In this document: positions 1 through 64,000 of the stretch, piece after piece
How the letters are laid out: each line of letters begins with the position of its first letter
Numbering within the stretch: position 1 is the stretch's first letter
NCBI RefSeq assembly: GCF_030028105.1
Contig: NC_092382.1
Coordinates: 85,274,198 to 85,338,197, forward strand
Source: Mobula birostris
Taxonomy: Eukaryota
Length of the DNA: 64,000 nucleotides
Direction of reading: 5' to 3'
Notes under the pieces: generated by a model
What the model was told of the DNA's origin: nothing
The model's database searches: none
What the model saw: the letters and a program-made list of their open reading frames with translations, nothing else
Position numbers and translations under genes: made by a program

Positions 1-224
1 GTCTCCGATTCTGCAAATCCGTGAGCGTGTACAGCGGGGTTCGGCTTTTGTCGGGAGCGGGAGGGAATACAAGGGGAGAAGGGAGCTCTGACACCTTCAG
101 CCAATTAATTGTTGACCAACTGCGTTAAAAGAAACTCGCGCACGGATAGTGATATCTAAAATGTCCCACGGGCCAGAGCAGGATCCCTTCTCCTATTTCT
201 CCCTCTCCCTCTCCCCCCACCCCA

Positions 225-225
225 C

Positions 226-268
<43 letters not shown>
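225..268. repeat. Compound (CT)n(CA)n microsatellite
   Basis: Directly visible dinucleotide runs. Confidence 0.95.
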
Positions 269-269
<1 letters not shown>

Positions 270-642
270 TAGGACCCGATGACAACTACAACAGAAGAGC
301 TGAAGGGGACTCAGAATACCAGAGGGACCGTGACATTTTACTGTTTTACTGATCGAGACGTCGCAGTGGAGAATGCCGCTGATCGATTTATTTAATTAAA
401 TCCTAACAATGATATTTAAACTGCAAATATGGGAGTTTGAAGTAAAATTAAGTACTGGAATCTCACAAAGTCTGCTAGCAGTTGTAACAAGTAGTCATTC
501 AGATTGTAGACATTGGGGAACTTTCTTTTCTATATCATAGGGAGATCATTTTTTTTTCTGTAACAGAAATGCTTAAATACAATATTAAACGAGTTTTGTG
601 CACAGTTGAAGTGGAATGTAGAACTAGTTTGTTTGGTTTCAG

Positions 643-802
643 CAGAGAAGCCGCTCCCTGCTCCGAGGAATGTCTGCGTGACGGAATCCGCCCTGCGGAT
701 AGGGAGCAGTTGGCAAACAGAGAAATCGCGCTGTCAGTCTCACAGAACAGCAACACCGGCCCCTCCCCCACAGCTACTAAATATCCTTCGCTTGGTTTTC
801 TG
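643..802 (+). other. Candidate internal exon (unknown gene, possibly non-coding)
   Basis: Acceptor tttgtttggtttcAG (641-642, NAGNAG) and donor TG|GTAAGA at 803 bracket a CpG-containing, non-repetitive 160-nt block. No protein family recognised. Confidence 0.3.
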
Positions 803-1279
803 GTAAGAAATTGGAAGAAAAATATATCCAGACGGAGACAGAACATTCTTGGTGAATTGAGGTGAGACTAATTCAGCTTCTGATCTTTATTTCCGATCAG
901 CACGTTATCTGTGTTTCGGATCAGTGAATAAGAAGTCATCAGATCCATTGTAACGCTCCTCTGGTGGTGGCGGTGTTAGTGATCCTGCAGTTTTCCGTCT
1001 GTACGTGTGAGATTTTCCACAGTTTATGTCAAGATTAAAAACTCTTCTGGAACCAGCGGTTACAATTTCAAAGCAAGCGTGTGAAAAGCTGTTTAGCCAA
1101 CACGAGTTCCGTTTCCAAAACTTGTCATTTCAAATGAATTTATGTTGTATTCTCTTTGAAACTGTTTATTGTAGGTGTATCGAGCTGATCTAATCAATGC
1201 CATGTAGAAGCAAAGTCTTTGATTCTGTTCAAGGCTTCGATACATGGAGGAATATGTTCAAACAGTAGAGTAGCAGACG

Positions 1280-1780
1280 GACTTAGAAGTCGTCGTGCAG
1301 GACTCCCAAAACATTAATTTCCAGGTCGAGTAACGAAGGCAAATGCAATGTTGGCATTTATTTCAAGGGGAATAGAATATAAAAGCAAGGAGTTAAAACT
1401 GAGCCTTTATAAGACACTAGGCAGGCCGCACTTGGAGTAATGTCAACAGTTTTGGGCCGAATATATTAGAAAGGATGTGTTGTCATTGGAGAGGGTTGAC
1501 GAGGATGATTCCTGCAATGGCGGTGTTAACATTTAAGCAGCGTTTGGCAGCTATGCACTTGTAGTCACTGGAATTTATAGCAACGCGTGGAGAATCTTAT
1601 TGAAACCCACCAAATGTTGAAAGGACTAAACAGGGTGGATGTCTCTTATGGTGGGGTATCCAGAACTAGCAGGCACACCCGCAAAATTGAGGAGTGACTT
1701 TTTAGAGCGGAGGTAAGGATGATTTTTATTGAGCCAGAGAGTAGCGAGTCTACTGCGGTGGAGGCCAAGTACGTGGATAT
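1280..1780 (+). mobile_element. CR1 LINE, degraded 3' part of ORF2
   Basis: Reads KANAMLAFISRGIEYKSKE...LYKTLxRPHLE, the CR1 C-terminal signature also seen at 49766-50017. Confidence 0.85.
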
Positions 1781-1784
1781 ATTC

Positions 1785-1980
1785 TGTACCGGTCCCACCT
1801 TTCCTGGAAGAGAGCCCAATGATCGAATCATCTTATGCCCTCCCTCCCAAACGAACTCCTTTGCCATGTATTAAACTGTATAATCTTCCTACTCCTGGCC
1901 TCGCTGTCACCTGGCACGGGTAGAAATCCCGAGGTCACAACCCTGGAGCTCCTGATCTTTAACTTAAGCAACGAACTCCT
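1785..1980 (-). mobile_element. CR1 ORF1 (SGNH/esterase-like) fragment
   Basis: Minus strand reads KLKIRSSRVVTSGFLPVP, homologous to KLKSRTCRVVISRLLPVPR at 30985-31251. Confidence 0.7.
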
Positions 1981-2214
1981 CACTTGAGAAAATGGCTTAT
2001 CACCATTGCATAGGAAACCACAACACAGACGCTCTCCCTGTCTGACTTACTCACACCCGGGTGACTTCCGGGCTCACGCTCTTCCTGAACAGCCCTCTTT
2101 CTTCAGTCAGTATCTGCAAGATCATAAAATAAACAACTGAAATGATCTGCTAAAGAGTTCCAGTACTGGTGACTATGTTTTCCCAGTTAAAACACTCTCT
2201 TCTTATTCCCTACC

Positions 2215-3555
2215 TGTTAAAAGGGGGGGCGTTGATGGCGGAAGCGGAGATAAATGCAAGACACAAACAATGAAGTAACAGGACTAGGTTAATCGAGATA
2301 GCAAGGTGAGTCAGGAAGAAACGACGCTGGACATTGACACAGGCGCTGGACGAGACTAGGATTCGGGCCCTGGGCTAGGACGTGGACTAGAAACATGGGA
2401 CCCGGATGGGAAAATAAGAACGAGGAGCCTGGCATAGGAACACGGAACTCCGAAACCAGAGCATGGACAAGGACATGGAATCTGGGTCTTGACTCAGAAC
2501 CGGAACCCGGGTCCAGGCTATGACTCGGGACTAGGATCTTGGAAATGACAGGACGTGGCTACAGGACAGGACGTGGTACTCCAGCACAGGACGAGTTACC
2601 ACAGCAGCGGGCTGGGCGAGGAACTCCTGGGTGGGGCGAGGAAGCGGAACTAGATGAGGACACGAACCTCAGATTTGGACAGGGTTGGAACACGACGTCT
2701 GGAATTGATCTTGGAACACAGGAACACAGAGCCTTAGTCTTAAACTGAACGCTCAGAGCCTTGGATGTGGACTGGACACTCAGAGCCTTGGATGTGTACT
2801 GGACGAGGTATTTTTGGGCAGGCCGAGGTACTCCAGGGAAGGACGTGGATCTTGGACTAGGTTTGGCTCGGTTCTTGGATTCGGCTTATTGGGTGCAGAG
2901 CCGGGACTCCTCCTTGGAGCGCAAGGCCGGGACTCTTTCTAGGACGTAGGGCCGGGATGCTTTCTAGGACGCGAGGCCAGGATGACGGCCGAGGCCACTT
3001 GCCCAGGGAACTGCTGAGGTACTCCTGGACTGGACGAGAGACTCCTGGACTGGACGAGAACACAAAGCCTTGACTTGGACAGGACTGGAACATGGCACCT
3101 GGGACGTGGAACACAGGAACACAGAACACAGAGCCGGGACCCCTCCTTGGAAACAGGACTTAGGGCCAGGGTCTTACACAGTGTCAGGATCCCTCCTTAG
3201 GAACAGGACCTAGGGCTAGGACTCTTCTTTGACATGGACACTGAAAACGGGGACACAAAGAGATAGTTCCAAACTCAACGGTAGATAGTTTCTTATCTTG
3301 GCGTGGCGAGGCTCCTGTCTCACTCCGGCAGTTGAACTTGACAGGCATGCAGGCGAGGCTGCAGAAGGAAGGGGAAGGGAACAGCCCAGCAGGGAAACTT
3401 GGTTTGAGAGGTATTTATGTGCCAGCCCAAAACGGGAATCAGGTGCCTCAATTAAGGCACCCAAAGGAACAAGAGAACACAGGGAAACCCAGAATAAGGA
3501 ATTGGAAGACCGGACCGTGAACCGGAATGCAGACTTCTTGGACCGGACCATGACA
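2215..3555 (-). mobile_element. Solo LTR (Gypsy-type), family A copy 1
   Basis: TG...CA ends (TGTTAA/ATGACA); exact 5-bp TSD CTACC at 2210-2214 and 3556-3560; homologous to 9859-11166 and 20762-21941. Confidence 0.85.
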
Positions 3556-4144
3556 CTACCCTGCTCACGTTCACTTTGCCAACTCCAGATATTCCGCCAG
3601 ATCCGAACCCACTGTGAGGACATTTACATCTCACAGGACGCTGTTCAAACCCCTGTCCAGCTCTAATGCAGAGGTCACTTATACCCTACCCCACTTCCTA
3701 ATCTGCAGTCGCAGCCCATGACGGTTACAGCTGTTTCGAGACCTGAGATTCTGGGGCTCTGTAACAAACACAATGTTAATAACAAGATGCGACAGTAATT
3801 AAGGTGAAAAGTGAATTGTTGGTTCCTGAAAGGACACATATCCCGTCTGATCCAATGGACTAGATCCTCCCTAGTTTACAACTTAATTTTCCCTAGGTGA
3901 TGGAACTACCAATCATCTCACATTCTCCCCACCAAAGTCTACAGTCCCACGCCCTTCCCCCAACTTACCTAACACCCAGAAATCCACCCATAACTTCTAC
4001 CCACACACAGGCAGATCCCCTTCACCCCAAACCACCACCCAGCTCCGGGAACCGCAAGTAACCGATCCCACAGCTCGGGCTCCGTTGCAAAGCTAAAACC
4101 GGCCTCTGAACCGGAGACGCCGGAGCCTAGAGCCTAGAGCCGGT

Positions 4145-4360
4145 AAATTTGCTGTTGACACAAAGGTTGGGGATGTTGTGGATAGTGTGGAGGGCTATCA
4201 GAGTTTACAGTGGGTCATCGATAGGTTGCAAAACTGGGCTGAGAAGTGGCAGATGGCGTTCAACCCAGAGAAGTGTGAGGTACTTCATTTTGGTAGGTGA
4301 AATATGATGGCAGAATATAGTATTAATGGTAAGACTCTTGGCAGTGTGGAAGTTCAGAGA
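4145..4360 (+). mobile_element. CR1 RT fragment
   Basis: KFAVDTKVG (from KFADDTK) ... WAEKWQMAFNPEKCEVLHFGR. Confidence 0.85.
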
Positions 4361-4959
4361 GATTTATCTAATAAGACCCCGGACTGGTCCATTCTTGCCC
4401 CCCCCCCAACACCACACCTATCCTCAATTTGTCTGGACCATTGACCCCATCTCCAGCTCAACAGTCTGCCGGTGTTTGCCCCCAATGTGGTGAATCCCTC
4501 TGCTCGCCACCACCGTGGCCTCAGACATTTCCACAAACGAGCCCCTCCTGTTCCCACCGTGAGAAACATCCTGTCCGCTCCCTCTCACATCACCGTTATC
4601 CTTTCAATAAAATCCACCCCACCCCCTCTGCTGGGAATCCTCCCTCCCCGGGAAACTGGCATCAATCCAACGGGCGGAGTGGTCTCCTCCTACCTCTCAG
4701 CTATACATCATTCTCCGGCCACAGAGACTCATCACAAACGCCCCCAATTTCTCTCAGGGGAAATTGAAATAAATCAAATACCGTGACATTTGCTCTGTGT
4801 TTTGTTCCGCTTTAAGGGGGATTTTGGAGCCGAAGCGGGAGACATCGTCAGTGGTGGTAATGCCCTCTCGACTGGCCCACCTCCGCTATTAGGGGTAAAG
4901 AAGTGATTGACTTCTATTTGCATCACTGGGAATAACGTAGCTCGTAAATACTCTGTTGA

Positions 4960-5080
4960 CAGCGGCGGAGGGACTGAGCTAAATTGAGTACAGTAGTACA
5001 AACCATTAAACCCGTCTGAGCGCGGGCCGGGCAGCGCGTTTATGACGTAAAATACCGGACTAGTGACGTCAAATCCCGAT
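4960..5080. promoter_or_regulatory. CpG-rich patch with two CRE/ATF-type sites (candidate promoter)
   Basis: TGACGTAA at 5043-5050 and the perfect palindrome TGACGTCA at 5064-5071, next to a GC/CpG-rich stretch (gagcgcgggccgggcagcgcg). Confidence 0.35.
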
Positions 5081-5565
5081 GTGCGTCCGGGCCTCCACGT
5101 CCTCATCCAGGTCATTTATAAATATCACGAAGAGCTGGGACCCAGAACAGATTGATGAGGCACACAACTGGTCACGGACCTCCATGCAGAATATGACACG
5201 TTTGCAACCACTCTTTGCCTTCTGTGGGAAAGCTAGTTCTGAATCCACAAAACAATATCCTCTTGGATTCCATGCCTCCTTACTTTCTCAATAAGACTCG
5301 CATGGGGTACCTTATCTGATGCCTTGCTGAAATCCATTTACACTATATCTACTTCTTTACCTTCATCAATGTGTTTAGTCACATCCTCAAAAAAAAAAAA
5401 TCAATCAGGCTCTAAGGCACGACCTGCCTTTCACAAAACCATGCTGACTATTCCTAATCATACCATGCCTTTCCAAATGTTCTAAGTCCTACTTCTCAGG
5501 ATCGGTTCCATCAACTTACCAACTACTGAAGTAAGACTCACTGGTCTGTAATTTCCTGGCCTATC
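5080..5565 (-). mobile_element. CR1 RT fragment
   Basis: Reverse strand matches NYRPVSLTSVVGKL...QHGFVKGRSCL...DFSKAxDKVPH...YINDLDE. Confidence 0.85.
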
Positions 5566-5987
5566 TAATATTCAATGACAGGACCGGTTGGAGGGGCCGA
5601 GTGGCCTGCTCCTGTTCCTGTTATCTGTGTGTTTAAAGAAGAGGAATAACGGGCCCCTTCTTCAGCCTGCAGGATTTCCCAGCGGGTGTTGTAACCATCG
5701 GTGTTTGAGGCCAATTGTTCCCAAACGGTCATCAATTTAGCTGAGAGGGCAGATTCAACATATCCAAGTCTGTTATCGACAAATAATGTAGAATTATGTA
5801 TCGTTAATGACACAAAATCGATATTTTTATATTGTTGCTGACAGAGAATTTTATAATTGATGTTCCGTGTGTTATCTGAATGCACGTGTCTGTGATGCTG
5901 TTGCAAGTCAGTGTTTCTCTGTACCTGTACCTTCCCGTACTTGTGCACTTGGCAATAAATTCAACAGGACCTGAGAAAACGTGGATA

Positions 5988-6190
5988 CATAGAAACATAG
6001 AAAAACATACAGCACAATACAGGCCCTTCGGCCCACAAAGCTGTGCCAATCATGTTCCTATCTTAGAAGTACCTAGACTTTACACATAGCCCTCTATTTT
6101 CCTCAGCTCCATGCAGCCATCCAGGAGTCTCTTAAAGGACCCTATCGTTTCCGCCTCCACCACCGCCGCCGGCAGCCCATTCCACACTAC
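5988..6190 (-). mobile_element. CR1 3' end/UTR
   Basis: Reverse complement of the (TTTCTATG)n tail and the GGGCCGAAGGGCCTGT terminal hairpin. A second copy lies at ~15060-15320. Confidence 0.8.
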
Positions 6191-6229
6191 TCAGTGAGAT
6201 CTGAGTAGTGATGATCATCTTGGGACCTC

Positions 6230-8250
6230 GGTAGTTTGAAAAAAATGCAAGACCCTTTGGAGTGTCGATGAGCACGGGGATCTTGGAGCCCCAGTTCATT
6301 GTTCCCTGGAAGTGACTACACATATTGACTTTATTATTTACTACGCATGCTTAATTTTATTATTCGAGGCATTGAGTTCAGAAGTCAGGAAGTTGTGTTG
6401 CAAATTTATAAAATTCTAGTTAGACCACATCTGGAGTATATCATACAGTTCTGGTTGACCCATTCTGGGAAGCATCTTGAGGCTTTGGAGAGGGTGCAGA
6501 AGAGGTTTACCAGGATATTGCCTGGATTAGATGACATGTTCCTATCTCTCAACATTAGCAGAGATAGGAACAGACAAGTTAGAAAAGCGTTTAAGTGGAG
6601 TACGGGGAGTATGGGTATAGAATGAGGTGGAGGATAAATCCTGGCTGAGGGATTGGAGCAGGGGGCAGGGTTTCAGATTTCTGGATCATTGGGACCTCTT
6701 TTGGGGCAGCTGTGACCTGTACAAAAAGAATGGGTTGCACTTTAATTCCAGTGGTCCAATATCCTGGAGGGGAGGTTTGCTAAGGATACTGAGGAGAGTT
6801 TAAACTAGAATTGTTGGGGGGGGGGCGAGACCGAACTGAAGAGACTGGGGAAGAGGCGGTTGGCTCACAAATGGAGAAAGCTTGGAGACAGTGTGTGAGG
6901 GAGGATAGGCAGGTGATAGAGAAGGGACGTGCTCAGACCGATGGTTTGAGATGTATCTATTTTAACGCAAGGAGAATTGTGAACAAAACGGATGAGCTTA
7001 GCGCGTGGATCAGTACTTGGAAATATGACGTGGTGACCATTACAGAGACTTGGATGGCTCAGGGACAGGAATGGTTACTTCAAGTGCCGGGTTTTAGATG
7101 TTTCAGAAAGGACAGGGAAGGAGGCAAAAGAGGTGGGGACGTGGGACTGTTGATCAGAGATAGTGACACGGCTGCAGAAAAGGTGGAGAAGTTGGTAAAA
7201 GAGGGATTGTCTACGGAGTCTCTGTTGGTGGAGGTTAGGAACAGGAAGAGGTCAATAACTTGACTGGGTGTTTTTTATAAACCGCCCAATAGTAACAGGG
7301 ATATCGAGGAGCAGATAGGGAAGCAGATCTTGGAAAGGTGTAATAATAACAGAGTTGTCGTGATGGGAGAGTATAATTTTCCGAATATCCATTGGCATCT
7401 CCCTAGAGCTAGAGGTTTAGATAGGGTTGAGTTTGTTAGGTGTATCCAGGAAGGTTTCGTGACAAAATATGTAGAAAAGCCTACAAGAGGAGAGGCTGTA
7501 CTTGATTTGGTATTGAGAAATGAACCTGGTCAGGTGTCAGATCTCTCAGTGAGAGAGCATTTTGGAGATAGTGATCATAATTCTATCTCCTTTACAATAG
7601 CATTGGAGAGAGATAGGAACAGACAAGTTATAAAAGCGTTTAATTGGAGTAAGGAGAATTGTGAGGCTATCAGGCAGGAAATTGGAAGCTTAAATTGGGA
7701 ACAGATGTTCTCAGGGAAAAGTGCGGAAGAAATGTGGCAAATGTTCAGGGAATACAGTAGTTGTGTGGAATTCTGCACAGGTACGCTCCAATGAGACAGG
7801 GGAGTTATGTTAGGGTACAGGAACCGTGGTGTACAAAGGCTGTAATAAATCTAGTCAAGAAGGAAAGAAAAGCTGACAAAAGCTTCAGAGACCTACGTAA
7901 TGTTAGGGATCTAGAAGATTATAAGGCTAACAGGAAGGATCTTAAGAAGGAAATTAGGAGAGCCAGAAGGGGCCATGAGAAGGCCTTAGTGGGCAGGATT
8001 AAAGAAAACCGTAAGGCACTCTACAAGTATGTGAAGAGCAAGAGGACAAGACATGAAAGAATAGGACCTATCAACTGTGACAGTGGGAAAGTATGTATGG
8101 AACCGGAAGAAATAGCAAAGGTACTTTATGAATACCTTCAGTATTCACTATGGAAAAGGATCTTTGTGATTGTAGTGATGACTTGCAGCAGACTGAAAAG
8201 CTTGAGCATGTAGATATTAAGAAAGAGGATGTGTTGGAGCTTTTGGTAAG
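6230..8250 (+). mobile_element. CR1 pieces: ORF2 C-terminal fragment, then ORF1 end and AP-endonuclease/linker of ORF2 (disrupted)
   Basis: ORFs 6347-6625 (RPHLEY...LERVQKRFTR), 6811-7263 (YFNARxI...ITETW...FRKDR...GG), 7330-7794 (NFPNIHW, PTRGEAVLDLV, SDHN) and 7761-8213. Confidence 0.9.
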
Positions 8251-8254
8251 CATC

Positions 8255-9565
8255 AATAGACAATAGGTGCAGGAGTAGGCCATTCGGCCCTTCGAGCCAG
8301 CACTGCCATTCACCGTGATCATGGCTGATCATCCACAATCAGTACCCCGCCCCTGCCTTCTCGCCAAATCCCTTGACTCCGCTATCATTAACAGCTCCAT
8401 CTAACTCTTTCTTGAAAGCATCCAGAGAATTGGCCTCCACTGCTTTCTGAGGCAGAGCATTCCACAGATCCACAGATCTCTGGGTGAAAAAAAGTTTTCC
8501 TCAACTCCGTTCTAAATTGTCTACTCCTTATTCTCAAACTGTGCCATTTGGTTCTGGACTCCCGCAACATCGGGAACATGCTTCCTGCCTCCAGCGTGTC
8601 CAAATCCCTTAATAATCTTACATGTTTCAATCAGATCCCCTCTTATCCTTCTACATTCCAGTGTATACAAGCCCAGTCGATCCAATCTTTCAACATATGA
8701 AAGTCCCGCCATCCAGGGAATTACACTTGATAACCTACGCTGCAGTCCCTCAGTAACAAGAATGTCCTTCCTCAAATTCGGAGACCGAAACTGTACACAG
8801 TACTCCAGGTGTGGTCTCACCAGGGCGCTGTACAACAACAAGAGGATCTCTTCGCTCCTACACTCAACTCCCCTCGTTATGAAGGCCAAGATGCCATTAG
8901 CTTTTTTCACAGTAAGTGTATCTGCATACTTACTTTCAGTGACTGATGAACAAGGACACCTAGATCTCGTTATGCTTCCCCTTTTTCTAACTTGGCACCA
9001 TTCAGATAGTAATCTGCCTTCCTGTTCTTGCTACCAAAGTGGATAACCTCACATTTATCCATATTAAACTGCATCTGCCTTACATCTGCCCACTCACTTA
9101 ACCTATCATAACCTCCCCCGCACATTCCACACTGCCACCCAGATTTGTGTTATCTGCAAATTTGCTAATGTTACTTTTAATCCCTTCATCTAAATCATTA
9201 ATATATATTGTAAATAGCTGCGGTCCCAGCACCAAGACTTGCAGTACCCCACTAGTCACCGCCTGCCATTCTGAAAGGGACCTGTTAATCCCTACTCTTT
9301 GTTTCCTGTTAGCCAACTAATTTTCTATCCATGTCAGTAGTCTACACCCAAAACCATGTGATCTAATTTTGCCCACTAATCCCCTATGTGGGACCTTATC
9401 AAAGGCTTTCTGAAAGTCCAGGTACTTTACGTCCACTGGCTCTCCCGTGTCCATTTTCACAGTTACATCGTCAGAAAATTCCAGAAGATTAGTGAAGCAT
9501 AATTTCCCCTTCATAAATCCCTGCCAACTCGGATCGATCCTGTTACCGCTATCCAAATGTGCATA
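8255..9565 (-). mobile_element. CR1 LINE, 5'-truncated (RT to 3' UTR), antisense to neighbour
   Basis: ORFs 9317-9613 (YLDFQKAFDKVPH), 9098-9316 (KFADNT), 8521-8910 (RPHLEYCVQF); terminal GGGCCGAATGGCCTACTCC motif near 8290-8310. Confidence 0.9.
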
Positions 9566-9858
9566 ATGCAATGAGATTACAAATAAATATGGAAAAGGAG
9601 AGCTCTGGACCACGGGGTGAGATTCTAAATTGGAAAAAGGTCAATTTGATGGTATCAGAAAGCATCTGACAAGTGTGGATTGGGACAGGCTGTTTTCTGG
9701 CAAAGGAGTACTTGGTAAGTGGGAGGCCTTCAGAACTGAAATTCTGAGGGTGTCAAGTTTGTATGTGTCTGCCAAAATAAAAGTTGAAAGGTAACTGGTG
9801 CAGGGAACATTGGTTTTCAAGAGATATTGAGGCCCCGGATATTTTGTTCCTCTAAATG

Positions 9859-11166
9859 TGTCATAGTTGGGAACAGACCCAAATGCAAGGCACAGACGTT
9901 GAAGTACAAGGAACAGCACTTGACTAGAGTAGGGACGTGACAGGATACAGACAAGGAGCAGGGACAAGAATGCAGACTTGGGTTTGGACCCCGAGCCAGA
10001 GACTGTACAAGGACCCAGAACCTGGGTCCTGCCTCGAGCTCGGGCCCCAGAACCAGGCATGGACATGACATGACTGCAGGACTGGAGGCTGGGGTCTTGA
10101 GACCTGAGGCTTGGAGACAGGCTTGGGGACTTGAGGCTTGAGGCTTGGATACAGGCTTGGGGACTTGAGGCTTGAGGCTTGGAGACAGGCTTGAGGTCTT
10201 GAGGCTTGAACCTGGAGACAGGCTTAGGGTCTTGTGGCTTGAGGCTGGAGTCTTGGTCTTGAGGCTTGAGGCTGGGGTCTTGCTCTTGAGGCTAGGGTAC
10301 TTCGAGGCTTGGGTATCAACTCCGAGCCAGAGACCGAGCAAGGACCCAGAACCTGGGATTTGACTCAGGCTCGGACTCCAGAACTAGGCGAAGACAAAAC
10401 GAGGCTACAGGACTGGACATGGCTTGGGTGAGGAACTCCTGGGTAGGGCGAGACACAAGGACAGGTAAAGGCACATGGACAGGACTCGGATAGGACTGGA
10501 CTAGGCACGCACTGGACGAGGACATTCAGGAGCATGGAGCCTTGGACTAAAAGAGATGGGAGCATGGAGCCTTGGACTAGGGGAGACGAGAGCATGGAAC
10601 ACAGAGCCGGGATCCCTCCTTGGGAACAGGATGAAGGGCTGGGACTCATACACGTAACACATAGTCGGGACCCCTCCTTGGGAACAGGACGCAGGGCCGG
10701 AACTCATACACAGAACACTGAACACTGAAACAGATTCCCACACAAATTGGCAGCAAACAGCCGGACCCACCTAGCGAAGGCGTGGACACAGAGAAACATT
10801 TCCACACAACGAAATAAAGTGCCTTATCTTGACTTAACAAGGCTCTGGTCTTGTTCCGGCAGTAATACTTCAGCGATACAGGCGAGGTATCCAGGCTTGG
10901 TAAGCAGGCAGAGAGTCAGGCGAGTTATCCAAGCAGAGAGTCAGGTGAGGTATCCAGGCAGAGAGTCAGGCGAGGAGGGAAAGTCAAGGAGGGGAACAGA
11001 ACAGTCCAGCAGGGAATTCCTGTTTTGCAGAGGTATTTATGTCTCACTCCCAAAATGAGAATCATGTGCCCACAGCAGGAACTGGGGAAAACCGGAAACC
11101 CCGGAACAAGGAACCATAGACCAGACCATGAACCGGAACACGGACTTTACAGACTGGACTATGAGA
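9859..11166 (-). mobile_element. Solo LTR (Gypsy-type), family A copy 2
   Basis: TGTCAT...ATGAGA ends; exact 5-bp TSD AAATG at 9854-9858 and 11167-11171; internal (GAGGCTT)n-type repeats. Confidence 0.85.
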
Positions 11167-11499
11167 AAATGCCTCAGTCTGTTGGGTGCAACCAAGGCAC
11201 ATTAATGACTACAATATCATAATTCTGAGCTTGAGCTCATCCGACATTTTTAGTTGTCTTCCATTGGTTCCGAAAAGCTTCCAAATGTTTTTTGCTCTTT
11301 TATTTGCCCTCTCTTTAGCTTTTATGTTGGCTTTGGCTTCTCATTTTAGCCACAGCTGTGTCCTTCTGCCTTTCCAAATCTTTCACCCCTTTGGGATGTA
11401 TCTATCACTCACTTCCCGCATTGTTCCCAGAAACTCCAGCCATTGCTGCTCCATTGTATTCGTACAAGTTTCCCCTTCCAATCAAGTTTTGGGCAGCTT

Positions 11500-12997
11500 C
11501 TCTGTAATAGAAATATGGAGAAGGTCATTACAGAAATATACCCACTCTGGAAGATCAAAATGGTAATCTATACGAGGAGGCAAGAGAGATGGGAGATATT
11601 TTAAATATTACTTTTGCACCTGTATTTACTCAGGAGACGGTTACAGAGTCTATAGAAGTGAGGCAAAGCAGCATCAACTTCATGGACCCTGTACAGATTA
11701 CAGAGGTGGAGGTGTTTGCTGTCTTAAGGCAAATTAGCGTGGATAAATCCCCAGAGCCTGACAAGTTGTTCCCTGGGACCCTGCAGAAGACAAGTGCAGA
11801 AATTTATGGAGACCAAGCACAGATATTTAAATCAAACTTAGTGACAGGCGAGGGACTGGAGGATTGGAGGATAGCCAATGTTGTTCCGTTGTTCAAGAAA
11901 CGTTCTAAAAATAAACTACGAAATAGTACATCGGTGAGCTTGACATCAGTAGTTGGAAAGTTATTGGAACATATGAGCAGGAACCGGATATGTAAGTATT
12001 TGGATAGATGTGGACTGATTAAGGATAGGCAACATGTCTTTGTGCATGGTAGGTCATGTCTAACCAACTTTATAGAGGTTCTCAAGGAAATTATCAGGAA
12101 AGTGGACGAAGGCAAGGCAGTTGATGTTTTCTACATGGACTTTAGCAAGGCACTTGGCAAAGTCTCATATGGAAGGTGGGTCAAGAAGGTTCAGTCATTC
12201 AGCATTCAAGATGAGATATTAAATTGGGTGAGACACTGAATTTGTGAGAAGCTGGAGTGTGGTTGCAGATGGTTGCCTCTCTGACTGGAGGCCTGTGACT
12301 AGTGATGTGACATAGGGATCAGTGCTGTATCTGTTGTTGTTTGTCATCTATGTCAGTAATCTGGTTGATAACATGGTTAACTGGATCAGCAAATTTGTGG
12401 ATGAAACCAAGAATGGGGGTTTAGCGGACTGCGAGAAGACTATCTTAACTTGCAGTGCGAACTGGACCAGCTGGAAAAATGGCTTGAGAAATGGAAAATG
12501 GAATTTAATGCACACTAGTGCGAGTTGTTGAACTTTGGTAGGACCTACTAGTGTAGGTCTTACACAGTGATTGGTAGGGCACTGAGGAGTGTTGTTGAAG
12601 GAAGGGATCTGGGAATACAGACCTGACGAAGGGTCTCGGCCCGAAACGTCGACTCTATCTCTTCCTAGAGATGCTCCCTGGCCTGCTGCGTTACCCAGTA
12701 ACTTTGATGTGTGTTGCTTGAATTTCCAGCATCTGCAGAATTCCTCATGTTTACGTCTGGGAATACAGGTCTATATTTCACTCAAAGTGGTATCACAGGT
12801 AGATAGAGATGGGAAGAAAGATTTTGGCACATTGGCCTTCATAAACCAAAGTACTAAGTACAGGAGATGGATTTATGTTGACATTGTACAAAACACTGGT
12901 GAGGCCTAATTTGTAGTATTGGGTGCAGTTTTGGTCACCAACCAACAGGAAGATGTAAAAGCAGTTGAAAGAGTTCAGAGAAAATTCACAAGGATTT
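11500..12997 (+). mobile_element. CR1 ORF2 RT region (degraded)
   Basis: ORF 11589-12239 (KSPEPD, DWRIANVVPLFKK, SLTSVVGKLLE, YMDFSKA) and downstream fragments. Confidence 0.9.
12621..12755 (+). mobile_element. Short Penelope-derived insertion with minimal hammerhead ribozyme motif
   Basis: 13-bp TSD TCTGGGAATACAG (12608-12620, 12756-12768); CTGACGA (12623-12629), stem II, GAAACGTC (12643-12650). The site is empty in the duplicate CR1 at ~14135. Confidence 0.85.
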
Positions 12998-13543
12998 TGC
13001 TTTGGTGTGGATACGGAGTGATGCACCCCAGTACAAGCCAACAACACAAAATATCAAACAATGCACAATGTGCGAGTAAATGATTGGATTCTATAGTTAT
13101 TTCTTAGTGGTGGGTTAGTAGAAACAGATAAAATAAAGGCACCAAATGTGTACATTTATCAGTTTTGTGCCCAAAACATTTTAATGCAGTGGAGCTCACA
13201 CCACCGGTTCCATCCACAATGACCATCCGAGCCTCCGGCCACCATCTGAAACGCCGAACCCCGATAGCCGCCGTCCTGGGATGCCGGCCGCTGTGCATAC
13301 ATCCGTCCTCTTTGCTCGCCTCCCGAAAAGACCACAAACTAGCTCAGCTCACACATACAAGATAATATAACAAGCACTCCATTGGTTAGTATCCCCCTTA
13401 TCTGCAGTTATAACGCAAGCATTTCAGTTGCAGTGACCCATTACATCACTAGGTAACATTACAAAGAAGCTATTTCATCACAACGCTACAGAGACGCCAT
13501 TTTGTCAGCCTTAATTGTTAACATTACAGTTAATAACCCTACA
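12998..13543 (-). mobile_element. Truncated Gypsy LTR (family B)
   Basis: Reverse complement begins TGTAGGG and shares caaaatggc, actaacccaYcac, tttactcgc and ccgtatccRcacc blocks with the LTR at 33035-33678. Confidence 0.7.
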
Positions 13544-14780
13544 TAAGTATTTAGATAGATGTGGACTGATTAAGTTGGCAGCATGGGCTTGTGCATGGTA
13601 GTCATGTCTAATCAAACATCGAGTCTCACGAGGATGTTATCAGGAAAGTGGAAGAAGGCAAGTCAGCTGATGTTGTCTACAAGGACTTCAGCAAGGCACT
13701 TGACAAAGTCTCATACGGGAGGTCAAGAAGGTTCAGTCACTCAGCATTCAAAATGAGATAGTAAATTGGATGAGTCACAGTTTTTGGGAGAAGTCGATGC
13801 TTGCCTGTCTGACTGGAGGCCTGTGACTAGTGGTGTGCAATAGGGATCAGTGCTGGATCTGTTGCTGTTTGTCATCTATGTCAGATATCTGGGTGATAAC
13901 ATGGTTAACTAGATCAGCACACTTGTGGATGACACCAAGATTGGGGGTGTAGTGGGCAGTGAGGATGACTATCATGGCTTGCAGTGTGATCTGGACCAAC
14001 TGGGAAAATGGCCTGAGAAATGGAAGATGGAATTTAATGCAGACAAGTTCGAGGTTTTGCACATTGCTAGGACCTACCAGTGTAAGTCTAACTCAGTGAC
14101 TGATAGGGCACTGAGGAGTGTTGTTGAAGACAGAGATCTGGTAATACATGTCTATAATTCACTCAAAGTAGTGTCACAGTTTGAGAGGGACGGACAGAAA
14201 GATTTTGGCACATTGGCCTTCATAAACCAGAATACTGAGTAAAGGAGATGGATGTTATGTTGACGTTGTACAAGACATTGTTGAGGCCTAATTTGGAGTA
14301 TCGTGTGCAGTTTTGGTCACGAACCTACAGGAAAGATGTAAAAGAGGTTGAAAGAGTTCAGAAAAAGATTTGCAAGGATTTTGCCAGGTCTGGAGGACTT
14401 GAGTTATAAGGAGAGATTGAACTGGACTTTATTCCTCAGACGTAAAAGATTGAGGGGAGATTTGATAGAGGTGTACCAAAATTATGAGGGTTATAGATGA
14501 GGTAAGTGCAAGCTGGCTTTTACCACAGAGATGGGATGGGACTACAAACAGAGACTATGGGTTAAGAATGAAAGGTAAAACATTGAGGGGAACTTGAGGG
14601 GAATGTGAGGGGAAGCTTCATCACACAGACGGTCGTGCGGGTGTGGAATGAGCAGCCAGATCATGTGGTGCATGCAAGCTCGATTTCAATGTTAAGGGTA
14701 TGTATAGGTACCTGGACGGTAGGGGTCTGGGAGTGGACAGTTTAAATAGTTCAGCACAAACTAGACGGGACAAATTCTGT
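13544..14780 (+). mobile_element. CR1 RT to 3' end; first ~840 bp duplicate 11993-12999
   Basis: Begins taagtattt.gatagatgtggactgattaag as at 11993 and shares private substitutions with that copy. Confidence 0.85.
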
Positions 14781-15946
14781 GACAAGAACCTGAAATAATA
14801 GAAATATTTATTCTATTTCCTTTTAACAGCTATGCGGACCAACCATTCATCTCAGCAGGAAATCTTTACATGGCTTTAATATGTGGCATTTTAAATGAAC
14901 AGTATATAAAAGAAAATCCCAGCTGTAGATTAACAAAGGCTATTTGTGTGAGAGTGTTTCAGTTACCGTGGGGCCAGACACCCATGCATCTTAGTGGGGG
15001 CAGGGAATAATACCAATGGAGAGAGTCAAACTGAGCCAGGTCACAGATTGGAGACGGCAGAAACATAGAAAAGTATCCTACAGCACAAACAGGCCCCTCG
15101 GCCCATAAGGCTGTGCCGACCATGTTCTTACCTGAGAAATTACCTGGGGTTACCCATAGCCGTCTAATTTTCTGAGCTCCATATACCTGCCCAGGAGTCT
15201 CTTAAAATATCCGATAGTATACACCTCCACCAATATCACCGGTAGCCCATTCCATGCACTCACCACTCTGCGTTAAAAAAAAAAAAAAAAAAACTTACCC
15301 CTGATACCTCCTCTGCACCCATTCTTATAGAGACAGGAAAAGCATCAGAGAATTTGATGTCCATTCCAGATACCAGCACTATGTCCAGTTAGAAGATAAT
15401 TTTTCTCTCCAACTTCGGTTGACCCTCACTGTAACAGTGTGTTGTCAGATCACACTTTGGCAATTAAAGTGATCGCATCTGAAATGTTATCCTTCACCCA
15501 TTGACGGACTTTGTAATTTTTTTTTTCAGGTTAAAAACGACAAGCAATTTGTCTACGGAAATCTCGAACACAACACACCAGTTTTGCTGTGTCTGCCCAG
15601 ATATTTAAAAAGTGGAACGTTGTATTCATGCATTCGTCCTTCCTGCTCAGACTGTGAGGAGGGATTTATTTGTCGATCCTTCTTGTTTAGACTGGGAAGG
15701 GACACGCTCGGTCATCTGACCTACTGGCATACTCGTCATTTTACACAGTGTTCATCTGCTCCGACTGTGGGGACAGATTCACTTGGTCATCTCAACTGAA
15801 GGTACATCAGCGAGTTCACACTGGGACAAGGCCATTCACCTGTTCTGTGTGTGGGAAGGGATTCACTTGGTCATCCCACTTATGGACACACCAGTAAGGA
15901 GAGTCCAGTCACTCTGCTCAATTTGTGGGGCAGCTCATCTGACCTA

Positions 15947-17497
15947 ATGGCACATCAGCGAGTTCACACTGGGGAGAGGCCACTCACCTGCTCAGACTGT
16001 GGGAAGAGATTCACTTACTCTTCCAGCCTACAGAGATACCAGTCACTTCACAATGGAATGTGGCCATTCGCCTGCTCAGGCTGTGGGAAGGGATTCACTC
16101 GATCATCTCAAATGAAGGAACATCAGAGAGTTCACACTGGGGAGAGACAGTTCACCTGCTCACACTGTGGGAAGGGATTCACTTCGTTCTTTCAGCTGAA
16201 AGCACATCAGAGACTTCACACTGGGGAGAGGGTATTCATCTGTTTGTTGTGTGGGAAGGGATTCACTCAGTTATCTAACCTAAAAGCACACAAGTCAGTT
16301 CACACCGGGGAGAGGCCTTTCACCTGCTCAGACTGTGGGAAGATATTCACTCGATCATCTCAACTGAAGGTACATCAGAGAGTTCACACCAAGAATTCGT
16401 TCACCTGCTCAGACTGTGGGAAGGAATTCACTCAGTCATCCCACCTACTGAAACACCAGTCAATTCACACTGGGGAGAAGCTGTTCACCTGTTCAGTCTG
16501 TGGGAAGAGATTCACTCACTCTTCCAGCCGACAGAGACACCAGTCAGTTCACACTGGAAAGAGGTCGTTCACCTGCTCAGACTGTGGGAAGGGATTCACT
16601 GGGTCCTTTCAGCTGAAGGCACATCAGAGAATTCACACTGGGAAGAGACCATTCATCTGTTTGTTGTGTGGGAAGGGATTCACTCGGTTATCTAACCTAA
16701 AAGCACACATGTCAGTTCACACAGGGGAGAGGCCGTTTACCTGCTCAGACTGTGGGAAGGGATTCACTCGATCATCTCATCTGAAGGAACATCAGAGAAT
16801 TCACATTGGGGAGAAGCCGTTCACCTGCTCAGAATGTGGGAAGGGATTTACTCAATCATCATACCTGCAGAGACACAAGCTAGTTCACAGTGGGGAGAGG
16901 CTGTTCACCTGTTCGGACTGTGGCAAAGGATTCAATCGATTATACCACTTACAGATGCACCAGCGAATTCACACAGGGGAGAGGCCGTTCAGCTGCTCAG
17001 TCTGTGGGAAGGAATTCCATCGATCATCCGACCTTCGGAGACACCAGCGAATTCACACTGGGGAGAGGCCATTCAGCTGCTCAGTCTGTGGGAAAGGATT
17101 CACTTTGTCATCTCACCTACTGACACACCAGTCAGTTCACACTGGTGAGAGGCCGTTCACCTGCTCAGTCTGTGGGAAGAGATTCACTCAGTCATCCAAC
17201 CTACTGAGACACCAGAGAGTTCACACTGGGGAGAAGTCGTTCACTTGCTCAGACTGTGGAAAAGGTTTCATTCGGTCATCCGAACTGCTGGCACACCAGC
17301 GAGTTCACACTGGGAAGAAGCCGTTCACCTGCTCAGCCTGTGGGAAGGGATTCACTCGGTCATCCACCCTACTGGCACACCAGTCAGTTCATACTGGGGG
17401 AGGCCGATCATCTGCTCAAACAGTGGGAAGAGATTCTCAGCCAAATCAACTGAATGTGCATCAGCGAGTTGACAATGGAGAGAGGCCATTCACCTGA
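15947..17497 (+). CDS. Tandem C2H2 (Kruppel-type) zinc-finger protein, ~516 aa, 17 finger units
   Basis: Repeated CxxC-x12-HxxxH with TGE(R/K)PF linkers; first in-frame ATG at 15947 (MAHQRVHTGERP); splice acceptor (t)n-cAG at 15528-15529; AATAAA at 17773-17778. Finger 1 has His->Tyr. The start codon is inferred. Confidence 0.9.
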   Translation: MAHQRVHTGERPLTCSDCGKRFTYSSSLQRYQSLHNGMWPFACSGCGKGFTRSSQMKEHQRVHTGERQFTCSHCGKGFTSFFQLKAHQRLHTGERVFICLLCGKGFTQLSNLKAHKSVHTGERPFTCSDCGKIFTRSSQLKVHQRVHTKNSFTCSDCGKEFTQSSHLLKHQSIHTGEKLFTCSVCGKRFTHSSSRQRHQSVHTGKRSFTCSDCGKGFTGSFQLKAHQRIHTGKRPFICLLCGKGFTRLSNLKAHMSVHTGERPFTCSDCGKGFTRSSHLKEHQRIHIGEKPFTCSECGKGFTQSSYLQRHKLVHSGERLFTCSDCGKGFNRLYHLQMHQRIHTGERPFSCSVCGKEFHRSSDLRRHQRIHTGERPFSCSVCGKGFTLSSHLLTHQSVHTGERPFTCSVCGKRFTQSSNLLRHQRVHTGEKSFTCSDCGKGFIRSSELLAHQRVHTGKKPFTCSACGKGFTRSSTLLAHQSVHTGGGRSSAQTVGRDSQPNQLNVHQRVDNGERPFT

Positions 17498-18516
17498 TGA
17501 GAATGTGGGAAGGGATTAACTCAGACAACTAACCTCATGACACTATCGGGTTCACACTGGGGAGAAATTATCAATAAGCTGCATGCTGGATATTCGTCCA
17601 TTACCGTTGCTGAATGCAATTTCAGCGATGACTGTCGGTGCTGAATTCTGCAATTATTGCTGCTGCTCACCACACCCAGTTCTGCACCCTGGTCACTGGG
17701 CATGGGAGGAGTTTCTTCTGCTGCACATTCACCTTTAATGGGACTGGAGTTTAATATTATGGATCTGAGACAAATAAATCAGTTCTATTTTAAACCCTGT
17801 CTCAGATACTTAGTGAATTTATAACACACTTAGTGTATAGTCGAGAGTCAACTCAGGCCGGCTGGACTCTGTTCTACGACAGTCCTTTTAAACCCTCCCC
17901 TGTTGTTCATCTCTCGGTCTCCCTGTGTTGGTGGGTTCCAAACAGTCACCACTCTGTGGGTGAAGAGGTATCCCTTGAATTTATTGCAGACAGAAGAAGA
18001 CGAGCTGACTGCAGTTCTGTCTGACATGTTCTTCGCTCCTCAAATCTCTGGGCTGAGGAAGAATGACATTGGTAGTTAACCTCCTTATTCAGGGTTCATT
18101 TCCACATTATTGGTCATTTTGCCTGCTTCTAAATGGTTGTAAGAAAACATCACTATCCTCTGAAGACTGAAAGCAGAATGGGAAACCATTAGTTGGATGT
18201 TCAACGGAGCTGGGTCAGAAACCACAGGCGGGTCCTCACAGGGCAGAGTTTGAGGCTCTGGACGGTGGTCAGCGTAAGAATGTATGATGAGGAGAAGGGA
18301 ATCAGCGGCAGGGCGTGACAACGGATGACAGAGTAGCAACATTCGGTTGCTGATTGACAGAGAAAAGAATTCGGTTGCCTGACAGATGACAAACAAACAA
18401 TGCCTGTTGTGTTGGGAATAGGTATATCTGTTGAGGGAGTTGTTTCTGCTTGTTTATCCTGTAATATTATATGCGGATGGTTATTATGGATTGTCCTATT
18501 AGTAGTAATGTATTTT

Positions 18517-18824
18517 TATATGGGCATCCGTTAGTCTCATGTGACTATGGATGTGCGCCTTGGAAAGTTTCCAGGACACAGACATGGACAAGGTTGTATG
18601 GTAGACCAGCAGTTGCCCATGGTCCAAGTCTCCTGTCTCCACGCCACCGATGTTGTTCAAAGGAGGGGCATTAGGACCCATACAGCTTGGCACCAGTGTC
18701 GTCGCAGAGCAATATGTGTTTAAGTGCCTTGCTCAAGGACACATAGGCTGCCTCAGCCAAGGATCGAACTAGCGACCTTCAAATCACTAGACGAACGCCT
18801 TAACCATTTGGTGACGCGCCAACA
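18517..18824 (-). mobile_element. tRNA-derived SINE with CORE-like central block
   Basis: Reverse strand: tRNA-like head (tggttaaggcg ... B box AGTTCGATCC) followed by gtgtccttgagcaaggcacttaa. Confidence 0.7.
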
Positions 18825-18984
18825 TATTTTTCTAATTTTTCTAATGTATTGATTATCATATAATTTGTAAGATCTTGACTGTAAAACTGGATCAGGCTTA
18901 AATTTATGCTCTCTTTATGAAGTTACAGTGGTCATTCATGAGTTAGTATTTTAAAACAAGATTTTGGTGTATGATATTTGCCAA

Positions 18985-19540
18985 TTGAGCAATCCTCTTT
19001 CAAGTATCACTAGATTTGGGAATGTTTACTAGAAATTTGCAAATGCCACTGCATTCTTTAAGAGAGGAGAGCAGCGTAAGAAAGGAAATTATAGGACAGT
19101 TAGTCTGACCTCAGTAGTTGGGAAGATGTTGGAGTCCATTAACGATGTGTTTTCGGGGTACTTGGAGCGCATGATAAAGTACGGCCAAAGTCGGCATGGT
19201 TTTCCTCAGGAGAAACCTTGCCTGACAAATCTGTTGGAATTCTTTGATGAAATAACAGGCAGAATAGACAAAGGAGAGGCAGTGGATGTTGTTCGTTTGG
19301 ATTTTCAGATGGTCTTTAGCAAGGCGCTCAAGACCACAGCTCATGGTATTTTATGTCTCTGTGCCTGTTCCCACTGGAGAGTAGAATGATGTGGAGTGGG
19401 GGGATGTGGTGGGGAGGGGAATTTCCGTAAACTGAAAACCCGAGACAGAGAGGATGTTTCCCACAGTGTAGAGCCCAGGACCGGAGGCACACTATCAGAC
19501 TACAGGGAAATCAATTTAGAAGAGAGATGAGGAGGAAATC
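18985..19540 (+). mobile_element. CR1 fragments
   Basis: ORF 19126-19389 (HGF...CLTNLLEFFDEIT...DKGEAVDVV.LDFQ) plus a 3' piece. Confidence 0.8.
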
Positions 19541-20016
19541 TTATGATACTATGTTTATTCAACACGTCCGTGTCTGATCTATGCTTTAGTGCCCAGCCCC
19601 CTCTATCTCCACGTCAAATGTATCCATCCATCCGCCTTCACGCCCTCGGGGCAGCGAACCTAAAAACAAATGTACACTCAGTTAGACAGACAGATAAACA
19701 CTTCACTGATCCTAAATTAATTTACATGTAAGATTTAGAATTCCAGAAATTTCCATACGACTCTACAGTATTTAAAATAAGTTGCCTTTTACGATCCGTG
19801 TCCGTTTCTCTCGTTTATCCGTCCCTTACCCTCGTTTATCTTCCCGCCGAAATCCCTGGTTTCTATCCCAGTTTAACTCCCCATATATTGTCCCTCCCCT
19901 ATTCCCTCCAATCTCTCTCCTCGGTCATTCTCTCCCACTCCTCTCTCTTCCCCCTCACTCGCTCCCGTTTATTTCTCACCCAAGTCCATCTCATTTCCCG
20001 CCATTTTCTCCTCTCA

Positions 20017-20117
20017 AGCAACACACATCAAATTTGCTGGTGAACGCAACAGGTCAGGCAGCATCCACAGGAAGAGGCACAGTCGACGCTTCGGGCCGAG
20101 ACCCTTCGTCAGGGCCC
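20017..20117 (-). mobile_element. Short Penelope-derived hammerhead element
   Basis: 13-bp TSD TTTTCTCCTCTCA (20004-20016, 20118-20130); minus strand CTGACGAAGGGTCTCGGCCCGAAGCGTCGACT, with GAAA changed to GAAG. Confidence 0.85.
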
Positions 20118-20229
20118 TTTTCTCCTCTCACTGGTTGTTGTCCCCGTCTCTCTCCCCTCTGTTTCACGCCTCCGTTGCTTACCTCCCATCTCTCCTCAGT
20201 CTGTCTCGCTAACACTCCAACAGCCTCTT

Positions 20230-20440
20230 CTTGCTTTCTCTAACTCAGTTTCTCTCTCCCTCTCTTTCACTACCACCACTCAGCCTGTTCTTTCTGTCTC
20301 TCTCTCCCTCCCCCCATTCTCTCTCTCCCTCCCCTCTCCCTCCTCCCTCCCCTCTCCTTCCTCCCTCCCTCTCCCACTTCTCCTTCTCTCCTTATCCATC
20401 TTCCTCTACCTCTGTCTCCTTCTGTCCCTCCTCTGCTTCA
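20230..20440. repeat. Polypyrimidine (CT-rich) low-complexity tract
   Basis: Almost exclusively C/T. A purine-rich tract follows at ~20600-20760. Confidence 0.85.
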
Positions 20441-20761
20441 TCCGACTCCAAATGCCAGTAAGATCAGATGTCCAAACAAAACACCAAGGCTACTTATCTT
20501 GCGGATGTCATCATCGCACATTGAAAGGGACGGGGTGCTCTCCTGGAATGAACACGGACGGAGATTCAGTGTCGGCGTGGGGGGTATGGTTTCTAGACAG
20601 AAACGGGAGAAGAGAAGTGAGAGTGAGAGAAAGTTGGAGTGAGCGGATTAAGAGAGGGAGGTGAGGCAGTAGGAGGGTGTGTATTAGGTTAAGAGCAGAG
20701 AGGAGAAGAGGAGGAAAAGGAGAGAAAGAGAAAATGGAGGAAGAAATAGAGAGGAAATTGA

Positions 20762-21941
20762 TGTCATGGACCGGTCCACGAAATCCACATTCCGGTTCAC
20801 AGTCCGGTCCGTCGACTCCTTATTCCAGGTTTTCCTGTTTTCTCTTGTTCCATTGGGTGCCTTAATTGAGGCACCTGATTCTAGTTTTGGGCTGGCACAT
20901 AAATAACCCTTGAAACCAAGGATTGCCTACAGGACTCTTCCCTTCCCCTTCCGCATGAAGCCTCACCTGAACCCCGTCAAGTTCAACCGCCGGAGTCAAA
21001 CAGGAACCTCGCCACGCCAAGATAAGGAACTATCTACTATTGAATTTGGAACTATCTCTTTGTGTCCCAGTGTTTAGAGTCCGTGTCAAAGATTAGTCCC
21101 TGTCCTAGGTCCTGTTCCCAAGGAGGGGTCCTGCCTCTATGTCATGTCCCAGACCTAAGTCCTTTTCCCAAGGAGGGGTCCCGGTTCTGTGTTCTGTGTT
21201 TTTGTGTTCCAAGTTCCAGGCGCTGTCTTCCAGTCCTGTCCAAGTCAAGGCTTCGTGTTCTAGTCCTGTCCATGTGCCTCGCCCAGCCCAGGAGTTCCTC
21301 GCCCAGCCCAGGATCCCCTCGTCCAACCCTGTGCTGGAGATTCTTCATCCTGCGCTGGATCGTCCCCATCCGAATCCTCGGCAGTTTAGCTCAGCAGTCT
21401 TCCCGGCCCTGCGTCCTAGAAAGGGTCCCAGCCCTGCGCTCCAAGGAGGAGTCCCGGCTCCGTACCCAAGATCTTAACCAAGCCGAGTCCAAGAGCCGAG
21501 CCAATCCTAGTCCAAGAACCTAGTCCTGTCAAAATCAAGGCTTTTTGTTCTCGTCCTGTGCAGGAGTTCCACGTCCAGTCCTGTAGCCTAGCCACGTCCA
21601 GTCCTGTAGCCTAGCCACGTCCAGTCCTGTAGCCACGTCTGGTCCTCGCCTAGATCCGGGTTCCGAGCCCGAGTCAAAACCCGAGTTCCGGGTCACTGTC
21701 CAGCCTCTAGCTCGGAGTCCTAGCCCAGGCTCGTAGTTCCAAGTTCCTTGTCCAGTTCCCGCTTTCCTAGTCTTAGTCCTAGCCCAGGCTCGGTGTCCTT
21801 GTCTCATCCAGGGCCTGTGTCCATGTCCAGCGTCGTATCTTCCTGACTCCCCTTGCTTTCTTGATAAACCTTGTCCTGTTCTTAGTACTTCAGTGTCTGT
21901 GTCTTGCATTTGGGTCCGTTCCCAATGCCTCCATTATGAGA
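20762..21941 (+). mobile_element. Solo LTR (Gypsy-type), family A copy 3
   Basis: TGTCATG...ATGAGA ends; TSD ATTGA/GTTGA (1 mismatch); CATAAATA TATA-like box near 20898; 3' TGCATTTGGGTCC motif. Confidence 0.85.
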
Positions 21942-22249
21942 GTTGAGGAGTGAGGAGGGTGAAGAGTGGGGAGAAATGGAGTGACAGATAAAGTGAGTGC
22001 ACTGTGGAGAGAGGAGGGAGCAAGATGTTGAGGAAGTTGCACACACTCACAGTGTTGAGGGAGGTCCATTCCCTCTGTCCCACTCACAGTAACTCTTCTA
22101 AGGATGTATTTGCATCAACGAAAACAGGATTCAACACGTTGTGACCGTATACTATTCCGAGCTGAAAAGAATGTTCAACCCAGAAAGGTGAAGAAATTAT
22201 CACAATAGAAGAGTTATTCCCTCTGGGGCGGTTACTTAGTCTTAGGTTC

Positions 22250-22652
22250 TTAGTCATACTTTATTAATCCAGGGGGAAATTGGTTTTCGTTACAGTTGCT
22301 CCATAAATAATAAATAGTAATAGAACCATAAATAGTTAAGTGGTAATATGTAAATTATGCCAGTAAATTATGAAATAAATCCAGGACAAGCCTATTGGCT
22401 CAGGCTGTCTGACCCTCCAAGGGAGGAGTTATAAAGTTTGATGGCCACAGGCAGGAATGACTTCCTATGACGCTCAGTGCTGCATCTCGGTGGAATGAGT
22501 CTCTGGCTGAATGTACTCCTGTGCCCACCCAGTACATTATGTAGTGGATGGGAGACATTGTCCAAGATGGCATGCAACTTAGACAGCATCCTCGTTTCAG
22601 ACGCAACCGTGAGAGAGTCCAGATCCATCCCTACAGCATCACTGGCCTTACG
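22250..22652 (-). mobile_element. Rex1/Babar-type LINE 3' end
   Basis: ORF 22392-22628: ILDNVSHPLH...PRCSTERHRKSFLPVAIKLYN; 3' UTR aatttccccctggattaataaagta. Confidence 0.75.
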
Positions 22653-23399
22653 AGTCCTAAGATGGTTTTAGGAGCAAATGACACTCACCAGGGGGCGGTC
22701 AAGATTCTTGGTGGGGCGGTAACTTGAGGCACCAGACCTAACCGACCGTTAGTAGAGTAAGCACTTCCAGAAAAGGGTGTGGCACTGAAACACAGGAAGA
22801 ACCAACGCTCTGCAGGCTTTGTGCATTCGTCACCACAACGCGTCTGACACTCGGCAATCTCGTCCGACCATACCAACGTAACAGACGTTGTTGGGGATGC
22901 ATAAATGAGCAACCAGGGTGCTCGGCATTTCAGCCTGACTCGCGGCTCTAAAAGGGCTAAAATAGGTTGGGAAACTCTGCTGTAGAAGAAAGACTTAACC
23001 ACTGGATCAGCATAATTGTCCATGGATGGGATCCCCACGATCTGAATAGAGAGGTGTCAACATAAAGCGTCCGACGCCAGACTAAAGGTTCGAGATCTCT
23101 TCCTAGATACTGAGAGGTTCCTTGTGTCAATACAGGACCAGGTGGTTGACACAAAAATAACAGAAATGCACATTAAAAGAGTAACAAATTCAATACGAAG
23201 TGTTATGCCTCTCTCAGGCTCTAAAACAGAATATGCCATTTGAATGCTTACACAGGCGCCATCAAGTGGAAATAACCATTCACCAAAATCTTGCTTTAAG
23301 ATACAATCATGAAAGATACTGCGGATTACAATAAATACAAGCCGGATCCAGTTTTAGAGTCGGAGTCAAACAATTACATGACGACCGATCCGTTACTAG

Positions 23400-23775
23400 A
23401 GATAGGACGATACAAGATTCGCGTCCGGATATAATATCACAGGATAAACATGCAAATTAGATTTACTGACTAGATATGGGCATTCCGACACACACAGCAC
23501 GCAGAAGTCAAAAAGTGAAAAACACCTGAAATATACTGACGTGGAAGAGGAAAATAAAAGTCTGCGATACATGAACAGGGTATACATTGTCCCAATTGTA
23601 ATATATACGGCTGCTATCAACCCAAAGTGACTACACAATAACATTAAACAGTTAAACCTGCAGGGCAATAATGAAGATCACTGCAATAGCCCGAAAATTC
23701 GTCGTAGTTCAGAAATCAGTTCTTTGTCCATGTCTGTTCCTCAAGTTTTACCGGTTTTACCTGAGAAAAAAGAAA
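23400..23775 (+). mobile_element. R4/Dong-clade non-LTR element, restriction-like endonuclease (RLE) remnant
   Basis: RPDIISQDK...LDMGIP...EKHLKY...VYIVPIVI; paralogous to 36960-37365. Confidence 0.7.
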
Positions 23776-24368
23776 GTAATATTAAACACGCGATTGTACT
23801 GCGGTAAATACAGGGGAGATTCATCGTGCAGTTTGCTCGGAAGGAAATTTTTGATAAATCAGGAAGCGAAATGACATTTGTCCTTGAAGCAGAGTAGGAA
23901 TTTTGGTGTTCCATGGAAATTTGCACAATTCCGAACCAAATCCAGGAGCTCTCTATTGCTAATCATTTCTCCATATCAGGTTTATCTAATGCCGACGATA
24001 AGTGCGTGGACTGTTGACTCGCTTTTTCATTTCATTCTGATGAAAAAGACTAAAGTAACAAATAAGATGCAATTTTGCTGATTAGGACTTGAATGTCCGC
24101 GGATCCTCTCCCCCTTTATCATTACCGAAAGGGTTGTGGCGGTGACAGGGGCTGGAATATGGTGGGAAATAAACAGAAAATGTAGGGCGAGTTTAATAAT
24201 TGATAGGAGGTGGATGTCGCGGGCTGAGGGTGGCAATGCGTGTTTGCCTGTGTTGTGTCTCTCACCGGGCTCTAAACCAGTTTTATTCTCCCCGCTACCA
24301 TGTTCTCCGATTACTGTCCGTTCTGCAGTGTCCGGATGGAAATCACTAAAACCGCCTCTGAGAAGAGG

Positions 24369-26599
24369 TTAGATATTTTGTTTGTTAATTAGTTGAATAA
24401 TTGTCGTGAGCGGATATTTCACTGCGCTGACGAACTGCTCTCTGAACCTGGCCCGAGTTACCATTAATAATCGTGATTGTGCAGCAACTTAATATCATCA
24501 GCGTGTATCCAGTGTGTTGAAAAATGTAAGCCGAATCGTTCTAATAATTCTGATTCAGTCCGACAATGGTGTTATAAAGGAATTCGGCAACATCCACCGA
24601 CCGCAGGACGATGAAGCTTCCGGAGATGGTGAGAAGTAAGATCACAGACCTCCTCCTGCTCTCCATCTCCGGGTCACTGCGGTTCTCCGCCTTGCTTTGA
24701 CCCCTCAGCCCCTTACGGACGCGACTAGTCACCAAAATGTGCCTGACTGTCAGAGCGTTGAATAGTAGTATTAACACGAACGGGAATAATGGCGTTAGGA
24801 CGGTAGTAAGACAGTCATATCCCACCCACCCGGGATCCGTATAGTAGCCCGGAATTTCAATACAGTCCCGGGGTATATTGTCAACCACTTTCACAAGTGC
24901 AATATGAAGCAGTAAGACACATTATTGAAACAGAACACAACGCCGGTTGTTGTCAGAACCACAGACGCAGTTTTCCCGGTGTAATATTTGCTCTCCATTT
25001 CTGACAACATAAGGAGACAAACCGATCAAACATAAAGCTGAAAGTGAATCAAACAGAGCAGTCTGTGGCTGCCTCTCCCAGGGCAGCGATCACAGTGCAC
25101 ACGGGGGTGATGTCCAGGAAAGTCCCGGGGAAGTAATAATAACTGACCTGCCACAATATCACCGCAAACACGATGGTCAGTCGATCCGCCGCTGCCGTGG
25201 CCACCAGGTAGCGAGTGGTGCGGATGGAGAGGCCGCACTTTCCGGGACAGGATCACCATCGCCACTAAGTTCACTTGGGGGGGGGGGGGGACGGCAGAAT
25301 GAATGAATGAATTACTCTCTCACCTCTCTGTGGGTCTCTGTGCCAAGATCAGCTGTAAAGAGCGAACAATCAAACTTTGCGGGCGCTCATTACTGGTTTA
25401 AAACGTGTAAATCGGGGTTCGCAGACGCCTCAAAGGTGCACAAGCAGGGAGGAAGGTTACGGCACTCGATACTAAAAGGGGAGCGGGATTTGGGAAGGAG
25501 GCGTTGTGAACTGATCGCAAAGGACACCTTTCGGCCGATGTGCAAAGTTTGAATACCTCGGCAAGTTTCACTGCGATAGTGATTCCCGCGATCCCATCAC
25601 CTATCTTCTGTCTCTCTTCGCATGTCGCCCAGCCCCGCTGCCTCTGACTTTGTCCATTTTTATGTTCAAAGTTCGAAGCAGATTTACTTCCCCTGTTCGC
25701 AAGCATTCATCTCCTCCTCGACTTCCCGTTCGTCACCCGTTCACACGGGCTCAGTTGGGCTCGCTGCTTTTAAATTCTGCAGCTACCCTTGGCCGTGGTT
25801 CCTTCACATTATGTGATGGGATCGGATCTGGAAGTTCCCATTTACAATTTTTGTCTTGTACATTCTTCCTGACCTGCTCCAATTTACAAAAGTATTATTC
25901 CAAATGGATCGATGTTTATTGTTCCAGAGAGGAGTACCCCCTGTACTTTACACCGTCAGGCATCTAACGGACACCTGTGGGTTGGATAACCCCTTCTCCA
26001 CGGATAATATGACGTGGAAACAAACCCTTGTGAACCAAAACGTACACCGACACTTATCTGAAACTCACAATGGTCCGAGATCGAACACGCAAATTAATCT
26101 CATCGGGATTTCCCTTCAAACTCGCAGTATTTTTTTCAAACAATTCCCTTAAATTTGAAATTAAAGCATCTTGATCTATTAATGCAGAAAAAACCCACTA
26201 AGTAGCCCATAAGGGTGGCGAACGCGCTGTATTATCGGACTTCACTTTGACATCGTCTATGTATTGATAAATCAAAACTGCTTGCCATGGATCCACAATA
26301 TAATCCATCTCCCCCATCTTCCACTCTGCATCTGTTTCAATTCGTTCTTTTTTTTCTTTTCAGCCGAATCTACTGATTAAACTGCAAGGAAACTTCTGAC
26401 CGAACACAAGATTTTTGTCACAATATTCGCACTGCCCTCACTGATACACCGGCATGACAACGCTGTCGGTCACTGAACGAGTCCAAAACCCGCGCATATT
26501 GAACAGGAAATGTTAGTTCGCGTCTGTTCTTACCAGGGGCACACATGAAGCTAATGATCAAGTAATATATCTTTCTCACGCGGTAAATAGTTTCAGCAT
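24369..26599 (-). pseudogene. GPR139/142-like GPCR pseudogene (exon 1 26534-26599, exon 2 24369-25273)
   Basis: Closely paralogous to the intact gene at 38238-40615. Exon 1 is 66 nt versus 67 nt (frameshift). Exon 2 has a frameshift after ILS, further indels and a TAG at 24541-24543. Confidence 0.9.
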
Positions 26600-27159
26600 T
26601 CTGTGTGAGATTCAGCCTGTCTTCCAGCTGCCCGCGATCTCGCTGAAGAAATTCTGAGCTGATGAATCTCCACGGTCATTCATTTATACTCGCTCCAGCA
26701 CACTGAATATCCATTACTACACAAGGCTGACGTGTCTTCCAACAGCTGGGGTAAAAATAAACATGACTTCATTCAAATAAAATCCCAAATGTGATGAGGT
26801 ATGGAGAGCTTCACAGCTTCAAATTGAAGAATCTCACAGATGAAGAAATGACGATTCAAGAAGTCAGTAAATGTTGTTTTGAAACACTCTCAAGGTCAGC
26901 TCTCCGTTTCATGAATCTTATTGTTGATCTTGTCCATTCCCAGACTCCATAGGTTTTGTCATCATAGACCAATTCGATACTGTCACTGGGCTACTCTGTT
27001 TCACTCTGAAAGCTGACTCTGTTATAGATCTTTCAATAGAAATATAAGAAAAAGCATATGTTGTTTGTACATTCCTGTAATATAGTGAGCAGCCATAAGC
27101 TGATATCGTATCCAGGCTTACGAGGTAGGGAACGCACACAATCCGTTAATCACAATAAT

Positions 27160-27850
27160 CACAACACATACAAAAAACTGGAAGAACTCAACACGGCAGC
27201 GTCTTTGGAGATGAATAAAGAGTCGACGTTTCATGCCGAGACGTCTTCTTCAAATTAATTCACAATTCGACGAGCACCTTAGCAGCAACAACAAAAACAG
27301 AATTTCCCAGTGGCCAACTATCTCAACTCTAATCCCCATTCCCAGTCCGAAATGTTCGGCCTATTGTCCCCTTTTCTGCAACATGAGCCCACTCTCAGGT
27401 TGGAGGAGTAACCTGCAAACATATTCTCTTTATGGAGCCTCCAATCATATGACATGAACACAGATATCTGAAACTTCCGGTGTTTATCCTCTTCTTCATT
27501 TCACCACTCTGGCCTCGTACTCTTCTCCTCACCTACCAGTCACCTCTCTCCGGTCCTCTCCTACTTCCCTTTCTCCCATGCTCCACTCTCTCCTATGAGA
27601 TTCCCTCTTCTCTAGCTCTTCGCTTTTTCCCATTATCACGCCAGCCACATTTCGTCCCCCTATCTAATGCATCTGGCTTCACCTACTGCCTTCCAGCTTG
27701 TGCTCTCTCCAGCTCCTCGGAACTTCCTTATTTTGGCATCTTTCCCGTTTTACTCCATCCCGAAACTGGGTTGCAGCCCGAAAAGTCAACTCTTTATTCA
27801 TTTTGATGCATGCTACCTGACCTGGTGAATTCCTCCTGCATCTTAAATAC
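27160..27850 (+). mobile_element. Penelope-like element remnant (GIY-YIG C-terminus) with inverted terminal hammerhead-type repeats
   Basis: FDEHL...PVAxxxNSxPHSxS...RLEE...IFxLxSLQ...MN; pyrimidine-rich 3' region; degenerate cccgaaa.gtc.act at ~27778 and an antisense copy at ~27220-27250. Confidence 0.7.
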
Positions 27851-27854
27851 ACAC

Positions 27855-30800
27855 AGTGACATGGACTCCACAGCCGCTCGTGGCAACAAATTCCGTAGAT
27901 TTACCACGCGCTGACTAAAGTAATTTTTCCGCGCCTCAGTTCAAAATGGACGCCCTTCCATCCTGAAGTTGTTCCCTCTTCTCCTAGACTCCCTTACCAT
28001 GGGAAAACTTTGCCACATCTAATCTCTTCAGACCTTTTAAGATTTGGAATGTGTCGATGAGATCCTCTATCGTTCTCCTGAACTCCAGGGAATACAGCCC
28101 AAGAGCTGCCAGACTTTCTTCATACATTGTATTCGCCTGCTTCACAACCGACTCAACCTGGAGGTGAACCTTTAGTGTATCTTGCACAAGTACTCCCAAG
28201 TCTCTTTGCATCTCTGCATTTTGAATTCTTTCCCCACCTAAATAATAGTCTGCCCATTTATTTCTTCCACCAAAGTGCTTGACCATACATTTTCCAACAT
28301 TGTATTTCATTTGCCACTTCTTTGCCCATTCCCCTAAATTATTTAAGTCTCTCTGCAGTCTCTCTGTTTCCTCAACACTGCACGCACCTCTACCTATCTT
28401 TGTATCATCGGCAAATTTAGCCACAAATCCATTACTAACGTGGTCCAAATCATTGACATATATAGTAAAAAGTAACTGTCCCAACACCAACCCCTGTGGA
28501 ACACCACTGGTAACTGGCTGCCAGCCAGAATAGGATCCCTTTATTCCCACTCTCTGTTTTCTGTCAACCAGCCAATGCTCCACCCATGCTACTAATTCCC
28601 CTGTAATTCCATGAGCTCTTATCTTGCTAAGCAGCCTCATGTGCGGCACCTTGTCAAAGGTCTTGTGAAAATCCAAGTACACCACGTTTACTGCATCACC
28701 TTTTGCAATTTACTCAAAGAATTGCAGTTGGTTTGTCAGGCAGAATTTTTCTTTCTGGAAACCAAGCGGGCTTTGGCCTGTCTTGCCATGTGCCCCCAGG
28801 TACTACATAATCTCATCCTTAACAATTTCCCAACCACTGATGTCAGGCTAACAGGTCTATAGTTTCATTTTTGCTCCCTCCCACCATTCGTCAATAGCGG
28901 AGTAACATTTGCAATTTTCCAGTTATCCGATTTTTGAAAGATCATTGCTACTGCCTCCGAAATCTCTCCAGCTATTCCCATCGGAACCCAAGGGTGCATT
29001 CCATCAGACCCAGGAGATTTATCCAGCGTCAGACCATTATGCTCCCTGAGCACCTTCTCAGTCGTAATTTCCACTGCACACACTTCATTTCCATGATACT
29101 CTTGAATGCCCGATGTACTGCAGGTGGCTTCCACTGTGAAGCCTGATGCAAAATTTGCATTCACTTCCTCTGCCATCTCTGCGTCTCGCATTACAATATC
29201 TCCAGCGTCATTTTTTTTTTGTTTTGTGTTTTTCTGGCGTGTGCCTGCGTGTGTGCGAGTCTGTGCGTGCGCGTCTGTGCGTGTGCGTCTGCGTGTCCGT
29301 GCGTGCTTCCGTGATGATCTCTTTTTCATGGCTTTTACAAGGCGCTGAGCGAGAGAGAGACTGTGTGGTGCGCCACTCCTCACACAGACATTTTCGCAGT
29401 ATTTTCCCTTGATTTTACTAGGTCGAGCTGCGATCTCGACACTGAACCCAGCACGGATGGAAAGCGTACTCGGGGGCGGACCCCACTGGTTTTAAACCCG
29501 GGAACCTCCGCTCCCGGGTCCGGCGCCCATGTCATTGCGCCACCAGCGTCATTTTCTATTCGTCCTCTATCTACCCTGAATTCTCTTTTCCTCTTTACAT
29601 AATTAAAAAGGTTTTAGTATCTTCTTTGATATTAGTCGCGAGGTTACTTTCATAATTCATTTTTTCCTTCCTAACGACCTTCTTAGTTTCCTTCTGCAAG
29701 TTTTTAAAAGCTTCCCAATCGTCTATCTTCCACTAGATTTGGCTTCCTTGTATGCCCTCTCTTCTGCTTTAGCTTTATCTCTGAATTTACTTGTCAGCCA
29801 TGGTAGTGTCCTTCCTCCATTCGAAAATTTCTTCTTATTTCGAATATATCTGACTTGCACTTTCCGCATTTTTCGCAGAAACCCCAGCCATCGCTGCTCT
29901 GCTGTCCTTCCTGCTAGTGTCCCTTTCCAGTCAACCTCGGCCAGTTCCCCTCTTATGCCATTGAAATGTCATTTATTCTGCTGATATACCGACACATTGA
30001 CATTTAGTTTCTGCTTCTGAAATTTCAAAGTGAACTCGATCATATTGTGATCACTGTTTCCTAATGGTTCCTTAACCTTAAGCTCTTTTATCGCCTCCCG
30101 ATCATTGCACAACACCCAACCCAGCACAGACAAACCCGTATTGAGTTGAACAGCAAGCTGTTCTAAAAAGCCATCTCTTAGACATTCTTCAATTTCAGTC
30201 TCCTGATGTCCAGTAATGGCCTGGTTTTCCCAATCCACTTTCATGTTAGAATCCCCCACGATGATCATGATATTGCCCTCTTGACACACCTGTCCTATCT
30301 CCTGCTGTAATTTGTAATCCATACCCCGGCTGCTGTTTGGAGGCTTGTATGGAACTGCCATTAGGATTCTTTTAGCGTTGCCATTTCTTAACTCAACCCA
30401 TAGAGATTCCAAACTTTCTGCTTCTGTGTCATCCCTTTCTTATACACAGAGCCACACCACCCATTCTGCCTACTAACCTATCTTTCCGATACACCGAATA
30501 TCCTTGGACTTTCATCACCCAATGGTAGCCATTCTTTAGCCGAGTTTCAGAGATAGCCGCAACGACGTACTTGCCAATCTGTACCTGAATTTAAATATCG
30601 TCCATTTTATTCCTTATGCTGCGTGTATTCAACAGTAACACTTTCAGTCCAGTATTTGCTGCTTTCTGTTTCAACTGCGCCACGCCTCTATTGCCCTGTA
30701 ACTGGCTGTGATTATGCCTCATCTGCTGTCTTTCCTTTCTATCATTTCTGTTGCACGCTATCTGTGATTTATTTCTGTTTTCCCCTTCCTAAGGCCTATC

Positions 30801-31250
30801 ACTCCGGTTCCCATCCACCTACCAAATTAGTTTCAACCCAGTTATATTAAATATGCCGGCTAGGATATTGGAGCCTTTGGGCTCAGGTGTAATCCGTCCT
30901 TTTCGTACAGGTTGTACCTCCTCCAGAAGAGGTCCCAGTGATCCAGGAACCCGAGGCCCTGCCCCCTCCCCCCACCAGTCTCAGCTACTCATTAATATTC
31001 CTGATCGTGCTATTCATGGGCTCGTTAGCACGAGGCACAGGCAACAATCTCGAGATCACTACCCTGCAGGTCCTGCTTTTCAACTTCCTGACCAACTCCT
31101 TAAATTCTCTCTTCAGGACCTCCTCCCTATTTCTACCTATGTCACTGGTACCAACGTGTACCGAGACTTCTGACTGTTTACCCTCTCCTTTCAGAATACT
31201 CTGCACCCAGTCCGAGACATTTCGTACGCTGGCACATGGGTGGCAACACA
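27855..31250 (-). mobile_element. CR1 LINE spanning ORF1 esterase, AP endonuclease and RT (disrupted)
   Basis: ORFs 30985-31251 (VHVGTSD, VVISRLLPVP), 29969-30412 (YKPPN, SDHN) and 27984-28685 (SGVPQG, FADDTK). Confidence 0.9.
29215..29542 (-). mobile_element. tRNA-derived SINE inserted in CR1
   Basis: 13-bp TSD CCAGCGTCATTTT (29202-29214, 29543-29555); minus-strand A box TGGCGCAATG and B-box-like GGTTTAAAACC; (GCAC/CA)-rich tail and poly(A). Confidence 0.85.
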
Positions 31251-31279
31251 CTCAGCTACTCATTAATATTCCTGATCAT

Positions 31280-33678
31280 GCTACATCGTGTCCCTGTTAC
31301 TGAGAAAATGGCTTCGGTTGAGGTTGAAGAATCAAACGTTATACTGGGTAACGTCAGCCCCGACCGAGCTCGGTGTTGGCAGCTGGTCCTGCCGGAGAAG
31401 TATCGGAAGGTTGTTTTGCAGTCCCTGCATGATGACTCTGGACAATTGGGGGTGGAAAGACTTATGGATAACTCAAGAATCGGTTTTACTGCCCCCGAAT
31501 GAGGACGGAGGTTGAAGAGTACTGCAAGTCCTGCATTCGTTGCATACGAGGGAAGACGCTGCCTGGACAGGCTGCCCCTTTGTCCCACTTGCAGAGTGCG
31601 GGGCCTTTGGACCTGGTGTGTATGGATTTCCTGTCCATAGAACCCGATGCCAGCAACACGGCAAATGTCCTGGTCATCACGGACCACTACGCCAGGTATG
31701 TGCAACCTTTTCCTACTAAGAATCAGAGGGCGACTACAGTGGTGAAAGTGCTATGTGGAAGTATTTTCTGCATTATGGTCTTCCTCGGCGGATACATAGT
31801 GGCCAGGGACGGTACTTTGAGAGTAAGCTCATCTATGAGTTACTGGGCATGCTGGGGGTTGAGAAATCGAGGACCACGCCCTATTATCCACAAGGTGATC
31901 CCCAGCCGGGAAGGTTCAATCGGACGCTGCCGGACATGCTCGAGACTCTGGAGATCAGCAAAAAGAATCGTTGGAGTTGACATATTGGACATCTGTTTCA
32001 CTGTTACAACTGCACACGCAATGAAGCTACTGGTTACTCGCCCTATTATCTGATGTTTGGGCGCGAGGCAAAGTTGCCCATTGACCTTAGTTTTTGGACT
32101 GATACGGGTGAAGTTTTGCTGAAGCCTGATCTGAAGTATGTGTCTGATATGAGGAAAGAGCTCAAAAGAGCGTAGGAGAGGGCCGGGGATGCGGCCGCCG
32201 GGCAGAATCGGGGAAATAAGAGGAAGTATGACCAGAAAATAAAGTTCTTTCAACTCCTACCGGGAGACCGAGTCCTCATTAGGAATCTGGGATTACCGGG
32301 AATATACAAACTGGCTGATCGCTGTGCAGCCACGCCCTATGTGGTAGAGCGTCAGATGCCAAACCTTCCTGTTTTCCGGGTGCGGCCCGAGGATGGAAAG
32401 GGGCCTATAAAGATTCTCCATCGGAATCACCTGTTGCCCCTGGGGCAAGATGTGCAGGTGGAGCAGGCGCCTGAAACGGTGGCTGCACTCCGTGCCAGGA
32501 CTCTGCGTCCCCGCAGGGAGGGACGGGACCGGGCTTAGCCCCTGTGAGGGATACCGATTCGGAAGGTGATGACTGGGATGATTGGTACATTCTGCCGTTC
32601 GCTGATGCTCACGGAATGGAGGAAGAGACACCTGTCCTTTCACCCACTGGGTTAGAGGGGGCTAGTAAGGGGAAGTCCGTGGTACCACAGGGCGCTGACG
32701 GAGAGAGTGTAGGGCCTGAAACAGAGATAGAGCGTTCCGAGGTGCAGAGAGGCTTGGGTGACCGCTCAGGGGAGGGCTCGTCTCGTATTTTCAAAGGGTC
32801 CCCTGTAGTGTCAGAAATAGAAGGGTTAGACGAGGTGGTGCGTAGGCCTCGGAGAAGTCGGAAACCCCGAGAGAGGTTGGCCTATGTAGCACCGGGGAAC
32901 AAGGTGTAATCACTACTGTTTTAGGGAGTTATGACACTGCTTTCTGCACGTGGATTGGGCTGTGTGTTCTGAAGGAAGGGATGGCGAATCATCTGAACGT
33001 CATGAGGGCATGACTTATTTCGGTAGGGGACGAATGTAGGGCTCTCAGAAATAATAGACGGACTGATAACTGTTAATCTCTTCTTACCAAAATGGCTTCT
33101 CTGAGGTGTTATATTAAAATGGCTTCTCCTACGGTTAACTGCTGAGCAAGGGGTTCTCTGTAACAGCGATGTTTGGGTTATACCATGTGATAAAAGAAAT
33201 TGTATTCTTTTGTTAGCCAATGGAAGTCATGTTCTGTTATCTTGCATATGTATGCTGAGTTGAGGAGCGCGGGCGTTTTCAGGAGGCGTGCAGAGAGGAC
33301 AGACGTGTCAGGGAATGGACAGCTGTTCCAGGGCGGCAGATACCGGACCTCGAGAGTTCGGATGGTGGCCGGAGTCTCGGAAGGATGTTGTGGATGGAAT
33401 CGGAGGCGTGAGCTCCAAAGTATTAAAATATTATGTGCACAAGACTGATAAGTAACTTATGTGGCGCCTTTCTTTCAGTTGTTGCCACTAACCCATCACC
33501 AAAATTTGCTAAAATGTATAATTCTTTACTCGCCCTTGGTATATTGTTTCATATTTGTGGCGTGGCTGATCATTGGGCGCCTCACACCGTATCCGCACCA
33601 AAACATTTGCACTGCTTGGCCGGGTCGACGGCCATTCGCCCTAGGCCACGGGAGTCAGTGGGGGCAAAGACCATTACA
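31280..33678 (+). mobile_element. Gypsy LTR retrotransposon 3' half: integrase, PPT and 3' LTR (33035-33678)
   Basis: LQSLHDDSG...CKSCIRC (HHCC), PLDLVCMDFL, VITDH, GLPRRIHSGQG, TTPYYPQGDPQPGRFNRTL; purine tract ggtaggggacgaa before TGTAGGG; LTR ends ...TTACA. Frameshifted. Confidence 0.9.
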
Positions 33679-34099
33679 CAGGGAGAAGGCAATAAATCTC
33701 CCAGCAACATGCTGGCATAGTCGTCAAACCGGAACTTTAACTAAAGGGAAAACTCCGAACAGCAGAGAAAGAGAATGGATGTCGGGATTGGCAGACATGG
33801 CCGGGTCACTCCGAAGGTTTAGATAACGGGCACCTCGACAATGGATCTGTGTGATTTCAATACCGGATATTAGGGTGATATAATGTGCAAGGTAAAATAC
33901 ATCAAGCAATCTCATCAATAATAGATATTTTTTTCTGAAATAACGGAAAGGCAACAGTGCCGGAAACAGCAACGTTTTCAGCAAGTTCAATTCATTAATA
34001 TGCTTGTTCAGCAGGTATGGATTTATTTTCGAAATTGGAGAATTATTTAACCCTTTCATCTGAGCAGTGCAGAGTTATAAAACATTTCAATACTAAAGT

Positions 34100-34963
34100 A
34101 GCCGGGGAGAGCAGAACAACTTTTAACTGTTATCTGAATCTAGTCAGGGTCATTCCGTAGATAAATGTATTCGTGTAGCTGCTGAAATTCTGAATCACAG
34201 AACCTCAAAATTGGATCTGAAAAAGCCGAATAGATATTTCCAGGTCTGTATAGAGGCATCGCATGAGAATGAAGACCAGAGTGCTTGGCGCCCAACAGAG
34301 AAGGAAACTCGCCGACAGGCTGAAGAGCAGAATGATGGATTGTCTCCGAGTCTCCATCTCCGGATCTCGCTGTTTCCCGCAATTTCACTGTCCCTTCAGC
34401 TCCCTGCGGACTCTGCTCGCCGCCAGTATCTGTCCGACGGTCAGAGCATTGCGGGTCAAAATGAGGAAGAAAGGAAGTAGCGGATTCAACAGACGGTCCA
34501 CCCAATAAAACCCCTCAAACGATGGCGAGGAAGGAAGTACGGGTCTACTGAAACAGACCCAATTACCCCTCACGAAAAACGTTGCTTTTTCCATATGCAG
34601 GAAATAAAATGGGATTTCTGTTTTAAAAGAAACCGATACCAATTCCCAAAGTCGCAATCTTGAGGATGCAGTACTTTGTTTTAAACTTAGTGGAGCAAAT
34701 GACCACAAAGCGGTCGAAAGTGAAAGCGACAGTAAACCACACGGAGCAATCAACGACCACGTGACACATGACGTAGTGGACAAGGCAGAACGGAGCGTTG
34801 TCCAGGAAGCTGTGAAGTCCGTTTGCTTGACCCATCTGGTAGAACAGGACTTCGATAATCACCACCATTAGATCCGCCGCAGCCATCGCCAGCAGGTAGC
34901 GCGTGAAACATTTATTAATACCGTAGTTTCATCGGCAGAGAATGAGGATTGTCACAAGGTTAA
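34100..34963 (-). pseudogene. Divergent GPR139/142-like GPCR pseudogene (exon 2)
   Basis: Acceptor tgcAG then VNLVTILILCR* ; RYLLAMAAADL, DCSVWFTVAFTFDRF, LLNPLLPF, DPEMETRRQS, CWAP, TNTFIY; several stops and a frameshift. Exon 1 not found. Confidence 0.88.
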
Positions 34964-36387
34964 CTGCAGTGTGACAAAAAAGACCAAAAGCAAAAATTAA
35001 AAAAAAAAAATCAAAGCGCATTTTGTGCAGAAACACAACCATCTTTTGATCACTTGAATTAAATTCCATCGTTCATCTCTACTGGACTTTATCAGTGAAA
35101 GAAAACTTATACATGGGTTTATGCGGTTTCATTGAATACCTGACCGCAACATAAAGCGCTTCGCAGCAGCACATGCTCACATTAAACTCTTCACGTTCAC
35201 GGATGCAGCAGCTATGAGTAGAGTCCGAGAATGATAGAGCACAGAAACGGGTCCTTCTGCCCAATATCTTCATGCCGACCGACATGGCCGTCTGAGCTGG
35301 TCCCGTTTGTCCGCGTTTGGATCACATCTCTCTAAACCTTTCACATTAATGAAACTGTTAAAGTGCATTTCAAATATTGTCAATGACCTTATATCAACCA
35401 CTTCAATGCACAGACCAACTTCTGTGTGATAAAACGTCGCTCGGAATCCAACTACATTTCTGCCCTCTGAAGTTATGTCCACCCCCTCGAGAGACGTTAT
35501 GAGGGACGTTGGCTGCAAACACCTAAATCTCTCTGCGGCTGCACCTACTCGAGCATTGACCAGGTCCGATCTGATTTCCGCTGCGCTCCCTGAGAATTAT
35601 TCCCGTTCACCGTGAAACGGCAGTAGCCTCGCTCGGTGCTCCGTTTTTCTCTCCGTAACAGCGAAGCAACGACTTTGAAGGTCACTTGGCCGATAAGTAT
35701 TTACACTGGGGTGCGGGATTAATTACCGAAAGGGGTGTGGCTGTAAAGAGAATATCTTGACTAAAAAGTTGGGATGAGTTCACTAATTGGTGGGAGTTGG
35801 AGGTCGCGGGCTGCGGGTGCGAAGCGTCTGTTCTTGGGCTGAGTCTCTCATGAGCTCCAAACCAATTTTATTCCCCGCGCTGTCACGAGAGGGGTGAGTG
35901 AGATAAAGTGAAGGTGAGGTGTGTGAGAGACGGATTTCAGGAAGGGGGTGGGGTGAGAGGGTGGGTAGAGAATGAAGAAGAAGCATAGGGATGGGAGAGT
36001 AAAGGAACACGGAGGAACGAGGCTGAGAGAGAGTGTTGAGCTGAGGAGTTGGAGAAGGCTGAGAAGGTGATGAGTGGTGGGAATGAAGGGGCCGACGGGG
36101 AACGGTGAGCGCAAGGTGGAGAGAAGAGGATAAAGATAGTGAGGGAGATTCACACACAGACAGGGTGTTGGGTAATTCCATTCCTCTGCCCCACTCACAG
36201 TAAACCATCTGCAGATATAATTCGATCAGCGAAAACAGGGTACAACACTCGATGCGAGAATATGCGAATCCTGTAAGAAGTCCACACCACCAACTTGAAG
36301 GAATATACAATCCAGAACTATGAAGAAATTATAACTGCAGGAGAAAACATTAACCGATGAAAGAAAATGAATCTTCATGGAAGACAT

Positions 36388-36546
36388 AAACAACAGGAAT
36401 TCTGCAGATGCTGGAAATTCACGCAACACACATGAAAGTTGCTGGTGAACGCAGCAGGCCAGGCAGCATCTCTGGGAAGAGGTACAGTCGACGTTTCGGG
36501 CCGAGACTCTGGCCCGAAACGTCGACTGCACCTCTTCCTAGGGAGA
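36388..36546. mobile_element. Short Penelope-derived element with fold-back end
   Basis: 15-bp TSD CTTCATGGAAGACAT (36373-36387, 36547-36561); inverted repeat gaagaggtacagtcgacgtttcgggcc / ggcccgaaacgtcgactgcacctcttc. Confidence 0.85.
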
Positions 36547-36959
36547 CTTCATGGAAGACATCCCACTAACTGAGCAAAAGCGATGTTCCCAATGAAGCTT
36601 TGAAGCCTGGCTGAAGGTTGAACACCACATCACAAAACTAGCGGGCTTTCTGTTGGTAATACATGACCACGTGGTTAACGCAAACAAAAAAAGTCAAAAA
36701 TTCATAATAAAGATAAACGATTAATGATGATAAATGCAGAAAATTCCATCAGAAGCAAGTAACAATGCAACTTATTACTGGATCCTGCAACAGTTTAACT
36801 CAATCTGATGACTTACACGGGCAGATTCAAGTGAGAGGCATCATTCATTAAAATCTTGCTCTAAATCATGAGCTCATCCAGAACGTATATTACCATAAAT
36901 GCAGACCTGATCCATTTGTAGAGTCGGATTCCTAACTGACTGATCTAATATTACAGCTT

Positions 36960-37365
36960 GTGCAATAAATAACACCTGTTCCGATATAATATTACAGGGT
37001 GAACAAGAAAGAACAAATTACTTAATAGATCTCGCCATTCCAAACACACACAACATTCTGCAATCATTCCCTGAAAAACATCGAAAATATGCTGACGTGT
37101 GAAAGGAAATTAAAAGGCTGTGGTACATGAACAGCGTATAAATTGTCCCATTTTTAATATCTATAATGTGTTTCATTCCAAAGTGACGACACAATAACAT
37201 TAAACAATTAGATCTGCACGACAGTATTCATTTTAATCTCCAGAATGCCACTAAACGAAACAGCACTAGAACTGTCTGAAAACGCCTTGCAATGAGAAAA
37301 GTGTCGGCTTGTCTATCTCCACACGGCAAGTTTGACCAGTTTTAACTGAGAAATAAAAAAAAATA
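36960..37365 (+). mobile_element. R4/Dong-clade RLE domain and 3' tail
   Basis: SDIILQ...YLIDLAIPNTHN...EKHRKY...EIKRLW...IVP.LIS...IPK; ends in an A/TAA-rich tail. Confidence 0.75.
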
Positions 37366-37377
37366 ATAACAATCATG

Positions 37378-37643
37378 TGACACACATCAAAGTTGCTGGT
37401 GAACGCAGCAGGCCAGGCAGCATCTCTAGGAAGAGGTACAGTCGACGTTTCAGGCCGAGAGGGTCAGGGTCTCAGCCTGAAACGTCGACTGTACCGCTTC
37501 CTAGAGAAGTCCTGACGAAGGGTCTCGGCCTGAAACGTCGACTGCACCTCTTCCTAGAGATGCTGCCTGGCCTGCTGCGTTCACCAGCAAATTTGATGTG
37601 TCTTGCTTGAATTTCCAGCATCTGCAGAATTCCTGTTGCTTGC
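37378..37643 (+). mobile_element. Composite Penelope-derived element (inverted plus tandem units)
   Basis: 12-bp TSD ATAACAATCATG (37366-37377, 37644-37655); one antisense unit, one partial unit and one full sense unit. Confidence 0.88.
37508..37543 (+). ncRNA. Minimal type-I hammerhead ribozyme motif
   Basis: AGTC-CTGACGA-(A)GGGT CTCG GCCT-GAA-ACGT-C-GACT. Stem I is AGUC/GACU; core is CUGAnGA and GAA; palindromic ACGU replaces stem III; predicted cleavage after GUC (37539). Confidence 0.75.
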
Positions 37644-38237
37644 ATAACAATCATGCGATTGTCCTAGAGTGAATGCAAGAGCTTCAATAGGCAGATTATT
37701 CAGATGGGAAATTATTAGCAATCAGTAAGTGAGATGACATTCCTCCCATAGAGAACAGTAAACATCCCGGTGGTGGACGGTGGGTCATAGAAATGTGCTC
37801 ATTCATGAACAGAATGTATGCGTTCTGTAGTGTTAAGCATTTCTCCATAACAGGTTTATCTAATGTGAAAGACAAATGCAAGGTTTACTGAAAGTACGGC
37901 AGACTGCTGATTTCTTTTTCATTTCATGTCATTCTTATGCAAATATTAAGTAACGAATGATAGGCATCTCCGCCGATTTGGTCTCGAACCTCCTCAGATT
38001 CGGATCCGCTCTATCATAGTCGAAACGGCCGTGGCGGTGACGAGAGCGGAAATATGGTGAAAACAAGCAACAGTCAGGTTAATAATCGGTAGGAGGTGGG
38101 TGTCGCGTTTAGTGGGCACCGAACAGTCTGTTCCTGTGCTGTGACGTGTTTTTAATTCCCCCGCTGCTACGTTACCTGAGGACCGCCAGTTCTGTAGTGT
38201 CAAAAATAATAACACTGCGACCAGCTCTGAGAAGAAC

Positions 38238-39151
38238 TTAGCTATTTCGTTTTTTTTTAACCAGTTTAATAATTGATATGAGCGGATATTTCGCTGCGCT
38301 GATGAACTGCTCTCTGAACCTGGACTGAGTTATCGCATAAATAAACGTGTTTGTGCAGCAACTTAATATCATCAGCATGAATCCGGATTGATCAGCTATG
38401 TATTCCGAATCGTTGTAATCAATTATATCAAATCCAACAGTGACGTTATAAAGGAATTCGGCGACCATCACCGACCACAGGATGATGAAGCTGCCGGAGA
38501 TGGTGAGAAGTAAGATCACAGACCTCCTCCTGCTCTCCATCTCCGGGTCACTGCGGTTCTCCGCCTTGCTCTGACCCCTCAGCCCTTTACGGACGCGACT
38601 GGTCACTAAAACGTGTCTGACTGTCAGACCATTGAACAGTAGTATTAACACGTACGGGAGTAATGGAGTTAGAACGGCAGAAAACCATCTAAATCCCACC
38701 CATCCGGGGTCTGTATAGTAAGCAGACTTTATTATACAGTCCATGGGTACATCGTCAATCACTCTCACTGGATGAAATATAAAGAAGTAGGGCAAACTTC
38801 TAAAGCATTGGAGCACGCCGGTTGTTGTCAGAACCACAGCCGCAGTTTTCCCGGTGCAATATTTTGCTTTTAGCTTTTGGCAACAGATGGCGACAAACCG
38901 ATCAAAGGTAAAAGTGACAGTGAACCAGACAGAACACTCCATAGCTGCTAATCCCACGGCATTGATCGCACTGCATACGGATGTAATGTCCAAGAATGTT
39001 CCGGGGAAGATGTTATAACGGATCCGCCACAGTACGACCTGAAATATGATGGTTAGTAGATCCGCCGTTGCCATCACCACCAGGTAGCGAGTGGTACAGA
39101 CAGAGAGGCCGCACTTTCCCCTGGACAGGATCACAATTGCCACTAAATCCA
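38238..39151 (-). CDS. GPR139/GPR142-like class-A GPCR, exon 2 (intact; 326 aa with exon 1)
   Basis: Open frame covering the end of TM1 to helix 8: YLVVMATADL, C3.25, SVWFTVTFTFDRF, LLP...FN, TNTFIY, SRFREQF; acceptor (t)n gctgttcccccAG at 39152-39153. Confidence 0.92.
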
Positions 39152-40548
39152 CTGGGGGAACAGCAAAAAAAAAAATGTTAAGTACTGACTCGCCCCTCTC
39201 TATGTCTCAGGGCTGAATAAATGGAGCACTATGAAACTGTGCGGACAACTCATTTCTGGAGATTTAAAATGTGTAAAGCGCGAGTCGCAAAGCGCTAAAT
39301 GTGTGCATGTTGAGTGAAATTGTACGACACACAGGACTGAAAACGGAACAGTGTTTGGGAAGGAAGCAGTGTCAACTGGTCAGCGAGGGCGCTTGGGAGA
39401 AATGAATATAAATCTCCCACTGTCAGGATTTTCACTGATGTGTAAAGCTTAGATATCTCGGCAACCTCCTCAGCAATAGTGATTGCCGCGTCCCCCGTCA
39501 TCTACGTTCTGGCACTCTCCGCATACAGCGAGGACCCGCTCCCTCCGCCCCATCCATTAACAAAGTTCCAATTTCAAAACAAAGTTATTTTCCCCGCTCA
39601 CTTGTCCTCGTCTCCTCCTCGACTCCCCTTATGTCAGCCGACCACACAGGCCCCGCTGGCTGGCTTCTTTTAAATTTTCCAAATACTTTTCGACGATTTG
39701 TTTTACACTATGTCAAGGTCTCCGATCAGAAAGATCTTACTTTCGGTGTTAAAGGTTCTGTCTGACTCACTGAATGTTTCAGGTATTGTGTACGTTGGAG
39801 CTAAAAGCATCCAAATTCCAAAGGAAAGACAATTTAGGTACTTCGAAATATCTGAATCTTTTAGGGATTGCTCCAAATTACTGCAGCATAATTCTAAATG
39901 CTTCGATGCTGATTGTTCCAAAGAGGAGAATTGCATGAACCTCGCCCCATCTGACCTCCAGCGGACACCAATAGCTGGGTTCTCAACTCGCACTTCACTT
40001 CACAGAAAACAGGGACGTGGAAACAAACACTAGTACGCTAAAAAAAAAAAAAAACAGACATCTATTTGACGTTTCAAAATTACCGATGGTTTGGAGTCTA
40101 ACTCACGAGTGATGTCCACCACTCCCGTTTGAATCTCACCGGGGTTTCGCTTCCCGCATTCTCTTCAAACTTGGATAAATTTCTTAAACACAGCACAATA
40201 CCTTGATATTTGAATTTAAAACATTTTCCACTGTTGATACGGAATAACGCCAAGCAACCGGTAAAGATGCCGAGAGCACTGGATTATCAGTGTTTACTTT
40301 GAAACTGCCTGCCAAGAATCCACAAAATGATTCCATCTCCGCGATCTCACACTCAACATCTGTTTAAACTTCCGGAGTACTTTCAGCCGAAATCACGGAC
40401 TAAACTACAGGGAACACAGGTTTGTTCGTTCGTCTGAACGAACACAGATTTCTGTCACAACCTCTGTACCGCATTCGCTGTCGCCAACTGAATGATTCCA
40501 AAGACCGCGGACGCAGAATTGTAAATGCTGGATCTCCTGTGTTCTTAC

Positions 40549-40615
40549 CAGGAACACCAATAACGGCAATGATCATGTAATATATCTTTCTCACAATGTA
40601 GAATGTTTCAAGCAT
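40549..40615 (-). CDS. GPR139/GPR142-like GPCR, exon 1
   Basis: MLETFYIVRKIYYMIIAVIGVP + G|GTAAGA; the phase-1 junction gives GTG (Val) in frame with exon 2. Confidence 0.88.
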
Positions 40616-40689
40616 GCTGTGTGAGATTCAGCCGGTCTTTCGGCTGCCGCGATCTCTCTGAAGAAACTCTGAGCTGATGAGTCTCCACG

Positions 40690-40780
40690 GTTATTCGTTT
40701 ATACTCGCTCCAGCGCATTGAATATCCATTAGTACACACAGCTGACGTGTCTTCCCGCAGCTGGTTTAAAAATAAACATG
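40690..40780 (-). promoter_or_regulatory. Candidate core promoter of the intact GPCR
   Basis: TATAAA (40698-40703, minus), TAATGG (40726-40731, minus), TGACGTG near 40743 and TGTTTAT (40772-40778, minus); all retained in the paralog at ~26680-26765. Confidence 0.55.
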
Positions 40781-41164
40781 ATGTAATGACTGTAAATTCC
40801 CAGCTTGACACGAAATTGCAAAAACTCAAAGGCAAAGAAATGACAATTTGAGAACTCAATGAATGTTGTTGCGAAACACTCACGCTCACCTCTCGGTTTC
40901 ATGATCGTTACTGATTTCTTGTCCATTCCTCAGCTCCATGGACTTTGTCATCATAGACCGTTGTCATACTGTCATTGGGCCGCTCTGTTTCTTTCAAAAT
41001 TGTGTCGGTTGTAGATCTTGCAATAGAAGTATGTGTATATACGATTGTATATATATATAAATGTGGTTTGTACGCTACAGTAACCTACAGGGGAGCCTTA
41101 AACTAAGATAGCGTCCAGGCTGACGAAGATATTGAAGGCATGCAAAATGTTAATCAAATTAATT

Positions 41165-41805
41165 GTAACACGAACAAAATGCTGTAAGAACTCAACAGAT
41201 CAAGCAACATATATGAATATGAACAAACTGTCGACGTTTCTGTCCGAGACATCTTCAAAATTAACGCTTCATCGATCACCTCAGCTCTATCAACAAAAAA
41301 ACGGAACTTCCCAGGAGCCAGTCATTTCAATTTCGATCCCCGGTCTAGACCTGACATGTCGCTGGAGGTAAAATACCTTCCGTCTTGGTAACATCGAATA
41401 TTAAGGCATGAACATGGGTTATCTTCCGGAATTTTTCCCCTCTGCTTTCCCTCTTCTTCATTCCCCCACTCTGGCCTTATTCTCTTCTCCTTACCTATCT
41501 ATCACCTCTATTTGCTGCCCATCCTCCTCCCCTTTCTCCCATGAGCCTCTCTCCTATTGGACTCTTTCTTCTACATCGCTTTGCGTTTTCACATCACCCC
41601 AGACATTTATTTGGTTCCCCTACTGCATCCACCTGGCTCCATGTAACACCTTGTAGATTATCCTCCTCTCCTCCCCCAACCTTCTTACACGGGTATCTTC
41701 CCCTTCCCTTTCCACTCGAAAGGTCACGACCCGAAAGGTCAACTGTTGTTTTTTTTTCATTTCCATAGATGCTACTTAACTTGCTGAGTTCACCCTGCAT
41801 TTTGT
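41165..41805 (+). mobile_element. Penelope-like remnant, paralog of 27160-27850
   Basis: Same order of parts: antisense gtcgacgtttc...ccgagac, GIY-YIG relic (PGASHFN), pyrimidine tract, gacccgaaaggtcaact. Confidence 0.7.
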
Positions 41806-42669
41806 GGGCGCATCAAATTGGTGCAGTCTCTCTCATAGTAAACCAGCTCCCTTCAAAGTTCGCACCAGTATTTCAATTAGCGTATACATCACCAACGAAT
41901 TGCTGCAAATATTTAAACCACAGAGCATCGGCATTCCTTACGTTTGTACCAACAATGACTGTCTGTACATGGACTAAGTTGGTTGCGTTGCTGATAGTCA
42001 AGTAGATAGTCAGATTTACCTATTTGACAGATCTCAACTGCGCTTTCGCTCTGCATATAATACGACATTGCATATTCTTGTTTTTTTTTGCCGTGACATG
42101 CTACTTCGATGCATTTTTGTAAACTGCTTAAAAGACAAGAAAAAAAACTTTCAAGTACCAGATTCTGCTGGCGGTAATAAGCCAATGGATCTTCGGTTAT
42201 GAGATAAATTTATCAACCTGTCAACATTCATCGAAGGGCCGACAGGAGTCAATTTTGGGTGATACCTTCCTTGGACGAGTAGTATCGGGAAACTTACAAA
42301 GGGTGACGGGGTTCTCGAGTGCTGATGTAGAGACGGCCAAGGAAATAGGGTTTCAGACATGAATGAAGGGTGGATAGTGTGCAGTTCAATATGTTCCGAT
42401 TACCGCCTTCATTGACGGGGAAGGTCATGAGCAATGGCATATAATTATGGTCTGATTAGAATACCTCAACGTTGGGATGTGATTACAGTGGAGCCGATGC
42501 AAAAGGTTTCACCAGCAACTTGCCGAACAAGAAGCATTTCAGATATCAGCGGATAGTCTATCATTCCCTTCTTGAAACTGAGGAAGAAGAGGTGTTTCAT
42601 ACAGAAGTTTAAAAATTATTAGCGACATACATGTGTTCAGTACTGGTGACATTTTTCTCCATAGGGTTT

Positions 42670-43480
42670 GTTCTGGTTACCTCACTACAGGAAGGATGTG
42701 GAAACCATAGAAAGGATGCAGAAGAGATTTACATGTTTGTTTCCTGGATTGTAGAGAAAGCCTTATGAGAATAGATTCAGTGAACTTGCCGTTTTCTCCT
42801 TGGAGCGATGGAGGATGAGAGGTGAACTGATGCAGGTGTACAAGATGATGAGAGACAATGATTGCATGGATCGTCAGAGGCTTTCTCCCAAAGCTGAAAT
42901 GGCTATCACGAGAGGGCACAGTTTTCAGGTGCTTGTAAGTAGATACAGAGATATCAGAGGTAAGTATTTTACACAGAGAATGGTGAGTAGGTGGAATTGG
43001 CTGCCGGCGACCGCCGTGGAGGCGGATACAACAGGGTCCTTTAAGAGAATAGCTACTTGCAGCTTTTGAGGAAAACGCAGACAGGAGAGACAGAAGACAG
43101 TCATTGGTAGTTGATTACTTGGATATTCAGAAGGCATTTGCATGGTGAGCGTATAAGGCTGCTAAACTCGATGATGGCCTGTGATTACATATGAAAGATC
43201 ATAGCAGGAGGGCAAAAAAAAATGAGAATAAATTAAACCATTTCTGTTTGGCGTCCGTTGGTTACTCGTTGTTCCATAGGGGTCGAATGGGACGGCTTTA
43301 TTTCCAAGTTTTATGTCAATGATTTGGGTGAGGGATTTGGTGGCCAAGTTTGCTGACACAAGTTGAAAGGGCAGGTAGGGCTGAGGAAGACTGGATTCTG
43401 CAGAAGTACTTGGACAGGTTTGGACTATGGACAAAGAAGTACCAGGTGGAATACCATATAGAAAAATTTAGTGGTTGTAT
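42670..43480 (+). mobile_element. CR1 fragments
   Basis: ORF 42800-43069 (RMRGELMQVYKMM...TRGHS...FTQRMVSRWNWLP) and a degraded RT piece. Confidence 0.8.
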
Positions 43481-43492
43481 ATTTTGATATCA

Positions 43493-46400
43493 TAGTAACC
43501 CTCAGGTTCGGACGGCGGCGTTATACTAGGGGAAAACAGTCTCAAGCCTCGCCAAGCTTGTGAAATCTCGTTTGTGCGGATGCTGTGTGATTTCCCCCTG
43601 TACAAACCAGTACCATGAACTAACCGACAGTATAAAATATGCAATTAAAAGATTGAGCTTTATATTTCTTAATTTGACTATAGGGTTCGGAGAGAAAACA
43701 AACAGAAAAAAAGGCTCTTTTTAATTAAACAGTCTAATGTGCACGTTGGAGCTCACGATCTTCCAGTCAGTTCGTTCTCCATTGATTTCCCTCGGGCGTC
43801 GATTGCAAACCCCATTCCACGTCCACTCCGTCCTGCAGTCTACGAACTCTTCGGTCTGGCATATTTTCTTTCCATGTTCCGCCGAACAAAAGGCCGCGTA
43901 TCCTCGCTGTCGGGCACACAACAAAGAAAACACCCTCCTCATTGGACACCGCACGTTCCAAAGCACACTTATCTGTAGTCATCACCCAAACACTGCTGCT
44001 ACAGAGAAATCATTGCATTAGCAGTGAAACATTTCCTAGGGTGTTTCACTCTACCCCCACCAAAGTTATTCTTGTGCTCATGTCTTTGAGATAATTTACC
44101 GACACTTCCTGTAAAACAATAAAGTCCAACTCAGGTGTAAAAGGCAGTGATATAGCTCCCCAAAGCGGTAGGAGCCACACTCAGTTAAACATACCGGCCT
44201 ATCAGGTGGTGTCCTGATTCTGTGAGATGTCCGTACCCCTTCATCTGCCTCTTAATGCTTCGACACTACTGGAGATACCCTGATCTACAGGCGAGGCCTC
44301 CCCCGGCTTACCACGTGCCCACCTGCAACTCGGACCCCTCTATCCCTTGGCTAAGCTCCGCCTCATCTCCTGCAGGGTCCCGCTGCAACCCAGGCTGTCC
44401 AGATATATCGTACTCCCCCCGCCCCACCAGATGTCACCTGATTCAACGTGAGAAGGGTTGGGAGTCTGTTCCTCAATCAGTGGGGAGTTAGCGAAAGGCA
44501 GCGTACATCACACTGCCAAGTCCTTATCCTCCGAATCAGTATCTCACTCAGGGGTGGGGGCCGGTCTAATCTCTCCTGCTGTTGGCCACAGAATCGCCCG
44601 CGTCGCCGCAGCGTCCTATACACTTACGAGGTGTAAGCGCCAGGTCTGTCTCTGGGTCAGCCTGCATCTCTTGTCCCAGAGGCAGAAGGAGGTTATGATG
44701 GAGAATCTTTACAGGCGCAATCCCATCCTTTGGTTTCAGCCGGAAAACTGGTATGTTTGCCAACTGACTCCCCATCACATATGGCGTCCTCCTCTCTTTC
44801 TTCCCCAAAGGAGGGTAACCACACTGAAGCTAATTCAACGGGTGACTCACTTTTGCGTAGCCCCTAACGAACTTCCGATAGTAAACAGAGAACACAAGGA
44901 ACGACCACAATGCGCTCACAGTCCGAGGCCCTGGTCAGCTGTTCACAGTCTTTATTTTAGACGGAGCGATAGGCACTCCAATTCCACGAGACGATGTGCC
45001 CAACGTAGCTGGCAGACGTCTTGCAGAAATGGCACTTGTCCAAGGAAAGTTCCAACCCTTCAGCTTTCAGGTGGCCCAACACCTTCAGTAACCTCACTTC
45101 ACGTTCTTCTAAGGTGGACCCAAACACTATGAGGTCATCCAGATACACCAATACCTCAATCAAGTTCATATCCCCCACCATTTTCTCCATGACACGCTGG
45201 AAGTTTGCAGGGGCTCCCGATATGCCCTGGGGCACCCCTTCGAATTGGAAGAAACCCAGTGGACAGATAAATGCCGTCTTTTGTTTGTAAGCCTCACTCA
45301 TGGGGATCTGGTAATATCCACTTCTCAAGTCCAGTACACTGAACCACTTCGCACCACTCTGATAGGCCAGCGCGTCTTCGATCTTTGATACCGTATACTG
45401 GTCGGGGACGGTGCGCCTGTTCAGAGTCCTATAATGCACACACATCAGTATCTTCCCATTCTTCTTTCGGGCCACTAATATTTGAGACGCAAAGGGGCTT
45501 CGGGGCTCGGTGATTATTCCAGTTTCCGTCAACTTATACATATTGCTGCCGAACGTCATCCATGTCTGCAGGGGCCAGTCGCCGCGACCTTTCTCTGAAC
45601 GGGGTATCGTCGGTCACCCAAATAGTGTGACGCGTGGTTTGGAAGCATCCGCATCAAACTCGGCAGTGGAAATGATACCTTCCACCTTCAACATATTCTC
45701 TATCAACCTCCTCCTCCAACCTGCAGGTATCGGGGAGTCGGATTTCCCGAAGTTCAAACACACAGCAGTCAACTTTACCCCATTTTCCACTAGTTTCTCA
45801 CCGGCACGTATCACAGGGACACTAGACATTACCGTCAACTGGAAAAGATGCTCCAGGGGCAACCCCCGCTTGAAGGTGACCTCCCTCTTCGTAGTGTTCC
45901 TGACAATCACTACCATCCTGTTCGCCTCTACAACCGACTGCTTCTGCAGGCATTCTTGAATGCTCTTCGTTGTCTTCGGGAGCATCCAACAAGGGGTCCT
46001 CGTCCTCGGGCATTCCTGGAAATTTGGGGTTTCCCATCATTCTCTTTACTTCCCCGGCCTTAACAGGATTGGGGTTGGTCTGGGTGAACCACACAGTCCC
46101 TTGTCTAAACTCGTTATCCGGCACCAATGCAGCCACGCACTCCCGCAAACCAGCTCTAAACACCGGGTGAACGGACAATGTGGAATGCGGGAGGAGAGAG
46201 TGCTGCGCGCCGCGCGTGCGCAGCCCTCCGGTGAAAAATGATATCGTGTCCGTTAAATAGGGGCCGTGGATAATTTTGATTTGATAGAGACAGACGTGAA
46301 AGCACAGAGGAATATCTGGAGAAATTTTTGAAACTCTCGTTCGCTGCTGTCATTACTACGCGTTCGTGAATCTTCCGGAGGGAAGGCCTCAAAATCCCCA

Positions 46401-48540
46401 GCTTTTCCTGCTGTTGGCGACCGACATTGAGGTCGAATCGCTCGGATAGAGATGGTGCTCGGTATTCGGTGACGGAGAGCTGATTGAAGGTTCGAAGTTT
46501 TCGGACTACTCAGAGTTTGATTGTGGTCGGGCATGGCAGGGAGAGTTTTTCTTCCTTCTCTCGTCTGGGTGAGATGTGGGACATTTGAGAGACCTTGAAC
46601 GTTTTACCGTGCTCATGGATTGTTCATGGACTGTGCTCATGGACTGTGCTCATGGACTGTTCGTCATTAAGTTACAGTATTGTTGCACTGTTTTAACTAT
46701 ATGTTATAATTATGTGGTTTTGGTAGTATTTTCAGTCTTGGTCTGTCCTGTGTTTTGTGATACCACACCGGAGGAATATTGTATCATCTCTTAATGCATG
46801 CCTTACTAAATGACAACGAAAGAGGACTGCGTGTCTTCATAATCTAATGTTCTCAGGAAGCCCTCTCCAGCTTTCTCCTGGCAGGCTCCCATTAGTCTCT
46901 CTCATGTCAATAAGGGGTGTTGGTCACCACAAGAATTGAAGAGCCTCCTTTCTCAACGGGATCCAGACAAACCAGCGTTAATGTGTCAAGGACCGCAGAC
47001 ACTCCGAAAACACGAGCTTTGCCGAAAACTAATCATCATACCGATAAGCACCAGCACTTAGGCCCCAGATCTCTAGTGTACTGAACGGCGCCAATGATAA
47101 ATGCGTCAAATACTGGTTGTAAAATGTAAGGTGCAACAAAGTGACCTGTGGTCAAGTATAATAATAATATAATAATGGCTCCGTCTGTCTAAGTAGACAA
47201 TGGATGCTCCCGGTTCTCCGGAACGCAGACCTGGGCGATGAATATGGAGATTCTGGGCTGCCCAGACATCAAGATCCCCCTCTCGGCCTCGCGGATGTGG
47301 TCCAAAGGAATGCATCAGCTCGGCTGCAGGAGCTGCCGGTAGGTGACGTGATACGTCATCCAACCGATTTAGGGGCTCCACTCCGGATTTGTGTAGGGTT
47401 TCCTCCTTAACCGTCTCTTCTCCCAAAGATGCCCACAGGGCAGAAGAATCAGTAACAGTGGATAGGGGCCCATAACGGGTACTGTCAGCCGGAGTCAACT
47501 GAGCCCGGAACTCGTCAAGTATGGCCCTAGCATAAGTACCCTCTATCTATGGCGATACACTGGAGCTTGTTCACTAAGCCTTCAGGAATTTCTGATCTAT
47601 TGCTGAGAATATGTTCCCCTCGATGCTCCAGGCCATACGCTCACTGGGTCTCCCTTAGGTTTTTCCAACGACTCGCTGCTTAGGGACTGAGAGACCAGGG
47701 GGTTCACGATCCGTGGGTATCGTCGATCATACTCCCCTGAAGTGGCCCTCTTCATTATTGCTATAACAGACACCCCCGGACGGATCCTTTCTCGCATGAC
47801 ACAGGCTGCTAGCAGTCCTCCGCCTAGTCCGTTGCCTCAGAAGGTCCATCAGCTCCATCATATGTGGGGGGGGGGGGCACACCGACTGATAACAACCAGA
47901 ACACCTTAGTACTGAACTCTACCACAATCTCCTCTATCACTCCCCGGGGCAGGCTATCGGTGGTCACATCACCGCAGGGGACCTATACCGATGACTGTAC
48001 CCTGCTGACGGAGGCCACTCACGCCTCTGAAGCATTCATCCCTTTAGTACTTCTCTGGTCAGCTCAACAAACGGCCAAGAGGGTCGTGCGTTATGAGACA
48101 CTCGGAGACCGCAAGGGATCGGATTCTGCGACTGGGCACTTTTCACTATTTGGTCCTTCCTTAACTGATCCACCTCAGCCATCTGAATGGCCCCTCTGCG
48201 CCACAGGCAAATTAGCTGCCTCTCTTGCCGAAAGATGTAGGATAAAAGCTTCTCACCCTTATCCTGACACGAGTTCCGAAACCCCGGCATGAGCTCCATT
48301 GGGATTCCCGTCACACCAGACGCCTTCACTGGTGCTTGCATGTTGCTGCAGAAGTGGAAAAGGGGTTCTGTGTCTTTTCGGCCCATTTTAATGAAACGGC
48401 CTAATGTGCGCGGTTCCCCCTCCGGTGATCCTCCATTGATTTCCCGGGGCTTCGTCGACTCCCGGTCCCGCTCCATGTCCACTCCTTCCTGGTGTCTACG
48501 ACCTCTACGTTTTGGTATCTTCTCTCTCCATGATACTATC
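43493..48540 (-). mobile_element. Gypsy LTR retrotransposon remnant (gag, protease, RT, integrase tail, 3' LTR ~43493-44048)
   Basis: RT ORF 44957-45559 (SPFAS, LDLRSGYYQIPM, KTAFICPLG, YLDDLIVF); protease-like ARAILD near 47520; integrase tail ILHHNLLLPL; PPT tttggtgggggtagag abutting 44048. RNase H and the integrase core appear deleted. Confidence 0.88.
46250..46848 (+). mobile_element. Secondary insertion in the Gypsy element, probably a LINE 3' UTR-type repeat
   Basis: Interrupts the Gypsy coding sequence; TG-rich body with (tgctcatggactg) repeats, ending aaatgacaacgaaagagg...ataatctaat. Confidence 0.45.
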
Positions 48541-48980
48541 ATTGCTGCAACTAACATCAAACATATCAGCTTATTCACTGAGGAACCTCATTGCAACACT
48601 GTTTAACCTCTTCATTTGAATTATCTTGATTATGAATCGCAGCAAGTTACCCAGCCAGAAAACGAACCTTCTGCGTTTCAATAACATAATTTCACACTCA
48701 TCAATCAATTCTAGAATATTATGATCCCTACGAACACCCGTTTCCTCAATCATTCCACAACCATACTTAAGTTTAATATCCCTTACAATATTGTTAAACA
48801 TGATCTCCAGTTAACCCTTTTTCTCAACCTTCAGCACTTTCCTCACCAGGTCCTGTGCTCTTTGCTTACTTAATAAGGTCACTGGGAGACTGATGCTTCT
48901 TCACTTTCCTAAACACTTCATTTCTCTTCCTGATTGTCCCTGCGCACTCCTCAGTCCACTATGGTAGAGCCTTTCTTGAT
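48540..48980 (-). mobile_element. Old LINE RT relic (I/Nimb-like), probably continuous with 50380-50760
   Basis: Weak KAxDL...MFN and ENGxxQGS-like remnants; heavily degraded. Confidence 0.3.
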
Positions 48981-48984
48981 AAGC

Positions 48985-50372
48985 TCCTGAGGATTGGAGG
49001 GTGGCTAATGTAACCGCGCTTTTTAAAAAAAGGAGGGAGAAAGAAACCGGGGAATTATAGACCGGTAAGCCTGACATCGGTGGTGAGGAAAATGCTAGAG
49101 TCAGTTATCAAAGATGTGATAACAGCACATTTGGAAAGCGGTGAAATGATCGGACAAAGTCAGCATGGATTTGTGAAAGGAAAATCATGTCTGACGAATC
49201 TCGTAGAATTTTCTGAGGATGTAACTAGTAGAGTGGATAGGGGAGAACCAGTGGATGTGGTATATTTGGATTTTCAAAAAGCTTTTGACAAGGTCCCACA
49301 CAGGAGATTAGTGTGCAAACTTAAAGCACGCGGTATTGGGGGTAAGGTATTGTTGTGGATAGAGAATTGGTTGGCAGACAGGAAGCAAAGAGTGGGAATA
49401 AACGGGACATTTCAGAATGGCAGGCAGTGACTAGTGGGGTACCGCAAGGCTCATTGCTGGGACCCCAGTTGTTTACAATATATATTAATGTCTTGGTTGA
49501 GGGAATTAAATGCAGCATCTCCAAGTTTGCGGATGACACGAAGCGCGGCGGCAGTGTTAGCTGTGAGAAGGATGCTAAGAGGATGCAGGATGACTTGGAT
49601 AGGTTACGTGAGTGGGCAAATTCATGGCAGATGCAATTTAATGTGGATAAATGTGAGGTGATCCACTTTGGTGGCAAGAACAGGAAAGCCGATTATTATC
49701 TGAATGGTGGCCGATTAGGAAAAGGGGAGGTACAACGAGACCTGGGTGTCAATATACACTAGTCATTGAAACTGGGCATGCAAGTACCGGAGGCTGTGAA
49801 AAAGGCGAATGGTATGCTGGCATTTATAGCGAGAGGATTCGAGTACAGGAGCAGGGAGGTACTACTGCAGTTGTACAAGGCCTTGGTGAGACCACACCTG
49901 GAGGATTGTGTGCAGTTTTGGTCCCCTAATCTGAGGAAAGACATTCTTGCGATAAAGGGAGTACAAAGAAGTTTCACCAGATTGATTCCTGGGATGACAG
50001 GACTTTCATATGATTGAAACGTATAAAATTCTAAAGGGATTGGACAGGCTAGATGCAGGAAGATTGTTCCCGATGTTGGGGAAGTCCAGAACGAGGAGTC
50101 ACAGTTTGAGGATGCAGGAGAAGCCTTTTAGGACCGAGAGTGGTGAATCTGTGGAATTCTCTGCCACAGGAAACATTTGAGGCCAGTTCATTGGCTATAT
50201 TTAAGAGGGAGTTAGATATGGCCCTTGTGGCTAAAGGGATCGGGAGTATGGAGGGAAGGCAGGTACAGGGTTCTGAGTTGAATGAGCAGCCATGATCATA
50301 CTGAATGGCGGTGCAGGCTCGAAGGTCCGAATGGCCTACTCCTGCACCTATTTTCTATGTTTCTATGTTTTT
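48985..50372 (+). mobile_element. CR1 LINE, 5'-truncated RT to 3' tail
   Basis: ORFs 49080-49430, 49355-49762 (FADDTK) and 49766-50017; tail tttctatgtttctatg. Confidence 0.93.
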
Positions 50373-50379
50373 ATGTTTC

Positions 50380-50760
50380 TTTCTCCTATTAATGTCCTAT
50401 TAATGTGCTCACAACCAGGTTTCCTGAGTACATGTAACATCGGGAGGATCTTACAAATCATATATAACATTTTATAGGCATGTACATGAGGAATCAGGCT
50501 TTTCGCATTCTACTTAAATACTTTTTAATCCCAAGTAGACTGTGATACAGAGAACTCATCCCATAGAGCTTCTTTTGTAGCTTCCCACGTAACACCAGTT
50601 AGATGAAAACACTTCTCTGCAATTTTCACAATAATTTTAATTTCCAAGTACGAGAAGATCTCTGAGCAGTACTATTCAGCAGATACGTTATGAACATCAC
50701 ATAACTTCATTTTATCCACCATTACGTTATCTTCTGTAAATGAACTGTGATGCCGACATA
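50380..50760 (-). mobile_element. I/Nimb-like LINE: ORF1 end and AP-endonuclease start
   Basis: Minus strand IIVKIAEK ... NAKSLI ... PPDVTCTQETWL. Confidence 0.5.
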
Positions 50761-52544
50761 TATTAGCTGAGTTCTATGACGGGGTGCACTTTGTCAACAT
50801 TCGCGTAACTTTTTACAAGGCTGACTGACAGTCCTATTAACTAATCGTCGCATAAATTCTCCTTTGAGCAGCCAGTGACAGAGGTGTCTCTGAGCTACGG
50901 CAGGCCGGATGGAACTACGTCACATGCTCAGCTCCACCGCTTCTGCACCATCGCCATGGCGGAGCTTAGCCAGTTACCGCTAGCCGACCTCGACCGGCAC
51001 AATGTTTTTCTTCCAGGTCTCGGTGATTCCATTCCGGTGATGCTTGTGGTGCCTGAGGAAGCGTTGAAGCACAGGTCGAGCAAAGAGGCGAGCATTTTGA
51101 ACGTCCCCGCATCCCCGAATGTTTGCTAGCTGCCGCTGACTGAGCGTGGTTCTGATGGGAGTTGTTGTTCCTATGCAAAGCGGGAGCTTATGAATTATGC
51201 CCAACAGTTTATGAACAATTTGTGTCATTTGTCATCCTTTATATTATTCTACAATTGCATCGTGGCTGTGAGGGCCCACCGTGGCGGAGGTGAGAATCAG
51301 AGTTGCATCTCCCTCAGTTTTGGGATCAGTGCACAGGCACTATCCATTCTCTTTCTGACTCGGGTCTTCCAGTTCCGTCAAGGAAAACCATGAATCCTTA
51401 CTGCGCCGTTATAGCTTAACCAAGAGCTTCTTCAAACGGCCGATGAGAGATGTACACTGTAATTCAGTTGTCCCAGGATCATAGAACATTAAATAAGGAA
51501 AACAGCCCTTATGCTCAGTGTGTTGTTCTGAACCAATTGAACAGGTCGTTACTTACCAAACTAAACCGCAACCTTCTGCCTGCAGAAGCTCCAGGTTAAT
51601 GTGGTGTCTGATAGTCTCTATCGCATCAGCCTCCACCACTTCCGGAGACAATCATGCCGGACACCCACAACTAATAGAATGAGAAAAAAAAACAAAGAGC
51701 GCACATGTCTGTTAAACCCTCTGAGTCAGGTTTAACACCATATTCTTCTATAAGTTGTTTTTTTTTTAAAAAACAGCTGGCGTGTAGGGCAATGATACAA
51801 AATTATACTAAATTACAAAGTGCATATATTATGAGGGGAAAAAAAAACAATGAGGCAAAGTTCCCCCTTTTCACCTTAAATGGATACTCTGTGGTGTTAG
51901 CCATTTCTTTCTTTGAGCAAAAACTACCGGTTGTCCACTGTGAGCCTCTTATATTCTGATAAACACCTGTCAGCCTTCCTTCGGCAGCTGCCATTCCGGA
52001 AAAAAATAATATCCGCAGTTTACCCAACTTCTACTTGTCCAGGCAACATCATAGTAAATCTTTGCTACCCACAGACCAAAATTCTACATTTTCACTTAAT
52101 AGAATTTTAACTTCAGATGAGATTACACTAATATTATAAAATTATAAAATGCAGCATAACTACCAGAGACTGCAACTCAGTGCCTAGACTACTAACGAAA
52201 AGGTGGACCTCCGCCATAGATACTAATGGATCCCCCTGTGCAAACACATTCGGAGTGTTTGAAACATTACAGGGAAAATGTTGCTTGATGCTTCCAGGAC
52301 TTCGTTAAAGGGAAAGATTCATCTCAGCCCAACTGAGGCTTTCATCCCTCAGGATGGATAAGAATTGAGCAGAGTACTATTTAAAGGTAAAATTTGGAAT
52401 ATTTAAGGGTGCATCGGAGGGAACTTCTTCTCTCAGGGGGCAGTAAGAGTGTGGAAAGAGTTTCCAGAGCAAGTGGTGGATGCAGATTTAATTGCAATAT
52501 TTAGGAGACACGGATAGATGAATGGATTTGAGGACTATAAACCG

Positions 52545-55128
52545 ATATTAGTGGGGTTGTATTATAGACCACCCAATAATCAGCGAGAATTGGAGGAGTA
52601 AATCTGCAGAGAGATAGCAGGCAACTGCAGGAAACATAAAGTTGTGGTGTTAGGGGATTTTAATTTTCCACATATTGATTGGGACTCCCATGCTGTTAGG
52701 GGTCTAGATGGTTTAGAGTTTGTAAAATGTGTTCAGGAAAGTTTCCTAAATCAATATATACAGGGACCAACTAGAGGGGATGCAATATTGGATCTCCTAT
52801 TAGGAAACGAGTTAGGACAAGTGACGGAAGTGTGTGTAGGGAAGTACTTTGGTTCCAGTGATCATAACTCCATTAGTTTCAACTTGATCGTGGACAAGGA
52901 TAGATCTGGTCCTAGGGTTGAGGTTCTAAACTGGAAGAAGGCCAAATTTGAAGAAATGAGAAAGGATCTAAAAAGCGTGGATTGGGACAGGTTGTTCTCT
53001 GGCAAAGATATGATTGGTAGGTGGGAAACCTTCAAAGGAGAATTTTTGAGAGTGCAGAGTTTGTATGTTCCTGTCAGGATTAAAGGCAAAGTGAATAGCG
53101 ATAAGGAACCTTGGTTCTCAAGGGATATTGCAACTCTGATAAAGAAGAAGAGGGAGTTGTCTGACATGTATAGGAAACAGGGAGTAAATAAGGTGCTTGA
53201 GGATTATAAAAAGTGCAAGAACATACTTAAGAAGGAAATCAGGAGGGCTAAAAGAAGACATGAGGTTGCCTTAGCAGTCAAAGTGAAGGGTAATCCAAAG
53301 AGATTTTACAGGTATATTAAGAGTAAAAGGATTGTAAGAGATAAAATTGGTCCTCTTGAAGATCAGGGTGGTCGGCTATGTGCGGAACCAAAAGAAATGG
53401 GGGAGATCTTAAATGTTTTATTTTTTGCGTCTGTATTTACTAAGGAAACTGGCATGAAATCTATGGAATTAAGGGAAACAAGTAGTGAGATCTGGAAACT
53501 GTACAAATTGAAAAGGAGGAGTTGCTTGCTGACTTGAGGAAAATTAAAGTGGATAAATCCCCGGGACCTGACAGGGTGTTCCCTCGGACCTTGAAGGAGA
53601 CTACTGTTGAAATTGCAGGGGCCCTGGCAGAAATATTTAAAATGTCGCTGTCTACAGGTGAGGTGCCGGAGAATTGGAGAGTGGCTCATGTTGTTCTGTT
53701 GTTTAAAAAAGGATCGAAAAGTAATCCGGGAAATTATAGGCCGGTGAGTGTAACGTCGGTAGTAGGTAAGTTATTGGAGGGAGTACTAAGAGACAGAATC
53801 CACAAGCCTTTGAATAGACAGGGACTTATTAGGGAGAGTCAACATGACTTTGTGCGTGGTAGGTCATGTTTGACAAATCTATTGGAGTTTTTCGAGGTGG
53901 TTACCAGGAAAATGGATGAAGGAAAGGCATTGGATGTTGTCTACGTGGACTTCAGTAAGGCCTTTGACAAGGTCCCGCATGGGAGGTTAGTTAGGAAAAT
54001 TCAGTCGCTAGGTATATATGGAGAGGTGGTAAATTGGATTAGACATTGGCTCAAGGGAAGAAACCAAAGAGTGGTAGTAGAGAATTGCTTCTCCGAATGA
54101 AGGCCTGTGACTAGTGGTGTGCCACAGGGATCAGTGCTGGGTCCATTGTTGTTTGTCATCTATATCAATGATCTGGATGATAATGTGGTAAATTGGATCA
54201 GCAAATTTGCTGATGATACAAAGATTGGAGGTGTAGTAGACAGTGAGGAAGGTTTTCAGAGCCTGCAGAGGGATTTGGACCAGCTGGAAATAATGGGCTG
54301 AAAATTGGCAGATGGAGTTTAATTCAGACAAGTGTGAGGTATTGCATGTTGGCAGGACAAACCAAGTTAGAAAATACAGGGTTAATGGTAAGGCACTGAG
54401 GAGTGCAGTGGAACAGAGGGATCAGGGAATACAGATACAAAATTCCCTAAAAGTGGCGTCACAGGTAGATAGGGTCGTAAAGACAGCTTTTAGTACATTG
54501 ACCTTTATTAGTCAAAGTGTTGAGTATAAGAGCTGGAATGTTATGATGAGATTGTATAAGGCATTGGTGAGGTCGAATTTTGAGTATTGTGTTCAGTTTT
54601 GGTCACCAAATTACAGGAAGGATATAAATAAGGTTGAAAGAGTGCAGAGAAGGTTTACAGGGATGTTGCCAGGACTTGAGAAACTCAGTTACAGAGAGAG
54701 GTTGAATAGGGTTAGGACTTTATTCCCTGGAGCGTAGAAGAATGAGGGGAGATTTGATAGTGGTATATAAAATTATGATGGGTATAGATAGAGTGAATGC
54801 AAGCAGGCTTTTTCCACTGAGGCAAGGGGAGAAAAATACCAGAGGACATGGGTTAAGGGTGAGGGGGTAAAAGTTTGAAGGGAACATTGGGGGGGGGGCT
54901 TCTTTACACAGAGAGTGGTGGGAGTATGGAATGAGCTGCTAGATGAGGTGGTAAATGCGGGTTCTTTTTTTTAACATTTAAGAATAAATTGGACAGATGC
55001 ATGGATGGGAGGTGTATGGAGGGATATGGTCCGTCTGCAGGTCAGTGGGATTAGGCAGAAAATGGTTCGGCACAGCCAAGAAGGGCCAACAGGCCTGTTT
55101 CTGTGCTGTCGTTTCTATGGTTTCTATG
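52545..55128 (+). mobile_element. CR1 LINE, most of ORF2, relatively well preserved
   Basis: YYRPPN; ORFs 52644-53537 (GDFNFP, SSDHN), 53522-54100, 54107-54301 (FADDTK) and 54312-54737; few disruptions; tail tttctatggtttctatg. Confidence 0.95.
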
Positions 55129-55129
55129 A

Positions 55130-56100
55130 CATTTGTAGACATCAAGGATCAGATAGAACAATGGAAAAGTTGAAGAATCTGTGTTGGTGGCCGAAATTGC
55201 GAGGAGATGTATCACATTATGGTCATAATTACTTGATTTGTGCCCAGTAATAACCCAGATAAATCGGCTAGAGAATCAGTTTTAAGATCCGCCCAGTAGA
55301 AGGGCCATGTGTTAACTTGCAGGTTTATTTTGTTGGATCTTCACCTGTATCCCCTGGAGGACTGAAATAAATCCTCCAGATAGTGAATGTGTTCACCAAG
55401 TGGATAGATAATGGAAACCGCTGACGTTACAGCCAGGGTTTTGTCCGAGAGAGTCTTTACCCTTTAAGGATTGCCAAGGAATCTAGAATCAGATCATGGT
55501 TCCCGCTACACCGCACAGGTGACACAAAATCCAATGAAACTGTTTGGGGTGAAACAAAGGTTCTACATCCCTTACCTACCACGATAGTGCGATTTTTGAA
55601 CTGATGAACTGGACGTTAAAGACAATGTTGGCTAAAATGACTAATGGCTCATGGGTCACTGTCTTACCCAATGTTCTTATGATGGTCCTCACCACAGAAG
55701 CATCCTCTCCTGCATTTACACGTTTTAAGTTGACGATCGGGAGGAAAATGAAAGGGTTAGCATTCCTGCTTGGCTAGATTTATGATAGACCGAGTATGAT
55801 ATCATTGGAAAGGGCAATGGCAAGCAGCAATTAATTGACTCTATTAAGGAGTCCCATTACGATGCCGTCCATAATACGTGACGGAAGAAACGGCAGAGCG
55901 AAGCTTGTTTCGAGGTGCGAGCAAAACCGCGGGCGTTTGAAATAGGACAGATGGTTATGATGTTACTACATCAGCCGAGACCCTTTACACCTTCGCGATT
56001 TGTCGAGACCGAGCCAGTCCATCAGTATATCAAATCCAGACTACTCCATATAAGTTGGGTTGATATCATATTAACCAACTCATACCCCTTGGAGATAGTG
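55130..56100 (+). mobile_element. Retrovirus-like/LTR-element integrase relic
   Basis: HQGSDRT...WWPKLRGDV...LICAQ; PVEGPxVNLQ; IVNVFTKW; GLPRNLESDHGS; FYIPY; MNWTLK. Multiple stops. Confidence 0.75.
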
Positions 56101-56479
56101 AATATCCTCTAGTAGCTGAGTTCCAGAAAACATATTGTCAATGGGATGCTGTGGACCGAAATGAGATGATCCTCTTAGGTTTATGTTTCAGGCAATCGAC
56201 GGTGATGAGGATGAAGGAGCAGTTGGTCCCTCAGTGAGTTGGGCAAACACATCCCGTTTGTTCCCGGAGGATAAGGATAGTTCATATCTTTGCACTCGCC
56301 CGAGCCAATGCGGAGACAATGGAAGAGAGAAACAGATGAGAGAACGTGTTTATTATGTGGTCCTCTGGAAATAAAGTGGCGGATAATTGATCTGATACAA
56401 ATGGATTTTTATCAGGCCTTATTGTTATCCATGGTAGGACCATTCATAACGTCAGAAAGCTTGGTACTCAGGGAAAGTT

Positions 56480-56830
56480 GGCTGCTGGATTCAGAACTGA
56501 CGTTCACAGAAGGCAGAGGATAGTTGTGGATGAAGTGTTTTCTCCCTGGATGTCGGTGAACAGTGGAGTCCTGCAGAGATCTGTTCTGAGACCCCCGGCT
56601 TTTTGTGTTTTTGTGAATGATTTGGATAAGGAGGTGGAAGGGTGGTTTATTGTATTTGCAATGATGTGGAGGTTGGTGAAATTATGGATAGTGTAGAAGG
56701 TTGTCACAGATTACAACAGGACGGTGACAGGACGCAGAGCAGCGCTGAGAAGTTACAGATGGAGTTCAACCCGGAACGTTACGGAGTGATTCGCTTTGGA
56801 AGGGTGAACTTGAAGGCAGAGGTGATACTT
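56480..56830 (+). mobile_element. CR1 RT fragment
   Basis: SGVLQRSVL.P...FVNDLD...LQQD...QMEFNPE. Confidence 0.8.
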
Positions 56831-57972
56831 TCTCGAGTCAACCGAGGGCCGCACAATAGTACGAGTTTCGCAATGGAAACAGAGTGATGAGACTCTCTCC
56901 AATAAAGCAAGGGCCGCTCATCCCTACGATAATCACAATAGGCACGGAAGCGGTGGACTGCAGGAGCAGGAAGAAGTGTGATTGACCGGTGAGATTGAAC
57001 CCATTCGCTGTTCTGCACATACTTATAGTGACGCTCGAAAGGTAAAATACCTGAAAGTAAATCAGGAGAGAAAAAAAAAACTTAATAGCAAATAAGAGAA
57101 CAGCCTGGAATAGTTCACAGATTTCGCTTCCTACTTTTGTTCAAACAGAGAATGGATGGAGAAATAGCGGTAGAATTGTGGCAATTTTGAGAATAACTTT
57201 AAAGTTAAATGGACTGCATCGCACGTCACTGGAATGGGGTGGTCATGTCATTGACCGGTAGAGGTCAGGTTCCTGCCAAACGGCCCATGTGTGCTGGAAA
57301 ACATTGTTCTTCAAACTGTCCACAGCCCTTGCTAATCTCCCGAAGACATGTTCCTTTTATGGCCACAGGTTTCTGGAATATCGCTGTGGATCTTTAAAAC
57401 TGTTTGGAGGAACTTCAGTGCACTGTATTTTATTGTAGCACGTGTCAGCTGTCACTGTCAATTCCATAACTCAAACCGCAGAAATTACTGCAACGAATGA
57501 AAGAAAAGAATGAGTGAATGTTCCCCTTTAATAAAGAAGTGTTCTCCATTTCACTTGCCAGAACAAACTCCATCCCTCAATTTTAGAAGCAAATATGCTC
57601 GGTCAAATATTACAAAATTAACCGACTTCAAGATGAATGCCTGTTTGAGAGCAACACAGATATAAAAACATTCTATGTAAATAGCTGAAACCAGGTAGAG
57701 TATCATGGAAAATAACGTTGAAAAAAGCACATCATATTTTGTTTTAAAGTAATAGACTCCCATGAGGAGTCAAATTCATGACACGGGGACAGAGTGAGAA
57801 AACATAGTTTAACGTAGGTGTATGTGTAGTTGGTCGTCACTAATGTCCCTGACGTGATAGCCACGCTAATTGCCTCAGTAGAATTGCTCTCTCCTCAATC
57901 TGCTAAACCGATCACCAGTCCATCTGAGCAGCTGAAACGTTCCGTACAACTGAACTCTGCTTCTGACGGAAT

Positions 57973-58041
57973 ATGGGCTATCCGGTGACTTATTACATGG
58001 CAGCCATTTTCTATCCCCACTTTTAGCGGTTGGTGTCCCCG
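57973..58041 (+). CDS. GPR139/142-like GPCR exon 1 (frameshifted as assembled)
   Basis: MGYPVTYYMAAIFYP.../LAVGVP + G|GTAAGA. It is 69 nt instead of 3n+1, so the ATG frame meets TAG at 58024-58026. Confidence 0.7.
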
Positions 58042-58776
58042 GTAAGAACTGGAGCTGGTTACTTTATTTACCGTGCCGTCGTCTTGCTGTTACTTTGCTG
58101 CGGTATCCGCACTGTTACTGAGCACAGATGCTACCGTCGGCTGAAACGTGTTTCCGGAATGGAGGATACAGGCATCTAACGGTTTTAGTTCCATTTCCCA
58201 CACTTCTATCGCAATGTTTTCTTCTCTTGTCAATTAAGTTGGTGCCGATATTGTCGTTGTTTCGTAATTTCACCTCGCTCGGCTTTCTGAAGTGATGCCT
58301 GTCTCTACTTTTCTAGGTTCCAGTTTCTATCAGTGCAGACAGTTCGACCTGATAACAACGTGGCAGCTTATTTAAATGATTGCCCAGTCTATTTTCCACA
58401 CACAGGTCTGTTCTTCTGTATGTTAGTGAATCAGAACGTGTCCTTTATATCTCCTTGACTCCACTTTGTCACCGCAACAATCCCTTCAGCTATTTCACCT
58501 CTAATAATGGACATGGTGTTTTTTTACAGGAGTGAGCGACTGCTCGCCGGTACGTGAGTCGTGGAACTCGGATGCCGCGGTCTAAACTGTGGGAATGTCG
58601 CCAATCCACGGACACTCACATCCGTCATTGTCCTCCAGCCGGAGCGCAGCGACGGAGACCGCACACACTGGGTTTTCGCTTTCCACTTCCAAACAGACCA
58701 TATCCTCCATAGCATCGGTAGAATCGGGGCATTCAGGCAGCTGACCATATTTCGATTTTGTTTCCAAATTTTGTAG

Positions 58777-59675
58777 TTAACTTAACGGCGATTGTGATCC
58801 TTTCTCGGGGAAAATGCGGACTCTCCAAATGCATCACCCGTTACCTGGTTGGAATGGCAACAGCGGATCTGATGGTGGTTATCGTTGTTGCTTTAGTGGA
58901 ACAGACCAACAATGTCTACATTTATTCCAGATCCCTGCTCATCACTCCTGTATGCGCTCTGACACTTGTATTTCGGACTGTAACGACGGACTGTTCTGTT
59001 TGGTTTACAGTCAGTTTTACTTTCGATCGCTTCATCGCAATATGTTGTCGAAAGCTGCGGGAGCGATACTGCACTGAGAGAACAGCAACGGTGGTTATCG
59101 TGACCGTGGTTATAGTGAGCTGCGGGAGATGTGCCCCGTTTTACTTCGTCATTGAACCTTACGTCATCATTGACAACACGCCGTGGCGGTGCACCGGCAG
59201 ATACGAATACGCTACTTCACCCGTGTGGAGAGGATACGAATTACTGAACAGTATTTTAAAACTATTGCTACCAATCGGCTTAATCCTGGTGTTTAACGGG
59301 TCAACCGTAAGAATTATCGTTGTGGCAAATAGAGTCCGCAGAAGGCTTCGGCACAGCAACGAAAATCAGAAAGATGCCGAGGAGGTAAACCGCAGAAAAT
59401 CGATGATTTTGCTGTTTTCTATTTCAGCTAATTTCATATTATTTTGGATGCCCTATGTAGCCCATTCCCTGAAATGGCAACTGCAAAACTACTTTTACCA
59501 GGACAGATATTTGAGTTCTCCGGTATACATCCTGCAGGAATTCGGGTTAATTTTGCAAGTACTCAGCATGTGCACCAATACTTGTATCTATACACTGACA
59601 CAGAGGAAATTCAGAGAAGAGCTGAGGAATGGAATGATGTATGTGTTTACATTAAATAGCCATGTGTGTAGGTAA
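58777..59675 (+). CDS. GPR139/GPR142-like class-A GPCR, exon 2 (open frame)
   Basis: Acceptor ttttgtAG (58775-58776); NLTAIVILSRGKCGLS, MATADL, DCSVWFTVSFTFDRF, FWMP, TNTCIY, KFREEL; no stops. Confidence 0.9.
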
Positions 59676-60349
59676 GGCCCGCATCCAATGGCAATTCAGC
59701 GAATTTTCAAATAAAGCCGTTTTACAATGAACAGGATTGGCAAATATGTCATAAACTCGAACAATCATATGCCTGGTCATACTGAAATTGTAGAATTGGC
59801 GGAAGATTGCTGACTTCATACAGTTCAGATAGGCAGCAATACAAACGCTCAATGCTGCTGGCGTGATTGTTACAATGGTTGAAGTATGTTCCAAATTATC
59901 ACAGACACTCAACTGTCACAATGGCAGGAATGGCTTCAGGACTTGCCGTGTTTTAGATGTTGAAAGATGGAGAGGGTCGGGTAACAGAGTGTCAGGCAAA
60001 CCAGCGATAGAATCGCAGATGCAGAAAGGGAGGACAACGTGGAGCGTTCGTTTGTTAAAAGATTGTGAGTCGAACACAGAAACATGAAACATGGATCTCC
60101 TCATTTGGAGTGTTGTATTCTCATTTGGAATACTGTATTCCATGCAGCCGCCCACCAGATTAACAAAAAAAAAAAAAACGCAACGGGAACATTGTGGAAC
60201 CAATTGCGAGCGGAACTTGGACATGTGTCATGTTATTGGCACGGGCAACTGAAACTTCCACAATATTCTTTGGCATCTCCCCAGGGTAAAAGATTTAGGA
60301 ATGGCATAATTTCTCAGTTGTGTCCAAGAAGTATTCATGTCACTATAAG

Positions 60350-61580
60350 AAGAAAGGCGGACTAGCGAACAGTCCACACCAGATCTAATATTAGAAAAGG
60401 AAAGAAGTCAGGTGACAGATCTCTCTGCGGGTCAGCATGTCAGAACGATAGGGCAGAACTCCCCGAAATTTACCTTGCACAGGGATAGGACCAGGGAGCA
60501 TGGAATGCCTTTAATTGGGTTTATGCGATGTATGGTGCTGCCTGGCAGGAGCTTGGGAACGTAAATAGGGAAATGATGTACTCAGGGAAATGCGCAACAG
60601 ATATGTGGAGATTGTTTAGGGAGCAGTGACATGGGGTTCAGTAAGGGCTTGTCTCATTGACACAGGACCAGAATGATAGCGTGACAAGAAAGTTGGAACA
60701 ACTCGTCAAGAGGAAGAAAGAAAGAAACTTAAGATTTAGGAAAAATCGATCAGATCGGGTTATGGCGAGTCACAATGCAGACAAGAAAGGATTTAGCAAT
60801 GGACTTAAACGAGTTAGAAGGGGGCTTGCGAAAGCCTTGGCGAGTTGCACTGTGAGGAACAGAGGGAGACTGGAGAAAGTGTGGGCAGATCAGAGGAAAA
60901 CTAGTGTCTGGAGTCCAAGGAGGCAGTGAAGCTCCTTACTGAATACATTGATGAAAGTGAAGACAGTGTAAAAAGGCAGATACGCCAGATCATGCCGAGG
61001 CTGAGAAAAAGGATGCGCTGGAAACTTGGAAAACATTATGATGGATGATTCGCCCATACCGGAAGGGACATAGTCCAGGTAATTTTGGAAAGCTAGCGAA
61101 GTTACTGCAGAGCTTTTGGACAGGATATTTGTGTCTTCTCTGGCCAGGGAAGTAGAACTAGATGACTGGAGGGTGGAAAATGTTATTCATTTGTTGACGA
61201 AAAATAATAGGGAGACTTATTGGAATTATAGACCAGGGAGTCTTACATCAGTAGTGGGTAAACTACTGGAGAGGATTATTGAAGAAAGAATTAATGAGTA
61301 TTTTCAGAAACGTAGTCTGGCTACGGAGAGACAACATGGCATGTTGTCCTTTCTGAGTCAGATTGAATTATTTGAAAAAGTGAAAATAAAACAAACAGAA
61401 GAATCAGAACAGTCGATGTGGGTGTGTTAATTCTGGTCAGGCGTTTGATCAGTTCCTCATAGTAGACTCATTCAGAAAGTCAGGAGGCATGGGATCTGGG
61501 GAATTCTGACTGCGTTGATTCAGAGTTGGCTTCCTTACAGAAGGCAGATGAGGTGGTGGATAGGGTGAATTCTGTCTGGA
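60350..61580 (+). mobile_element. Degraded CR1 ORF2
   Basis: ORF 61116-61430 (DDWRVENV, NYRPGSLTSVVGKLLERI, QHG). Confidence 0.75.
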
Positions 61581-62389
61581 AGACAGAGAGCTTCGGTACA
61601 GAAATTTCGGTACACTTTATAACTCTATTTCGAGTCTGCAGTTACGGTGCTCTGAGAAATAGGGCTGAGGAAATGACCGATTTAATCTGACCACACAACA
61701 GCACCCGGATGATTAATGGAATTAGGGCTGACGATGTAAGCAAATTGCTGAGCGATTTGCTGCACCAGCGCGTTTCATGAACCGGCCGGTCATTTACATA
61801 TTACAGGGCAGATGCTACAATGACTTCAAAGCATCTTTTCCGATAGAGCCCTACAACTCAAAACCAGCATTTCAAAGTGCTCGGCAGCAGCTTCTGGTGC
61901 TTATTAAAAGAACCAGCCTTCCAAAGTGCCAATTCCAAATTCCCAATTCAAGAACACACCAATTTATCCCAATGCCAATTTATCTCTGAATCGTGGTTTT
62001 ATCGTATTGGGTGTAGATACGCTCATATTTCGATTTATTTAACCCTGAATCCACATGGCCAGTGTTGAATCCGTGTCTCCCCCTGAAATCAATAATAAAT
62101 GAAACATACGAAACTACACAAACTAAAAACGCAGCAAAGGCAAAGAAAATTTCTGGGCTCACACTTGTCTTCCTTCAAAACCATCGCAGGCAAGTGGAGA
62201 ATGCAGAATAAACTATTTCCAAAGCTTCCATCTTCTCATGCTATAGCCACCCATTTCACTCAGTTTCCATGCTTCAGCGTGTGCAAGGACAGAGGGATAG
62301 AACAGTATCACCGACTTTCTAGATTGGTCGATGCTGTACGACACTGAAGTTCTAACCCAGAGATACAGTCAGACAGCTATAGGGAACCA

Positions 62390-63670
62390 CTGCACAGAAA
62401 CAGAGTCTTCAGCCCGTCAGGTCGGTGAAGAATTATTTAAGCTGCCTATTCCCATCGACTGCACCCGGAGCGTGGTCATCCATATCCCAGTATTTATCCA
62501 ATCATCTCTTAAACGTTGAAATCGGAATCTCAATTACCGGTTGCGTCGGCAGCACTGTCTACGCTCTGATGACCTTCTGGATGAAGAGGTTTCCCCGCAT
62601 GTTTCCCGTAAACATCTCACATTTCACTCTTCACCCATGACCTCTAGTTGTATTCTCGCCCGATATCAGTGGAGAAAGCCCGCTTGCATGTACATTCTCT
62701 ATAGGCCTCATAATGTTGTATACCTCAGTCAAATCTCCCCTCAGTCTTCTACCCGCTTGGGAATCAAGAGCTGACATGCGTAATCTTTCCTTTTAATTCA
62801 AAACATTCAGACCCGGCAATAGCCGTGTAATTTTTTTTTCTGAGTTCTTTCAAACTTTGTTACACCCGCCCTGCAGGTAGTTGAGCCAAATCGCAACAAA
62901 ATTTCAAATTAGGCTTCAACAAAGTCTTAAGCAACATCAAGATAACATCCTAACTCCTGTACTCAGTACTTTGGTCTATGAAGGCCATTGTGCAAAATGT
63001 TTTATTTTCCCGATCCTGTCTAACTCAGCTGCAACTTCCATTGAATTATGAATCTGCATTCCCAGATTCGTTTGCTCTATCGTACTCCTCAATGCCCTAT
63101 TTCCCATTGTGCCAGACCAACCCTGGCGGTCCTGCCAAAGTGCAACATCTAACACTTATCTGCGTTAATTCTGATCCGTTATCTTTCAGCCCATTTTGCT
63201 AGCTGGTCCAGATCCCGTTTCTGGTACCATACCTGGTATTTTTCCTTGCTGTTAACTACACTCGTAATGCTGTTGTTATCGGCAAATTTGCTGATCAAGT
63301 TAATGACATTACTACAGCATCCAGATCGTTGATATAGATGACAAATAACAACGGGCACAGCAACGATCCCTGCGGCACTCCACTCGTCACAGGTCCCGGT
63401 CAGAGAGACAACCATCCATTACCACACTCTAGCTTCCCCAACACAGCCCATCGCTAATCCAATTTACCACCTCATCGTGAAAGCCAAGTGAATGAACCTT
63501 CTCGTGCATCCTCCCATACGGAACCTTGCAAATTTCTTTCTGAAGTCCCTGGAGACGGCATCCACTGTCTTGCCTTCCACACCATTCCTGATAACTACTC
63601 GCAAAGCTCTGTAAGATTGGTTAGATATGATCTACTGCACACTGGTCCATACTGACTATCACTAATGTTC
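62390..63670 (-). mobile_element. Degraded CR1 RT to 3' end
   Basis: ISKFADN...RDLDQLAKWAE on the minus strand, with the CR1 3' region toward 62400. Confidence 0.75.
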
Positions 63671-64000
63671 CAGTTTGTCCAGATACTTCCCTTCATTCCC
63701 CATGACCAGCGTAGTCTGAACACCGAGGACAATTCCTCATTTCATAATTCTGGACAAGTCCTTTCCAAACAAAATTATCGATATCATCCAGCGGCCGGCA
63801 CTCACATTTATGCCCTATTGTTCTTAAATTCTCCTGCAGTATTATCAGACGCATTGAGAGTAATCTGGAAAAGGAGGGCGCCGTAGCTTTAAATAATTAT
63901 TCGATTGGACTTAAATAGTAAGATACGGTACACTAGATGGAGCATAAAACAGAGAATATTACAGCAACAGTACAGCTCATCGTCTCACCAAGTTCTGATA

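Follow-up and report, generated by a model that had tools for sequence, protein, structure and literature searches.

Four receptor genes in a Mobula birostris array belong to a class A orphan GPCR family that probably forms a sensor repertoire in cartilaginous fishes

The stretch of Mobula birostris DNA analyzed here (the window; 64 kb) carries four class A GPCR genes, paralogues with two exons each, between 24.4 and 59.7 kb (Table 1). Comparison of two open reading frames with the window by tblastn yielded exactly four related loci, with D, C, and B on the reverse strand and A on the forward strand; their cross-match E values range from 1e-38 to 1e-92, so their relatedness is not due to chance. 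An earlier note on this DNA had described four related 7TM genes within 35 kb in both orientations, one intact (B), one nearly intact (A, with one frameshift in exon 1), and two dead (C and D), and this description is confirmed. The two-exon plan that it proposed is likewise found in A, B, and D, where exon 1 is followed by a phase-1 intron within TM1, placed after a Pro codon and continued by x-N/D, and C has its acceptor at the same phase-1 position as the other copies. The tiny first exon contains the 5′ untranslated region and about 22 codons, which account for a near-absent extracellular N terminus and most of TM1, and the rest of the protein is encoded by exon 2. By arithmetic, N/D 1.50 is residue 24 to 25 of the protein, in agreement with the short N terminus noted before.

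Table 1. Features of the receptor array, in window coordinates. The exon 1 (N-terminus) profile consists of 24 canonical N termini.
Feature	Position	Strand	Description
Gene D exon 2, dead pseudogene	24378..25273	(-)	tblastn pieces in four frames
Gene D exon 1	26534..26599	(-)	66 nt; aligned to B exon 1
Predicted promoter-like block upstream of D	26600..26790	(-)	Conserved with B; TATAAA at -89
Gene C exon 2, dead pseudogene	34121..34963	(-)	tblastn pieces in two frames
Possible gene C exon 1 relic, weak	36228..36254	(-)	N-terminus profile 8.3 bits, E 0.29
Gene B exon 2, intact	38238..39151	(-)	TM1 end to C terminus; stop TAA at 38238
Gene B exon 1	40549..40615	(-)	ATG, 22 codons + 1 base; phase-1 donor G|GTAAGA
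Predicted promoter-like block of B	40616..40805	(-)	TATAAA at -88, two CAGCTG boxes, TAATGG site
Gene A exon 1	57973..58041	(+)	69 nt; profile match 23.6 bits, E 4.6e-6
Gene A exon 2, open	58777..59675	(+)	Pfam 7tm_1 87.6 bits

Gene B is predicted to be the sole copy in the window that is fit to work. Its exon 2 is an open frame of 304 codons that, joined to exon 1 across an intron of 1397 nt, gives by arithmetic a protein of 326 aa, as reported earlier; the AlphaFold model (pLDDT 87.9, pTM 0.83) has 7 TM helices and helix 8. B departs from its own subfamily at 9 of 74 columns, and the other nine members do so at 1 to 11. Exon 1 of gene A measures 69 nt instead of the 70 that would keep the reading frame. 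The lost base lies at or beside a CCCC run at 58015, downstream of residues F-Y-P, and the resulting frameshift precedes the donor (G|GTAAGA). A 735-nt intron follows. Its Mobula birostris orthologue (P0001) has an intact N terminus and is 86% identical to A exon 2. The adjacent T-P conserved in TM5 of the family is replaced by K-L in A, which differs from the family at 6 of its 95 conserved columns (median of 3 in other members). Gene A appears to have been disabled recently, or else mis-assembled by one base, and C and D died long ago; of the four copies, two and probably three are disabled.

The translation of D exon 2 shows at least four frameshifts and two stops, and exon 1 of D has a 1-nt deletion directly after the ATG but keeps the donor G|GTAAGA. 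The DNA of B and D is 83% identical over 200 nt upstream, 68% in the intron, and 80.5% in exon 2, and the duplication covers the whole gene. Their divergence (K2P) amounts to 0.42 in the intron and 0.23 in exon 2; since exon 2 of D diverged about half as fast as the intron, D evolved under selection before it died, and since the intron value points to an old duplication, turnover in the window has not been fast. Gene C has at least one frameshift and at least three premature stops, one of which falls inside the ICL1 motif. The window probably holds part of a tandem array, with slow turnover, of a class A (rhodopsin-type) orphan GPCR family.

A protein search for further members supported the large multicopy family that had been predicted, as at least 1,415 proteins reach E ≤ 1e-5. 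Representatives number 636, 165, and 111 at E ≤ 1e-3, 1e-10, and 1e-30, respectively, the last figure referring to clusters at 50% identity. Among the best 120 of the 1,415, 114 are named entries, all from 18 elasmobranch species, and the distinct proteins include 20 from Heterodontus, 19 from Narcine, and 17 from Mobula hypostoma. One member comes from Callorhinchus (P0150), and the named family members among the matches listed all come from sharks, rays, or chimaeras. Our literature search found no paper on this cartilaginous-fish receptor family.

Membership in class A is indicated by Pfam 7tm_1 scores of 87.6 (A) and 73.2 (B) bits against a cutoff of 30.5 and by at least 500 class A matches in Foldseek. 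For residue positions, we take our own assignment of Ballesteros-Weinstein numbers and of generic pocket positions, anchored on conserved residues, with TM1 and TM4 left out. Of the class A hallmark residues, the family shows D2.50 (70/71), D3.49 (70/71), R3.50 (71/71), W6.48 (67/71), N7.49 (70/71), and Y7.53 (69/71), and it is variant at 3.51 (F in 54/71) and 7.50 (T in 66/71, P in 1/71), with P6.50 in only 21/71. Across 84 family members, the C3.25-ECL2 Cys pair is invariant, and the intracellular motifs singled out before (ILSRGKCGLS, SVWFTVxFTFDRF, SRVR..LR, RRxS, and TNTxIY) are all found, with conservation that is complete or no lower than 90% in their columns.

The genes had been called GPR139/142-like. 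Among solved structures, human GPR139 is indeed the best match, both of gene A alone (37.5 bits, E 1.7e-8) and of the family profile (63.5 bits; the next best, CCR5, lies 15.6 lower at 47.9 bits), but the likeness is remote and the name applies only loosely. The nearest relatives outside cartilaginous fishes likewise score just 53 to 60 bits against GPR139, and in the structural comparison (Foldseek) GPR139 ranks only 24th among the class A receptors. True GPR139 orthologues are 70 to 96% identical across vertebrates from zebrafish (70%) to mouse in the comparison given in PMC7318219; orthology to GPR139 was rejected, as a match of 37.5 bits is remote where at least 70% identity is expected. 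GPR139 resembles the family in its class A fold, two-exon gene (PMC7318219), and TM2 (xYLxAxAxADxxV) and TM3-end (DRY/F-I-A-I/V-C) motifs, whereas it is single copy and the family has many copies with pseudogenes. The family is not GPR139, and probably not GPR142 either.

Its closest counterpart is instead a single-copy orphan gene kept in amphibians and sturgeon (clade Y), likewise named "probable GPR139," of which the family is the many-copy version. A careful tree covered the family, clade Y, and a second clade with members throughout the jawed vertebrates; it joined the family and clade Y with support of 100/99, placed the second clade, sharks included, outside at 99/93, and gave moderate support (90/65) to a single origin of the cartilaginous-fish family. 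Clade Y consists of sturgeon and 20 clusters from amphibians, each listed species contributing one. It is like the family in identity to B (about 32%, 128 bits), in length (about 340 aa), and in lacking Pro at 7.50, which is absent from the family, the amphibian gene (M/V/I), and GPR139 alike, and it differs in having one gene per species and DRY, S1.50, and N2.50 in place of DRF, N, and D. The clade Y gene appears to belong to a broader group that has GPR139 as its nearest relative of solved structure, and it may correspond to GPR210A or GPR210B, orphan clades adjacent to GPR139/142 that were described by Ensembl identifiers only in a study that did not cover cartilaginous fish (PMC6504862). 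Within the family, the lineages of A and of B each contain sharks and rays, indicating that the subfamilies are older than the shark/ray split; orthologues of gene A follow the species tree from rays to sharks at 68 to 88% identity.

The outer halves of the helices and ECL2 had been described as the more variable parts, and both column entropy and paralogue pairs agree. Mean column entropy in the family is 2.15 at 35 generic pocket sites and 0.88 in inner TM halves (p = 2e-8), and in 122 within-species paralogue pairs, 21.5% of pocket sites and 27.5% of ECL2 sites differ, compared with 9.2% in the inner half. The pocket is more variable than the inner half but not significantly more so than other outer-half sites, where entropy is 1.89 (p = 0.14) and 20.1% of sites differ between paralogues; relaxed constraint on the whole outer half fits these values as well as directed diversification of the pocket does. 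The amphibian orthologues show the opposite pattern, with a mean entropy of 0.08 in the pocket and 0.52 at outer non-pocket sites (p = 2e-5). Outer-half variability is general to GPCR paralogues with different ligands and is not specific to chemoreceptors.

The activation of GPR139 and GPR142 by Trp and Phe, stated in the earlier note, agrees with the account in PMC7318219; the proposed amino acid sensor is not supported. Residues F3.33, H5.43, W6.48, and N7.38, with R6.51, mediate agonist and Trp/Phe action in GPR139 (PMC5430874), and the family keeps only the generic W6.48. The corresponding residues are L, A, W, F, and M in B and T, S, W, L, and Y in A; family-wide, F3.33 occurs in 10/71 and K6.51 in 2/71, and neither H5.43 nor an Asn at the position of GPR139 N271 is among the eight commonest residues. 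As the Trp/Phe-binding residues have been lost, an amino acid ligand cannot be inferred. Clade Y, by contrast, keeps F3.33, W6.48, K6.51, and the Asn matching N271 in 20 of 20.

Because these four residues are invariant in the single-copy relatives, the pocket of the ancestor would have been fixed and of the GPR139 type. Once duplicated, the copies in cartilaginous fishes may have changed most at those pocket positions and in ECL2, while ICL1, ICL3, the region around DRF, and the face of TM7 and helix 8 would have been held constant across copies. A variable pocket and ECL2 over a constant cytoplasmic face suggest different ligands with shared signaling, and hence a sensor repertoire: the copies would most likely differ in the small ligand or short peptide that they accept within the helix bundle, and all would feed one G protein/arrestin interface. 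We assign a probability of about 0.7 to the reading that the array is part of such a sensor repertoire, drawn from a class A orphan GPCR family that has expanded massively in cartilaginous fishes.

Our leading guess for its putative role is chemosensation, external or internal. The chemical sense of sharks and rays is famously keen. As far as the data in PMC10116579 and PMC6368271 extend, the shark and ray nose expresses essentially V2Rs, the catshark nose is without OR expression, and OR, TAAR, and V1R genes number only a handful, so the earlier remark on few canonical OR genes applies to TAAR and V1R as well. It is possible, although we hold this tentatively, that the family offsets these small sets as an external repertoire, with one or a few genes per olfactory, taste, or solitary chemosensory cell. 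The size and clustering of the family, its pseudogenes, its variable ligand side, and the very short N terminus, as in small-ligand receptors, speak for it; tandem arrays, birth and death, a variable ligand side over a constant signaling side, and lineage-specific expansion are likewise typical of OR, TAAR, V1R/ORA, T2R, and FPR/MRGPR-type families. Clustering, turnover, and ligand-side variability, the hallmarks of a chemosensory repertoire named in the earlier note, are supported, with turnover that is not fast in the window. The family does not belong to OR, TAAR, V1R/ORA, T2R, or the FPR/MRGPR-type expansions by sequence (in Pfam only the generic 7tm_1 matched, with Srx subthreshold), its coding region, unlike that of OR, TAAR, V1R, and T2R genes, is split by the TM1 intron, and its old subfamilies include some shark-ray orthologues; with the A lineage tracking the species tree and an old B/D duplicate, it turns over more slowly than typical odorant receptors do. 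In the catshark, microvillous-neuron markers overlap completely with the pan-neuronal marker in the data given in PMC10116579, which would leave no ciliated OR-type neurons. O/E-type sites gave 0 matches in 64 kb against 4.1 expected, a very weak point. The more specific claim of an undescribed class A chemoreceptor family, with dozens of members per species, a GPR139-related amino-acid-type receptor at its origin, and expression in olfactory, gustatory, or solitary chemosensory cells, is doubtful.

An unlikely alternative places the receptors inside the body, as neuroendocrine or nutrient receptors among which the expression domains or ligands of the ancestor were split; GPR139 (brain) and GPR142 (pancreas, gut), which sense Trp and Phe there (PMC7318219), would be the precedent, GPR139 is the nearest solved relative, and the single-copy sister gene keeps its pocket type. 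Dozens of copies per species (at least 20, 19, and 17 in Heterodontus, Narcine, and Mobula hypostoma), frequent pseudogenes, and lost ancestral pocket residues are, however, unusual for hormone or transmitter receptors. Sensors of microbial or host peptides and metabolites in leukocytes, skin, or gut, like formyl-peptide, chemokine, or MRGPR-type receptors, seem quite improbable: chemokine receptors follow GPR139 in the profile search, and FPR2, C3aR, and chemokine receptors are among the top Foldseek matches, but this similarity is generic to class A. Least credible, and very improbable, is a mostly decaying family whose outer halves vary through lost constraint rather than new ligand specificities. 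The disabled copies in the window and a pocket no more variable than other outer-half sites would fit decay; against it, hundreds of open reading frames are kept in sharks, rays, and a chimaera, the inner halves are strongly conserved (entropy 0.88 versus 2.06, p = 1e-13), gene A orthologues track the species tree, and D was selected before its death. Of 10 listed sequencing runs, 0 were recorded as RNA (word shares 0.05 to 0.09), and the contigs obtained were short conserved pieces of relatives' paralogues.

With the sensor repertoire as the preferred reading, a class A family with dozens of members per species would be an obvious candidate for the missing sensory or surveillance capacity of cartilaginous fishes, and a pocket diversified from a fixed GPR139-type ancestor would strengthen that candidacy. 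If the chemoreceptor reading were true, it would help explain chemical discrimination with almost no OR, TAAR, or V1R genes. The gene is single in amphibians and sturgeon, with a pocket that does not vary, whereas in cartilaginous fishes the copies are many and their pockets variable; whatever the tissue, this one-to-many contrast offers a natural experiment in how a dedicated receptor becomes a repertoire. The automatic NCBI name "probable GPR139" is misleading, as hundreds of database entries so named are not GPR139.

Exactly four related loci, A, B, C, and D, were detected in the window, which contains no N, when two long 7TM reading frames were used as tblastn queries. The open frames of A and B score 87.6 and 73.2 bits, respectively, with the Pfam 7tm_1 model (cut-off, 30.5). 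In B, exon 1 starts with the ATG at 40615 and comprises 22 codons plus one base up to the donor G/GTAAGA; a 1397-nt intron leads to the acceptor (...CCCCCAG, at 39152/39151), and exon 2 ends with TAA at 38238, which by arithmetic gives 326 codons in total. A has an intron of 735 nt, and its exon 1 measures 69 nt against the 70 nt required by the frame; behind F-Y-P, where a CCCC run lies at 58015, the frame shifts and runs into a stop, while the rest of the canonical N terminus is readable in another frame as far as the donor. D is a duplicate of the entire B gene (promoter, exon 1, intron, and exon 2), with a 1-nt deletion following the ATG, at least four frameshifts, and two stops. C has the same acceptor as the other copies, at least one frameshift, and at least three premature stops, and its exon 1 is at best a weak candidate (E 0.29). 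In all four genes (C by its acceptor), the intron is in phase 1 and interrupts the codon that follows the proline of TM1, one residue ahead of N/D 1.50, and the extracellular N terminus of the receptors is a handful of residues. The earlier note had described four related 7TM loci, three with this two-exon plan and the fourth with the same acceptor position, and every detail checked (tblastn loci, splice sites, phase-1 TM1 intron, short N terminus, and lesions) was correct; the exact gene models for this cluster are new here. Exon 2 alone was the input of every search, fold, and tree, and the exons were never joined.

Positions of the receptor loci and neighboring features in the window
Feature	Position	Strand	Basis or remark
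D, exon 2	24378-25273	-	tblastn against the window
D, exon 1	26599-26534	-	
D, promoter-like block	26600-26790	-	conserved with B
C	34121-34963	-	tblastn against the window
B, exon 2	38238-39151	-	tblastn against the window
B, promoter-like block	40616-40805	-	conserved with D
A, exon 1	57973-58041	+	
A, exon 2	58777-59675	+	tblastn against the window
LINE-type endonuclease/reverse transcriptase fragments and one LTR-type reverse transcriptase (RVT_1, 109 bits)	27984-30412, 44957-45559	-	
Same set	49080-49762, 52644-54737, 6811-8213	+	

With A as the query, 1,415 proteins among 2,269 candidates matched at E ≤ 1e-5. Among the best 120 of these 1,415, 114 are named. All 114 bear the name "probable/putative G-protein coupled receptor 139" and are spread over 18 elasmobranch species, including Heterodontus francisci (20 proteins), Narcine bancroftii (19), Mobula hypostoma (17), M. 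birostris (12), Rhinoraja longicauda (11), and Heptranchias perlo (10). The closest match to A among those listed is an M. birostris protein (86%); no protein among the best 120 is identical to those of the window, which means that proteins of this genome itself are missing from that list. When B was run exhaustively with HMMER against 1.84 billion representatives, 636, 165, and 111 matched at E ≤ 1e-3, 1e-10, and 1e-30, respectively. Cluster look-ups placed the strong matches in sharks and rays, with a single protein from a chimaera (P0150 of Callorhinchus milii). The canonical family product has 322 aa; 24 of the 120 listed match its N terminus exactly, and in many others the predicted N terminus is spurious, indicating that the tiny first exon is often missed by annotation. 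The ESM Atlas returned only clusters autonamed "probable GPR139," plus invertebrate 7tm_1 clusters. Automatic "probable GPR139" predictions are the sole form in which the family's genes are on record; no paper linking GPR139-named genes to a cartilaginous-fish expansion was found in a literature search that left most subscription journals outside.

Of the solved structures, human GPR139 matches best, though remotely: A alone scores 37.5 bits, and a profile built from 84 members scores 63.5 bits on GPR139 versus 47.9 on CCR5. In the structure search, GPR139 ranked only 24th among class A receptors, the matches being generic for this class and not discriminating. True GPR139 shows 96, 92, and 70% identity between human and mouse, chicken, and zebrafish, respectively (PMC7318219), and compared with these values the remote match here indicates that the window genes are not GPR139 orthologues. 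No bona fide GPR139/142 appeared among the best 150 of the 636 representatives found with B, and the database protein P0225 reaches only 53 bits on human GPR139. Distant kinship of the family with GPR139 is nevertheless supported by two shared features: like the family and its single-copy amphibian relative, GPR139 lacks Pro 7.50 (T in 66 of 71 family rows; M, V, or I in the amphibian gene), and GPR139 is likewise a two-exon gene (PMC7318219).

The first full-length matches below the family, at ~30% identity, are salamander, coelacanth, teleost, and amphioxus proteins, all autonamed GPR139. The salamander protein as the query retrieved 20 amphibian clusters, one per species, plus sturgeon at 46%, and the coelacanth protein retrieved a second gene across sharks, sturgeon, bichir, bowfin, teleosts, amphibians, and reptiles. 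This coelacanth-type gene (P0320, P0323, P0327, and others) is also autonamed "probable GPR139" and its catshark and coelacanth versions are 66% identical; in the annotation of two species it figures as a TMEM183A isoform, a label suggesting read-through annotation with a neighboring gene. The gene is likewise not GPR139; P0257, one of its members, scores no more than 60 bits on the human receptor. In the careful tree (IQ-TREE; 61 rows, 304 columns), rooted on the ghrelin receptor-like protein P0258, which serves as the outgroup because it is closer to the ghrelin and neuromedin receptors, the amphibian/sturgeon clade (support, 100/100) is sister to the cartilaginous-fish family, and the joint clade has a support of 100/99; the family by itself has 90/65. 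The coelacanth-type clade, including three shark orthologues, is supported at 100/99, and the amphioxus proteins fall outside both clades. A quick tree of 89 rows agrees. New here are the one-to-many relation of the family to the single-copy amphibian/sturgeon gene and a second conserved clade, of which sharks have retained members as well. A 2019 Ensembl survey describes extra orphan clades beside GPR139/142 in coelacanth, gar, and fishes as GPR210A/B and covers no cartilaginous fish (PMC6504862).

Within the family, the A lineage tracks the species tree (window, Mobula, Rhinoraja, Narcine, and then sharks), and the B subfamily likewise contains rays and sharks; the subfamilies are therefore older than the shark-ray split, and local duplications such as B/D were added later. 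P0150 of the chimaera falls within the family, where it groups with a Heterodontus protein (98/82).

The pattern of variation was analyzed with numbering anchored on B (D2.50 = 31, C3.25 = 60, R3.50 = 85, P5.50 = 166, W6.48 = 226, 6.50 = 228, and N7.49 = 268) and with 35 positions in TM2, 3, 5, 6, and 7, which we take to be the generic pocket, TM1 and TM4 being excluded. Over 71 family rows, the mean column entropy was 2.15 in the pocket, 1.89 at non-pocket positions of the outer half, and 0.88 in the inner halves (pocket versus inner, p = 2e-8; outer versus inner, p = 1e-13; pocket versus outer non-pocket, p = 0.14). In the 20 amphibian orthologues, the corresponding values were 0.08, 0.52, and 0.36 (pocket versus outer non-pocket, p = 2e-5); the pocket is the most conserved part of the amphibian gene, whereas the order is reversed in the family, and this reversal between single-copy gene and family is new here. 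In 122 within-species paralogue pairs of 75 to 98% identity, 21.5% of pocket, 20.1% of other outer-half, 27.5% of ECL2, and 9.2% of inner-half sites differ. The ligand-side variability described in the earlier note thus holds for the outer half and ECL2 relative to the inner half; the excess of the pocket over other outer-half sites is not significant. The pattern supports ligand diversification and is no proof of positive selection, because the pocket does not lie significantly above the rest of the outer half.

Mutagenesis of GPR139 with agonists and Trp/Phe identified F3.33, H5.43, W6.48, and N7.38, with R6.51, as residues that matter (PMC5430874). At these positions, all 20 of the amphibian orthologues have F (3.33), T (5.43), W (6.48), N (7.38), and K (6.51), and the family has many different residues at each except W6.48; at 3.33, 5.43, 6.48, 7.38, and 6.51, the residues are L, A, W, F, and M in B and T, S, W, L, and Y in A. 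The GPR139 ligand residues thus appear to have been lost in the family, a further observation new here, and with them goes the basis for aromatic amino acids as ligands. Since the amphibian residues are invariant and those of the family varied, the pocket of the ancestral gene was very probably of the GPR139 type, and the cartilaginous-fish copies would have given it up in many directions.

On these sequence patterns, we regard the family as a likely repertoire of ligand-diversified receptors with one common signaling interface (probability, about 0.7). B deviates at 9 of 74 columns at which its nine nearest subfamily members agree, inside the range of 1 to 11 seen in the others, so B looks functional. 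Neutral decay is very improbable as an account of the family. A decaying B frame, considered because of 24 deviations in 95 columns against the A-type subfamily, was rejected on the comparison with its own subfamily, the former being unfair because its members had been found with A as the query. A itself deviates at 6 of 95 conserved columns (median of the others, 3), and two adjacent family-conserved residues in TM5, T-P, are replaced by K-L; its M. birostris orthologue P0001, 86% identical, is intact and has the canonical N terminus. A is probably a young pseudogene, although the missing base may conceivably be a one-base assembly error in the homopolymer. The K2P distances between B and D are 0.42 in the intron, 0.44 downstream, and 0.23 in exon 2; the two are old duplicates, and the lower value in exon 2 than in the intron indicates that D was long under purifying selection before it decayed.

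Ten sequencing runs listed as sharing words with B exon 2 had word shares of 0.05 to 0.09, and none of the 10 is recorded as RNA. Contigs on 37900-40700 from four runs (X1, 34; X2, 17; X3, 71; X6, 6) are short, show 90 to 99% likeness, and cover conserved coding segments; they come from other organisms' paralogues and are uninformative on tissue or level. From X6, a run whose RNA status is a guess, comes a 207-letter contig (depth, 2.3) that lies on 40554-40595 and joins exon-1-like letters directly to P-V-N-L-T-A-I-V-I-L. The contig is what a spliced transcript from the family would look like, and as such it would support the predicted exon junction; alternatively, it may be an intronless retrocopy. 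Other contigs continue into intron-like sequence and are thus genomic or unspliced. As for the putative role of such a repertoire, external chemosensation is possible but doubtful. The motive for this idea is that cartilaginous fishes have very low numbers of OR, TAAR, and V1R genes, and in the catshark nose ORs are not expressed and V2Rs dominate, as stated in two studies (PMC10116579, PMC6368271); caution comes from the microvillous-neuron markers of the catshark nose, which in the first of these overlap the pan-neuronal marker completely (PMC10116579). Internal neuro-endocrine or nutrient sensing is somewhat less probable still, and immune or barrier sensing is unlikely.

Shared regulatory logic among the genes cannot be claimed. 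Between B and D, the ~190 nt 5' of the ATG are more alike (83% identity over 200 nt) than the intron, and both blocks carry TATAAA at -88/-89, CAGCTG boxes, a CACGTC site, and a TAATGG site. The region upstream of A does not align with these blocks (~43% identity); GACGTG, TAATTG, and CAGCTG are found there within 125 nt of the ATG. For an O/E-type motif, 4.1 matches would be expected in the window and 0 occur. At Rfam gathering thresholds, no family was found anywhere in the 64-kb window, including at 37378-37643, just downstream of B, where a retrozyme-like element with a hammerhead ribozyme was proposed. The DNA between the receptor genes is filled with fragments of LINE endonuclease/reverse transcriptase and LTR-type reverse transcriptase, which may have aided rearrangement of the array. 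Upstream of the receptor cluster, a 548-aa open frame (15851-17497, + strand) consists almost wholly of tandem C2H2 zinc fingers, with 16 zf-C2H2 stretches by Pfam, and is probably an exon of a poly-ZNF gene.

What the first reader, a model, noticed from the sequence alone, without database searches (positions are those of the whole stretch)
37378..37643. Short mobile elements built around a minimal hammerhead ribozyme (retrozyme-like)
Seen: four 100-270 bp insertions (12621-12755, 20017-20117, 36388-36546, 37378-37643), each with its own 12-15 bp TSD and no ORF. They share all or part of CTGACGA-stem II-GAAACGTC-GACT. The copy at 37508-37543 has a complete stem I, with palindromic ACGU replacing stem III. 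Established: Penelope-like elements carry such minimal hammerheads, thought to cleave as dimers, and non-autonomous retrozymes exist in other animals. Inference: this is a recently active non-autonomous family mobilised by a Penelope RT/GIY-YIG; four young copies in 64 kb suggests a very high copy number.
Basis: partly seen in the sequence, partly recalled or inferred. Interest (0 to 1): 0.7.

Follow-up and report, generated by a model that had tools for sequence, protein, structure and literature searches.

The report
Truncated Penelope ends starting at ribozyme
These four short insertions are cut-off end pieces of a very common Penelope-type jumping gene rather than a mobile family of their own, but about half of the copies that reach its ribozyme motif stop at the motif's outer edge, likely because the element's RNA begins there.

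Summary
The four insertions, their 12-15 bp target-site duplications and the minimal hammerhead at 37508-37543 are real; only one of the four holds a complete motif. They are not a retrozyme family. The same 136 bp is the hammerhead-plus-tail end (pLTR) of a 3.5-kb Neptune-type Penelope-like element: 29 of 30 RT loci carry it downstream, and 23 of 30 ORF-start loci carry the whole hammerhead upstream. In 1.46 Mb of evenly spaced samples there were 63 insertions (about 170,000 genome-wide), 21 reaching into the ORF; 3' ends cluster at two sites 33 nt apart; 19 are inverted. Short and ORF-linked copies share the same variants. Truncation is not random: 26 of 54 ends at risk stop within 15 nt of the hammerhead's 5' edge, with no excess at the predicted cut site, against 2 of 23 on a second pass through the motif. 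Likely cause: run-off at the RNA's start. Untested: cleavage and the start site. This scan noted the same pattern before, on other DNA and in this genome.

The parts
37366..37377 (+). left target-site duplication, 12 bp
   Evidence: control
37378..37460 (-). inverted arm, element positions +98 to +16, without the tail
37461..37507 (+). 5-nt linker and partial repeat of element positions +12..+53 (no CUGANGA), likely a template jump during copying
   Evidence: origin inferred
37508..37543 (+). complete minimal type I hammerhead motif; stem II closes with G-U, not G-C; predicted cut after 37539
   Evidence: cleavage untested
37544..37643 (+). rest of the pLTR end and the 33-nt tail (+37..+136); genomic copies end near +99 or +134
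37644..37655 (+). right target-site duplication, 12 bp
12621..12755 (+). short copy, about +4..+134, 13-bp TSD, inserted in an older LINE-like repeat
20017..20117 (-). short copy, about +4..+100, no tail, GAAA changed to GAAG, 13-bp TSD
36388..36546 (.). inverted insertion: minus arm +12..+134 (36510-36388) and plus arm +20..+53 (36511-36544), 15-bp TSD

Best explanation
The four insertions are 5'-truncated copies, two of them with inverted arms, of the hammerhead-bearing end of an abundant 3.5-kb Penelope-like retrotransposon, and they likely arose when the element's own enzyme began copying about 100-135 bases into an RNA that starts at the hammerhead and ran off that RNA's 5' end. Shown: the unit is the pLTR and tail of an element with one ORF (RT, C-x4-C-x2-C linker, C-terminal GIY-YIG); genomic 3' ends fall at two sites 33 nt apart; TSDs are 10-17 bp; in inverted copies one arm has the tail and the other does not; 5' ends are enriched from about -3 to +15. 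Inferred from the anole element (PMC11167929): the endonuclease cuts both target strands, and RT starts internally at either end of the tail, guided by the ORF-start sequence downstream. Inferred here (about 0.5): a transcript that starts at the initiator-like bases at -3/+1 has this start region in its leader, so it yields only stubs; long and more-than-unit copies come from a template with no end at +1 (read-through multimer or circle). Inverted copies would be two such cDNAs primed from the two cut ends and joined. The stubs are dead ends: they lack the ORF-start sequence that the anole enzyme needs.
For: Linkage: 29 of 30 loci found with an RT fragment have the unit about 1.5 kb downstream; 23 of 30 loci found with the tail/ORF-start junction have the complete hammerhead upstream, head to tail (the query held the last 24 nt of the tail, so only the extension beyond it counts). 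A natural copy has an 819-codon open stretch; Pfam gives RVT_1 below its cut-off in 2 of 2 proteins and GIY-YIG at its cut-off in 1 of 2. Unselected sample of 146 ten-kb stretches: 63 insertions, of which 33 lie wholly at or after -15, 9 reach the 3' UTR and 21 reach the ORF; 19 are inverted, 18 of them with exactly one tailed arm. Both 3'-end clusters lie in a repeated 9-mer at +94..102 and +127..135. Mean distances short-short 0.050, short-long 0.051, long-long 0.046 (53 short, 39 long). Stop rate per base: 2.1% in -15..+15, 0.38% in +16..+75, 0.35% in -70..-16 (75 ends; binomial p = 1e-7). Whole-genome exact counts: a foreign base before +2 in 1,922 of 24,515 (7.8%), before +1 in 1,871 of 22,593 (8.3%), before -3 in 623 and before -5 in 301 (about 3% and 1.5% against an approximate denominator of 20,722). 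First pass 26 of 54 stop at the edge, second pass 2 of 23 (Fisher p = 0.0008; 17 of 27 for pieces >=93% identical). D. virilis Penelope has an internal promoter in its pLTR (PMC2377424).
Against: No RNA start was observed: the four runs laid were contigs of guessed kind. The pile-up is broad (about -3 to +14), not one base. No excess of cap-type G: 4 of 11 clean junctions at +1 have G before the element, and 28 of the 100 listed matches at +1 begin with G (counted by eye). If transcripts start at +1 in tandem arrays, full-length copies should also end there, yet 21 of 23 run past it, so a second template has to be assumed. The second-pass set was picked by similarity to one young copy and 5' ends come from BLAST edges (a few bases of error). 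Related families that share the motif but differ upstream can mimic an end at +1 (1 clear and 1 doubtful case of 30 loci). No fully intact ORF was found among the six long loci read. The initiator consensus is recalled, and short enough to occur by chance.
Confidence: 0.8

Rival explanations
1. A non-autonomous retrozyme-like family: a defined short unit is transcribed, cut by its hammerheads, circularised and re-inserted by the Penelope enzyme.
For: A preferred 100-136 bp size class exists; 33 of 63 sampled insertions hold no coding sequence or upstream UTR; animal retrozymes are related to pLTRs (10.64898/2026.07.22.740005).
Against: No head-to-tail repeat of the hammerhead in 63 of 63 insertions; boundaries lie at the motif's 5' edge and at the tail, not at the cut site (non-T base before +33 in about 1.1% of 59,821; 89 of 100 listed are CpG-type T); continuous 5' ends into the ORF; same variants in short and long copies; three of four window copies lack a full motif.
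Confidence: 0.05
2. Same element, but the pile-up comes from early RT drop-off and from joining at the self-complementary stems of the hammerhead, not from an RNA end.
For: The zone is broad; several inverted junctions use stem I or stem II microhomology; newly started RT may be less processive than RT that has already copied 3.5 kb, which could explain 2 of 23.
Against: The pile-up is as strong in non-inverted copies (13 of 38 ends) as in inverted ones (13 of 37); the rate is low in +16..+75, closer to the RT start and at the 3' side of the stems where a stall would be expected, and falls again upstream of -3; the upstream sequence is predicted to be mostly unpaired.
Confidence: 0.3
3. Same element, but the RNA end at the motif is made by processing, for example at a 3' splice site: the bases before the motif read like a branch point, pyrimidine tract and AG.
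For: The sequence shows such a tract with AG at -3/-2 and +1/+2; in D. virilis the intron ends at the 5' end of helix I (PMC4209133).
Against: In 11 of 30 loci that start at +1 the TSD abuts the element within 8 nt, with no upstream exon; no joint into this site was listed in four runs of contigs (weak).
Confidence: 0.1

Closest known systems
Endonuclease-positive Penelope-like elements of Neptune/Nematis type (PMC8557442, passages; PMC3846280, passages)
   Same: One ORF with RT, Cys-rich linker and C-terminal GIY-YIG; partial tandems forming pLTRs; heavy 5' truncation; adjacent inverted truncated copy; 30-40 bp tail at only one end; TSDs.
   Different: Nothing in architecture. A pile-up of 5' ends at the hammerhead's 5' edge, absent on the second pass, was not seen in the passages read.
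Minimal hammerheads of metazoan PLEs (PMC4209133, parts 1-2 of 4)
   Same: Stem I of 4-5 bp, extra base before stem II, palindromic positions 15.2-16.2, mostly single motifs that the paper relates to truncated PLEs.
   Different: Stem II has 4 bp; the commonest young variant has G-U at 10.1-11.1 where the paper reports a conserved G-C (exact motifs: 11 G-U, 3 G-C).
Poseidon of Anolis carolinensis, PAc (PMC11167929, parts 1-2 of 4)
   Same: Two RT start sites bounding a tail downstream of the hammerhead; copies include the uncut motif, as if unprocessed RNA is the template.
   Different: In PAc the ORF starts inside the hammerhead and the paper saw no strand difference in start site; here the first ATG is at +171 and 18 of 19 inverted copies pair one tailed with one untailed arm.
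Non-LTR retrozymes of animals (PMC7229834, passages; 10.64898/2026.07.22.740005, parts 1-3 of 5)
   Same: Type I hammerhead, no coding sequence in the short copies, relation to pLTRs, long TSDs.
   Different: Retrozymes are tandem repeats of a defined monomer with a hammerhead in each unit; these copies are single or inverted, of variable length, and continuous with the coding element.

Membership tests
EN+ Penelope-like element | single ORF with RT followed by GIY-YIG endonuclease | tested here: met
   (RVT_1 weak, E 1e-5 and 3.5e-4; GIY-YIG at cut-off in one of two proteins); ORF lies in longer copies elsewhere, not in the four window copies
EN+ Penelope-like element | partial tandem giving a pLTR on both sides of the ORF | tested here: met
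   29 of 30 downstream, 23 of 30 upstream with full motif
EN+ Penelope-like element | optional 30-40 bp tail and inverted truncated copy | tested here: met
   3' ends near +99 and +134; 19 of 63 inverted, 18 with one tail
EN+ Penelope-like element | hammerhead motif in the pLTR | tested here: met
   sequence and descriptor scan, 42 matches in 1.46 Mb
Neptune clade | C-x2-5-C-x2-C linker between RT and endonuclease (shared with Nematis) | tested here: met
   C-x4-C-x2-C in the translations; definition from PMC8557442
Neptune clade | RT groups with Neptune references in a tree | not tested
   no reference set was fetched
Non-LTR retrozyme | head-to-tail tandem of a short monomer with a hammerhead in each unit | tested here: not met
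   none in 63 of 63 sampled insertions or in the window; rare arrays elsewhere are not excluded
Non-LTR retrozyme | defined non-coding unit independent of the coding element | tested here: not met
   5' ends -2707..+105; shared variants
Non-LTR retrozyme | self-cleavage and circular RNA | not testable with these tools
   only contigs were available
Minimal type I hammerhead | CUGANGA, stem II, GAAA, palindromic ACGU, UH, stem I | tested here: met
   37508-37543; other three window copies incomplete
Minimal type I hammerhead | covariation in stems I and II | tested here: inconclusive
   42 descriptor matches were chosen for pairing and are nearly all one young family; variation is mainly one-sided

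The most novel reading that the evidence does not exclude
The genome holds tens of thousands of run-off copies of the element's RNA leader: RT starts at the tail inside the 5' leader of a transcript that begins at the first base of the hammerhead, while long copies come from a circular or multimeric template. Insertion ends would then map the transcription start, give genomic support for two template forms (and so for a role of the hammerhead in making circles), and show that the two RT start sites are assigned one to each cut strand.
Probability: 0.45. Interest if true: 0.5.

Novelty: new member of a known kind. Interest (0 to 1): 0.3.

Why it matters
As a finding of a new mobile family it falls: these are ordinary Penelope stubs. 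What remains is mechanistic. How Penelope-like elements make tails, inverted ends and partial tandems, and what their hammerhead does, is still open (PMC11167929 found cleavage dispensable in vitro). Here the end statistics give exact, testable predictions: an RNA start at -3/+1, RT starts at +99 and +134 in a repeated 9-mer, one per strand, and a second template without a 5' end at the motif. It also warns that short hammerhead-bearing repeats with TSDs can be mistaken for retrozymes.

Tried and rejected
Rfam scan of the window: no hammerhead family, one chance hit. DNA search with a 64-nt piece found nothing, probably because common words are skipped. Sequencing runs: no RNA holder listed; four runs of contigs laid on the pLTR-ORF junction cannot show starts, ends or strand; loose ends at +1/+2 appeared in three of four runs, but in one the loose part looks like the UTR of a related family, so this was not used. 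Cap-derived G: no excess. Ends at the predicted cut site: no excess. A functional hammerhead dimer inside the 266-bp insertion: rejected, the middle repeat and inverted arm lack CUGANGA. Local enrichment in the window: rejected. Loci for unselected matches of the common pattern could not be cut out, so exact 5' ends rest on 75 sampled ends and on pattern counts; denominators at -3 and -5 were not measured. Rows dropped: pieces under 85% identity or under 30 nt; pieces ending before +45 or cut by a stretch edge; three of 30 start-at-+1 loci (L250, L267, L268) and six of 30 upstream pLTRs with over 30 unaligned positions. Eight of 160 requested stretches did not exist. Literature searches showed no paper whose listing or passages describe the 5' pile-up; subscription journals, Repbase reports and supplements were not seen.

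Full report
Observation. I number the element from +1 = window 37508. The motif at +1..+36 has all parts of a minimal type I hammerhead as defined in PMC4209133 (parts 1-2 of 4 read), with a predicted cut after +32. The other three copies start at about +4, +4 and +12 and lack stem I or the core. The 266-bp insertion is an inverted arm (+98..+16), a linker, a partial repeat (+12..+53) and a main arm (+1..+136). The 3.1 kb around it occurs four times on the same contig at 99.5-99.9% identity, so this locus was duplicated after insertion.

What the unit belongs to. The window lies in a 4.0-Gb genome. Among the 30 best matches to +1..+136 (27 independent loci), shared sequence ends at a fixed 3' point and extends upstream for 6 to about 1,040 nt in direct orientation. 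The longer ones run through a pyrimidine-rich UTR into a GIY-YIG-like and an RT-like frame. Searching with the RT part, 29 of 30 loci have the unit about 1.5 kb downstream. Six long loci gave a 3.5-kb unit, open stretches up to 819 codons, and no fully intact ORF. Pfam: RVT_1 below cut-off in both proteins, GIY-YIG at cut-off in one. A C-x4-C-x2-C linker precedes the endonuclease, the mark of Neptune and Nematis in PMC8557442 (passages); no tree was built. The tail continues directly into the ORF start, with the first ATG at +171, and 23 of 30 ORF-start loci carry the whole hammerhead upstream. This is the standard partial tandem with pLTRs. That the host is a cartilaginous fish is my recall of such repeats, not a result.

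Unselected sample. In 146 ten-kb stretches at round coordinates (1,459,800 bases) there were 63 insertions at >=85% identity, one per 23 kb, about 170,000 genome-wide. Four in 64 kb is expected. Of the 63, 33 lie wholly at or after -15, 9 reach the UTR and 21 the ORF; 19 are inverted; 21 show a TSD of 10-17 bp; none has a head-to-tail repeat of the hammerhead. 3' ends form two clusters, near +99 and +134, each in a copy of a repeated 9-mer 33 nt apart. In 18 of 19 inverted copies exactly one arm has the tail; the exception is cut by a stretch edge. These match the tail at only one end described in PMC8557442 and PMC3846280 (passages) and the two internal RT start sites of the anole element (PMC11167929, parts 1-2 of 4). 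Short and ORF-linked copies carry the same variants at eight variable positions and are no closer within than between groups. The retrozyme definition, tandem monomers each with a hammerhead (PMC7229834, passages; 10.64898/2026.07.22.740005, parts 1-3 of 5), is not met.

The non-random part. Of 75 5' ends, 26 lie in -15..+15: 2.1% per base at risk, against 0.38% downstream and 0.35% upstream. It holds for direct (13 of 38) and inverted arms (13 of 37). Whole-genome exact counts agree: a foreign base precedes +2 in 7.8% and +1 in 8.3% of matches, about 3% at -3 and 1.5% at -5 (last two on an approximate denominator). Of 30 loci with a foreign base before +1, one was a point change in a long copy, one a divergent relative, one doubtful, and the rest junctions. 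At the predicted cut site the raw figure is 9.9%, but 89 of 100 listed are C-to-T at a CpG; other bases give about 1.1% (letters counted by eye). So copies come from RNA that is uncut at the hammerhead and often stop at its 5' edge. More-than-unit copies, which cross the motif a second time, stop there in only 2 of 23 cases against 26 of 54 (Fisher p = 0.0008).

Mechanism. Shown: element identity, two 3' sites, TSDs, arm asymmetry, the pile-up and its absence on the second pass. From the literature: both target strands are cut and extended, RT starts internally and needs ORF-start sequence downstream, and hammerhead cleavage is dispensable in vitro (PMC11167929); the D. virilis element has an internal promoter (PMC2377424, part 2 of 4). 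Inferred: a transcript starting at the initiator-like bases at -3/+1 (consensus recalled) is primed in its own leader and RT runs off its end, giving 100-136 bp stubs, joined singly to the target or pairwise head to head; long copies need a multimer or a circle. Against this: no RNA start was observed, the zone is broad, there is no excess of cap-type G, and early drop-off with stem-guided joining could give part of the pattern. I put the element assignment at about 0.9 and the run-off step at about 0.5. Whether the hammerhead cuts is unknown; the commonest young variant has G-U where G-C is usually conserved, and only 1 of 9 predicted frog dimers cleaved in the preprint.

Novelty and verdict. 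A new member of a known kind: stubs of a Neptune-type Penelope-like element. My seven literature searches showed no account of the 5' pile-up, but cover only open papers. My reading was set down before I looked at the scan's notes; they hold 357 findings with the same words in at least 37 genomes, and the eight shown reach much the same reading, one in this genome. They are not independent support. Interest 0.3; if the two-template reading is confirmed, 0.5.

Noticed in passing
window 36200-37900 and L002-L004: The 3.1 kb holding two of the insertions occurs four times on the same contig at 99.5-99.9% identity, up to 45 Mb apart: a recent segmental duplication.
   Followed up: partly
window 15800-17497 (+): A 565-codon open stretch of tandem C2H2-type zinc fingers (84-bp period).
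   Followed up: no
window 27286-27480 (+), 27720-27900 (+), 27150-27330 (-), 41150-41330 (-), 41680-41860 (+): Older remnants of related Penelope-like ends: a C-terminal endonuclease fragment (51% identity to the family's protein) and decayed hammerhead-like motifs.
   Followed up: partly
window 36962-37300 (+): A stop-interrupted frame that recalls the C-terminal endonuclease region of a non-LTR element (resemblance from memory, untested); two of the insertions flank it.
   Followed up: no
L138, L147, L158, L160: Copies in which the 5' part of the ORF is joined directly to a pLTR piece starting at -107, +1, -7 or -62: internal deletions or template jumps, two of four at the pile-up zone.
   Followed up: no
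L013, L254, L257: Young copies inserted in or beside older, 70-80% identical pLTR remnants, hinting at a target preference for the element's own ends.
   Followed up: no
L137, L139, L140, L143, L144 and others: A 212-bp segment of the ORF's N-terminal region occurs once, twice or three times in different copies.
   Followed up: no
element positions -20..+2 (e.g. L064): The bases before the hammerhead read like a branch point, pyrimidine tract and two AG acceptors, where D. virilis Penelope has an intron end.
   Followed up: partly
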